A stretch of 64,000 nucleotides of DNA, from positions 31,000,001 through 31,064,000 of the forward strand of contig JBHGNT010000001.1 in NCBI GenBank assembly GCA_043228905.1, read 5' to 3'. Position 1 is the stretch's first letter. Each line of letters begins with the position of its first letter. Positions 1 to 64,000 of this stretch are shown here, piece after piece. The notes under the pieces are model-generated. The model made no database searches. It was given only the letters and a program-made list of their open reading frames with translations, and was not told the origin of the DNA. This stretch comes from Azolla caroliniana. Lineage: Eukaryota; Plantae; Polypodiophyta. A program made the position numbers and the translations under genes.

Positions 1-1160
1 TCCTCTAGCCTTTGTAGCACCTTCTCGCAGTCGTCGATGTGTGTTGCTACGAATCGCCGGCATCCGTCCGGCCCGAGTGTCTCGTCCTTCTCTTCCACCG
101 GGCACCCCTTTATGGGGATGTCGTCTAGAAACGGCATGGTGATGTCCGGGATGCAATCCCTCAGTACTTTGTTCATTGCATTCACCATGTGGGCCACCGA
201 GTTGGTCCCTCCTTGTGGCAGGGTACACATTCGCACTAGGCCGAGGGGAGTTCGCATCGTCATAATGTCTCTGCTCTCCACGGCTAGCTGGAACTGGTCG
301 TACCCCGAGTACAGATCACCGACCGAGTAAATCGACCTTCCGGCGAAGGCCTCCGCGAACTCGTCTATGGTCGGTCCGATTCCTACGTTCCGGATGGTCA
401 CTCTGTTGACCGGCTGCAGGTCCTGAATGAAGCGCAATGTTCCGTTTTTCTTTGGTACGGTAAACCATCGGTTCGAGTATGGCGCGCTCGACGGTTCGAG
501 AATACCCATATCGACTTTCTGCCTCAATAGCTCCATCAACTTCGGGATGTGAGCTCTCGGTACTGGAATCGGCTTGAGATTCCACGGTACATGCGGTATC
601 GTGAATATCACCATCGGCTCCACGATCGTCGGGTCTACGCACCCGATCTCTTCCGGTGAGAATGCAAAGGCTTTCCCGTGCCTTCCGAGCATTCTCCGAA
701 ACCGGTCTTCTTCCGCCGGCAGTAGGAACCCGCCCCCACCGATTTTGAGCTCCCGGAGTGTTCCGTCGGTGAAGGTGTGTCCTATGCAGGCCGGATCTCG
801 TAAACTGGGGTCCGACGCAACCCCTCTGATCCGGGACTCGCTGCCCTCCGGTAAGGGTGCCGCGACTGGCCTTACCTTCCGGTCCACAACCTTGTACTTT
901 GTGCTAACTCGGGCCGTCCGATCCGACCCGAGCCCCCGACTGAAGTTCGTGATGACTTCGTACATCTCTTCGGAACATACCGGTATCGTCCGGTCTTCGT
1001 TAAGGTCTTCTCCGGCTACCTTCCTCAGCATTCCCAAGGTGTCATCGAAGGAGACCGCCTCCACGGCTCCGCTGATTTCCTCGTCCGGGCCGAGAACTCC
1101 GCACGCTCGAAGTCGCACTTCCGCCCTTGTCTTTTCTCGGCCGACGGTGCCGACTATCAT
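1..1160 (-). CDS. pol: Pol ORF2 N-terminal part (reverse transcriptase) of element A, cut by window edge
   Basis: Reverse complement matches the ORF at 49502 (PWNLKPIPVP, LRFIQDLQPVN, PFLDD); ATG at 1160. Confidence 0.9.
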   Translation of the reverse strand, partial: MIVGTVGREKTRAEVRLRACGVLGPDEEISGAVEAVSFDDTLGMLRKVAGEDLNEDRTIPVCSEEMYEVITNFSRGLGSDRTARVSTKYKVVDRKVRPVAAPLPEGSESRIRGVASDPSLRDPACIGHTFTDGTLRELKIGGGGFLLPAEEDRFRRMLGRHGKAFAFSPEEIGCVDPTIVEPMVIFTIPHVPWNLKPIPVPRAHIPKLMELLRQKVDMGILEPSSAPYSNRWFTVPKKNGTLRFIQDLQPVNRVTIRNVGIGPTIDEFAEAFAGRSIYSVGDLYSGYDQFQLAVESRDIMTMRTPLGLVRMCTLPQGGTNSVAHMVNAMNKVLRDCIPDITMPFLDDIPIKGCPVEEKDETLGPDGCRRFVATHIDDCEKVLQRLE

Positions 1161-1264
1161 ACACCCTCCATTGTCGGAGAAGCAAAATCCTCTACCTATC
1201 GTACAGTCGTGGGGTCTTTTCTGAGTGTCCGGGCTGTCTCGGCCCCACGCCTTGGTAGCCCTCT

Positions 1265-3390
1265 CTAAAAATCCTCCCGGCTCTCGCCACCGAGGGATTC
1301 GCGGTTTCTCTCGTGGTTCGGCCGCACCGTCAGAAATTGCACCGAATGGCGCCCGTCCTGGCTTTTGACCCTCGCGTAGGCCGAACCGTTGTCCAACACC
1401 TTGGTCTCCATTCTCGCCGCCGTGATGTATGGTTCCCCTAATATGACCGGATGCGAGGACGTCTCCTGCACGAAGAAGTGCTGGTCAATCTCGACGTCGC
1501 CGATCTTTACTCGCACATTCGGGCAGGCCCCGTGCAGTTCCTCGGTGGCGCGCGTCGCCGCCCGTATCTTCCACCCGTGCCTGGTGTTGATCGGCCATTT
1601 TCCCTTCTTATAGAAGTCCATGGACATTAGGTTTATTTCCGAACCGTGGTCCACCAACGCCACCACCGGTTCCTGAACACCTCCGATTTTTACCGGGGTC
1701 TTCGTGGTCGCTCGGGCCCAGTGCGGCCTTGAATAGTGGCTCTCCGCCCACTCATCTTCCAGCGCCGAGTCGTCGATGTGCGTCGTCCGCACTTCCACTG
1801 GTCTTTCCGGTTCCGTCTCCATCGACAGTCTCTTCCGTTTCACCAAGTCTACAATGGAGTCGTGGAACTCCTTCTTGGCGATCCCTAGCACCTCCCGTAA
1901 TGACAGCTCCACTTTGCTGTCGAGGATCCGTTCTTCTTGGACCTTTCGTAGGTCCGTAGTCCTTTCTATTTCTGTCCCCAGTCGGTACCCGCCCTTCCTG
2001 GGGTTATCTTGCGGGCCGGGCCCACCGGCATCGTTCCGTCGTTGCCCGAATCGGGTCTCGTACCGTTGTGAGGGCCCGGCCGCCCCGACTTTCCCCACTC
2101 GTTTTTCTTCTACCAGAGCCTCGTAGTTCCGGCAAGCGGCTTCTACGAAGCCCGTCTTCTCCTCGACCGGATCGCTCCACCCGGTTATTTCCCGGACCCG
2201 TTTCTCAGCGCGGTCCGTTTCATCTTTCCTCAGCCGCGCGCCGGCGAGGCCTTCCAGCATTGCCGACCAGAAACCGTCTTTACTCTCCTTTCGGGCCTCG
2301 CTGCCCCTGACCCGAATACCGGCTGACGCCGAGTAGTGGATGGCCTCCACGTGTCGGGCTGCTGCCTCTTCCATCAGTCTCTTCATACCTCCTCGCCCGT
2401 CGTTTCGGCTCAGGGCCCTCATGGTGTCGCCAACGTGCACCCGACCTTCCCACAGGTATACCACCCGGTTTCTCAACGCCTCTGCGAAATCGCCGCAGTC
2501 CTTCCGAATGTGGCCGACCTCGTCGCACCACATGCACTTGCTCCCCGCTGCCGGCCGTCGGTCACGAGCCGGTTCGCCGCCTTCCCTTCGAGTCTAGGCG
2601 ATCTGGAGATCCTTTATCGCCCGCGTCAACTCCTCTAGCGCTGCTCCTCCGGACGAGCCATTGACCATGCTGGTCGAAGCCAGACCGGTTTCGAGCCATT
2701 CCCGGGTTTCTTCCCTTCGCACTTGCGGTGCCGGTTCAAGCCTCCTTGCTGTAACAGAGCCCGCACCGGCCGCCCCGTTGTCAGCCCATTCTCGCCGTTT
2801 GTCGAAACGGCCACAGACTCTCTTAACCGCAGCCCAGTCGGTTGTCAGCCCGTCTTCAGTTTCCAACAGGGAGCCGACTTGATCCCGATCCCGCTCGTCC
2901 ACCGACTTGACGAACAGTAGGACCTGGCTCGTATCCAGAATGGTTCGGTCAAGCGCCGAAAGGCGCGCAAAGTGTTCTTCGAACTCCCGGAGGAGTGCCG
3001 ACGCGTTTCTTCCTTTGCCGGGGGACTCCACCCATTCCATGAAGTCCCGTTTCGAAAGCCGGAGCGCGTAGTCCAGCCCATATTTCTCTAGGAGTCGGCT
3101 TCGAACTCCTCCCAGGTACGGCTCTCCGCCCGTACCTCGAGCACCTCCGCATGGATGCTCGGCATCGCCACTCGAGGGAACCCGGCAAGACGCCTCTCTT
3201 CCGAGATGTCCCGCATCAGCATTTCCGCCCCGTAGGACGCCAAATACTTCGTAGCATCCTTTCCGCTGAAACGGCCGATCGTACCGACGACCGCCTCAAT
3301 GGCTCTGTCGAGGGCACCGGTGCCCTCGCGTGTGGTCAATATCCGATCCACGGCCGAAGCCATGGCCTCTGCAAGATCCGACCCCCTCAT
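1265..3390 (-). pseudogene. gag: Gag-protease ORF1 of element A, disrupted
   Basis: ORF pieces 3088-3390, 2594-3040 and 1265-2533; CCHC knuckle CMWCDEVGHIRKDC; protease ALVDHGSEINLM; frameshift near 3100 and stop at 2594. Confidence 0.9.
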
Positions 3391-3412
3391 CTTCTGCTCT
3401 TCTGCCGCCTCT

Positions 3413-3430
3413 TTCACGTCGGGTTCACCA
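3413..3430 (-). promoter_or_regulatory. PBS complementary to the 3' end of tRNA-Trp
   Basis: TGGTGAACCCGACGTGAA 4 nt after the LTR; matches the plant tRNA-Trp 3' end TTCACGTCGGGTTCACCA (recalled). Same motif at 18797, 22750, 30250, 35897, 46363 and 47213. Confidence 0.85.
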
Positions 3431-3434
3431 AATA

Positions 3435-3500
3435 TGTCGAGGTATTCCTCGCGGATGCGTGGAGTGAGGCGGGACCTCGGGGGTCCTGTACCGAAGAGTA

Positions 3501-3543
<43 letters not shown>

Positions 3544-4099
3544 CCCACTACGTGCGAGCGTAGATTCACAGGGACACGGCCCTTCGACGCAAAGACGCGA
3601 GTGGGATAGCGACACAGAAAGACACGAAAGTATGTATGTATTGACAAGACAAACAACAAGAACACGAAGACAACAAAACACGAAGTCGGTTACAACCGAA
3701 CAGGCCGGCGAACAGATGCTGATACCTGTTCGTAAACGCACAGAGGGGAATGAGTAGGTTGGAGGTGCTGCCGGAAGCACTCGGGCATTCCTCAGAGCAG
3801 CGCGGGCCTCCCGAAACCTGCACAGAAGGAAGCTATGGCGTTTGCAACCAGAGAGAGAGAGAGAGAAGCCTTCGCACGCAAACCGACAGCACTTCGTCCT
3901 CGACTCTCCGCGATCCCTCGCCCCTCCTCGTCTCCCTCCTTTTATAGGCAAGGAAGGAGCCGTTTCCCCTTTACTTCCCCACCTACCGAATCTGCCTGCA
4001 TAGGATCTCCTATGTACAACATAAGGCGCACGTGCATGAAGAGACGGTTCCTACGCTCCGGTACACCGATTCCGCTTGTGGACGGTTTTCTTCACGACA
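3435..4099 (-). repeat. 5' LTR of element A (665 bp)
   Basis: TG...CA termini, TATAAAA, GA microsatellite; similar to the LTRs of F. Confidence 0.92.
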
Positions 4100-7000
4100 C
4101 CGCGTTCCAGTGCTCCTTGCCAGGATTGCTCATAAACCGGCTCACCAACCCGACTGCGTATCCTATATCCGGTCGGGTACACACCATTGCGTACATCAAG
4201 CTCCCGACGGCAGAGGCATATGGGATCTTCATCATTTCCGCCTTCTCTGCTTTTGTCTTCGGGCTTTGCTTGCCGGATAGCTTGTAGTTTGCCGGAAGTG
4301 TTGATCCGACCGGCTTCGCTTCTGACATGTTGAACCGGTGAAGCACCTTTGTCACATACTTCTCCTGTGACAGCCATAATTGCTTCGCTGACCGGTTCCG
4401 GATGATGTGCATCCCCAACATCTGTCTTGCCGGACCCAAGTCTTTCATTGAGAAGGTCCGGTTGAGAGCCTTCTTCAGCATCCGTCTTTTGACTTGGTCC
4501 CTTCCGACGATCAACATGTCATCCACATACAGGAGGAGTATCAAGAAGTCGCCTCCTTCGAACTTCTTCACAAACACACAGTGATCGGCCTGCGTCTTGT
4601 AGTACCCTTGATCGGTCATGAAGGAGTCGAACTTCCGGTACCATTGTCGGGGAGCCTGCTTTAGTCCGTACAGGCTCTTCTTCAACCGGCATACCAGGTG
4701 CTCCTTCCCTTTCTCCACGAATCCTTCCGGTTGCTGCATGTAGATCTCCTCTTCGAGGTCGCCGTGAAGGAATGTCGTCTTCACGTCCAGCTCCTCTACC
4801 TCAAGGTCCATGCTTGCTGTGATACTCAGCACCGTCCGGATGGAGGTCATCTTTACTACCGGGGCAAATATCTCGTCGAAGTCCACGCCCTTCTTCTGCT
4901 GGAACCCCTTCACCACGATCCTGGCTTTGTATCTCGGGGGGTTGCCGGCATCTCCCGGTTTCAACTTGTACACCCACTTGTTTCGGACTGCCCGCTTTCC
5001 TTTCGGCAACTCCACCAATTCGTATGTATGGTTCTCATGCAGGGAATCCATCTCGTCCTGCATGGCACTTAACCATTTTCGGCTGTGGGTGTCTTCCTTC
5101 ATTTCTTCGAAGCTTTCCGGCTCCCCCTCATCGGTCAGCAGAACATGCTCTGCATCCGGAAATCTCCGGGGGGCCCTTCTCTCTCTGAGAGGATATCTCC
5201 GTTTTCGGGCTTCGGTAACCGACTCCTCCATTTGCTCTTTATCCGAATCCAATTCGGGGTCTTGGCCGGTTCCGGTCTCAGCTTCCTCTACCTCTTCTTC
5301 TGCCGGTTCGGTATCCTCACCGTAACCGGCTGGTTCCTCGAGTGCTAACCGGTCTCTTTCCGGTTGGGTCTGCTCATCGTAGAGTCTATCCTTACCGGTC
5401 GACTCGGAGTTCATTATCTTCTTCTCCGACTCCCAGTCGGCGAGGGTCTTGTTCTCCATGAAGATAATATCTCGACTCCGGAATACCTTCTTGTCGACCA
5501 GGTCCCACACTCAGTAGCCGAACTCATCGTCACCGTAACCTAGGAATATGCATGGCCGGGTCTTTGGATCTAACTTTCCTCTCCGGTCCTTAGCTACATG
5601 CACGTACACGAGACACCCGAACACCTTCAGATGCCGGTAGGATACTTCCTTACCGGTCCAAACTCTCTGTGGCGTGTCTTCGTCCAAGGGTACTGAGGGT
5701 GATCTATTTATCACGTATGTCGCCGTCGACAGTGCCTCAGCCCAAAACTTCTTGGGTAGTTTTGCATGCGCTAGCATACTCCGAACCCTCTCCATTATGG
5801 TCCGGTTCATCCTCTTGGCCAGCCTGTTTAGTTCCGGCGTCTTCGGCACGGTAAATTCGAGCCAGATTCCCTTCAAGCGGCAGTACTCCTCGAATTGCCC
5901 CCGGTATTCTCCTCCGTTATGTGCTCGAACCGCCTTCAGCTTCCGGCCGGTTTCTCTTTCCACTCTCGCGTGGAGCTCTTTGAACACGGATAACACCTGA
6001 TCCTTCGTCTTCAACGGTGTGGCCCACAGCTTCCGGCTGTGGTCATCTATGAACGTCACGAAGTACTGCGCTCCGGCATGTGACTTCGTGTCTACCTGAC
6101 ACACATCCGTATGCACCAACTCCAGTGGTGCATTACGTCTCATCGGTGGCCTTGGTCGGAAGGAGGTCCGGTTCTGCTTACCGGCCAGACAATCAGTGCA
6201 CTTCTGTAAGTGCACGTTCTTCATTGGAATGAGGTTGTCGTCTTCAAGCCTCTTCATCCCCTTCTCGCTCATATGACACAGCCTCTTGTGCCATAGCTCA
6301 CCGGCAGTGTCAGATGCCACGTTCACTTCTTCCGGACATAACCGGGCATTCATCAGGTACAACGTGTTGACCTTCCGGGCCCGAGCCACAATCAGGCTCC
6401 CTTTGCTGAACTTCATGACACCGTTCCAGATGCTACCCGTGTAGCCTTCATCATCTAGCCGACCGGCTGATATCAGGTTCAGACGAACCTCCGGAACGTG
6501 TCGGACATCCTTCAGCAGCAACTTGCATCCGGTTGGTGTTGACAGCCACACGTCTCCTATGCCGACAATTCAGCATGTACCTTCATTCCCCATCCGGACA
6601 CAGCCGTGGTCACCGGCTGAGTAGGATGAGAAGCATTTCCGGTCCGGGGTAAGGTGGAACGATGCTCCGGAGTCTACCACCCAGGTCATCTCGTCGCCGG
6701 CAAGGTTTATTTCACTCTCCTCGGTGATGAGCATCAACTCTTCTTCACTTGCCGTGATTGCCGTCGTTCCCTTCCGGTCCGGCCCCCTCCGGTCTTTACC
6801 GTTCCGGTCCGAGGTTTGCTTCGAATCGGTACCGTCGGTTTCCTTGTCTTTACGGAAATGCCGACAGTTCTTTTGGAAGTGTCCCGGCTTGCCGCAATAG
6901 AAGCAAGTAGGCCTCCCCCTTGACTTTGACCGTGTGCCCGACTTCTCCCGGTTCTGGGGACTACGGTTTCTATGTCTTCCGCGTTCCGATTCGGTAAGAA

Positions 7001-7598
7001 GCGCTTTGGAGTTGGAGCTCATATCTTTGTCTTTCCAACGCGCCTCCTCATCTAGCAAGCTCGACTTTACTCTTGCTAGGGATAACCGTTTTCCTTCCGG
7101 CCCGGCGTTGCCCAAAGTGACAACCAACGTCTCCCAGCTATCCGGGAGGGAACCGAGCAGGAGTAGCGCTAGTACCTCATCGGCAAGAGGTACTTCCAAT
7201 GACGTTGCCTGGTGTATCAGCCCCTGGAAGGCATTCATATGCTCCGCCATGCTGGAGCCATCTTGGTACCGGAGTCTTATTAGCTTCCGGAATACCGAAA
7301 CCTGATTAACAACATTTTTGTTTTGAAACATTATGACGATCTTCTCCCAGAGCTCATGAGCCTTGCTCTCTTCATTGAAGTTGTTGTACAGGCTCATGTC
7401 GATGAAGCACCGTATGTACGTCGTTGTCTTCATGTGCATTGCCTCCCATATCGCGGCGTCGATTTTGTCCGGTCTCTTGTCCCCGAACTGAACCGGCAGC
7501 CAGAGGTCTTTAACAACGAGCATGTCCCTCATCTTCGACTTCCACACTGAATAGTTGGAGCCGGTGAGCTTGAACATGCCGCCAAACGATTCGTCCAT
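4100..7598 (-). pseudogene. Copia gag-pol polyprotein with two in-frame TGA stops (6570, 5511)
   Basis: Three same-frame ORFs; CFYCGKPGHFQKNC, WVVDSGAS, LWHKRLCH...CTDC, FIDDHSR, YKARIVVKGF, LYGLKQAPRQW, LYVDDML. Confidence 0.93.
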
Positions 7599-7615
7599 TT
7601 TCTGTGTCGAACCTC

Positions 7616-7627
7616 GCTCTGATACCA
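7616..7627 (-). promoter_or_regulatory. PBS for tRNA-iMet
   Basis: TGGTATCAGAGC 2 nt after the LTR end. Confidence 0.95.
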
Positions 7628-7629
7628 CT

Positions 7630-8402
7630 TGACGGGAACCCAACGTTCCTTATGCGCAAGGCTCGGCCACAACCGAGCTTAGAATGATACACAGAAAACG
7701 GGAAATAAAGCGTGACACAAAGAAGGAGAGAATACACAGGAGGTTTACGTGGAAAACCCCAAACTAGGGGAAAAACCACGGCAGCCCACAGGCTGCAAAC
7801 TGTCACTATGTAAGAATGTACAAAATAGTGAGTTCACGGATGCAACGACCTCGGACTCACGAATCTTCGCCACAGGCGGCGGTTACAACAGAGGCAACGG
7901 CCTCTCTCTCTCTCTCTCTCTCTCTCTGTACAGTTACGCACACTAATCTCGTGCAAAGCAGAAAAATAACAACAACAACAACAGTTCCTAAAAGTTTGCC
8001 CTAAGTCATATTTATACTAATATGACTTTTTGGCTATTTACAAATGTAGCCTCGATGGGCTCTCAGAAACATATTTACGAATATGTCTCTTCATCCGGTT
8101 CATACCGGGCCTGCACCATCTGGCTCTCCGTAGCCGGATACTCTTCATCCGGTTCATACCGGGCCTGCACCATCCGGCTCTCCGTAGCCGGGTACTCCTC
8201 ATCTGGTTCACACCGGGCCTGCACCATCCGGCTCTCCATAGCCGGGTACTCCTCATCCGGTTCACGCCGGGCCTGCACCATCCGGCTCTCCGTAGCCGGG
8301 TACTCCTCATCCGGTTTCGGCCTCGGCCTATCGGCCTCGGCCGAGTTTGTTCATCGGCACTGTTCTTCTTCCTTCCCATTCGGAGGGACCTGTCTCCCAA
8401 CA
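7630..8402 (-). repeat. 5' LTR of copia B (773 bp)
   Basis: Minus TGTTGGGAGACAGG...TTCCCGTCA; homologous to solo LTR 11288-11989. Confidence 0.93.
8088..8315. repeat. 57-bp tandem repeat (about 4 units) in the copia U3 region
   Basis: Unit CTCATCCGGTTCAYRCCGGGCCTGCACCATCCGGCTCTCCGTAGCCGGGTACTC; about 3 units in the solo LTR. Confidence 0.9.
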
Positions 8403-8465
8403 TGGTTGTCATCTTTGCCACTGGGGCAAAGGTCTCTTCATAATAGGCCTCGGATGTCTACGCGT

Positions 8466-9420
8466 TGTAATGAGGATTTTCGACAACGGTGAGAAACCCG
8501 GGTGGAACGGGCAAGGTTGGCTATGTGCAACATTGCACATGTACATTAAGAAAAATGTAAATAGAAATAAAGGGAAATTGTAAGGGTGTTAAAGTGCACG
8601 GGAGTTAGTGAGGAATAAGTGTCAATTGTACATTAGTTCACTTGCATACGTAGTGGGGGTGTGAAAGTGAGGGTGTTTAATGTACCTCTTTGGAAATCAA
8701 GGCAAATATATCCTCTGAAAAAGAGGAATATTTGACCGACTTGTAATGTATCTCCCTCCTTGGATTATAAAAGGAGGGGAGAGTCTCATGTTTGGGGGTT
8801 CCCCGTTTTTTGTTTGTTTCCCCGAGTTTTGTGTTCTCTCTGCTTAGCTTACCATTGGTATGTTAAGGTTGGGGGTTCCAATTTTGTTGTAGGGTTTAGC
8901 TCGGCTCAGAGCTCATATGCTTTGAGGATCATTGTTACCCGTAGGAGTGTACGTGGAGGATCACATGTTAAAGTGGTTGTTAGTTTATGTGTAATGTATG
9001 TGAGTGTGTGAGGATGAGTATGTGTATGAACATATGCACATTTATGTGCATGTGTAACGGTCATATTATGCAACCATTACATTTGATGTACTATATAAAC
9101 CCCTTATGGGGCATGTAATGAGATATACATTTTTCCCTCTCACATTTTGTGTCATTTCTTTGTTTCTCTCTTTCTCTCCCTCCCTCTCACGTAACCCCCT
9201 TGGGAGGGGGGTCGAGTCGTTCTTGGCTTTACCCCCCACCCCATTTACATGCCCTACGACCAACCCTCCCTTGAGAAGAACTCTCTCTCTCTCTCTCTCT
9301 CCCACCCTCACTAATCTCTCTCTCCCTCTCTCTGTGTGTCTCTCTATCTCTGTTTTGTGTGTTGAGAGTCATGTGTGTGTGTTGAGAGGTAGAGAGCTCA
9401 AGTTTTGGCTCCACTGATTT
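8466..9420 (+). repeat. Decayed LTR(s) of the TGTCGTGAAGAT type; right end uncertain
   Basis: Start TGTAATGAGGATTTTCGACAACGGTGAGAAA resembles LTR starts at 13702(-) and 55355(+); TATAAAAGGAGGG at about 8766; preceded by GCGT. Confidence 0.55.
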
Positions 9421-11287
9421 GAAGCAATAAAGGAAGTGTATGCAGTTGAAGAAAGTTAAATGGATGAGGAAGATCGCCTAATGGGAGACCAAGATTTAGT
9501 GAGATTACAATCTTAGAGTTAGGTTTTTTCTGAGCTCCTGCCGAGCCGTCTTGTGTTCTCCTTTCTCTGCCTTCTTTGCAAGAAGACAAACATATGTGAT
9601 CGACAAGAAAGGCATAGTTCAACTCATCTTCAATAACCAATTCCAACTAGAAAAGCATGTGGAGGAGACCCTCAAAATCTTGTCAACCATCTTACAATGA
9701 GTTTGATTTCCTTCCGGAATGCAATAGTCAATATCCACCCCATCCTCATTTAGCATTCAGTACTGCGACAAAACCGTCACACGAATCCACGATCTTCCAT
9801 CCGTTCTTAATCCCCCTACAACATTAATGAACCTTAGCTAGCCTCTCCTTCTCGTTCCATTTTGAAGCTCTGATCCCTTGCTTTGCAATAGTCGAGAACC
9901 GCCATGGTGATGGTGGTGGAAGAAGGCCATATAATGAACTAAGCTTTGCTAGTGGATAAATCAAGGATCAGGATGCCATATGTTATTCCCCCTAGCCTTG
10001 CAATAGGAGCCCCCGAGGGACATATGGCGGTCGTGGTAAGTCCAGCCATTCCCTCAAACCAAACTATGAATATAGTTCATCAAGAATCCAGGGAAGTTCT
10101 TCAAGAAGGGGTAGACGAGTCCCTGAGGTGGGAGGTATTCCTCGGGATGTCCTTTGAGTTGGGCATATTCAAGTCATCCTACACCATGCGAAGATACCTA
10201 CTCACGTATTCAAGGAAGAGACCTTTCATATGCTCGAAATGTTCATCATGGATATGGTCCTCCTGTGTCAGATTACCTTGAATCTGTAATGGAAGCCTGT
10301 CCCACATGATGGGGGAGACAACTGAAAAGTTGAAAATTGGCCAAGAGGGTGAACGAGAGTTGGCTGGCCGGAATCAACCGAAAAGCTGAATGAGAGTCGA
10401 CTGTCATGATATGGCATGGTATGGCTCCAAAAGGATTTGAACCCATGTTCTTGTGTTACAAGAGTTGAACCTTTACCATTAAACCATGCATTATAATACA
10501 ATCATTTATTATTTCACTATAGGAAATTCATGTATATTCCACATTACTCTCGAACATTCTAGAAACTTTAGGAATACTCCTGAGAGTACTATAAATAGAG
10601 GCACATGGCATTATTCAGAACCAATTCGGTTCAACGCTAGTCTTAAGCCTCCTAGTTGTTCTTGTATCCTCTCTTCATATAATATATCATTTGTTATCAT
10701 CATTCTCTCTCTCTCTCTCTCTCCTGAGTTCCACACACTCCCTTCCTCGTAGTACTAATCCTCATCTCTAATACTAATTCCCTCTCTGTCTCAGTACTAT
10801 TCCTAACAGTTTGAACCGAAATGCCCTCATATTTATATCTCTCATTCCCTTCATACAAATCTTCTTATCCTTCCTTCCTCCAATCCTATGGCAACTGTTA
10901 GCACTCAAGAATACCAATCTGTCTTCTTGGAGCTGCAGTGCTTGAAAGAAAAGTTTATGCTAGAACAAGAAAATCAACAGTTTTTGGGGGATCTTCAACA
11001 AATGTCTCTAGAGAAGCAACAAATGCAACAACAACACGTAGAGTTGGCATTACGTGTGCAACAACGTGAAGCAACCATTGTGTTATTGCAACAATAGGGA
11101 CCAAGTACTCAAGGAATTCATAAAGAACCCAAGATTGGTCTTCCTACAAAATTCGATGCAATGGGATCACCATTCAGATTATTCCTTAATCATGTACGTT
11201 TCAAGATTCAAATGCATCCTTCCTAATATCCCACCGATGCATCACGAGTGGGACTAGCATGCACGTTGTTTAGTGGCATAACTTTGT

Positions 11288-11989
11288 TGTTGGGAGACAG
11301 GTCCCTCCAGATGGGAAGACAATGCTGATGAACAAACTCGGCCGAGGCCTGTCGGCCTCGGCCGAAACCGTATGAGGAGTACCCGGCTACAGAGAGACGG
11401 ATGGTGCAGACCCGGTGAGAACCGGATGAGGAGTACCCGGCTACGGAGAGCTGGATGGTGCAGACCCGGTGAGACCCGGATGAAGAGTACCCGGCTACGG
11501 AGAGCCGGATGGTGCAGACCCGGTGAGAACCGGATGAAGAGACATATTCGCAAATATGTTTCTGAGAGTCCATCGAGGCTATATTTGTAAATAGCCGAAA
11601 AGTCATATTAGTATAAATATGACTTAGGGCAAACTTATAGTTGTTGTCGTCATTCTTGTTGGTGAAAGAACAGAGAGAGCGCGTAACTGTGTACAGAGAG
11701 AGAGAGAGAGAGAAAGAGGTCGTTGCCTCTGTTGTAACCGCCTCCCGTGGCGAAGATCTGTGAGCACGAGGTCGTTGCCTCAGTGAACTCACTGTTGTAC
11801 ATTCTTACATAGTGATAGTTTGCAGCCTGTGGGCTGCCGTGGTTTTTTCCCCTAGTTTGGGGTTTTCCACGTAAACCTCCCGTGTATCTTCCTCTTCTTT
11901 GTGTTGCGTTTTATTTCCCGCTTTCTGTGTATCATTCTAAGCTCGGTTGCGGCCGAGCGTTGCGCATAAGGAGCGTTGAGTTCCCGTCA
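11288..11989 (+). mobile_element. Solo LTR of the copia B family
   Basis: TGTTGGGAGACAGG...TTCCCGTCA with perfect 5-bp TSD TTTGT (11283-11287 / 11990-11994). Confidence 0.97.
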
Positions 11990-12479
11990 TTTGTCATGGT
12001 TCACTCCTTTGTTAGAACAAGCATCTCCATTGTTAAATAATTTTGAGGAATTTATTAACGAGTTTAAAGCCTGTTTCGGGGACACCAATAACGTTAGGAC
12101 AACAATCAATAAAATCCGAAGATTGCATCAAGGTGATCGTCTAGCCTCAGCTTATGCTACGAATTTCCATCTACTCGCCATCGATATTCATTGGGATGAC
12201 CTAGCATTGATGGAGCAATTTCGATATGGCCTGCGAAATGATGTCAAAGATTTACTCTTGACTTTACCCGAAGAACTAAAGTCACTCACAGAGGCAATTA
12301 GTCGAGCGGTATGTTGCGATAATAGACTTTTCGAACGACGTTCGGATTGTCTGTTACAAATGCCAAGAACAAGGTCGGAGCCCACATATGCCTTAGTCGT
12401 AGCAAAACCATTTGCAAGGGAGTCATATAATGCTTCTCCAGCAAATACTCCAACTCCGATGGAAATCAACACCACACGT

Positions 12480-13702
12480 TGTTGTGAAGATCCGTCAGTA
12501 GGCGCGGATCACGAGGCGGAACCGCCAGGGTTCTGAACCGGAAGGACTTGAAGTTCGCACCAAGCTTAGCGAGAAAGTATTTAGGATAGATTGAGAGAGA
12601 GAAAGATAAAGATAAGATAGAACGCTTGATTTTAGATCGAGAGAGAGATTAAGAACTCTTGACTTTAGATTTTAAGAACAAGGTATATCATCAAAAGGAT
12701 AACGAATTTTCTTCTTAATATTAATTTTGATTTAAAGTACAAAGCTTTTTTTTTATCCCAAAATAATCTCCATTGATCTTTTTCATTCCCTCTTTTATAG
12801 ATGCCCTCATGCATTTGAGGGTTCAAGACATGCATAAAATGCATGTTTGCCATTTGGCGCTCATGTATTACATGTGGTGCATGATAACCATGTCACTCAT
12901 TTTAGCTCTCATGTATGAGAATTTATATGTAAAAGTAAAATGATAGAAATATAAATTCAACTAAATGTCATGGCTTAGTGGTAAGCCTATTGACTTTTAA
13001 CTAGGAGGTGCAAGGTTTGAATCCTCACTTGTCGTCCTTGTATATATATATGTGATATTTATTTATTAATTTGGTCGTCGGATGTCGCCGGTTACCGTCA
13101 ATCGCCGCTGGCGTCGTATGCTGCGGTTACCGTCGATCGCCACTAGCGCTGTATGCTGCCGGTTACCGTCGGTCGCCGGCACCGCCGGAATGTCGGTTCC
13201 ATCGGCTTGCCGGCTTCGTCTCCGTCGGATAACGATTCCGCTGGATCATTGGTTGTCGGTGTGCCACCATCGCTTTGCCGGTTGCCGCCGGATCACCGGC
13301 TCCATCACCGGTCCGGTTTTGGTTGGCCAAAACCTTTACAAGTAGCTAGGCCACCTCCACTCTTAGTTCAAGTTACCTTGAACTCTCTATGGTCCACACA
13401 TAGACACAAAGATAATAACTTTTGCTCCACCTTATATATGGTGAGAGCCTTATTCGTCCAGTCTATGTGGGATATCTCATAATTTTCTCATTTTCTTTCG
13501 CAACTTCTTACCCACATAAGTTGACACTTAGATGTCCGTTTCTTATGTAGTAAAGTGCACCTCCTCAAGATCTTCTTCTTTTATACTAAGATATTAAACT
13601 TACTTAGAATTAGTATATTCACTATTATTGTTTTATATGATTGACACTTGATTTTGTACGTTTTATGTGATTTTCACACCATTGTCGAAAATCTTCACGA
13701 CA
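12480..13702 (-). mobile_element. Solo LTR (1223 bp) of the TGTCGTGAAGAT type
   Basis: Termini TGTTGTGAAGAT / ATCTTCACGACA; 4-bp TSD ACGT (12476-12479 / 13703-13706); host gag frame restored on removal. Confidence 0.9.
12964..13036 (+). other. tRNA-like sequence with Pol III A/B boxes inside the solo LTR, antisense to the LTR
   Basis: A box TGGCTTAGTGG at 12971; anticodon-like loop CTTTTAA; B box GGTTTGAATCC at 13014; stems decayed. Confidence 0.7.
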
Positions 13703-13986
13703 ACGTCGTCATAAACCATCATCGAAAGAGGAAACACAATGACGCTGAGCAAATAGACTATGTCTTTATTGTGGTGGACCGGGGCATATTGCAGTGAACT
13801 GTCTTCATAGGCCAAGAAGTCAGGTAAATCAAATAGTCATTATTACTAATAGTACTAAACCCGAGTCTATTCCATTAGGAGTGTCTGATAGTCCTAAAAG
13901 ACAAACCTATCAATCAAATTTGAAGTCCTTAGTCAACTGGAAGAATAGTTGAACGACTAAGTCCAGCCAAAATAGGAGTCGTTTCG

Positions 13987-14539
13987 TTGGATAGCCCTAG
14001 ATCTGTGCAAATTAGCAATGTCTTCCTAGCTCAAGTAACAATTAGTACTAAAATTAACCTTCGAATACATGTCTTAGCACTCCTAGATTCCATAGCCATT
14101 TCTTGCCTCATGGATAAGAATTTTTCCCAAGCTCATCAAATATCCCTAAGAAAACTCCCTTGCCCAACTTTTGTAATAGTCATTGATGGTCGCCCCATTG
14201 CTTCTAGAAATATCGTAAAAGAGTTAGAGCCGATTAGTGTTGTCCTAAATAATTTGGCATGTGTGGTATCATTTAATATAATTAATAGTCCAGAGCATCC
14301 AATTGTTTTGGGGTTACCATGGTTCGAATTACACAATCTGAACATAGATTGGACAATAAGAGAAATCAGGTATCGAGAATCTCGAGAACTACTCACAAGA
14401 TTTCAACTATTTCGCTACATTAATTGCATGAGGAAGGACGTAAAGAATCAATGTTTGTATTCGCAATATTAGTGAAACCTTCCAACATCGCTAAGGAGGA
14501 GTCAACAATTCAACTTCCAAAGAAGTATCATCATTACGC
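13987..14539 (+). pseudogene. Aspartic protease and linker of element D
   Basis: ALLDSIAISCLMD, VIDGRPI, HPIVLGLPWFELHNLNIDW. Confidence 0.88.
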
Positions 14540-15419
14540 TGTCGTAGTGTGAATCACACACTACGTGAAACATACCAAAGCCTCGGTGGTTCCCACCTGA
14601 TTCACACAACGATCCGGAGCCGAAAGGCATGAAACCGGTCAGAACTGGAAGGAGGAACCAGTGAGAACCGGATGAAGGATGGAATCGGTAAGGAGGAACC
14701 GGTGAGAAACGGTGTCGCGTTGTTACGCGTGTGCGTAGAGAAAGGGGCGGGACCACGGGGGTTTTGACCCGAAGAGAGAGAGAGATTTGTAGATACGCGG
14801 AGCGAGAAGGCGAAATATCGAACGTAACACTTGATTTCAGTAACAAGAGATTACAATGACAAGAGAACACGACTCTGACAGTTACAACCGACAAGGCGGC
14901 GATGGACCCGACACGGGGATCCTACTCACACACACAGACAGCACACGCTCGACACCTGGAAACAAAAAAAGGGGGAGAGCCTCTGCTGGAAGCGCACGGG
15001 CTGTCCACGAAGCAGAGGCGGCGAACTCCCGACCCACAGAGACCGACGACTGGACGAGATGAGAGAGCTCGACACTCAGATCTGCAGCAACACTTCGTCC
15101 TCCCTAGCGCGCGATCCCTTTCTCCCCTCTCTCTTCTCCCTTTTTATCCCCATCCTCCTGTCAATTTGCTTTATTCCCTATCCACCCCCCCCTGACAGAG
15201 ATACGCACAATCCCCCTAATAAATGTGTGCTGCTTAGTATTTACATCCACCGATTCGTGTACAAAATATCAAGTCACGCGTCCATCCGTGTAAGAGCTAG
15301 GTTATGCGCTTTATCTCCGATTCCTCCTATGGCCAATTTTCTTCACGACATCCATCCCCACCAAACCGCGCATCCACCGGTATGCGCCAGAGACAAGTAG
15401 ATACCGAAGAAACCCGGCC

Positions 15420-17240
15420 TCACTCGTTGGTCTCCGATTCTCTGCCGGACCCGACCTGATCGTCGTTGTTGCTCCCGCTCGCAGGCTCCGACTCGTCTTC
15501 GAACCACTTTTTGAATGCTTTGATCCGCTTTCCGGCCACCGGCACCGCTAACCGTGTCCCGTCGAGTTCCGCGAGGTGGTACGTGCCGTTATCATTCGCG
15601 CTCGTCACCGTCTAGGGCCCGAACCATCTCCTAACGAACTTTCGCACCGCCTTGTGCTGATTGTCGAGGCTGCTATCGTATACCAAGACCCAATCGCCTT
15701 CCTCGATCTTCTTTGGTCCCAACCGGTGCGTTCGGTTGAACCGGGTCTTGTTCCGCTCCCTTGCCACTCGCAGCTTTTCCTTCGCCTATATCACGTCCTT
15801 CGGCTTCCGCTCGAGTTGCCGAATTCGCGCCGCCAACAACTCCTCCCGGCTCATTTCGTCCTTTCAATCTACCGCCGCCCACGAAGAAACCGTCCATTCC
15901 ACCAACATGATCGACTTTTGTCCGTATATCAGCTCTGCCGGCATAAACCCTGTCACCAAACTGTGGGTAGTTCGGTCCGCCCATAGTGCGTAAGGAAGGA
16001 GTCGTGGCCAATTCCCGACCTGTCCTCCGCATGCACACACCAACACCTTTACGATAGGCCCGTGCCCCCGTTCTACCTTTCCGTTCGCCTCTGGATTGTA
16101 TGTTGTAGTGAGGGAGAGTTTGACGCCTAGCCGGTCGAACAACTCCTTAGCTTCCCGCGCATCCAGCTCTCCCCGGTCCGCCACGATCCTCCCGACGCAC
16201 CCGTACTAACACACTACTTCTTCGATCAGGAACCGGCATACCGCCGCGATTGTCTTGCTTTGTAGTGCACGACCTTCCACCTGGTTCATTAAGTCTTCCC
16301 GTGCAAGCACCATGTATCACATCTGTCCTACCCCCATCGGCATCGTCACCAAGTCTACCATCCACTTGAAATGAACCGTAGACGGGTAGGTCGGGTGTAG
16401 CTCGTCCCGGTGTCGGACTACGGAGTGCATCTGACAGCTTTCACAAGTCGTTACGAACCGATGCACGTCCTGGTACAACCCCGACCACCAATACTTTCCC
16501 TTAAGCTTCTCGAATGTGGCCCACGTTCCGCGGTGTTCGGCCCAGGGGCTCTCGTGAAATGCCGCCAACAGTCCCCCCTGTTCTTCTTTCTTTACCACTA
16601 CTCGGAGTGGGATGTCGCTTCTCTTCTTAGGGTGCCTACATATGCACCCGTCCCGTAGGAAGAATCGGTATGCCTTCTTTCGTATCCGGCTCGCCTCCTC
16701 TCTCGCCCATGTTGCGTCTGGCGCCATCGTCCGTAGGAACCTCCCGATTTGGAGCCACTGCCCGTCGTACTTGCTTTCGTCAAATTCATTAAGCGCCGGA
16801 GTGTTCCCTTCCCTCGTCGTTACGTTAGCCGACCCGAAGAAGTCCTCGCCGACTTCTTTGTCATCTGAAACCATGCCGTCTTCATTGTTGAACCTTGCCC
16901 TCGAAAGCATGTCGGCCATGGCGTTGTCCTTTTCGGAGATGTGCCGTATCTCCGGGTTCAGGGACTTAATGTACGCTATCCACCGGAGCATTGCTAGGTC
17001 CATCGTCGCGCGTTCGGAAACCATGCCGAGTATTGGCAAGTAGTCCGTCTCGATGATCACCTCCGTCCCAATCAAATAATCCTTGTCGGCCTTGACTGCC
17101 GAAACGAAACCCCAAAGTTCGCGCTTAACTTGGGCGTATCCTCGCTGCCGTTCGCTCAATACCTTCACCCCGAACCGGATCGGGAATCGTACGCTGTCCT
17201 CGTCCTCCTGACTGATTACCCATCCAATCCCAGTCGGGCT
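15420..17240 (-). pseudogene. pol: RNase H-integrase of element C
   Basis: YAQVKRELWG, ADMLSR, H-H-CESC zinc finger, ADRGE, YNPEANGKVERG; several stops. Confidence 0.9.
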
Positions 17241-17244
17241 GGTC

Positions 17245-18773
17245 GAGCCTCTTCCGCCTCACCAAGTCTACAATAGAGTCGTGGAACTCCCTCTTGGCGA
17301 TTCCCAGCACCTCCCGCAATGACAGCTCCACTCTGTGGTCCTTTCGATCTCGGTGCTCAACTGAAACCCCGTCTGCTTCTTTCCGTCCGGCGCGCCTGGG
17401 TTGCGGTCGGTTTCGGTCCGAACCGGGTCTCATACCTCTGCGGGGGCCGGCCCCTCCGGCCTTTCCTGCCCGTTTGTCCTCCACTAGAACCTCGTAGTTC
17501 TAGCAAGCGGCTTCCACGAAGCCCGTTTTCTCTTTGACCGGATCGTCCCAACTGGTGACCTCCTGGACCCGCTGTTCCGCGCGGTCCGCCTCTTCCTTCT
17601 TCAGCCGTACTCCGGAGAGGCCTTCTAACACTAGCGGCTAGAATCCGGAGTCCTTCGCCTTCCGGGTCTCATCACCCCTGACCCGAATTCCCGCCGACAC
17701 CGAGTAGTTGACGACTTCGACGTGCCGTGCCGCGGCCTCTTCCATCAACCTCTTCATTCCGCTTCGCCCCGTATTCAGTTCCAAGGCTCTCCGGGTCTCG
17801 CTCGCGTGCACCCGCCCGTTCCAGAGGTACACCACGTTGGTCCTGAGCGCGTCGGCGAAATCTACGCACTCCTTCCGAATGTGACTGATCGCGTCACACC
17901 ACATGCACCGCTGCCCAACCGGCGGCCTCCGGTCGCGAGGTTGTTCGCCGTTGTCTCTCTGGGCCTGTGCGATCTGCAGGTCGCGCACCATCTGTGTCAG
18001 CTCCTCCAGAGCCGCTCCTCCAGATGGGCCTCTGACCACGTCGTTCGATGCCGACCCCGAGTCTGGCCAGATTTGGGTCTCTTCCTTCCTACCGGCCGGC
18101 ACCGATACCGGCTCCTTAAGCTTCCTCCCCGGGACCGGCCCCGACCCCGACGAGCTTCCGTCGCTCGAATCGCGCCGTTTGTCAAAATGGCTGCAGACTC
18201 ATTTTACCACGGCCTAGTTTGCCGTGAGCCCTTCGTCCGTTTCCAATAGGGGACCCACCCTTTCCTTGTCGAGCGCGTCCACTGACTTGACAAATAGTAG
18301 TACTCGATTTGTTTCGAGCACTGTCCGGTCCAGCGTCGACAACCGCGCGAACCGTTTATCGAACTCCTGGAGGAGCACCGACGTGTTCCTCCCCTTCCTG
18401 GGGCTTTCCACCCACGCCATGAAGTCCCGCTTCGACAGCTGAAGCGAGTCGTCAAACCCATACTTCTTGAGGAGCTGCAGCTCGAACTCCTCCCAAGTCT
18501 GGCATCCGGCCAGCACCTCGAGCACCTCCGCGTGGATGCCCGACGTCACCACATGAGGGAATCCGGATAGCCCGGCGTCACCACCGGGATATCCCTCATG
18601 ATCATTTCGGCCCGGTAAGCCTCCAAATAACTTGTGGCGTCTTTCCCTCCAAAGCGGCCTATAGAGCCGACGATCGATTCAATGGCTCTGTCGAGGGTAC
18701 CCGTCCCTTCATGAGCGCTCACCAACCGGTCGACGACCACCGCCATTGCTTCTGCTAGCTCCGATCCCCTCAT
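17245..18773 (-). pseudogene. gag: Gag of element C
   Basis: MRGSELAEAM..., CMWCDAISHIRKEC; stops and frameshifts; ends at DLVRRKRL. Confidence 0.88.
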
Positions 18774-19542
18774 CTTTGGACTCCTCTGCCACCCCGTTCA
18801 CGTCAGGTTCACCAAATATGTCGCGTTGTTACGCACGTGCGTGGAGAAAGGGGCGGGACCACGGGGGTCTTGAACCGAAGAGAGAGAGAGAGATTTGTAG
18901 ATATGCGGAGCGAGAAGGTGAAATATCGAACGTAACACTTGATTTCACTAACAAGAGATTACAATGACAAGAGAACACGACTCTGACAGTTACAACCGAC
19001 AAGGCGGCGATGGACCCGACACGGGGATCCTACTCACACACACAGACAGCACACGCTCGACACCCAGAAACAAAACAAAGGGGGAGAGCCTCTGCTGGAA
19101 GCGCACAGGTTGTCCACGAAGTAGAGGCGGCAAACTCCCGACCCACAGAGACAGAAGACCGGACGAGAAGAGAGAGCTCGGCACTCAGATCTGCAGCAGC
19201 ACTTCGTCCTCCCTAGCGCGCGATCCCTTTCTCCCCTCTCTCTTCTCCCTTTTTATCCCCATCCTCCTGTCAATTTGCTTTATTCCCTGTCCACCCCCCC
19301 TGACAGAGATACACATAATCCCCCTAATAAATGCGTGCTGCTTAGTATTTACATCCACCGATTCGTGTACAAAATATCAAGTCACGCGTCCATCCGTGTA
19401 AGAGCTGGGTTATGCGCATTCTCTCCGATTCCACCTATGGCCAGTTTTCTTCACGACAACGGATGAAGGATGGAATCGGTAAGGAGGAACCGGTGAGAAC
19501 CGGATGAAGAGACAAATTTGTAAATAGAAGAAAAGATTGTTA

Positions 19543-19617
19543 CATGCATAGGGTAGGATTCAAACCCTGTACCTCCATGTTAACGATTTTTAAGCCTTAC
19601 CATTATACTAGCGTATT
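19543..19617 (-). other. tRNA-like A/B-box module in the G' LTR, antisense to the LTR
   Basis: Minus strand: TAGTATAATGG (19610-19600) then GGTTTGAATCC (19566-19556), followed by TTTT. Confidence 0.65.
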
Positions 19618-20086
19618 ATGAATTTTAAAGTTATACTAAACATTATCCCATGTAGATATTCTAGACATGCATGGTAGAAAAAATTATTCATGCATAGACA
19701 CTCGAGTTAAAAGAAAAGATGAGATAGGTGTCTTTTTGGCCGGAAGTGCTAGAAAACACCGAGAAAACCGACTCTAACGAGATCCGAAGCACCGCGGAAG
19801 GCATCCGGGAAGGTACGGGATGGGAGTGCCTCGTCGATAAGAATAGCATATACGCCCTATGTCAATTACATGAGGTATATGTGGACGAGAAGCGGCGACG
19901 CACGGAGGATGCGGTTGGACCATCGAAGACACCGGAGAGCTGGAACTCCAACGGAAGAGGGAAAGGAAAAACGATTCTGGCATTCAAGCTCGCCTCGGAC
20001 ATCAAACAACAAACGGACTTGAAAAAGGTGTTCGAGGAGAGAATCCTTGACAGCCGGGTAGATTTTTCGCTTCGGGAACTACTCGG

Positions 20087-20633
20087 TGTCGTGAAGAAAA
20101 CCGGCCATAGGCGGAATTGGAGAAAAGGGCGCATGGACCGGCTCTTACACAGATGGACGCGTGAATTGATATTTTGATATTTTGATATTTTGATATTTTG
20201 TACATGATTCATAAATGAATTGGCTGATGTAAATACTAAGTAGTACACATTTATTAGGGGATTGTGCGTATCTCTATCAGAACGGATAGGGAATAAGGCG
20301 ATTTGACTAGGGATGGGATCTATTTAAGGAAAAGAGAGAGGGGAGAGAGAAATATCGCGCATTGGAGAGGACGAAGTGCTGCTGCAGATCTGAGTGCCGA
20401 GCTCTCTCTTCTCCTCCGATTGTCGGTCTCTGTGGGTCGGGAGTTCGCTGCCTCTGCTTCGTGGACAGCCTGTACACTTCTAGCAGAGGCTCTCCCCCTT
20501 GTTTTTGTTTCTTGGAGTCGAGTGAGTTCTGTCTGTGTGCGTGAGTAGGATCCCCGTGTCGGGTCCATCGCCGCCTTGCCGGTTGTAACCGTCAGAGTTT
20601 GTAATCTCTTGTTATTGTAATCAAGTGTTCCGT
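20087..20633 (+). repeat. C-family LTR, truncated by insertion of element I
   Basis: Reverse-complement match to the C LTRs; starts TGTCGTGAAGAAAA after TCGG inside G' gag. Confidence 0.88.
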
Positions 20634-22782
20634 TGTTGCGTTGTTACGTGCATGTGTGTAGAAGGGCGGGACCACGGGGGTCTTGGACTAAGGAAGAAGG
20701 GAAGCCGAGAAGACGATTCCGGGCGCGTTCCGGAAGCAACCGAAGGGGAGAGAGAAAGAGAGAGAGAGCGCGCTTGACCCCGACTCACCCACACACACAC
20801 ACACCACGCCGACCCAACTCACGCCCTTATGTACAGAAACAGAGGTAAGAGAACACCAAAAACACCCGCACAAACACCGGACCTCAACAGAGACATGAAT
20901 ATGCACAGACAGACGCAAATGTATATATATAAATGGAAGAATACATTCCCGGCTTCGAGCCGGACCAAGGTAGGTTACAATAGTCGTCGGGTGCCAAGCC
21001 GCCGGTCGGGGAGCTCACGGGCTTGTCACGCCAAGCGGGGTCTTGTGCAGGAGACGAGTTGAAGCAAACCCTAAGCGAACACGAAGGGGGGGAGAAGAAG
21101 AAGGAGGAGGAGGAGGAGGAGGAGGAGGAGGAATGTAACTAACCCTAAATCTAACGATATACCCTCTAACGCAAAATGGGCAACTCCTTCACAAAGGGCG
21201 CTCCCTCCTTTTTATAGAACAAGGAGAGGGATGCGTTACAATGTGGGATAAATCCCAACTTACATGGTATTCTCTGACCCGACTTGACTCCTACTATTCA
21301 CACGTTTATACAAGGGTGAGTGCACTTGGTGATCACCGCCGATTCTCTTGATATTCTTTGATTCCGCCTAGGGACGGTTTTCTCCACGACATCCGCCCCC
21401 ACCTAACCGCGCATCCACCGGTATGTGCCAAAATAGACCTTTTTGCCAGAGAAGACCGGCCCGCGCTTACCCTTCGTCCTCCAGATCGTCATTTGCTTCG
21501 GACCGGTTCATCCTTGTGCCGCTTGCCTCTCCGTAGGCTCATTTGTCCCGTCGATGGGTCCTTCGCCGCGATCTCCGTAGTACACGTACTTCTGTTGGCC
21601 CTTGTTCGGCCGTATGCACGCCCGCTCTCCGCCGTATGCCCGATGTCCTTCGCTTGAGGAACGCCCGTGGTGGCCCGCTTGGCCTCCGTCGACCATTCGT
21701 GTTGACATGATTGCCGTCCCATGTTGTTTCGCGTTGCCTTCGTCCTCTCGCCGCCACCTTCCTTCTCCATGGTCTTACATCGCCACGTCGGCTCGAACCG
21801 CCATGGTCTCCGAAACTGTGTGGAGGATCCTCCTCTGGCCTTCTACGCGCTACCTCCGAACCGCACAACCCATCTTCGTGCTCGCCTTTCCGCTCCAGCA
21901 CCTCCGTGTGCCGCATACCCTCGTTCGTTGTTTGGCACTGCCTGTGCCACACTCCGTCCCGTAGTCACGCTGTCGTGAAGAATTTCGGCCATAGGCGAAA
22001 ACCGGGAAACATTGTCTACATCGGCGGGGTGCAACGTGTGTACGCACCCATGTACATTTAGTGTGAATATCGAGGGCGCCTTTATGGCGCCCAAGAGTAG
22101 TCAAGTCGGGACAGACGATCCCATGTAAGTCGGGATTTGTCCCACATTGTAACGCATCCCTTTCCTTGATCTATAAAAGGAAGGGATCGCCCTTTGTGTA
22201 AGGGTTGCCCATTTTTGCATTAGAGGGTATACCGGTAGGTTTAGGTTTAGGTTTCTTCTGCTCTTCTTCTTCCCCTTCGTGTTCGCTTAGGGTTTGCTTC
22301 AACTCATCTCCTGCGCAAGACCCCGCTCGGCGTGACGAGGCCGTGAGCTCCCCGACGACGGCTTGGCAGCAGACGACTACTGTAACCTACCTCAGTCCGG
22401 CTCGAAGCCGGGAGTGTATTCTTCTTATACATATATATACATATACGTTTGCGTCTGTCTATGTATATTGGCGTCTTGTTGGTGTCGGGTGCTCCCCTCC
22501 TTCCCTGCGTTTCCTGTACATAAGGGCTTGAGTCGGGTCGGGCGTGTGTGTGTGTGTGTGTGCGTGGGTGTGCGTGAGTCGGTGTTAAGCACTCTCTCTC
22601 TCACTCTCTCTCCCTTCGGTTGCTTACGGTGTGCTTCTGAGATGCCCCAGAAGCAGTGAAGCACGACTTCCTACGCTCCGTCGCTCCTTAGTCCAAGACC
22701 CCCGTGGCCCCGCCTTTCTCCACGCACGCGCGTAACAACGCGACATCTTTGGTGAACCTGACGTGAAAGGCGGCAAGGGAGG

Positions 22783-24480
22783 ATGGAGTCAGAAGACGAC
22801 GACCTTGCAGAGATGGTGGCCGAAGTGGTGTTGGAGTCGGCACGAGTGGTGATGAGGCAAGAAGCAGCGCAACAAGCGGTTGGGCGAGTGGTCGAAAGAG
22901 TCGGCCGTTTCAACGGGGACAAAGTCCCATCTTACTTGGAAGCCTACAACGCGGAAATGGAAGAGCGTGGCGTAGACGAGGCGTTGAGGCTGGAGTTCTT
23001 CTGCCGGGTCGTAGCTGTCCGGATGCATGCGGAAGTAATGGAGCTTCGTGAGGCTCGTGGTTCATGGGAGGCCTTCGAAAAGGCGCTCCTGAAGGCATAC
23101 GGAGGACGGCGGAAGAGCCGGGGACGGCACCACTTCGACCAGTGGGTAGCATCGGCAAGGACCCACCGGAGTGCCACAAAGGTGTTCCGGGAGTTCGAGC
23201 GACGACTTGCTCGGCTCCCAGAGCGGGAACAAAGTTTGGTGGGGGCGGACAAAGTCCTTTTGTTCGTCAAGTCGATCGACCGAGCGGAACGGGAAGCCAT
23301 CGGGATTGAGCTCGAAGACGATGATGGAGCGAATGGGCTTACGGAGGACTGGTCGAGGGTCGGAAGGGTGTGCCAAAGGCTAGACAATGAGCGAGCCGAT
23401 AAGGCTAAGAGGAAGGTACGCGACGACGTGCAATCACAGCGGGAAGAGGCTGAACGGCAAAGAGAGTCGGCAAGGGTCGGCGTTGGGGCCAGGATTGTGG
23501 AGGCGTACGCAACGCTCAAAGCGATGCTCGAGGAAGAGGGGGGATCGAGGCCAGAAGCTGAGACCGAGGAGACGGACTTGCCCCGCGCGACGGCGGAAGA
23601 TCGGTACGACGGGACCACGGGAGGGGGTGCGGGACGAGTCACCCTCTCGACATGCGGAGAAAGATCGACCGAGGACGAGGTCGGGGACGGTGAGGCGGCG
23701 ATCGCCGATGCAAGCGGACATGAGGGAGTTCGGGCATGGAGGCCCGAAGCATCGAGCGGGGAGAAGACGGGCGGTGGTGCCGCGACCTTACGCACACCGG
23801 GCCTAGAGACTCCGGCAACTGGCCCGAGAGCCGGTGTGAGACCTAGAGTGACGGACGGTGGTGGCGGCAAGGCGGGCGACCACGACGGCGATGATGTGGG
23901 GGAGGGTGAGGAGCGAGCGACTCTCTCGACTTGTGGAAAGAGGACGGCCAAGGACGAGGCTGAGATACAGATCGCGGAACCGGAACGTTGGGACCAACGG
24001 TTTCGGGTGTGTCAGCCCAAGATCCCGGTCATTGGAGAATCAAGCCCAGACGGGGCTTGCGCGATCAGTAAGAAAACCGCCGCTGACCACGAAGAGTCGG
24101 TGGCTACGGACAAGGGCGTAAAACGGACGGGTGATTCTTTGTGTCTTCCCACACTTGCTCCCGAGACGATGGCAGTCGGGCCCGAGTGCCCACGTGAGTC
24201 CCAAGCGGAGGAAGGCGGCGGCGAAAGGGCGAGAATCACCGGCGAGACGATACAGGGAAAGAACGGGCGAAAGCCCACGGACCCGATTCCGGAGAACTCG
24301 GCAATTGGGCCCGTATGCCCATGTAAGACCGAGGAGATGGATGGCGGTACCGAGGAGTCCTGGCACGATGCCAGCGAAGTCGGATGGGAAACGGCCTGCG
24401 AGGAGGCCGAGGGCGAACGCGGCACGAGGCGATCGGCATTCCGATACGGGTGGAGCGTGATCCGGTCGTGGATTGTTTGA
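22783..24480 (+). CDS. gag: Gag capsid-like N-terminus fused to a long acidic low-complexity tail (565 aa)
   Basis: VGRFNGDKVPSYLEAY, KVLLFVKSID and GLTEDW align with the autonomous Gag; no CCHC knuckle, protease or RT. Confidence 0.8.
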   Translation: MESEDDDLAEMVAEVVLESARVVMRQEAAQQAVGRVVERVGRFNGDKVPSYLEAYNAEMEERGVDEALRLEFFCRVVAVRMHAEVMELREARGSWEAFEKALLKAYGGRRKSRGRHHFDQWVASARTHRSATKVFREFERRLARLPEREQSLVGADKVLLFVKSIDRAEREAIGIELEDDDGANGLTEDWSRVGRVCQRLDNERADKAKRKVRDDVQSQREEAERQRESARVGVGARIVEAYATLKAMLEEEGGSRPEAETEETDLPRATAEDRYDGTTGGGAGRVTLSTCGERSTEDEVGDGEAAIADASGHEGVRAWRPEASSGEKTGGGAATLRTPGLETPATGPRAGVRPRVTDGGGGKAGDHDGDDVGEGEERATLSTCGKRTAKDEAEIQIAEPERWDQRFRVCQPKIPVIGESSPDGACAISKKTAADHEESVATDKGVKRTGDSLCLPTLAPETMAVGPECPRESQAEEGGGERARITGETIQGKNGRKPTDPIPENSAIGPVCPCKTEEMDGGTEESWHDASEVGWETACEEAEGERGTRRSAFRYGWSVIRSWIV

Positions 24481-24896
24481 TCGGGTCCGGTTTCGGCATG
24501 AAAAAGCCGATACGGAAGGGGGTTGCGGGACGAGCCGCCCTCTTTTACATGGGGAGAAAGACTGACCGGGCGAAGGTCGAGAGTTGGAAAGAGAATGAAA
24601 GCCGGTCCTATGGGATCCCTTACACCGAACCGGCTGCATGCCCAAGTGCCGGCGTAAGTCCTGTACGAGAGACGGTGGCGACAAGAGAACGGGACTCGGC
24701 AATCCGGAGAAGGACGAACGGACCCGGACGAGAACCGGGCGGAGCGGACTCCCGGATAACCATTCCGGGAGGGAGGAAGAGAGCAGGCCTACTAAGAGGC
24801 CGAGGACACGGTACGTCGGTACCACGGGAGAGGGTGCGGAGTAAACCGCCCTCTCGGCATGAGGAAAGGGACGGCCCGGGACAGGGTCATGAAGGT

Positions 24897-25600
24897 CTAC
24901 GGAGGATCCTTCACACCGGTTCTAGAGACTTCGGCAGTCGGCAACGCGGTCGACGTAAGACCAAGATACTGACGGTGGCGGTGAGGTGACGAAGGCAAGG
25001 GCTACAAATCGGGCGGTCTACGAAGGATCCTTCACACCGGTTCTAGAGACTTCGGCAATCGACAACGCGGTCGACGTAAGACCAAGATACTGACGGTGGC
25101 GGCAAGGTGACGAAGACAATGGGCGTAAGGAAGTCCGGTCCTACGGAGGATCCTTCACACCGGTTCTAGAGACTTCGGCAGTCAGCAACGCGGTCGACGT
25201 AAGACCAAGATACTGACGGTGGCGGCGAGGTGACGAAGGCAAGGGCTACAAATCGGAGGCCTACGGAGGATCCTTCACACCGGTTCTAGAGACTTTGGCA
25301 GTCGGCAACGCGGTCGACGTAAGACCAAGATACTGACGGTGGCGGCGAGGTGACGAAGGCAAGGGCTACAAATCGGGCGGTCTACGGAGGATCCTTCACA
25401 CCGTTCCGGAGACCATGGCGGTTCGAGCCGACGCGGCGACGTAAGACCATGGAGAAGGAAGGTGGCGGCAAGGTGACGAAGACAATGGGCGTAAGGAAGT
25501 CCGGTCCTACGGGATCCCCACACCGGTTCCGGAGACTCCGGCTGTGCTGCCATCGTGGCAACGTGAGACCGAGGGAGAAGGAAGGTGGCGGCGGGAAACG
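24897..25600 (+). repeat. About 122-bp minisatellite, 5-6 units
   Basis: CTACGGAGGATCCTTCACACCGGTTCTAGAGACTTCGGCAGTC at 24897, 25018, 25141, 25261, 25382; diverged unit at 25507. Confidence 0.9.
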
Positions 25601-28600
25601 GGACCTGGCTACGCGGAAGACACGAGGAGAGTCCGAGAGGGACTCAAACAAAAGTCACCCGAGTTTCGGCAAGCATGGAAACGGAGTCCGGTCCAATAGG
25701 ACCCTCACACTGGTCCGGAGACTCCGGCAGTTCGGCCAACGTGGCAACGTGAGACCAAGGGAGAAGGACGGTTGTGGCAGGGAACGGGACCCGACGACAC
25801 GAAGTTCGGAAGAAGCCGGTAAGGGCAAACACGGAGAGGTGTGTCAGGCCGGAAAAGTACACCTTGGGCAGAACAAGAGACTCGCAAGTGGCCATCGCGG
25901 GCCGGATCGAAGCGTGACTACGCGGACGGTGTTCGGCGCGGGCGGGGCCGAACGAAGGAAGCGGAAGACGGCACAAGGGAGGTGCCGGGAACGAGGTGAC
26001 AAGTGCCTAGTGGACTGCACAGGGTCAGAGTCAGGGGATGGCAAGAGAGGCCGGAGTAGGACCCTCCACACTCGCTTCGTAGATCTCGGTAGCTTCGTCG
26101 AAGTAGCGAAGACTGACACGGCAAGCCGGGATGACAAGCTGGTGGGGGCGAGGGGACGATGACAAACGAAAGACTCAGGACCTGTTGCAGCAGCACAAAG
26201 ACGGGAAGGGCCAAGCGGGCTACTACGGGGTGTTCCTCGGATGCAAAGGACACCGGTATGCGGGAGAACAACGATGCACGATCAGGCCGGAAAGGGGCCG
26301 ACGAGGCGTGCGACACGGGCAGTGCCAAACAACAGACGAGGGTAGGTGGCACACGGAGGTGCTGGAGCGGAAAGGCGAGCGCGGAGAAGGCCGGAAAGGG
26401 ATCTTCCACACCGTTCTGGAGACCATGGCGGTTCGAGCCGACACGGCGATGTAAGACCATGGAGAAGGAAGGTGGCGGCGGAAGGACGAAGGTGACGCGA
26501 AACACCATCGGGACATCACGATTCGACAACGGAGGCCAAGCGGGCTGCCACAGGCATTCCTGTAGCGGAGGACATCGGGCATACGGCGGGAAACGGGGCG
26601 TTCATACGGCTTAGGGTTTTCTTCAACTCATCTCCTGCGCAAGACCCCGCTCGGCGCGACGAGCCCGTGAGCTCCTCGACGGCGGCTTGGCAGCAGACGA
26701 CTACTGTAACCTACCTCAATCCGGCTCGAAGCCGGGAGTGTATTCTTCTTATACATATATATACATATACGTTTGCGTCTGTCTATGTATATTGGTGTCT
26801 TGTTGGTGTCGGGTGCTCCCCTCCTTCCCTGCGTTTCCTGTACATAAGGGCTTGAGTCGGGTCGAGCGTGTGTGTGCGTGTGTGTGCGTGGGTGTGCGTG
26901 AGTCGGTGTTAAGCACTCTCTCTCTCACTCTCTCTCCCTTCGGTTGCTTCCGGTGTGCTTCTGAGATGCCCCAGAAGCAGTGAAGCACGACTTCCTACGC
27001 TTCGTCGCTCCTTAGTCCAAGACCCGCATGGCCCCGCCTTTCTCCACGCACGCGCATAACAACGCGACAACGCTTCGATCCGGCCCGCGATGGCCACTTG
27101 CGAGAATCTTGTTCCGTCCCAGGTGTGCCTTTCCGGCCCGACACACCTCCCCGTGTATGCCCCTACCGATTCCTTCCGTAACCGGCACGTAGGGTTTTGC
27201 ACTTCGTCCGCCCCCGTCTTACCGACTCCTGATCCGCTATCTCGTGTTGCCGGGTCTTGTACCCTGCCGCCACCGTCCTTCTCCCTAGGTCTCACGTTGC
27301 CACGTTGGCCGAACTGCCGGGGTCTCCGGATCGGTGTGAGGGTCCCCATAGGACCGGTCTTCGTTTCGTTGCTTGCCGAAATTCGGGTGTCTTTTGTTTG
27401 AGTCCCTCCCGGACTCTCCTCGTGTCTTCTGCATAGTCGGGTCCCGTTTCCCGCCGCCACTAGCCTTCTCCCTAGGTCTCACGTTGCCACGCTGGCCGAA
27501 CTGCCGAGGTCTCCGGTTTGGTGTGGGGATCCCGTAGGACCGGACTTATGCTCGTGACCTTGCCGGTAGGTCTTTCGGTTCGTAGCCGCTTCGCCGGCAT
27601 GATACCTTCCTTCTCTGCTTTTTGTTGTCCGATCACGTTCACCTGCCGCCACCGATCTCTCCTATAGGACTCACGCCGGCTCTCGGGCCGACCGCTGAAT
27701 CGGTGTGAGGATCTTCGTGGGACCTCGGTTTGCTCGCCTTGCCGCCGCCACCGTTCTTCACTCTAGGTCTCACGTCGGCTCTCGGGCCAACCGTCGGAGT
27801 CTCTAGAACCAGTGTGTGTAAGGTCGCTGCAGCACCGCTCACCGCTTGGTCACGTTCACCTGCCGCCACCGATCTCTCCTATAGGACTCACGTCGGCACT
27901 CGGGCCGACCGCCGAATCGGTGTGAGGATCTTCGTGGGACCGCCCATCCACAGTTCTTTGCCTTCGTCACCTCGCCGCCACCGTCAGTATCTTGGTCTTA
28001 CGTCGACCGCGTCGCTGACTGCCGAAGTCTCTAGATCCGGTGTGAAGGACCCTCCTTGGGCCTCCGATTTGCTTTCCTGACCCTGTCCCGGGCCGTCCTT
28101 TTCCGCATGCCGAGAGGGCAGTTGCTCCGCACCCTCTCCCGTGGTACCGACGTACCGTGTTCTCGGCCTCTTCGTAGGCGCTCTCTTCCTCCCTCCTGGA
28201 ATGGTTATCCGGGAGTCCGCTCCGCCCGGTTCTCGTCCGGGTCCGTTCGTCATTCTCGGGGTTGCCGGGTCCCGTTCTCCTATCGGCACCGACCTCTCCT
28301 ATAGGACTCACGCCGGCACTCGGGCCGACAGCCGGATGGGACTTTGTGGATCTCCGTAGGACCGGTCTTCGTTCTCCTTTTCATCCTTTGTACATCTCCC
28401 GAACTCGTCGTTGCTCTCCTTCTCGCGTACCCGCCTCCATCTCCCATCTCTCTAGGTCTCACGTCGGCGCTCGTTGCTGGCTGCCTGAGTCTCTGGATAG
28501 GATGTGGGGTAACCGATTTCACAACGTCTTTCGGCGACTCGTCGGGGCCACCGCACCTTTTAGTGGTGTCGGTGGATAGCATCCGCTCTGTGATCAACCA

Positions 28601-28798
28601 AGCTCCGCCTAAGCTTGATTCTCCAATGTCCAAAGTTTTGGCTCTGATGCCGACCTCGCCGGACTCGTTCCGAACCTTTGATCACTTCCCTTCCAATTCT
28701 CGACCTTCGCTCGGTCGGTCTTTCTCCCCATGTAAAAGAGGGTGGCTTGTTCCGCACCCTCTCTCGTATCGGCACCTTCATGCTGATTCTGGCCCCGA

Positions 28799-30234
28799 TC
28801 AAACAATCCACGACCGGATTACGCTCCACCCGTATCGAAGCGTCGCGCGGTTCGGTCCCCGGTCGGGTCGTTCCTTGGTCTCTTCATCGACCTTTTCGCG
28901 GGTCATCTCCCATCCATCTTCACTGGCATCGTGCCAGGACTCCTCGATACCGTCATCCATCGCCTTGGTCTCACATAGGCATAAGGGCCCAAATGCCGAG
29001 TTCTCCGGAATCGGGTTCGAGGGCTTTCGTCCACTCCTTCCCCGTATCGTCTCGTCGGTGATTCTCGGTCTCTCGCCGCCGCCTTCTTCCTCTTGGGACT
29101 CACGTGGGCACTCGGGCCCAACTGCCATCGTCTCAGGAGCAACTGTGGGAAGACACGAGGAATCGCCCGTCCGTTTTACGCCCTTGTCCGTAGCCACCGG
29201 CTCTTCGTGGTCGGTGGTCGTCTCCTTACCGATCGCGCAAGCCCTGCCTGGGCTTGCTTCTCCAATGTCCGGGGGTTCGGGCTGACACGCTCGAAACCGT
29301 TGGTCCCAACGTTCCGATTCCGCGATCGGTATCTCGGCCTCGTCCTTGGCCGTTCTATCTCCGCAAGTCGAGAGGGCGTTTTGTTCCGCACCCCCTCCCG
29401 TGGTACCGTGGTACCGATCTTCCGCCATCACGTGGGGCAAGTCCGTCTCCTCAGTCTCGGCTTGCGCCCTCGATCTTTCCTCTTCCTCGAGCATCGCCTT
29501 GAGAGCTGCGTACGCCTCCGCAATCCTGGCCCCAACGCCGACCCTTGCCGACTCTCTTTTCCGTTCGGCCTCTTCCCGCTGTGATGGCACGCCGTTGCGC
29601 ACCTTCCTCTTAGCCTTCTCGGCTCACTCGTTGTCTAGCCATTAGCACACCCTTCCGAACTTCGACTAGTCCTCCGTAAGCCCATTCGCTTCGTCATCGT
29701 CTTCGAGCTCAATCCCGATGGCCTCCCGTTCCGCTCGGTCGATCGACCTGACGAACAATAGGACTTTGTCTGCCCCCACCAAACTTTGTTCCCGCTCCGG
29801 GAGCCGAGCAAGCCATCGCTCGAACTCTCGGAACGCCTTCGTTGCGCCCCGGTGGGTCTTTGCCGATGCTACCCACTGGTCGAAGGCGTGTCGTCCCCGG
29901 CTCTTCCGCCGTCTCCATATACCTGCAGGAGCGCCTCTTCAAAGGCTTCCCAGGAACAATGAGCTTCTCGGAGCTCCTTCACTTCCGCATGCATACGGAC
30001 GGTGACAACCCGACAGAAGAACTCCAGCCTCAACGCGTCGTCCATGTCTCGCTCCTCCATTTCCATGTTGTAGGCTTCCAAGTAAGATGGGACTTTGTCC
30101 CCGTTGAAACGGCCGACTCGTTCGACCACTCGCTCAACCGCTTGCTGCGCCGACTCTCGCCTTGCTGTTGCTCAACCAAACTCCCTCACCGCTTCGACGA
30201 AAAGTTGTGTGAAGTTGTCTTCTTCAAAGTCCAT
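28799..30234 (-). pseudogene. gag: Gag-fusion ORF of element I (paralogue of 22783-24480)
   Basis: VERVGRFNGDKVPSYLEAY through YGWSVIRSWIV; frameshift and stops. Confidence 0.85.
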
Positions 30235-30415
30235 TCTCCCTTGCCACCCTTCACGTCGGGTTCACCAAATATGTCGCGTTGTTACGCGCGTGCGTGTAGA
30301 AGGGTGGGACCACGGGGGTCTCGGACTAGGGAAGAAGGGAAGCCGAGAAGAAGATTCCGGGCGCGTTCCGGAAGAAACCGAACGGGAGAGAGAAAGAGAG
30401 AGAGAGCGCGCGCGC

Positions 30416-33400
30416 TGTCGCGTTGTTACGCGCGTGCGTGTGGAAGGGGCGGGACCACGGGGATCTTGGACTAGGGAGAAGAGGAGAAAGGTTAAGACAA
30501 CGAATGGAAGATTAGCTCATAGCTCAAGAGGAGAAGAGAACGAATATGACATTATGATAGAAGAAGATGAAGAAGATGGAGTCAAGATACTCAACAAGAA
30601 GTTCAATTAAGAAAACATAAACGCTTTACAATGGTGGCCGCCATGGCCGCACCAAACGACTATATGAAAAACCCTAAAGGAAACCCAAGAAGAAAACCCT
30701 AACCGAAACCCTAACCCTAAAACGAAATGGGAAGAAGTAGAACCCTCGACTAAGTGTTATACCTTACTCACACAAAATAGGCAACTCTTTCACAAAGGGC
30801 GTTCCCTTCCTTTTATAGAACAAGGAAAGGGATGCGTTACAATGTGGGACAAATCCCGACTTACATGGGATCGTCTGTCCCGACTTGACTACTCTTCGGC
30901 GCCATAAAGGCACCCTCGATATTCACACTAAATGTACACGGGTGCGTACACACGTTGCACCCCGCCGATGTAGCCAATGTTTCCCGGTTTCCGCCTGTGG
31001 ACAAAAATCTTCACGACATCCGCCCCCACCTAACCGCACATCCTCCGGTATGTGCCAAAACATAGGGGAGAGAACACGAGATTTTCGGCCACGATGACTG
31101 ACCGAGTCCTTAGCGTCCTCGTGGGCCCGCCCGGCTTTGTCTTCCACTTCAAGCAAGACCACCCCGTCCACACGAACCACCGCCGCCTTCCGGCCCACCA
31201 TCCTCGCCGAATGGTCTCGAACCGTCGGCGCCATCCGATCTGCCACACTCGACGATGTTCGCCGAGTCGTTGCCTCCACCCAATCCGCCACGTCCACCGT
31301 GGGTCCTTGAACCACCGACTACATCCGACCCGCCGTATCTGATGCCCGTGCTTTCCTCCCCGTTCGGTCCTCCCGAACGCCGTCGCCGACCTGGTTGCTC
31401 TTCCTTTGTCTGCCTCGTATATCCTCCGGATGCGCTCCCGGTCGCATGCCGGATTCCGCCCTTTGCGTGCCGCACACCTCGGCGTGCCGACTCTCTCCGC
31501 TCCGCACTTGCCTTCCGTAGGCTTTCCCCGTATGTCAATGTTGCCCTCCGAATGCGTGCTCGTGCTTCGGTCCTTCGATGACCCCATCACGCATTTTTCG
31601 CTTTCCCCTTTTTCGCCGTGCTCTCTCGTAGTAGAGCGTATCGTCATCCTAACCTCCGTGTCGGCGTCCCTCGAGGCTCTCGTTATCGCCTCGCCTCGAC
31701 TTGCGCCCTCTTGGCCCGCTTGGCCTTGTATGCCCTCCGGGAAGCCGCCGCGCTTTCTCTTCCCGGTGTGTACCCCGTTGTTCTCCGCGCATCTCCTCCG
31801 TTTTCCTAGATACGACTCTTCGTTCATGCCGATCGCGCTCGGCCCATGTCGTCGATCTTGGTGTTTCGCCGCGCCGTCCTTCGTCCTGCGCTTGCCTCTT
31901 GAAGGCTTGACCCGACCGTCATCGTCGGTCAATCGTTGTCGCCCATCCGGCGTATGCATGCTTGTGTCTTGGCCCTCCACCGGCCGTATTGCACGGGTCT
32001 CGTGTCGTGCTTCCGCCGTAGAGCCGACCTCCGCGTCGGTCTCCAACTCCTCGCCGCCACCCACCGCTTCTTCGTTCTCCTTTCGATCCGCGACCGCCGA
32101 TGCCTCACGGGTAGATGTGGAGGGTTCCTCCCACTCTCGGTTCACCACCGAGTCCTCGCCTCTCAAAGGCTCAATCGGTCCACCGTTTCGGGTCACTCGT
32201 TGACGCTCTCTCGAATGCATGCTCGTTCTTGGGCCCTTCACCGATCGTAGTGCATGCTTCATGTTACGCCCTTCATCCGCCGTAGACCCGACCTCCGCGT
32301 CGGCCACTTCTTCCTTTGTCACCGTAGCCCGTTCCGACCCGAGCTCGCCATCTTGGACCCGCTTGTCCATCATCTCATACCGGATACCCGCTCCAATAAC
32401 TTTGTCCGCTTCGGCCTCCGACTCCTCGCCGCCACCCGCTGTCTCTCCGGTCTCACGTTGATCCGCAACCGCCGAAGTCTCTAGAATGGGTGTGGAAGGT
32501 CCCTCTCGCTCTCGGTCTTCTAGCAAGCCGTGATCACCGTGCCCACTAGGCCTCCTTCTCGCTCTCACCGGCTCCCACTGTAACCGTACCCGGCTGGCTA
32601 CGAATCGATCAAACATTCCCGGTCTTGCCGGCTTCCTTCGATTCGTGCCCGGTTGACCGGCCCCCGCTTCACTCTTCTTCCGCTCCGCCTCCCGGTCGGG
32701 TCGGATTACCGACGGGCTCATCTTTCGGTCGGGTCGGTTCCCGACTCGCTCCTCGATGCCGCTCCGGACCTCTCCTTCGGTCTTTTCGCACGTGCCCACT
32801 CCGGGCCTCTCATCCTCACGGCCACCGCCCATCTCCCCGATCTTATGTCCGCGCTCGGGCGCAACCGCCGAAGTCTCCGGCCCCGGTGTCGAGGGATCTC
32901 GCCTCCGTCCGCTACAAACCTCCTCTTCGTCATTTCGGTTTCCCGCCTTGCCGCCGCCACGGTCCGTCTCTCTAGGTCTCACACCGGCTCTCGGGCCGGT
33001 TGCCGGAGTCTCTAGGACCGGTGTGTGGAAGGTCGCGGCACCGCCGCTCGTCTCCTCTTCTTCCTCGATTTCGCAAGCCTCGAGTATGCTCGCGAAATCC
33101 TCGTAGAACGTTTCGGGCAACCGCGTCCCGAAACTTTCGCCCACTCTCGAAGTGGCGTCCATTGCTCCGTAGATATCGGCCTCATCCATGGCCGTCCTCT
33201 TTCCACAAGTCGAGAGGGTCGCTCGCTCCGCACCCTCTCCCACATCGTCGTCGTGGTCGTCCGCCTTGCCGCCACCACCGTTCATTACCCTAGGTCTCAC
33301 GCGGGCGCTCGGGCCGGCCGTCGGGGTCTCTTGAACCGGTGCGTGTAAGGTAGCAACGCCGCCGCTCGTCGATGCTATGCCCGTAGCCACCTCCATTCGG

Positions 33401-33655
33401 ACATCGTCGTTCGTGGCTACCCCGCCTCCGTATATGCAAGCATCAATTATTCTTGCCGCCTCCTCTTCCACGATCTCCTTACCGTTGTCTCGGTTGCCCG
33501 CCTTGCCGCCGCCACCATCCGTCACTCTATGTCTCACACCGGCTCTCGGGCCGGTTACTGGAGTCTCTAGGCCCGGTGCATGTAAGGTAGCGGCACCGCC
33601 GCTTGTCTCCTCCTCCCTCGATGTTTCGGGCCGCCATGTCCCGAATCCGTAGTTA
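30416..33655 (-). mobile_element. Non-autonomous element K, 3' part, inserted in the 5' LTR of I; 5' part deleted
   Basis: 3' LTR 30416-31018, PPT at 31019; outer flank GCGC; fuses to I-type LTR sequence at about 33655. Confidence 0.85.
31030..33655 (-). CDS. Repeat-built acidic/basic ORF (about 875 codons), probably the tail of a Gag fusion
   Basis: Open frame with repeats such as ETPATGPRAGVRPRVTDGGGGKA shared with the J ORF; the called start (33747) lies in fused LTR sequence. Confidence 0.55.
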
Positions 33656-35936
33656 CCGGCCTCCAACACAGACATGAATATGCACAAACAGACGCAAATG
33701 TATATATATAAATGGAAGAATACATTCCCGACTTCAAGCCGGACCAAGGTAGGTTATAAAAGTCGTCGAGTGCCAAGCTGCCGGTCGGGGAGCTCACGGG
33801 CTTGTCGCGCCGAGTGGGGTCTTGCGCAGGAGACGAGCTAAAGCAAACCCTAAGCGAACACGAAGGGGGGGGAGAAGAAGAAGACGAAGAAGGAGGAGGA
33901 GGAGGAGGAATGTAACTAACCCTAAATCTAACGGTATACCCTCTAACGCAAAATGGGCAACCCCTTCACAAAGGGCGCTCCCTCCCTTTTATAGAACAAG
34001 GAGAGGGATGCGTTACAATGTGGGATAAATCCCGACTTACATGGGATTCTCTATCCTGACTTGAGTCCTACTTTTGCCGGAAAGGTCAATGCAGCCTCCC
34101 TCGGCCAGCCAAGAAGAAGCGCAAGGGGAACCAGAACAACAGGGTGGTCCACGGGCAGAAACGGAACTGCAACTCGGCGCAACCAGGCGGGACCACGCAT
34201 CTACAAGTGAGCCCATCTGTCAAACCTCCGTGCAAGCACAACAAGGCACCGGTAGCTTGTGGCTCCGGTGGATAGGCGAATAGATAGCTGGAGCAGTGGG
34301 GTATATTGAGGCGGAAGAAAGAGCGCAAAGCGAACGGTTGCTCGTCACAACCGAACAACTAGAGACGGCTCGGTCCAGAATCCGGTGCCTTGAAAAAGAC
34401 TTGGATCAGGTCACGACAGAGATGGCCGAAATGGCCTTAACGGCAACCCAGATCCAATCACTGGTGATTCCGGTAAGTGTACAGAATAAAGAAACGGATC
34501 GACCTGTACATACCAATAAGACCCCGACAACGGAAACTGTTCCGGCGAGAGATGCGGCGCAAGCCCAGGAGCTTGCGGAATTGAGAGATGAACTTGCCGC
34601 ACAGGAAGCGCTGAGGAGCCGTGAACGGGAATTGAAGACAACGGCCGAAGCCGAATTAAAGAAGACTTCTGAGAACCTCCGCCGGGCAGAGGAGAGCCTC
34701 CGGAAAGGCCATCAAGCGTACGACCGGCTAAGGGAGGAAAAAGACAAAGTGCTGCAGGAAAAGGACAAGCTGCGGAAGACGGCGGAAACGGAAATTGAAC
34801 GGTTAAAGGAAGAGCTCTGCCAGCAGAAGGACCGCGAGGACAGATCAACGCACGGTTAAAGCAAAAGACAGATGATTTTGAGCACCTGCACCGGGACTAC
34901 AAATGGCTGGAAATGGATCATAAGGAACGGATGGCCGAGCTCCAGTAGGAAGTTGATCGGGCCGCGACGGCGATCGCCGACGAACGTGCGGAAAATACAA
35001 GACGCTTGGACGAGGCGGAGAAGGTCCGGATGGAGCTCCAGAGGCAGCAGCAGGAAGACAAAGAGAGAGCGTCAACAGTATTGCAGAAATTACAAAGCAC
35101 ATATCAAAGGCAATTGACGCATTACAAGGCGCAGGCGGAAGACAACGTCAAAATCATCAAGCAACTGAAGGAGGAACGGCAAGCAGCGGAAACCAAATCG
35201 CAATTGGGAACGGGCCGGATTCAGTCCATCCTCCGGGCATGGCTGAATCAGACAAAACACTTGATTGATGAAAGCTCCGTTGTCGTGAAGAAAACCGTCC
35301 ACAAGCGGAATCGGTGCACCGGAACGTAGGAACCGGCTCTTCATACACGTGCGCCTTATGTTGTACATAGAAGATCCTCGGTAGGTAGGAAGTTAATAGG
35401 AAACGGCTCCTTCCTTGCCTATAAAAGGAGGGAGACAAGGAGGGGAGAGGGGATCGCGAAATAAGAGAGGACGAAGTGTTGTCGGATTGTGGGCCGAAGG
35501 CTTCTCTCTCTTCCAAACTCCATAGCTTCTTTCTGTGCAGGTTTCGGGAGGCTCGCGCTGCTCTGAGGAATGCCCGAGTGCTTCCGGCAGCACCTCCAAC
35601 CTACTTCTTTCTTTCTGTGCGTTTACGAACAGGCATCGGCATCTGTTCGCCGGCCTGTTCGGTTGTAACAGACTTCGTGTTTTTGTTGTTTGTCTCTGTT
35701 AATATTCACATACATTCCTTCGTGTCTCTCTGTGTTGGTTTCCCGCTCGTGTCTTCGTGTCGAAGGGCCGTGTCCCTGTGGATCTACACTCGCACCTAGT
35801 GGACCTCTTTCCTTCTCCTTTCTCTCTTGCTCTTCGGTGCAAGACCCCCGAGGTCCCGCCTCATTCCACGCATCCGCGAGGAATACCTCGACATCTTGGT
35901 GAACCCGACGTGAAGGAGGCGGCAGAAGAGCAGAAG

Positions 35937-38062
35937 ATGAAGGGGTCGGATCTTGCAGAGGCCATGGCTTCGGCCGTGGATCGGATATTGAGTGCACGCG
36001 AGGGCACCGGCGCCCTCGACAGAGCCATTGAGGCGGTCGTCGGTACGATTGGCCGGTTCAGCGGAAAGAATGCAACGAAGTATTTGGCATCCTACGGGGC
36101 AGAAATGCTGATGCGGGACATTCCGGAAGAGAGGCGTCTTGCCAGGTTTCCTCGAGTGGCGATGCCGAGCATCCATGCGGAGGTGCTCGAGGTGCGGGCA
36201 GAGAGCCGTACCTGGGAGGAGTTCGAAGGCCGACTCCTAGAAAAATACGGGCTGGACGACGCGCTCCGGCTTTCGAAATGAGACTTCATGGAATGGGTGG
36301 AGTCCCCCGGCAAGGGAAGAAACGCATCGGCACTCCTCCGGGAGTTCGAAGAATGCTTTGCGCGCCTTTCGGCGCTTGACCGAACCGTTCTGGATACGAG
36401 CCGGGTCCTACTGTTCGTCAAGTCGGTGGACGAGCGGAACCGGGATCAAGTCGGCTCCTTGCTGGAAACCGAAGACGGGCTGACGACCGACTGGGCTGCA
36501 GTTAAGAGAGTCTGTGGCCGTTTTGACAAACGGCGGGAATGGGCTGACAACGGGGCGGCCGGTGCGGGCTCTATCACAGCAAGGAGGCTTGAACCGGCAC
36601 TGCAAGGGCGAAGGGAAGAAACCCGGGAAAGGCTCGAAACCGGTCCGGCTTCGACCGGCATGGTCAATGGCTCGTCCGGAGGAGCAGCGCTGGAGGAGTT
36701 GACGCGGGCGATAAAGGATCTCCAGATCGCCCAGACTCAAAGGGAAGGCGGCGAACCGTCTCGTGACCGACGGCCGGCAGCAGGGAACAGGTGCATGTGG
36801 TGCGACGAGGTCGGCCACATTCGGAAGGACTGCGGCGATTTCGCAGAGGCGTTGAGGAATCGGGTGGTGTACCTGTGGGAAGGCCGGGTGCACGCCGGCG
36901 ACACCAGAAGGGCCCTAAACCGAAACGAAGGGCGAGGAGGTATGAAGAGACTGATGGAAGAGACAGCGGCCCGACACGTGGAGGCCATCCACTACTCGGC
37001 GTCGGCCGGCATTCGGGTCGGGGGCAGCGAGCCCGAAAGGAGAGCAAAGACGGATTCTGGTCGGCAATGCTGGAAGGCCTGGCCGGCGCACGGTTGAGGA
37101 AAGACGAAGCGGACCGCGCCGAGAGACGGGTCCGGGAAGTAACCGGGTGGAGCGATCCGGTCGAGGAGAAGACGGGCTTCGTAGAAGCCGCCTGCCGGAA
37201 CTACGAGGCTCTGGTAGAAGACAAACGAGTGGGGAAAGCCGGAGTGGCCGGGCCCTCACAACGGTACGAGACCCGGTTCGGGCAGCGACGGAACGATGCC
37301 GGTGGGCCCAGCTCGCAAGATAACCCCAGGAAGGGCGGATACCGACTGGGGACGGAAATAGAAAGGACTACGGACCTACGAAAGGTCCTAGAAGAACGGA
37401 TCCTCGATAGCAAAGTGGAGCTGTCATTGCGGGAGGTGCTGGGGATCACCAAGAAGGAGTTCCACGACTCCATTGTGGACTTGGTGAAACGAAAGAGGCT
37501 GTCGACGGAGACGGAACCGGAAAGACCGGTGGAGGTGCGAACGACGCGCATCGACGACATGGCGCTGGAAGATGAGTGGGCGGAGAGCCACTATTCAAGG
37601 CCGCACTGGGCCCGAGCGACCACGGAGACCCCGGTAAAGATCGGAGATGTTCAGGAACCGGTGGTGGCACTGGTGGACCACGGTTCGGAAATAAACCTGA
37701 TGTCCATGGACTTCTATAAGAAGGCAAAATGGCCGATCAACACCAAGCACAGGTGGAAGATACGGGCGGCGACGCGCGCCACCGAGGAACTGCATGGGGC
37801 CTGCCCGAACGTGCGAGTCAAGATCGGCGACGTCCAGATTGACCAGCACTTCTTCGTACAGGAGACGTCCTCGCACCCGGTAATATTAGGTGAACCATAC
37901 ATCATGGTGGCGCAGATGGAGACCAAGGTGCTAGACAACGGTTCGGCCTACGCGAGGGTCAAAAGCCAGGACGGGCGCCATTCGGTCCAATTTCTGACGG
38001 TGCGGCCGAACCACGAGAGAAACCGCGAATCCCTCGATGGCGAGAACCGGGAGGATTTTTAG
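35937..38062 (+). pseudogene. gag: Gag-protease ORF1 of element F
   Basis: Stop at 36279 and frameshift near 37030; CCHC knuckle; ALVDHGSE. Confidence 0.92.
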
Positions 38063-38166
38063 AGAGGGCTGCCGAGGCGTGGGGCCGAGACAGTCCGGAC
38101 ACTCGGGAAAGACCCCACGACTGTACGATAGGTAGGAAATTTTGCTTCTCCAACAACGGAGGGTGT

Positions 38167-41100
38167 ATGATAGTCGGCATTGTTGGCCGAGAAAAGACAA
38201 GGGCGGAAGTGCGACTTCGAGCGTGCGGAGTTCTCAGCCCGGACGAGGAAATCAGCGGAGCCGTGGAGGCGGTCTCCTTCGACGACACCTTGGGGATGCT
38301 GAGGAAGGTAGCCGGAGAAGACCTTAACGAAGACCGGACGATACCGGTATGTTCCGAAGAGATGTACGAAGTCATCACGAACTTCAGTCGGGGGCTCGGG
38401 TCGGATCGGACGGCCCGAGTTAGCACAAAGTACCAGACTGTGGACCGAAAGGTAAGGCCAGTCGCGGCACCCTTACCGGAAGGCAGCAAGTCCCGGATCA
38501 GAGGGGTTGCGTCGGACCCCAGTTTACGAGATCCGGCCTGCATAGGACACACCTTCACCGACGGGACGCTCCGGGAGCTCAAAATCGGTGGGGGCGGGTT
38601 CCTACTGCCGGCGGAGGAAGACCGATTTCGGAGGATGCTCGGAAGGCACGGGAAAGCCTTCGCATTCTCACCGGAAGAGATCGGGTGCGTAGACCCGACG
38701 ATCGTGGAGCCGATGGTGATATTCACGGTACCGCATGTGCCGTGGAATCTCAAGCCGATTCCGGTACCGAAAGCTCACATCCCGAAGTTGATGGAGCTAT
38801 TGAGGCAGAAAGTAGATATGGGCATTCTTGAACCGTCGAGTGCCCCATACTCGAACCGATGGTTTACCATACCGAAGAAAAACGGAACATTGCGCTTCAT
38901 TCAAGACCTGCAGCCGGTCAACAGAGTGACCATTCGGAACGCAGGAATCGGACCGACCATAGACGAGTTCGCGGAGGCCTTCGCTGGAAGGTCGATTTAC
39001 TCGGTCGGTGATCTGTACTCAGGGTACGACCAGTTCCAGCTAGCCGTGGAGAGCAGAGACATTACGACGATGCGAACTCCCCTTGGCCTAGTGCGAATGT
39101 GTACCCTGCCACAAGGAGGGACTAACTCGGTGGCCCACATGGTGAATGCAATGAACAAGGTACTGAGGGATTGCATCCCGGACATCACCATGCCATTTCT
39201 GGACGACGTCCCGATTAAGGGGTGCCCGGTGGAAGAGAAGGACGAGACAGTCGGGCCGGACGGATGCCGGCGATTCGTGGCAACACACATCGACGACTGC
39301 GAGAAGGTGCTACAAAGGCTAGAGGATGCGAGGCTCACCTTCTCCGGGGAGAAATAGGCCTTCGGGCAATCGGAAATCCTGGTGGTCGGACACCTATGTG
39401 GACCCTATGGCCGGAAGCCGCCTCTGGCAAAGGTAGAAGCCATCTCCGCGATGAAGACCGACTGTAGCTCGGTTACAGAAGGTCGGAGGTTCCTGGGGGC
39501 ATGCGCGTTCTACCACATATGGATCCCGCATTACGCCCACGTTGCGGAGCCGCTATACAGGTTGCTGAAGAAAGGGCGAAAATTCGAGTGGCGAGACGAG
39601 CACACGGAGTCGTGGCAACACAGCCGGCGATTCGTGGCAACACACATCGACGACTGCGAGAAGGTGCTACAAAGGCTAGAGGATGCGAGGCTCACCTTCT
39701 CCGGGGAGAAATAGGCCTTCGGGCAATCGGAAATCCTGGTGGTCGGACACCTATGTGGACCCTATGGCCGGAAGCCGCCTCTGGCAAAGGTAGAAGCCAT
39801 CTCCGCGATGAAGACCGACTGTAGCTCGGTTACAGAAGTTCGGAGGTTCCTGGGGGCATGCGCGTTCTACCACATATGGATCCCGCATTACGCCCACGTT
39901 GCGGAGCCGCTATACAGGTTGCTGAAGAAAGGGCGAAAATTCGAGTGGCGAGACGAGCACACGGAGTCGATCCGGAAGCTGAAGGAAGCTCTTGCGGCAA
40001 CACCGGCGCTCCGGAAGGCTGTCTACGAGAAGGGTACCCCGGTATACATAACGGTGGATACGAGTCCGGCCGGGATCGGATGGGTCGTCAACCAAGAAGA
40101 CGGGGACGGCATTCGATTCCCGATCCGATTCGGCGCGAAGGTCCTCAGTGAGCGACAGCGAGGGTACGCCCAGGTTAAACGCGAACTCTGGGGTATCGTT
40201 TCGGCGATAAAGGCCGACAAAGACTACCTGATCGGGACGGAAGTGATTATCTAGACGGATTGCCTGCCACTTCTCGGCATGGTTTCCGGATGCACGACAC
40301 CGGGCCTGGCGATGCTCAGGTGGATAGCGTACATCAAGTCCCTGGACCCGGAAATACGGCACATTTCCGGAAAGGACAACGCCATGGCCGACATGCTTTC
40401 GAGGGCGAGGTTTGATGACGAGGGCGGCATGGTTTCGGAAGACGAAGAAGTCGGCGTGGACTTCTTCGAGGCGGCATATGTGACGACCGATGGGACGAGC
40501 ACTCCGGCACTTAACGACTTCGATGAGAGCAAGTACGACAGCGAGTGGCTCCAGATCGGTGGATTTTTGAGGACAATGACGCCGGATGCGTTATGGACGA
40601 AGGACGAGGCCAACCGGATCCGGAAGAAAGCTTACCGATTCTTTCTCCGGGACGGATACTTATGGAAGCACCCGAAGAAGAGGAACGGCGTCCCGCTCCG
40701 GGTGGTGGCGATGAAGGAAGAACAGGAAGAGCTGCTGACGGCCTACCACGACAGCCCTTGGGCTGGACACCGTGGAACGTGGGCCACGTTCGAGAAGATA
40801 AAGGGGAAGTACTGGTGGCCGGGACTGTACCGGGACGTGCATCGGTTCGTGACAACTTGCAAGAGCTGTCAGATGCACTCCGTAGTCCGACATCGGGACG
40901 AGCTTCACCCTACGTACCCGCCGACCATCCACTTCAAATGGATGGTAGATCTGGTGACGATGCCGATGGGAGTAGGACAGATGCGGTACCTGGTCCTGGC
41001 TCGGGAAGATCTGACGAACCAGGTAGAAGGCCGAGCCCTTCAAAACAAAACGACTGCGGCCGTATGTCGGTTCCTGATTGAGGACGTGATATGCCGGTAC

Positions 41101-41883
41101 GGGTGTGTCGGGAAGATAGTGGCTGATCGCGGGGAGTTGGACGCCGAAGAGGCCAAGGAGCTGTTCGACCGGCTAGGAGTCAAGCTCTCGCTCACCACTG
41201 CATACAATCCGGAGGCGAATGGGAAGGTGGAGCGCGGACACGGACCGATCGTCAAGGCGTTAGTTCGGGCATGCAGAGGTCAAGTCGGGAACTGGCCGCG
41301 GCTGTTGCCTTACGCGTTGTGGGCGGACCGAACTACGCACAGTTCGGTAACCAGATTCATGCCGACAGAGCTCATGTTTGGGCAGAAGCCGATCATGCCG
41401 ATGGAACGTACGATCTCCTCCTGGGCAACCGTAGACTGGAGAGACGAGATGAGTCGGGAGGAACTGTTGACGGCACGCATACGGCAGCTCGAGCGAAGAC
41501 CGGAGGACGTGGAGCAGGCTGCGGAAAAGCTTCGGGTGGCCAGGACGAGGAACAAAGCCCGGTTCGACCGGACGCACCGGCTCCGACCGAAGAAGATCGA
41601 GGAAGGTGACTGGGTGCTAGTCTACGACAGCAGCCTCGAAAACCAGCACCGAGCGACACGGAAGTTCGCAAGAAGGTGGTTCGGGCCTTACGTGGTACAA
41701 AGCGCCAACGACAACGGGACGTACCATCTGGCGGAACTCGACGGTACGAGAATGGCGATACCGGTAGCTGGGAAGCGGATCAAAGCGTTCAAGAAGCGTC
41801 ACGACGACGAGCCGGATCCGGTTGACCTGGACCGGGACGACGAACGATCCGAAACCGAAGAAGAACCGACGGGCGGGGAATAA
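38167..41883 (+). pseudogene. pol: RT-RNase H-integrase ORF2 of element F
   Basis: PFLDDVPIKG, VDTS, ADRGE, WFGPY; stops at 39355, 39712 and 40252; 357-bp internal duplication. Confidence 0.93.
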
Positions 41884-43164
41884 AGGTTGGACCGGTTTTC
41901 TTCGTCCCAACTCAATTTGGCGCATGCCGGTGGATGCGCGGTTAGGTGGGGGCGGATGTCGTGAAGAAAACCGTCCACAAGCGGAATCGGTGCACCGGAG
42001 CGTAGGAACCGGCTCTTCATACACGTGCGCCTTATGTTGTACATAGAAGATCCTCGGTAGGTAGGAAGTTAATAGGAAACGGCTCCTTCCTTGCCTATAA
42101 AAGGAGGGAGACAAGGAGGGGAGAGGGGATCGCGAAATAAGAGAGGACGAAGTGCTGTCGGATTGTGGGCCGAAGGCTTCTCTCTCTTCCAAACTCCATA
42201 GCTTCTTTCTGTGCAGGTTTCGGGAGGCTCGCGCTGCTCTGAGGAATGCTCGAGTGCTTCCGGCAGCACCTCCAACCTACTTCTTTCTTTCGGTGCGTTT
42301 ACGAACAGGCATCGGCATCTATTCGCCGGCCTATTCGGTTGTAACAAACTTCGTGTTTTTGTTGTTTGTCTCTGTTAATATTCACATACATTCCTTCATG
42401 TCTCTCTGTGTTGGTTTCCCGCTCGCGTCTTCGTGTCGAAGGGTCGTGTCCCTGTGGATCTACGCTCGCACCTAGTGGACCTCTTTCCTTCTCCTTTCTC
42501 TCTTGCTCTTCGGTGCAAGACCCCCGAGGTCCCGCCTCATTCCACGCATCCGCGAGGAATACCTCGACACCATAAGATGGTGGACAAAGTGGGCACAAAA
42601 CGCGGCGGAACTCCAGTTGCTACGGGCAGACGTGGCAAACCGGCGGAAGGAAGGAGATGATTGTTATACGTTGACTTCTGAGGACTTCACCGCCATACGG
42701 GACGAGCTGGCCGACAACTTCCAAGTCCTGGCGGATGAACAACTGGCGCAGGTCAGGCAGCTCGTAGCTCAGCTAGACGATGATAGGCTGGACGCTCAAA
42801 TCCAGTTTGAAAGCTACGAGCGGTCCCGAGTTCGGGAAGAAAAAGCACGGGAAGGGGCAACGGTTAACCTTAGTGATGAGGAACCGTCACCGGCGGAGTC
42901 CCAACACGGAACCAGTCAACCGGAGACCACTACGACGAAGGGAGCAACGACGGAGACGCCGGTGTCAGAGCAACAAACGGAGGAGCAGTCGCAGCAGCCA
43001 TCAACAGACCCGTCGCAACAGACATCAACAGAGCAGCAACAACAACAACAACAACAACAACAACCAATTCCAGATGAACCATTGGAGACTCTCGAACAAA
43101 GCATTCTGGATATTTTGGACAAAGAATAGCAAGGGTCGGTTGTGGATTCGACGTACAAGGTACT

Positions 43165-43181
43165 GTCCCACGGGCGTGCCA
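43165..43181 (-). promoter_or_regulatory. PBS complementary to tRNA-Arg(TCT)
   Basis: TGGCACGCCCGTGGGAC 2 nt from the LTR end; one base short of the recalled tRNA end GTCCCACCGGGCGTGCCA. Confidence 0.75.
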
Positions 43182-43618
43182 TGTGTTACCGGTCGGCAAA
43201 GGAGTCTAGAGTGGGAAACGGAGAGTTATTTAAGTAGTAGGAATGTGGTTGTAATTAAGCTATGAGTGTGGACGGACGGACCGGAATCGGTATGCCCTTC
43301 CGGATCCGGACCGATCCCGAGCAGATGCGGATGGCACCGTTTTGTAATACAGACCGGAAACCTATTTAAAGGCCCGGATACAATGTAATGAATAACGGTT
43401 AATTAATAAAATCTTAGCGTTGTTATCTCTCTGTGTTAATTGTCGTTCTGTCTTAATTGTTATATCTTACGCGTGTGATTATGAAAGATGATCATGCTAA
43501 GTAACTTAATTAAGTCGGATTAAGCGTTGAGTCTAATCCGGTTGCTGTAACACCCTTTGGTGAAGTGTCTTCCGTAGACACCCTGTGTTAGGCCATTGTC
43601 CGGCCCTAAGAGTTAACA

Positions 43619-44188
43619 GATCGTGAAGATCACCATCGGCTCCACTATCTTTGGGTCAGCGCATCCTATTTCTTTCGATGTAAATGCAAATGCTCTCCCA
43701 TGTCGCTCTAGCATCCCACGGAATCGTTCTTCTTCATTCTTTAATAGGAACCCACCTCCATCGATCCGAAGTTTCTTCCGGGTCTCATCCATGAAGGCAT
43801 GTCCGATATCCATGGACTTCCGAAATGTCGGATCCCCCGAGACTTCTTTCCTCTTTTGTTCGCTATCTGCGGGTAACGGTCTCGCGGCCGGTTTCACATT
43901 CTTCTCCACGGTCTTGTATTTCGTACTTACCATTGCTTCTTCTTTGCGGAGCGCATCTGACCCCATTTTCACAATGATCTCGTACATCTCGACCGATTCC
44001 ACCGGGACTACTCGGTCTCCCTGGCTTGTATCTTCCGCGAGCTCTTCAAGCCGTTGTAGCGTGCTCCCATAGAACACTTCTTCGACTATTCCCACAATTT
44101 CTTCATCTTCTTTTATAATTATTGATGCCGACCGTAACTTATCCTCCACTTTTCGGTATTCTTTCTTCATTCCTCCGGTTACGGCCAT
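43619..44188 (-). pseudogene. pol: Pol N-terminus of element G
   Basis: VSTKYKTVEK...EIGCADPKIVEPMVIFTI, homologous to ORF2 of E and F. Confidence 0.88.
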
Positions 44189-44304
44189 GTACGTAGATGC
44201 CTCATCCGACCCGATTCGTACTTGTCTTGCTCCGAGAATTTTCTTCCTGTGTGGGGTATCAGGGCTTCTCGGACTATCACTTCCCCACTCCGCAACAATC
44301 CGCT

Positions 44305-46346
44305 CTAAAAATCCATCCTTGTTTGGGACAAGAGCTCTGTCTTGTTCCTTTCATGATTTACCGGTACCGTTAGGAATTGGACGGATTTCCCTCCATTTTG
44401 GCTCTGAATTTGTGCAAAAGCCGCATCGCTATCGAGCACCTTCGTCTCCATCCGTGAAGCCGTGATAAAGGGTTTCCTGAGGATCACGGGGTGTGAGACC
44501 TCGTCTTATACGAAGAAATTTTGGTCAATCTCGACATCCTCGATCTTCACCATCACATCCGGACAAGCCGCAAATAGATCTTCCGTTGCTTTAGTGGCCG
44601 CCCGGATCTTCCATCCATGATTGGTGTTAATAGGCCACTTCCCCTTCAGTAGAACTCCTTAGACATCAAATTGATCTCCGATCTGTGATCAATCAATGCT
44701 AGCACGGGCTCTTTGATGTTGCTGATTCGGACCGAAGTCTTAGTGGTTGCACGTGCCCAATGTGGCTTTGTATAGTGGAAATTCAGAATCTCGTCCTCCA
44801 CTTCGGTGTTATTCATCAGAACGGTATTTGCATTCACCATCGACGCATTTTCCTCCGTAGTTTGTCTTTTTCTTTTCACGAGATCCACAAGAAGATCATG
44901 GAACTCTTTTTTTGTTATTCCGAGTAGTTTCCAAAGCGAAAAATCTACCCGGCTGTCAAGGATTCTCTCCTCGAACACCTTTTTCAAGTCCGTTTGTTGT
45001 TCGATGTCCGAGGCGAGCTTGAATGCCAGAATCGTTTTTCCTTTCCCTCTTCCGTCGGAGTTCCAGCTCTCTAGTGTCTTTGATGGTCCGGCCGCATCAT
45101 CCGTGCGCCATCGTTTCTCGTCTACATACACTTCATGCAATTGACATAGCGCATGCGAGCTATTCTTGTCTACGGGGCACTCCCATCCCATAGCTTCCAG
45201 GATACATTCCGCAGCGCTTCGGATTTCATCATGGTCGGTTTTCTTCGAAATTTCTAGCACTTCCGGCCAAAAAGATGCCTTTGCTGCAGAAGACTCCCCC
45301 ACACGTATTCCCGCAGTTGTCGCATAATTATTTTTCGCCGCGATCTCCTCCTCTAAGACCTTCTTCATGCCGTCTTTTCGGAAGTTTGGTCGGAGTGGCT
45401 TTCGAGAATCCATCGAATGAATCTGATTTCCCTCGTAGTATATAAGATCCCGTCGTAGCGTTTCCTTGTGCTCGTCGCAATCCCTCCGATCATGTTTGGT
45501 GCTATCGCACCATACGCACCGACGGTCCATATACTTGGAACTTGTGGCACAGTCATCCGACTTCTTCACCATCACGATTTTTAGATTCTCCATCTCCTTC
45601 AGCAACTGTTCCACCGTACTTGCGTTGATTCCCTTATCGGTCGTAGCTTCCCAAGCCCGCGGTTGATGGTCTTTCGATCCGGATCTCGGTTTCGGAATCG
45701 GTTCTGAAACCCTCTTCTCTTCGTTGGCAAGCCATTGCCCCCTCTTTGTGTAATTTGCGACGATATCCCGCACGCTTTCCCATGTTTCAGTGAGGCCACT
45801 CTCAGTAGTCGTATCCTCTAGCAACACTCCAAGATCCTTCAAGTCCCGGACATCTACGGCTCGTAAGAACATGATAACTTTGTCCGGTGCAAGGATAACT
45901 TGATCTCTCGTGGACAACCTCCCGGACCGACTTTCGAATGCCGAAAACACATCGAGGACCTTCATCCCCTTGTCCGGCGTTTCCACCCAATCCTCAAATC
46001 CTATCCGCGTTGCCTTGGAGGAGTCCTCAATAGCGAACGTGGTCTTTAGCGCCTCTTCAAACGCTTCCCACGTCGGATTTTGTTGTCGTAGCCCGTGGAT
46101 ACTTCCTTGAAGCCCGTCGGTAGCCACCCGGTTGAAGGATGTCACTTGCAGTCCTTCCGAAATCCCGCACCGTATCATTTCCGCCTTGTAGTCCCGAAGA
46201 TAGCGTGATACGTCCTTTCCGTTGAATTGCCTGATCCGTTGCACGAGCCGCTCCACTGCCGCCGCTATCTCCGACATCGCACGTTGTTCTTGAAGCATCC
46301 GCTCGAACATCATCACCATGTTGTTAGCCTCCAGTTGATTTTCCAT
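44305..46346 (-). pseudogene. gag: Gag-protease of element G
   Basis: IRQFNGKDVSRYL, CVWCDSTKHDRRDC, ALIDHRSEINLMS; frameshift near 44646; ends RMDF*. Confidence 0.9.
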
Positions 46347-47252
46347 CTCCTTGCCACCCGTGTTCACGTCGGGTTCACCACTTGTGTCGTGCCTTTTGGC
46401 GCCGGTGTCGTGAAGAAAACCGTCCATAAGCGGAATCGGCGCACCAAGGCGTGGGAACCGGTTCTTCACGCGCGCGCGCTCCAAGTTGTACATAGAAGCG
46501 AATTAGGAGGATAATCGGCGGGAACGGGCCCTAACACACGTGGAGACAAAGACTGCGCGAACAGTCTTGTCGGTCGCGCGCGCGAGCTAAGGAACTGTAC
46601 GAATCGGCGGCGTAACTACGCGGATGCGCGAAGAACGGAGCGGATCCCTGTTCGAAAGGGACAGGGAATAAAGCTGACATGACGGCCTGCTCGTCGGCCT
46701 ATATAAGGAGCAGGAAAGAGCTGTTGCAGGGATCTGGGGGCTGAGAGGACGAAGTGCTGTCGGACCGTTTCTGGACGCTCCTCCCTCTGTCTCCTTCCTT
46801 CTTGAGCTCCATAGCTTTCTGTGCAGGGTTCCGAGGAGGCTCGCGCTGTTTCGAGGAACGCCCGAGTGCTTCCGGCAGCACCTCGGACCTGCTACCCCCC
46901 CCCCCCCCTTTTGTGCGTCGAAGCGAACAGGCATCAGCATCTGTTCGCCGGCCTGTTCGGTTGTAACCAACCTGTGCCCCATCGAGGGTTGTAGTCGTGT
47001 TAGCCATTTTGTTAATATACATATTTAGTCATTCGCATCTGTCTGTGTCGGTGTCTGTTCGCGTTCTCCGTGCTGAAGGGCCGTGTCCCTGTGTATCCCC
47101 GGTCCTGCGTAGCCGGTTCTCTCTCTTTCTCCTCCCTCGCTTGCTCTTTGGTTCGAGACCCCCGTGGTCCCGCCTCGATTCCACACGCACTTGCGTAATA
47201 TCTCGACATCTTTGGTGAACCCGACGTGAAGGAGGCGGCAGAAGAGCAGAAG

Positions 47253-49379
47253 ATGAGGGGGTCGGATCTTGCAGAGGCCATGGCTTCGGCCGTGGATCGA
47301 ATTGTAAATGCGCGCGAGGGCACCGGTGCCCTCAACAGAGCTATTGAGGCGGTCGTCGGCACGATCGGCCGGTTCGATGGGAAGGATGCCACGAAGTATT
47401 TGGCGTCCTACGGTGCAGAGATGCTGATGCGGGACATTCCGGAAGAAAGGCGTCTTGGCGGATTTCCCCGAGTGGCGATGCCGAGCATCCATGCGGAGGT
47501 GCTCGAGGTGCGGGCGGAGAGCCGTACCTGGGAGGAGTTCGAAGGTCGGCTCCTAGAGAAATACGGGCTGGACGACGCGCTCCGGCTTTCGAAGCGAAGG
47601 TTCATGGAATGGGTGGAGTCCCCGGGGAAGGGAAGAAACGCGTCGGCACTCCTCCGGGAGTTCGAGGAAAACTTTGCGCGCCTTTCGGCGCTCGACCGAA
47701 CCATCCTGGACACGAGCCGGGTCTTGCTGTTTGTCAAGTCGGTCGACGAGCGGGATCGGGAGCACGTGGGCCTCTTGCTGGAAACCGAAGACGGGCTCAC
47801 TACCGACTGGGCGGCTGTCAAGAAAGTCTGTGGCCGTTTCGACAAACGGCGAGAATGGGCGGATAACGGGGCAGCCGGGTCGGGCTCGGTCGCAGCAAGG
47901 AAGCTCGAACCAGCGCCACAGGTGCGAAAGGAAGAGACCCGAGAGTGGTTGGAAACCGGTTCGGCTTCGACCGGCGTAGTCAGAGGCTCGACCGGAGGAG
48001 CGGCGCTGGAGGAATTGACGAGGGCGATAAAGGACCTCCAAATCGTGCAAGCCCGAAGGGAAGGTGGCGAACCGGCTCGTGACCGACGGCCGGCGGCAGG
48101 AAACAAGTGCATGTGGTGCGATGAAGTCGGCCACATTCGGAAGGACTGCGGCGACTTCGCGGAGGCGCTGAGGAACAGGGTGGTGTACCTGTGGGAAGGA
48201 CGGGTGCATGCCAGCGACACCCGAAGGGCCCTGAGCCGAAACGACGGGCGAGGTGGTATGAAAAGGTTGATGGAAGAGGCGGCGGCCCGACACGCGGAAA
48301 CCGTCCACTACTCGGCGTCGGCCGGCATTCGAGTCGGGGGCGGCGAGGCCCGAAGGGAAAGCAAAGCCGGATTCTGGCCGACGATGCTGGAAGGCCTTGC
48401 CGGTGCAAGGCTTAAAAGGGAGGAATCGGACCGTGCGGAGAAACGGGTACGGGAGATGACCGGGTGGAGCGACCCTGTCGAGGAAAAGACGGGCTTCGTG
48501 GAAGCCGCTTGCCAGAACTACGAGGCCCTGGTAGAAGAGAAGCGGGTGGGGAAACCCGGGACGACCGGGCCCTCACAACGATACGAGACCCGGTCCGGGC
48601 CACGACGGGACGAAGCCGGCGGGGCCGGTACGCAAGATAAACCCCAGAAGGGCGGGTACCGTCTGGGGACGGAGATAGAAAGGACCACGGACTTACGAAA
48701 GGTCCTGGAGGAGCGGATCCTCGACAGCAAGGTGGAGTTGTCGTTACGAGAGGTGCTGGGAATCGCCAAGAAGGAGTTCCACGACTCCATCGTGGACTTG
48801 GTGAAACGGAAGAGGCTGTCAACGGAGACAGAACCGGAAAGACCGGTGGAAGTGCGGACGACGCACCTAGACGACATGGCGCTGGGAGACGAGTGGGCGG
48901 AAAGCCACTATTCGAGACCACACTGGGCCCGAGCGACCACGGAAACCCCGGTGAAGATCGGCGATGTCCAGGAACCGGCGATAGCTTTGGTGGACCATGG
49001 GTCGGAGATCAATTTGATGTCCATGGACTTCTATAAGAAGGGCAAATGGCCGATCAACACCAAGCACGGGTGGAAAATAAGGGCAGCAACGCGCGCCACC
49101 GAGGAACTGCACGGGGCCTGTCCGAATGTGCGAGTCAAGATCGGCGACGTCGAGATTGACCAGCACTTCTTCGTGCAGGAGACGTCTTCGCATCCGGTCA
49201 TATTGGGAGAGCCGTACATCACGGCGGCGCGAATGGAGACCAAGGTGCTGGACAATGGTTCGGCCTACGCGAGGGTCAAAAGCCAAGACGGGCGCCATTC
49301 GGTCCAGTTTCTGACGGTACGGCCGAACCACGAACGTAACCGCGACTCCCTCGGTTCCGAAAACCGAGAGGATTTTTAG
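47253..49379 (+). CDS. gag: Intact Gag-protease ORF1 of element E
   Basis: Uninterrupted ORF (GTG at 47226, first ATG at 47253); CCHC knuckle; ALVDHGSEINLM...ILGEPY. Confidence 0.95.
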   Translation: MRGSDLAEAMASAVDRIVNAREGTGALNRAIEAVVGTIGRFDGKDATKYLASYGAEMLMRDIPEERRLGGFPRVAMPSIHAEVLEVRAESRTWEEFEGRLLEKYGLDDALRLSKRRFMEWVESPGKGRNASALLREFEENFARLSALDRTILDTSRVLLFVKSVDERDREHVGLLLETEDGLTTDWAAVKKVCGRFDKRREWADNGAAGSGSVAARKLEPAPQVRKEETREWLETGSASTGVVRGSTGGAALEELTRAIKDLQIVQARREGGEPARDRRPAAGNKCMWCDEVGHIRKDCGDFAEALRNRVVYLWEGRVHASDTRRALSRNDGRGGMKRLMEEAAARHAETVHYSASAGIRVGGGEARRESKAGFWPTMLEGLAGARLKREESDRAEKRVREMTGWSDPVEEKTGFVEAACQNYEALVEEKRVGKPGTTGPSQRYETRSGPRRDEAGGAGTQDKPQKGGYRLGTEIERTTDLRKVLEERILDSKVELSLREVLGIAKKEFHDSIVDLVKRKRLSTETEPERPVEVRTTHLDDMALGDEWAESHYSRPHWARATTETPVKIGDVQEPAIALVDHGSEINLMSMDFYKKGKWPINTKHGWKIRAATRATEELHGACPNVRVKIGDVEIDQHFFVQETSSHPVILGEPYITAARMETKVLDNGSAYARVKSQDGRHSVQFLTVRPNHERNRDSLGSENREDF

Positions 49380-49440
49380 AGAGGACTGCCAAGGCGTGGG
49401 GCCGCGACAGTCCGGATGCTCCGGGAAAACCCCACATCTG
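49370..49440 (+). promoter_or_regulatory. Putative -1 ribosomal frameshift signal (G GAT TTT TAG plus GTGGGG/CCCCAC stem)
   Basis: The -1 frame is open for 42 codons into ORF2; conserved in A, F and G. Confidence 0.75.
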
Positions 49441-49501
49441 CACGATAAAACCGTGTACAATAGGTAGGAAATTTTGCTTCTCCGACAGCGGAGCATGTAC
49501 G

Positions 49502-52500
49502 ATGGTCGGCATCGCCGGCCGAGAGAAAACAAAGACGGAGGGGAGACTTCGGGCGTGCGGAGTTCTCGGCCCTGACGAAGAAATCGACGGAGCCGTGGAG
49601 GCAGTCTCCTTCGACGACACCTTGGGAATGCTGGGGAAGGTAGTCGAAGAAGACCTTAACGAAGACCGGACGATACCGGTATGTTCCGAAGAAATGTACG
49701 AAGTCATCGCGGACTTCGGTCGAGGGCTCGAGTCGGAACGGACGGCCCGAGTTAGCACCAAGTACAAGACTGTGGACCGGAAGGTGAGGCCAGTTGCGGC
49801 GCCCTTACCGGAGGGCAGCGAGTCGCGAATCAAAGGGGTTGCATCGGACCCCAGCTTACGAGATCCGGCCTGCATAGGACACACCTTCACCAACGAGACG
49901 CTCCGGGAGCTCAAAATCGGTGGGGGCGGGCTCCTACTACCGGCGGAGGAAGACCGGTTTCGGAGAATGCTCGGAAGGCACGGGAAAGCCTTCGCATTCT
50001 CACCGGAGGAAATCGGGTGCGTAGACCCGACGATCGTAGAACCGATGGTGATATTCACAGTACCGCATGTACCGTGGAATCTCAAGCCAATTCCGGTTCC
50101 GAGAGCTCACATCCCGAAGTTGATGGAGCTGTTGAAGCAGAAAGTTGATATGGGCATTCTCGAGCCGTCGAGCGCCCCGTATTCAAACCGATGGTTTACC
50201 GTACCAAAGAAAAACGGATCATTGCGCTTCATTCAGGACCTGCAGCCGGTCAACAGAGTGACCATTCGGAACGCAGGGATCGGACCGACCATAGACAAGT
50301 TCGCGGAGGCCTTCGCCGGAAGGTCGATTTACTCGGTCGGTGATCTATACTCAGGGTACGACCAGTTCCAGCTAGCCGTGGAGAGCAGAGACATTACGAC
50401 GATGCGAACTCCCCTCGGCCTAGTGCGGATGTGTACGCTGCCGCAAGGAGGGACCAACTCGGTGGCCCACATGGTGAATGCAATGACCAAGGTGCTGAGG
50501 GACTGCATCCCGGACATCACCATGCCGTTTCTAGATGACATCCCGATCAAGGGATGCCCGGTAGAAGAGAAGGACGAGACGATCGGGCCGGGCGGATGCC
50601 GGCGGTTCGTGATGACGCACATCGACGACTGCGAGAAGGTGCTGCAAAGGCTAGAGGATGCAAGGCTCACCTTCTCAGGGGAGAAGTCAGCCTTCGGGCA
50701 GTCGGAAATCATGGTGGTCGGACATTTATGTGGACCATATGGCCGGAAACCGTCTCCGGCAAAGGTAGAAGCCATCTCCGCGATGAAGCCTGATTGCAGC
50801 TCGGTCACGGAAGTACGAAGATTCTTGGGAGCATGCGCCTTCTACCACATATGGATCCCGCATTACGCGCACGTCGCGGAGCCGCTGTACGGATTGTTGA
50901 AGAAAGGGTGAAGATTCGAATGGCTTAACAAGCACACGGAGTCGGTCCGGAAGCTAAAGGAGGCTCTTTCGGCAGCACCGGCGCTCCGAAAGGCCGTCTA
51001 CAGGAAGGGCACCCCAGTGTACATAACGGTTGACACGAGTCCGACCGGAATCGGGTGGGTCGTCAACCAAGAAGACGAGGACGGCAATCGGTTTCCGAAC
51101 CGATTCGGCGCGAAGGTCCTCAGTGAGCGGCAGCGAGGATACGCCCAGGTTAAACGCGAACTCTGGGGTATCGTTTCGGCGGTGAAGGCCGACAAGGACT
51201 ATCTGATCGGGACAGAGGTAATCATAGAGACGGATTGCATGCCGATTCTCGGCATGGTTTCCGGATGCGCGACGCCGGACCTGGCAATGCTCAGGTGGAT
51301 AGCGTACATCAAGTCCCTAGACCCGGAAATACGACACATTTCCGGGAAAGACAACGCCATGGCCGACATGCTTTCAAGGGCGAGATTCGATGACGAGGGC
51401 GGCATGGTTTCGGAGGACGAAGAGGTCGGCATGGACTTCTTCGAAACTGCGTATGTAACAACCGACGGAACAAGCACTCCGGCGCTTAACGACTTCGACG
51501 CGAGCAAGTACGACGGGGAGTGGCTGCAGATCGGTGGGTTTTTGAAGACAATGACGCCCGATGCGTCGTGGACGAAGGACGAGGCCAACCGGATCCGGAA
51601 GAAAGCGTACCGGTTCTTTCTCCGGGATGGATACTTGTGGAAGCACCCGAAGAAGAGGAACGGCGTCCCGCTCCGGGTGGTGGCAATGAAGGAAGATCAG
51701 GAGGAGCTGCTAGCAGCCTACCACGACAGCCCTTGGGCTGGACACCGTGGAACATGGGCTACGTTTGAGAAACTGAAGGGGAAGTATTGGTGGCCGGGGC
51801 AGTACCAGGACGTGCATCGGTTCGTGACAACTTGCGAGAGCTGTCAGATGCACTCCATAGTCCGACATCGAGACGGGCTTCACCCTACGTACCCTCCGGC
51901 CATCCATTTCAAATGGATGGTAGATCTGGTAACGATGCCAATGGGAGTAGGACAGATGCGGTACCTGGTCCTAGCGCGGGAGGATCTGACGAACCAGGTG
52001 GAAGGCCGGGCCCTTCCGAACAAAACGACCGCGGCCGTATGTCGGTTCCTAATCGAGGACGTGATATGCCGGTACGGGTGCATCGGGAAGATCGTGGCTG
52101 ACCGAGGGGAGTTGGACGCCGAAGAAGCCGCGGAGCTGTTCGACCGGCTGGGAGTCAAGCTCTCGCTCACCACTGCGTACAATCCGGAGGCGAATGGAAA
52201 GGTGGAGCGCGGACACGGACCGATCGTCAAGGCGTTGGTTCGGGCATGTGGAGGCCGAGTCGGTAACTGGCCGCGGCTGCTACCTTATGCTTTGTGGGCA
52301 GACCGGACTACGCACAGTTCGGTAACCGGGTACATGCCGACGGAGCTCATGTTCGGCCAGAAGCCGATCATGCCGATGGAACGGACGATCTCCTCGTGGG
52401 CAACGGTCGACTGGAGGGACGAGATGAGCCGGGAGGAGTTGTTGGCCGCGCGTATACGACAGCTCGAGCGGAGACCGGAGGACGTGGAACTGGCTGCGGA

Positions 52501-52858
52501 GAAGCTCCGGGTGGCGAGGACAAAGAACAAAGCCAGGTTCGACCGAACGCACCGGCTCCGACCGAAGAAAATCGAAGAAGGTGACTGGGTGCTCGTCTAC
52601 GACAGCAGCCTCGACAACCAGCACCGAGCTACACGGAAGTTCGCACGAAGGTGGTTCGGGCCTTACGTGGTACGGAGCGCCAATGACAACGGGACATATC
52701 ACCTGGCGGAACTCGACGGCACGAGAATGGCGATACCGGTTGCAGGGAAGCGGATCAAAGCGTTCAAGAAGCGACACGACGACGAGCCAGACCCGGCTCT
52801 CCTAGTCAGCAGTGACGAACGATCCGAAAACGAGGAAGAACCGACGGGCGAGGAATGA
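49502..52858 (+). pseudogene. pol: RT-RNase H-integrase ORF2 of element E with a single CGA>TGA stop at 50909
   Basis: ORFs 49502-50911 and 51017-52858 are in the same frame; FLDD, HHCC, DDE and GPY motifs; no chromodomain. Confidence 0.95.
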
Positions 52859-54238
52859 AGACGGGCCGGTTTTCTCCGTCCCAACTCTCTTGGCGCATAC
52901 CGGAGGATGCGCGGTTAGGCGGGGGCGGATGTCGTGAAGAAAACCGTCCATAAGCGGAATCGGCGCACCAAGGCGTGGGAACCGGTTCTTCACGCGCGCG
53001 CGCTCCAAGTTGTACATAGAAGCGAATTAGGAGGATAATCGGCGGGAACGGGCCCTAACACACGTGGAGACAAAGACTGCGCGAACAGTCTTGTCGGTCG
53101 CGCGCGCGAGCTAAGGAACTGTACGAATCGGCGGCGTAACTACGCGGATGCGCGAAGAACGGAGCGGATCCCTGTTCGAAAGGGACAGGGAATAAAGCTG
53201 ACATGACGGCCTGCTCGTCGGCCTATATAAGGAGCAGGAAAGAGCTGTTGCAGGGATCTGGGGGCTGAGAGGACGAAGTGCTGTCGGACCGTTTCTGGAC
53301 GCTCCTCCCTCTGTCTCCTTCCTTCTTGAGCTCCATAGCTTTCTGTGCAGGGTTCCGAGGAGGCTCGCGCTGTTTCGAGGAACGCCCGAGTGCTTCCGGC
53401 AGCACCTCCGACCTGCTACCCCCCCCCCCCCCCCCCCCTTTTGTGCGTCGAAGCGAACAGGCATCGGCATCTGTTCGCCGGCCTGTTCGGTTGTAACCAA
53501 CCTGTGCCCCATCGAGGGTTGTAGTCGTGTTAGCCATTTTGTTAATATACATATTTAGTCATTCGCATCTGTCTGTGTCGGTGTCTGTTCGCGTTCTCCG
53601 TGCTGAAGGGCCGTGTCCCTGTGTATCCCCGGTCCTGCGTAGCCGGTTCTCTCTCTTTCTCCTCCCTCGCTTGCTCTTTGGTTCGAGACCCCCACGGTCC
53701 CACCTCGATTCCACACGCACTTGCGTAATATCTCGACACCGGATCGTTGCGTGAGTCTGGTGGGACCCACTGAGGTTTTGGACTAGGAGAAAAGAAAATT
53801 CTAAGGCAATGAAGAATATGAAATATGTTGTAAGAAAGAAAGATATGAAAACTCGTGAATCCCATGAGTATAATGTATTAGTGAGTACTCAGATTAAGAG
53901 AGAAAAATAGTTAGCAAATTCATGAATCCCACGATTATATTATATTAATCCCCCTTGTAAAATAAGCAACAACCCCCCATACATCTTGCTCTCCTCCTTA
54001 TATAAGGATGGAAGAGGCTAATCATAGCTTCATGTTTTTTCTAAAGTGTTCATGCACACTAAATGTGCATGAGTTGCCTTTTTACACTATGCTTTTATTT
54101 CCTAAATATAGTGCTCATGCTCGCTAGATGTGCACGAGTCATTTTTTATTGGTGTACATTTTTCTTATAAATAAAGTATTCACGCATTCTAAAAAATAAA
54201 GGTCTTATATGTATTAAATCTATATTTAGAATACTTAG

Positions 54239-54312
54239 GATAAGTTAGTATAATGGTAAGGTTGGGGTTTGTCTACATGGAGGTACAAGGTATGAATCTT
54301 GCCCTATGCACG
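54239..54312 (+). other. tRNA-like A/B-box module in the G LTR, antisense to the LTR
   Basis: TAGTATAATGG at 54246, degenerate B box GGTATGAATCT at 54289; homologous to 19543-19617. Confidence 0.6.
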
Positions 54313-54414
54313 TAATAATAAAAAAATTAATATTTTATTTTATTTATTATACGTACTTTAAATCAAATATAGTATTTTACATATTTCACGTAGTGTGTGA
54401 TTCACACTACGACA

Positions 54415-55350
54415 ACGTGTAGGATCTTAGGCGAGACCGCAGGGGTCTTGGACTAGGGAGACAGATGGTGGAGTCCTTAAGCTTAGTGGGCCTCGGTCCC
54501 AAATTTGCTTACGGCTCCAACAAATGTAGGGTTTCACGAAAATGGTTCACCGCGATTATTGACCCGACTCCAATATGTTACAAGGAAAATAGATATACAT
54601 TAACATGAATATATATTACAAGAGTTTTACAACAAGACGGTTACATGGTCGAATCCGGTGGCTATTACAAACAATCGGCTAATACATCAAGAAAAGAATG
54701 GGGACCGGCGAAGGCGAGTGAAGCGGACCACCGGGACCGCAATGTCCACCGTTGGTCACGCCCTGAAGACGATGGAGTGTTCCCGTGCCACTTCGCCCTC
54801 CCTTCTCGAACCGGCCGCCATGCGAAATGCTCTCCATCGAGGAGAGGAAACCAAACCTCCAAGTGTCGCCACCAAAATGCCAAAAGCCATAGTTGTTGAA
54901 ACCCCGAACCAATCCAAACTCTCACACGAAGAAGAGAGAGTAACACCCGAAGACCCCAAACGCATAAACCCTAACTCTCACAAGAAGAAGAACCTAAACA
55001 GAATACTAACCTCCACTCGAAAGAGTGAACCAAACCCACGAGACAATGAAGAAGAAGACTCAAAATGAAAACCCTAAAACGAAATAGAGCGAAAGACCAA
55101 AGTAGAAACCCTAAGCGAACAAGAATAAGATGAAGAGGAAGAACACTACCAAACCCTAGACCTAAGTGGTATACCCTCCTAACTCCAAAATGGGCAACCC
55201 CTTCACACGAGGGAGGGACATTACAATGTGGGATAAATACTCCCCCTTATTCTATACACCATTTTCCTACTATACATGTGCACATGTTGCACACCACCAA
55301 ATTGCCCATTCCACCTCGGTTTCACACTATAGCCGGAAATCTTCACGACA
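54415..55350 (-). repeat. LTR L (TGTCGTGAAGAT type), U5 tip displaced by G
   Basis: Ends ATCTTCACGACA at 55350; GGGGTCTTGGACTAGGG U5 motif at about 54442; several telo-boxes. Confidence 0.8.
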
Positions 55351-55354
55351 ACGT

Positions 55355-56467
55355 TGTCGTGAAGATTCTGGGCTACGGTGAGAAACCGAGAGATATTGGA
55401 GGAATCGGCAAGGTGCATCATGTGCACCCACTCTTGTAAACCTTGTATAGGGGATAGGGGCGCCTTTATGGCGTCGAACGGCAATAAAGTCGGGACGGAG
55501 GATCCCATGTATCACGGGATTTATCCCACATAGTCACGCGACCCTCACCTTATTCTATAAAAGGGAGGGCACGCTTCTTATATAGGGTTCCCACCCGTTG
55601 GGTCCCAAACAATTTGTTCCTCGTTTTGAGGTTTCGTTTAGTGTTAATGAACTTCTGAGTATAACGTCTTTCTCTATTCTCTATTAGGGTTTCAGTGTCT
55701 TCTGTGTGCATGCATAGGTGGTGTGTTCGGTTGTGGCAGGCGGCGTGCAGACTGTTTGTGCTTTCCCTGAGTTCCTACTCATTGGTTCTCAGTACTCACC
55801 GGTTCGGTACGTCCGTGTGTGCGGGTGTTGGCTTCTATCGCTTGAAACGAGCCCACGCACTAGGTGGTTCGTTGGCAGGTTTCCCTCCTTGGCACGCAAG
55901 ACCCCACTAGGTTCAGCAAACCCGTGCGCTCCCTAAAGGCGGCTTGGCGACAGGAGGTGGTCGTTCAGGAAGAGGTGTGCCCTGCGCGAGGGTCCCGTGG
56001 CGCAAGCGAGCCTGGGAGCTCCCTGACCGGTCCTAGGATGTAGGCTCCCTCTTCCTCTCCGTTGTGAATTGGCATCGTAGCGAGCGTCGCGTGTGTATGT
56101 GTGTGTGTGTCTCCGGTTAGCGTAGGGTCCGAGGGCGGGTGTGTGTGTGGTTGCCGGTGTAGAGGTGTCGGTTGTAACCGGCTGTGTATATGTGTGTGTG
56201 CGTGTGCGCGGGTGCGGTTAACCGGGCCGTGTTCCGTGCCTCTTTTGGGCCCCTTGTACATACGGGCGAAAGGGGCGGCAAGGACGAGGGCACACTCTCT
56301 CACTTCCTGTGCGGTTACCGGTCACATCCGGAGAGTATCCGGGATCGAACCGGCCGGCAACGCGGCAAGCCTCAGAGGATTTGGGTTCCCGACAACTCCT
56401 ACCCTCCTAGTCTGTGACCCCGGTGGTCCTGTCCAGATCCAACATGCAAGCGCGAAACTTCGCGACA
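55355..56467 (+). mobile_element. Solo LTR M (1113 bp)
   Basis: TGTCGTGAAG...CTTCGCGACA; TSD ACGT (55351-55354 / 56468-56471); TATAAAAGGG at about 55556. Confidence 0.92.
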
Positions 56468-56471
56468 ACGT

Positions 56472-57806
56472 TCGAGTACGTAATGACATATGCATGGAGA
56501 GTTGTCTCGTGGCAATCAAGTTTGCAGAAGGTTGTGGTGTAGTCGACCACAGAAGTGGAGTATATGGCCGTTATTGAATCCGACAAGGAGATAATCAGGA
56601 TGAAGGATTTCATCAATGAGTTGGGAATTCAACAAGAGCAATTTTGACTCCACTGCGACAATCAAAGTGTCATCCACCTTGAAAAGAATGCAACCAGGGT
56701 AGAAGAAAAGTTTTTTACTCTAGTAAAGATCCACACAAACGACAATGGATCGGATATGTTGACAATGGTGTTCTTTGCAGAGATGCTGAGCGTATGACGA
56801 CAAAGAGTCGGACTGGTGAACTATCCCATCTCGAAGTGAAGGGGAGTTTGTTGGGAAAATTGTTCCCTATGGATGGGATGGAGAACCAACTGGATCAGCT
56901 TGAAGCCAATCGACTGAAGAGTTGGATGATAGCTGGCTTGTTTGATTCGAAATGCGGATATTGCACATGGAGTCAGATCGTTATGAGCCAATTTAGGACC
57001 GATTGGAGAGATAAGCCGAATCAGTCGATTCGACTGAGGCCAAAAAATCGATTGATCGATAACCAATTCGGCTAATAACCAAATTGACCGAATCCGACTA
57101 GGCTATATTTGTAAATAGTCATATATATATATATGAGTATAAATATAGTTAGGGCAAGTAGTTAACTGAGTGTGATTGTAGTTGAACAGTTGTTGTTGTT
57201 GATGTAGATAAATTTGTAGAGTGGAGTCAGATCGTTAGGAGCCGATTTAGGACCGACTGGAGAGATAAGCCGAATCAGTCGACTCGACTGAGGCCAAAAA
57301 ATCGATTGATTGATAACCAATTCGGCTAATAACCAAATCGACCGAATCTGACTAGGCTATATTTGTAAATAGTCATATATATATATGAGTATAAATATAG
57401 TTAGGGCAAGTAGTTAACTGAGTGTGATTGTAGTTGAACAGTTATTGTTGTTGATGTAGATAAATTTGTAGAGTGTATCACGTGTAGGAGAGATAGAGAG
57501 TGAGAGTTGTAACTCTATGATCGTCTATGGACGAAGAAGAGATCAAGGTTGTTGCCTTAGAGTCTCTTGTTGTACTCCTCCTACTATAGTGATTTGTTTT
57601 GGAGTCCGTGGACTCCCGTGGTTTTTCCCTCTCAAGATTTTCCACGTTAAAAGATTTTGTGTCTCTGTACTTTATTCTTGACAATGTTTGTTGTCTCTTG
57701 GTTCTTGTGTCTCTCATTTTGTACGTGATGACCAGTTGTGGCCGGCTACATATTGATAACAGGTCATGGCATGTATTTTTTGCATTAGATGTGTGAATGT
57801 CCGTCA
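56472..57806 (+). mobile_element. Ty1/copia remnant N: decayed RNase H, PPT and 3' LTR (56849-57806)
   Basis: VSWQS..Q.VV.STTEVEY, LHCDNQS, KIHTNDNGSDMLT; GAAGGGGAG then TGTTGGGA...CCGTCA. Confidence 0.88.
56968..57475. repeat. About 254-bp tandem duplication within the copia N LTR
   Basis: TGGAGTCAGATCGTTA...AATTTGTAGAGTG repeated at 56968 and 57222. Confidence 0.95.
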
Positions 57807-59223
57807 ATGTTTCGGTTATTCGAGTAGTAGCACAATCTGGAAAAAAATGGTTTCTGGATCCACCCTTTCAAGAATGCTTGTTATGTTGCTCATTATGGGT
57901 TTTTATTTTTTAAACTCTTCACAATTTGGATTGGGATCCGGCTGCTTATCAATGTAAAAAGCCAAGTGTTGGTGGAAATGGTAAACATTTGGAGTTTTTC
58001 CAATATTCAATAAAGCTAGGTAGAAATTTGTTGTTGCAATCGAAGTATAAATGCCATGTTTCCATAAAGCATTGGATTGTGAATAATGTGCATGCACCCT
58101 TTCAAGAATGCTTGTTGTGTTGCTCATTGTGGGTTTTTCAAAAAAAGCCTCAGATTCGCAATTTGGATGGGGATCCACCTGATTATCAATGGAAAACGCC
58201 AAGTGTTGGTGAAAATGGTAAACATTTAGAGTTTTTCCAATATTCAGTTAAGCTATGTAGAAATTTGTTGTTGCAATCAAAGTACAAATGTCCTACTACC
58301 ATGAAGCATTGGATTGCGAATAATGTGCATGCATTGCAAATTGCCAAATCTTGGAAATGGTTGTGGAGTATGCAGTTGCCAAAAAAAGTTATTTGTTTTC
58401 GTTGGTTGTTGATGCATTACGCTCTTCCTGTTGGTGATTGGTTGACTCGGCAAAATCAGCAATATGCTTGTGGAATGCATTGTGGTGCACCAATGCAATC
58501 TATTTTGCATGTGTTTTGGTTATGTCCTAGGATCAAGCAATTTTGGAGTAAGTTGTTTTTATTGTTGAGAAAACATTATTCTCGTTCTATTTTCTCTTGG
58601 GGTGCAGTATTATGGGATGTCCTTTATGGAGATCTTATGAGGTATGAAAGTATGCATGTTTCTCATGTCTTTCACTTTTCCCATGGAAACCTCTATCTCA
58701 CCTCATTTCCATCTTCTATTCGACGGTTCAGAATTGAGATTTTGGTTATTTGGCGTATTATTACGTCGTTGGCTCTTTGGATAATATGGACAATGAGATG
58801 TGATGTTGTTTTTAACAATGCTCACATATATCTCCATACCATGCTTATTGAATTCTGGATATTATTTGTCCACACAATACGTGGTCAATATGATGATCTA
58901 CAGGGTTTGACTGATATTCTATGGCAACGTCAAGTGGCCTTTTAGAAACGATGGCAAGGGCTTCACTTATTTTCGTATACAACATTTGGTCTGAAGTAGA
59001 ATTATACCATACCTTCTTCTCTGTTGCATAGCTCTTAGTTATTGCTCCACTTGTTTCATATATGACATCATTTGTTTGATCATTTGTTTATACTAACTAG
59101 CCTTTGTATCACAATAGAAGCAAGATGAAATGTCTCCTTCTGTTTTCTCCATGTACAGTTCTCAAGTAATATACTAAGATGCATCTTTCTTTTAATAAAT
59201 AAATAATAATAATAATAATAATA
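57807..59223 (+). mobile_element. L1-type LINE 3' remnant (zf-RVT region, (TAA)n tail)
   Basis: WKWLWSMQLPKKVICFRW, CGMHCG...HVFWLC, WIIWTMRC; about 237-bp internal duplication; TAA tail at about 59195-59223. Confidence 0.85.
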
Positions 59224-60189
59224 CGTCATCATTAACACTTGATTAACCAATAACCAACCTTGAGATGACCCCCATAGCCAACCTTGAGGCCCAACTAATA
59301 TCACCTAAGTAGGAAGAACCTAGTTTTGAGACTAAATGGGTTGGAGGATGGTTGCTTATGAGACCAATATGAAACTTGACATGCACTAGGGCCAAGGCAT
59401 TAACCAACTTGGTTCAGTTGCCTACCACAATGTTTTTCAAGCATAAAGAGACTCTAACTAAAATCCAAAATTTAAAACAATAATGCAATCAGCTAGCTAT
59501 TTGATTTACGAGCCATTTACTGAAACCATATGTACGATCTAGTCACTTACAAGTTGTTGTGAACGAACAATATTCGATTCATAAATATCTTGAATCCAAA
59601 ATGAGACCCAATCAACATATGCTCTCTCTCAATGAAACTTCATGTACAATTCTAAATTATGATTGATTGTATGACAATATTATTGGTACCCTCACAAAAT
59701 ATAGAAAATGGGTTTTGTATGCTATGGGTCCTACTAATGGAGTTTCCTAATATGGTAATAATCTTGATTAGGAATGTAGCTAGAAGATATTGCTAATTGG
59801 TTCTCATTCTATTAGGATTGTGTTAATACCCAATATGAATTACATTAATGATTTATTCCTCAATTAATGAACAAGAAATGTCATATGTAAACCGGAATAC
59901 ACTTATAAACAACATAGTTGTATTAATTGAGGAGCTTCAAGCCCATACACTTAATAGTAATGAGAGAAAGAGAGGGAGGGAGGGAGGGAGGGAGGGAGGG
60001 CTAAAGAATCGTTCAAGTTTATAGAATGAGAGGAATTCTTTAGAGGAGTTAATTGGTTAGTTTTTATCCTCTTTTACAACTTGAGTTAAGTGCTTGTAAG
60101 ACATTATCCCAAGTACTCCTTGATGATGTTGACAATGGTGGACTAATGTTGGCAATATCCCAAGGTACAACAATAGTGCAACGTGACAA

Positions 60190-60315
60190 CAAAAATTTAC
60201 TCTCCAACATATCCTGGCCAATCAACAAAAAATAGATATATGTACCAAAGCTTGGAAAAGTTTAGTAACTCTTCGCCTATGTCCACTTGATCTTTTGAGC
60301 TTAAGGGGGAGGAAA
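60190..60315 (+). pseudogene. Possible highly decayed copia RNase H end and PPT
   Basis: Q..DICTKA resembling QLADIFTKAL, followed by TTAAGGGGGAGG. Confidence 0.35.
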
Positions 60316-61499
60316 GGAAATCTAAGTTGATTGTTTGCTCGAGGACCAAGGGTATGGGTTAGGTGCTTTATCATTATTAATCATGAGATAGGCTTTCCAT
60401 AATTTTCCCTAATCTTATGATGAGTAGTGTGTGTTAGGTTCAAGAGGAACAAGGGTATGAATTGAATATTACAATTCACATTGTGTGAGATAACTATTGA
60501 GTGTGTTATCACGTGACCACTTCACATAAAGTAGTTAAATGTGAGCACCATGGTACAAGGTTTTTACCTATATAAGACGACTCTCTATCTTGTTATCGGG
60601 ACATGCTTAGCTTATGTTAAGATTATGCTAATGTAGTTATGGGGCTTGTTAGTTACGCATGTGACAACCTCGCAAAACCCAAACTATGACTCGCATCAAA
60701 CCTCGGTTTGGGTCTATTAAAATCAAGCTCAACCTAGTCTAGTGCATGAACACACCTTTTGAGAATCTATGAGCACTCAAAGGTCAAAAGTCACCACTAC
60801 TTTCTACACATTAACTATGTGTTATAGAATCAGATTCTATGACACATAACTAATGAGTTCGTTATTCCCCATAACTAATGAGTTTCCACGGTCCCCAAGG
60901 TTCTAGAGAGAGAGTGGGCATTTTAGTGAGAGAATATAGAGAGAGGGTGACCTTATATAAAGCACCCTCCTCCTACTTTGTAATGTGTCGTTTAATCTCC
61001 TGTGTAATATTCATATTGTTGTAGTTGTTCTCCACTTCCTAATACATTCATCTTCTTGAGCATTTTACAGGGTCAATCTCACATTGTCGCTAGGGGATGG
61101 TCTGATACCCCTCTTTCCTTTGTTTGGTCCATAATTCCTTATGTTTTGCTTAATTAATTAGTTAAAATCCAACAACATGATACAATTGAGCTTGAAGGGG
61201 CATGCGGATATAACAAGCTCACGCACCTTCCTTCAAGCACATACATGTTAAAGTCTATTGTTAACTTGATGAATGAGATATGCTTTTACATTGAATGACG
61301 TTGATACCTTAGGTACGAAAAACATAACAAATTTATGAACCCAAAAAAAGAAAGAGGGGTGTCAAACCAACCTAACCATCCCCAATGACGTGAGACGGAC
61401 TCAAACATCCTCAATATCTCATACCATCAAGGGTTGATGTAAGGCATACCTTGGATTCTACGAGGATCGCAGGTGCTTAGCTAACAAGAGCCATAGCCA

Positions 61500-63100
61500 C
61501 ACTCACATAGCCTCAACATAAGTCAAACCTCTCTTTCATAAGAAGGTAGCTAGCCTTCTTATATCGCCTGCAAAAACCCTAGTCCCTAATGTGTTCACAC
61601 TTGACTACTTTAGATGAAATAGTCAAGTGATAACATACTTACGAGTTATCTCACACTGTAAAATTGTAATTTATTCAATTCATACCCTTGTTCATTTCAA
61701 AATTGGCCCATATGTACTTATCATAACATCAAGGAAAACTACAGAAAACCTATTTCATGAACAACTATGGTTATGCATGTAACATTCATTCTATAATCAT
61801 TCCCCAATTAAACCAACTTGGTTGCGCTATTTACAAGGTTAGGATGTTTGAATTGTGTGGAGTTATTCCAATATGAAGATATACTACTTGAAATGGTCAT
61901 GCATGAGAAAAGAATACAAGGTCAATCCACGAACAATCTAAGCAACATAATCCTCTATAAACACAAGAAGTTTGGGGTGAGATAGACAAGGCATATGTGA
62001 AATCATACACCCTATCGAATACACCACAGGGTTATTCCTTATGGAACCACTATCTGTGATAATTACCAAGTGCCATACATTGACCATATTTTCATCAATG
62101 GATTCTCATAATGCAAACAAATCATAGTTGTCCCTAAGGACCGACACAATACAACTTTTACTAGGGTGTTTGAAACTTTTCATAGAAACATATATTGTCC
62201 AAGCTAACAAGTGCATTAACACTTATCAACACAAGCGGATCACATATTCACATTTATCCTCAACAAGGAAACAAAGTCACGTGTAGATGAACTATATTGC
62301 AACCACACTTGGGGAAAGCACTTGACCATATGATGGGATATCGTTGAAACAAGTTGAGAGTATTTGTTATCATTGAACCCATTAACATGCCAAGATTGGT
62401 TTAAGAATGACTTGATACTTGGACATGATACACATCACCATAATAGTACATATAAGGGGGAGGGAACTACATCAATGACCTACCTACTTGTGAAGCATCA
62501 GTCTTTTCCGATTTACTTAAATTATCTAATCTTGGTGGTCCATGAATGTGTGTTATTCTACTTGATCCTATTATTATTACACTTGACGGAAAATTTTAAA
62601 GATAAAGTTTCTAATCCCCAAAATACCTTTCATGTATATCCTATATTCATGCTAAGTTAAATTGTTATGTTTCTTGTCCTGTTTTCTTGGTATTACATGT
62701 CTCATGTCAAATAGCAAATAATGCTCCAATCAGTTTATGAACCAATAAAGATATTGGGATGGATTTACAATAAGTATCACTTGGACAAAAATGTGGCACA
62801 AACTTACGTCAATGACCCAGAAAAATAACTAATGCACCTATGCAAGATTTGAATACATGAGACATAACCATAGTTTGTCAGCATTGACAACTACTCATGA
62901 CACAAGAAAAACTTCACTCTAAGTTCCAAGTTCTCCAACTTTGCCTCAACTTAAGAAATTTGTGAAAACATATAAACTTGATTGAAAGAAAATTTTGAGT
63001 CCATCTTTGGGAAATTTGGGTTATATTTGGAGAAATCCACAAGAACCTTGCAAATCATCAACCCACATCAACCTCACACAAATAAACAAAAAATTAGTAC
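61500..63100 (-). pseudogene. Possible highly decayed LINE RT
   Basis: Only faint motifs in the expected order (PKDGL, FKIF, FAGD); no open frame. Confidence 0.25.
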
Positions 63101-64000
63101 AAATGAAGATTCATTAAAGCAAAATTTGGGAAATGAACATTGGAGCTAATCAAAGCCACCTCAACCACTCAGAGGTAGTCTATTGGGCAAAAAACCAAGG
63201 TTATTTTGACAATAATTTCATAGCGCTTTGATCTTAACCATTCAAACTGTTCTCTATTCTATTAAAAGAAACATGAACAAGAGGGAGCAGCCAATCGAAT
63301 GGTATGGGTGGGCCAAGGGCCGGTGCAAGAAATAGATATATATGTAGCAAGTTTTGGGCTCCATTCACCTCAAGGATGTTGTTCCAAGGTGTGCCATATC
63401 TTGATAATCTAGAAGGAAACTCATATAAAATATTAGAATACGAGGTCCAAAGAAGTAGCAGCTAGGTAACGTGAAAACCCACTTTTAGGCCACTAGAGGA
63501 TGTATTGAGCAAGATATGTAATGAAAGTTAAGGAATGTGGAAAGACCATTAACCACATCATATAGAGAGACCTTTTGTGATATATTGTTATTATCTTCTA
63601 AGTTTGTATGATTAAAACTCTCCTAAGCTTTGCACCTTAACATCACCATAAGACCTTCACCATAACTAATGGATAACACTTCCTTCACAAGATCTTTTAA
63701 CCATCTTTTTTATTGCATTTAATCCAAATGAAAAACAACACCTTACATCATCTTTGCCATATTCGTCTCTCTCTTTTTGCTCAACTTACTTAGGATAGGA
63801 TTGTGTTTAAGAACAAAGGATATCATCATCAAAGTTTATAAAACACTTCCATATATTAAATGTATTTGTGAACAAACTCAATCTTCACATCATATAATTT
63901 TTAGTGGAAAGGATAAAATAAGAAACACGAAAGTTTGCAAAGACTTTTTTGTTTTTGTTTTTGTTTTTTCTCGTATGTTTTTTCTTTAAAAACACATGAC

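Follow-up and report, generated by a model that had tools for sequence, protein, structure and literature searches.

We analysed a 64,000-nt stretch of the Azolla caroliniana genome (the window; contig JBHGNT010000001.1, positions 31,000,001 to 31,064,000) and identified four LTRs that carry a tRNA-like unit with an A box and a B box (modules 1–4). Module 1 (12964..13040, forward strand; A box 12971-12981, B box 13014-13024 with C56T) lies in a solo LTR of the DUF4100-type Gypsy family F1 (12480..13702, reverse strand), which is bounded by an ACGT duplication and has its TATA at ~12800, ~170 nt from the A box. Between module and TATA, the sequence contains a CATG-rich cluster with GCCATTTGGCGC (12829..12896, reverse strand), which BLAST found to be common to families F6 and F8 and which we take to be a likely enhancer. 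Module 2 (subfamily F2a; 19535..19617, reverse strand; A box 19610-19600, B box 19566-19556 with C56T) is held by a forward-strand LTR (14540..19727) that is deleted downstream of the module and split into two parts (14540-14712 and 19459-19727) by element C. Module 3 (subfamily F3; 54239..54311, forward strand; A box 54246-54256, B box 54289-54299) lies, according to LTR/internal mapping, in the 5′ LTR of a family F2/3 element (53739..54414, reverse strand), ~240 nt from the TATA at ~54006. The interior of this element was pushed away from its LTR by element A and resumes at 46405->43620, where the LTR tip, a tRNA-Trp-type PBS and the start of gag/pol are found (43620..46405, reverse strand). 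Elements A (46406..53738, forward), B (35281..42569, forward) and C (14713..19458, reverse) are related DUF4100-type Gypsy elements with GC-rich LTRs and no module, and serve as internal controls. Module 4 (chromovirus family F4; 10425..10493, reverse strand; A box from 10486, B box 10443-10433), which is absent from the first-pass annotation of this DNA, differs in sequence and sits inside the 5′ LTR of a chromovirus-type Gypsy element (10402..10808, forward strand; TATA at 10589); after this LTR lies a PBS-like site of non-tRNA type, which is complementary to the R region.

The first-pass annotation had placed A and B boxes at 12971/13014 (+), 19610/19566 (−) and 54246/54289 (+); we found all of them there, and mapping of the three LTRs bore out the reported antisense orientation. 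The common GGAGGTRCARGG that it described does stand before the B box in modules 1, 2 and 3, and two of the three have a TTTT terminator as reported: a T4 run lies ~22 nt downstream in module 2 and a T-run downstream of module 3, with no T4 terminator near module 1. The invariant C56 of the B box is T in all three, leaving each B box damaged, and module 3 additionally carries T55A. In module 4, C56 is intact and a T4 directly follows the B box.

The A/B spacing of 43-45 nt is the layout of a type 2 Pol III promoter, and modules in the family LTRs scored 19.5-30.9 bits. Using a two-box scan trained on host tRNAs, we obtained three matches of at least 20 bits in the window (modules 1, 2 and 4), module 3 being too damaged to reach this threshold. 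The same threshold gave 0.1 matches per shuffled window (30 shuffles); the modules are therefore not a product of chance. An Infernal/tRNAscan-SE-type check, suggested by the first-pass annotation and run here as ARAGORN and Rfam, produced no tRNA call at the module sites (ARAGORN 0 tRNAs, Rfam no tRNA match), and 0.8-2.8 of the 7 acceptor-stem pairs are left in the modules. The modules thus lack the cloverleaf with acceptor stem of a functional tRNA gene.

The suggested tRNA origin was borne out. Module 1 has a tRNA-Arg-like anticodon arm, and tRNA-Arg was the best donor match for F1, with 0/100 shuffles scoring as high; this comparison covered only 13-15 tRNA types and assigned F1 alone. Consensus folding yielded a 3-bp T stem as the only RNA fold in common; a hand-written cloverleaf on alignment A1, possibly off by one in register, was 39% paired, below shuffles. 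On sequence grounds, the module is derived from a tRNA gene that lost its cloverleaf and retained mainly the two promoter boxes. The anticodon arm of module 4 is unrelated to those of modules 1-3, and the chromovirus module matches the F1/F2/F3/F5/F7 group at 10-14 of 31 anticodon-arm positions. At least two separate captures of tRNA units took place, and three or more are probable.

Carriers are Ty3/Gypsy elements in RT-RNase H-integrase order, with paired LTRs, a PBS and a target duplication; they encode gag, RT, RNase H and integrase, measure 6.4-8 kb and have their own TATA; the shortest family measures ~2.8-3.5 kb. Modules occur in both LTRs, in U3. Among 5′ LTRs picked by their PBS, 66/76 carried an antisense module (F2/3 34/38, F1 32/38), and four of the five inspected LTRs without one hold deleted module remnants. 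Because the module is thus a family LTR trait with a fixed place, the first-pass annotation's own ground for doubt, a sporadic distribution, falls away. Genome-wide, we found 1,094 copies with a perfect B box and 0 in a reversed control; the first 30 of the 1,094 matches all lay inside LTRs, in antisense (30/30). The chromovirus module, which sits at the 5′ end of the LTR in a carrier with a chromodomain, gave 1,142 genome matches. Summed over four exact patterns, LTR-borne tRNA-type promoters number at least about 3,100.

In families F6 (L240) and F8 (L309), the TATA is preceded by two antisense modules and followed by one sense module, all pointing outward from it; sense modules occur only in this downstream position, in these two families. 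In our family census (47 LTR pairs plus hand-read solo LTRs), the module was lacking in families A, B and C, six Copia elements and one chromovirus-like family of three, and some module-less families are young. The F1 pol is 72% identical to that of element A, and the F2/3 pol 56-58%. Judging from these sequences, A/B/C may have lost the module or F1 may have gained it by LTR exchange; the tree fits either. No look-alike DNA was found in the other genomes compared.

We compared conservation of the boxes with that of their surroundings. Between F1 and F3, identity was 0.71 in the A region (shuffles 0.52) and 0.83 in the B box (shuffles 0.47), versus 0.39 in the spacer (shuffles 0.45) and 0.58 upstream (shuffles 0.59). 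Between subfamilies, boxes and spacing are thus retained, with spacer and flanks down at shuffle level; the spacer measures 18-19 nt in 165/165 modules, a length range preset by the search. C56 is a CpG hot spot, yet deeply diverged families have kept it: among 1,992 exact-pattern copies, 589 have C56T and 309 have G57A, intact C56 being the commonest state. The expected CpG loss toward the tolerated G57A accordingly failed genome-wide, although by eye, among the first 100 matches listed, G57A seems fixed in some subfamilies and C56T abundant in others.

Within families, the boxes decay like the flanks. At the B-box CpG, decay outpaces that of the average LTR CpG and runs toward the damaging allele (F1: 13 C56T and 3 G57A of 45), and most copies are therefore unprotected. 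In subfamily F2c, 81% of 16 copies have G19A in the A box. C56T was present in both LTRs of 7/26 pairs, three of them 98.6-99.5% identical, indicating that transposition went on in copies whose B box was broken. In a paired-LTR test, inherited versus post-insertion changes stood at 12:17 compared with 176:332 (p=0.55, not significant), with post-insertion counts inflated by a poorly aligned downstream flank; 2/28 pairs (one duplicate, one at 76%) were excluded, and some modules may have been passed over by the pair finder.

Such neutral-looking decay, together with amplification of lineages with damaged boxes and the success of module-less sister families, would be expected if tRNA or SINE heads had fallen into U3 long ago and were simply carried along, outward orientation being left only because inward modules disturb the promoter. 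We consider this improbable: boxes and spacing outlive a spacer and flanks that have reached shuffle level, the CpG hot spot is retained across deeply diverged families, and several captures of unrelated origin have the same position and polarity. Moreover, none of 30 motif-picked loci (the first 30 of 1,094 matches) was a free SINE copy with its own target duplication and tail, which goes against the SINE source considered in the first-pass annotation.

The U3-R of HIV-1 contains a tRNA-Lys3-like sequence, complementary to tRNA D and T arms, that matches the primer tRNA. An antisense module likewise makes the genomic RNA complementary to tRNA arms, so that its 3′ end would bind the primer tRNA and aid initiation or strand transfer. 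A precedent comes from Ty3, whose bipartite PBS has a half in U3 that is complementary to tRNA D/T arms and pairs with the primer tRNA, as described in PMC5371799. Annealing of this kind would account for U3 position, antisense polarity and D-/T-loop conservation, and in two intact F1 copies the primer tRNA-Trp paired second best (−48 and −51 kcal/mol versus −54 for tRNA-Arg); among 15 tRNA sequence types it ranked second for F1 and third for F3. However, F2a, F2c, F5 and F7 have the same Trp-type PBS with tRNA-Trp outside their top four, chromoviruses have a module although their PBS is not of tRNA type and is complementary to the R region of the element itself, and the sense modules of F6 and F8 would be unable to anneal. 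The Ty3 and HIV-1 sequences match the primer tRNA; the majority of the modules here show no such match, and one of the carrier lineages is without a tRNA PBS. We consider a role in priming quite improbable.

Ty3 also offers the model of a module that draws integration of kin to Pol III start sites. One nested insertion (L162) lies 4 nt upstream of an A box, but its site is an NCGN word, the target found at insertions generally (at least 153/200 LTR junctions). Across 154 modules not picked by their flanks, a junction script, which missed L162, found one upstream junction (−104) and six downstream (15-271 nt), with no pile-up at the Pol III start site. Ty3-type targeting was rejected on this count, and we regard a landing-pad role as very improbable.

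The modules could instead be Pol III genes whose functional product is a short antisense RNA (~70-100 nt, two hairpins), such as one that regulates the element's own RNA or serves small-RNA pathways as decoy or substrate. In 129/132 F2a/F2c/F3/F5 modules, a T4 lies no more than 40 nt from the B box (median 22-24 nt); in F4 and F6a it comes straight after the box. Folding z scores reach −4.3 (F5), −5.0 (F4b) and −2.7 to −3.2 (F1), and a 3′ hairpin between variable region and trailer (z<−2 in 46/66 F1, 3/4 F7 and 11/20 F2c modules) could explain the conserved GGAGGT. TATA-like words occur at −36..−22 in at least 94% of copies in 7/8 subfamilies, a weak signal against an AT-rich background. Foamy viruses make Pol III miRNAs from A/B-box units in the LTR of an autonomous retroelement, according to PMC3993851; those units encode expressed pre-miRNA hairpins, whereas the Azolla modules are tRNA-derived, antisense and without a conserved RNA product. 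F1 has a T4 in only 9/107 modules (T4 is often missing from host tRNA genes too, 12% of 88), F2a and F3 fold no better than shuffles, folds vary from lineage to lineage and conservation is lacking in the middle of the RNA. We consider an RNA product rather unlikely.

What these data present is a unit of tRNA origin, placed in U3 and oriented outward, that lost its cloverleaf and retained its boxes and spacing across diverged lineages. At a little short of even confidence, we propose that it is a self-carried TFIIIC/Pol III site that would act as a barrier or promoter opener for the element. An A-box/B-box unit in U3 of both LTRs, facing away from the TATA in two distant Ty3/Gypsy lineages, would bind TFIIIC with or without Pol III and, once bound, would keep the element's Pol II promoter open against silencing. 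We infer TFIIIC binding, any transcription and the anti-silencing effect from the features described above. Both daughter LTRs derive their U3 from the 3′ LTR of the parent, so a broken box could stay hidden for one round and be selected against only afterwards, which may explain mutant young copies beside long-term retention. Module presence in 66/76 LTRs, box retention, C56 persistence, the second lineage's own module, the bracketed TATA and the lack of a common fold support a barrier; module-less sister families and transposed copies with broken B boxes argue against a strict need, and the conserved terminators and hairpins of some families suit an RNA product better. In yeast and animals, TFIIIC-dependent barriers are formed by tRNA genes and by ETC sites that have a B box only, as summarized in PMC12409998. 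Like these A/B or B-only sites, the modules stand near Pol II promoters and heterochromatin (PMC12409998, PMC9540200), but the former are fixed host loci in yeast and animals and the latter predicted sites borne by mobile elements. The sections of a plant-barrier review drawn on here name no TFIIIC barrier in plants (PMC9540200).

Known LTR-borne Pol III promoters differ in direction and carrier. Cassandra TRIMs, the parallel drawn in the first-pass annotation, are plant LTR elements with a Pol III promoter in the LTR; as presented in PMC7215508, they are non-autonomous and their 5S-derived promoter drives element RNA. A parallel in function is not supported, because the carriers here (6.5-8 kb) encode gag-pol and the module faces away from the element. 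Closer in origin are Helenus TRIMs and TRIMp3, whose LTRs both contain tRNA-derived sequence with an A box and a B box. Helenus elements measure 311-1,263 bp and are non-coding, and their Pol III promoter is proposed to make template RNA (Kojima 2024, PMC10886601). The Azolla carriers, in contrast to non-coding elements of ~1 kb, are 5-8 kb gag-pol elements with their own TATA (plus a 2.8-kb derivative), the module faces away from the element and several captures coexist; a Helenus/TRIMp3-type promoter driving the element itself was rejected on the antisense orientation in 30/30 copies (the first 30 of 1,094 matches). The same source reports that many Repbase LTRs contain tRNA-like parts, of which, in its account, only TRIMs were followed up, and expects autonomous partners of TRIMs to use Pol II promoters (PMC10886601).

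It is possible, if somewhat doubtful, that autonomous plant LTR retrotransposons captured tRNA genes on several occasions and made them into portable TFIIIC boundary elements that flank, and in some families bracket, their own Pol II promoter. These observations address two open questions: how LTR elements keep promoter activity inside methylated TE clusters, and whether TFIIIC barriers exist in plants. The genome supplies natural controls in related families with and without the module, in young copies whose boxes are either intact or broken, and in layouts that are single or bracketing. TFIIIC occupancy and tRNA annotation could also be reshaped by the LTR-borne tRNA-type promoters, of which there are at least about 3,100. 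If the boundary reading is true, the modules would constitute a cis-acting counter-silencing device, would also have spread TFIIIC sites by the thousand across the genome, and would be the first plant barrier of the tDNA type.

All three tRNA-like A-box/B-box modules proposed in the first-pass annotation, at 12971/13014 (+), 19610/19566 (−) and 54246/54289 (+), were confirmed at these coordinates, each antisense to its own LTR. They lie among nested LTR retrotransposons of a 523-Mb genome; Pfam domains in the window comprise reverse transcriptase (RT), RNase H, integrase and DUF4100 gag, and one Copia element is also present. Module 1 is housed in a solo LTR of the F1 family, and modules 2 and 3 in LTRs of a single family, F2/3, whose internal regions are 88–96% alike. 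Among named organisms, Riccia, Calypogeia and Adiantum have relatives of the family RT, which fits a seed-free plant as the likely host. The B box carries C56T (tRNA numbering) in all three modules, with T55A additionally in module 3, and neither ARAGORN nor Rfam called a tRNA in any of them. Using a two-box scan trained solely on host tRNAs, we obtained three window matches of ≥20 bits versus 0.1 in shuffles, and a fourth module emerged at 10486 (−). The cloverleaf is lost (0.8–2.8 of 7 acceptor pairs; consensus fold of three pairs), and the host tRNA closest to the F1 module is tRNA-Arg.

The host's genes for tRNA-Lys, tRNA-Trp, tRNA-Ile and tRNA-Arg form long tandem clusters (C5:17.99 Mb, C8:17.80 Mb, C16:5.0 Mb and C2:20.11 Mb), and just 12% of 88 sampled have TTTT ≤25 nt downstream. 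A weak Rfam tRNA-Sec-like match with a B-box-like word lies at 56330–56407 (−) (24 bits, E = 1.9). Between 22700 and 33750, tandem repeats and long low-complexity ORFs, neither with a Pfam match, occur within non-autonomous elements sharing LTR ends. DUF4100-type Gypsy elements show 4-bp duplications at NCGN words, most commonly ACGT, at no fewer than 153 of 200 LTR junctions in the loci, a CpG-centred target preference seen in the window at 12480, 13702, 14713, 46406, 54414 and 55351; the ACGT at 55351–55354 is flanked by two head-to-head LTRs.

Among LTRs chosen by primer binding site (PBS) and gag start, independently of the module, 34/38 from F2/3 and 32/38 from F1 carried it antisense ≤900 nt from the PBS, with an additional sense match in two F2/3 loci. 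The ten misses comprised four deleted remnants, one truncated LTR and five that appeared by BLAST to be interrupted or deleted. Eight paired-LTR elements fetched whole had the module in both LTRs flanking gag-pol. Genome-wide, exact patterns matched 1,094 perfect B boxes, 589 with C56T and 309 with G57A, while each reversed-pattern control gave zero. The first 30 perfect-B-box copies were all antisense within F1 or F2/3-type LTRs; the old SINE raised in the first-pass annotation found no counterpart here, with no free SINE copy among the 30. In three loci (L276, L341, L334), the U3 segment with the module is tandemly duplicated. F5, a derivative of ~2.8–3.5 kb with an intact module and no detected pol (L343, L344, L319, L326), has LTR pairs 99.5–100% identical and has been active very recently.

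Between subfamilies, the boxes outlasted their flanks. In inter-subfamily pairs among 165 distinct modules, 70–87% of the A region, 77–98% of the ten bases preceding the B box and 81–93% of the B box were kept, figures that are partly circular because detection relied on A/B motifs, although the PBS-picked set indicates that the motif does not pick out a minority. The anticodon-arm spacer was at shuffle level (0.35–0.39) for F1 or F5 versus F3, as was the upstream flank (0.58–0.60). RNase H–integrase identity to A, a related element without the module, was 72% for F1 and 56–58% for F2/3; this comparison gave no branching order for the fork uniting A/B, C, F1 and F2/3.

Within families, the proportion of inherited to post-insertion changes was the same for the boxes as for their flanks (26 LTR pairs, p = 0.55). 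C56T occurred in both LTRs of seven of the 26 pairs, three of them very young; the B-box CpG decayed more quickly than other LTR CpGs, in the C56T direction, and F2c has lost A-box G19. Single copies are therefore unprotected, and one transposition round needs no intact box. As U3 derives from the parent's 3′ LTR, box mutants would be exposed to test only one round later. That the module is a passive relic is unlikely; within-family decay leaves unexplained the persistence of a hot-spot CpG and of the spacing across deeply diverged families. At several LTR CpG sites, including the B box, decay strongly favours one strand (G→A as read along the element), unlike at internal CpGs, where it is balanced.

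Module 4 occupies the 5′ end of an LTR from a chromovirus (a relative contains a chromodomain); its type recurs in 29 further copies, with 1,142 genome matches to its pattern and none to the control. Its anticodon arm has only 10–14 of 31 positions in common with the F1/F2/F3/F5/F7 group, whose members have 15–27 in common, and F6 and F8 modules are related to neither. This chromovirus family (also L099 and L100) lacks a tRNA PBS: the sequence following the 5′ LTR (10809–10818) is complementary to part of the element's own R region (10627–10635), the arrangement known from self-priming Tf1-type elements. A generic scan of non-tRNA loci gave 32 other matches; context was judged for nine, of which eight were LTR modules, antisense in U3 and upstream of a TATA-like box. 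The ninth was a chance match inside pol. In F6 (L240) and F8 (L309), two antisense modules precede the TATA and one sense module follows it, so what the modules share is an orientation pointing away from the Pol II promoter, not antisense polarity as such. Among 47 LTR pairs surveyed, six Copia elements, six A/B/C-type elements and one three-member chromovirus-like family had no module. LTRs with the module are AT-rich (GC 0.32–0.41; 6–12 CATG words), whereas those without are GC-rich (0.52–0.58; 0–1), which suggests two promoter strategies. A CATG-rich cluster with GCCATTTGGCGC, containing RY-, E2F- and YY1-like words, lies between module and TATA (window 12829–12896; L240:4677–4732; L309:7230–7320) and is common to F1, F6 and F8 despite otherwise unlike LTRs. 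LTR-borne tRNA-like modules are real, genome-wide and convergent.

The retained parts are those that TFIIIC recognizes, the B box being the site it binds with high affinity. Outward polarity would turn the TFIIIB side to the CATG-rich cluster and TATA, 100–240 nt from the module. tRNA genes and B-box-only sites act as TFIIIC-dependent barriers in yeast and animals (PMC12409998); plant tDNA flanking features follow PMC13437025, and PMC12789967 offered nothing pertinent. On these grounds, namely the parts kept, the known barriers and the polarity, the tentatively preferred reading, at somewhat below even chances, is a barrier or promoter opener that the element itself carries. The main rival, an RNA product, is doubtful: TTTT stands at a fixed distance in 129/132 F2/F3/F5 modules but in just 9/107 of F1, and strong hairpins in F5, F4b and F1 are absent from F2a and F3. 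Annealing of the module in element RNA to primer tRNA, Ty3-like (PMC5371799), would account for polarity but appears to fail in most subfamilies and in chromoviruses, and is quite improbable. A landing pad for integration is very improbable.

Searches of mainly open-access literature turned up no account of such an architecture for the LTRs of autonomous Gypsy elements in plants; related families may be listed in the Helenus supplements. The LTRs of Helenus TRIMs likewise contain tRNA-like sequence, but these elements are short and non-coding, and the tRNA-like part is proposed to serve as their own promoter (PMC10886601). Cassandra uses 5S (PMC7215508), and foamy viruses produce Pol III miRNAs from the LTR (PMC3993851). 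The LTR modules of A. caroliniana extend this theme of Pol III promoters within LTRs, with a function predicted from sequence.
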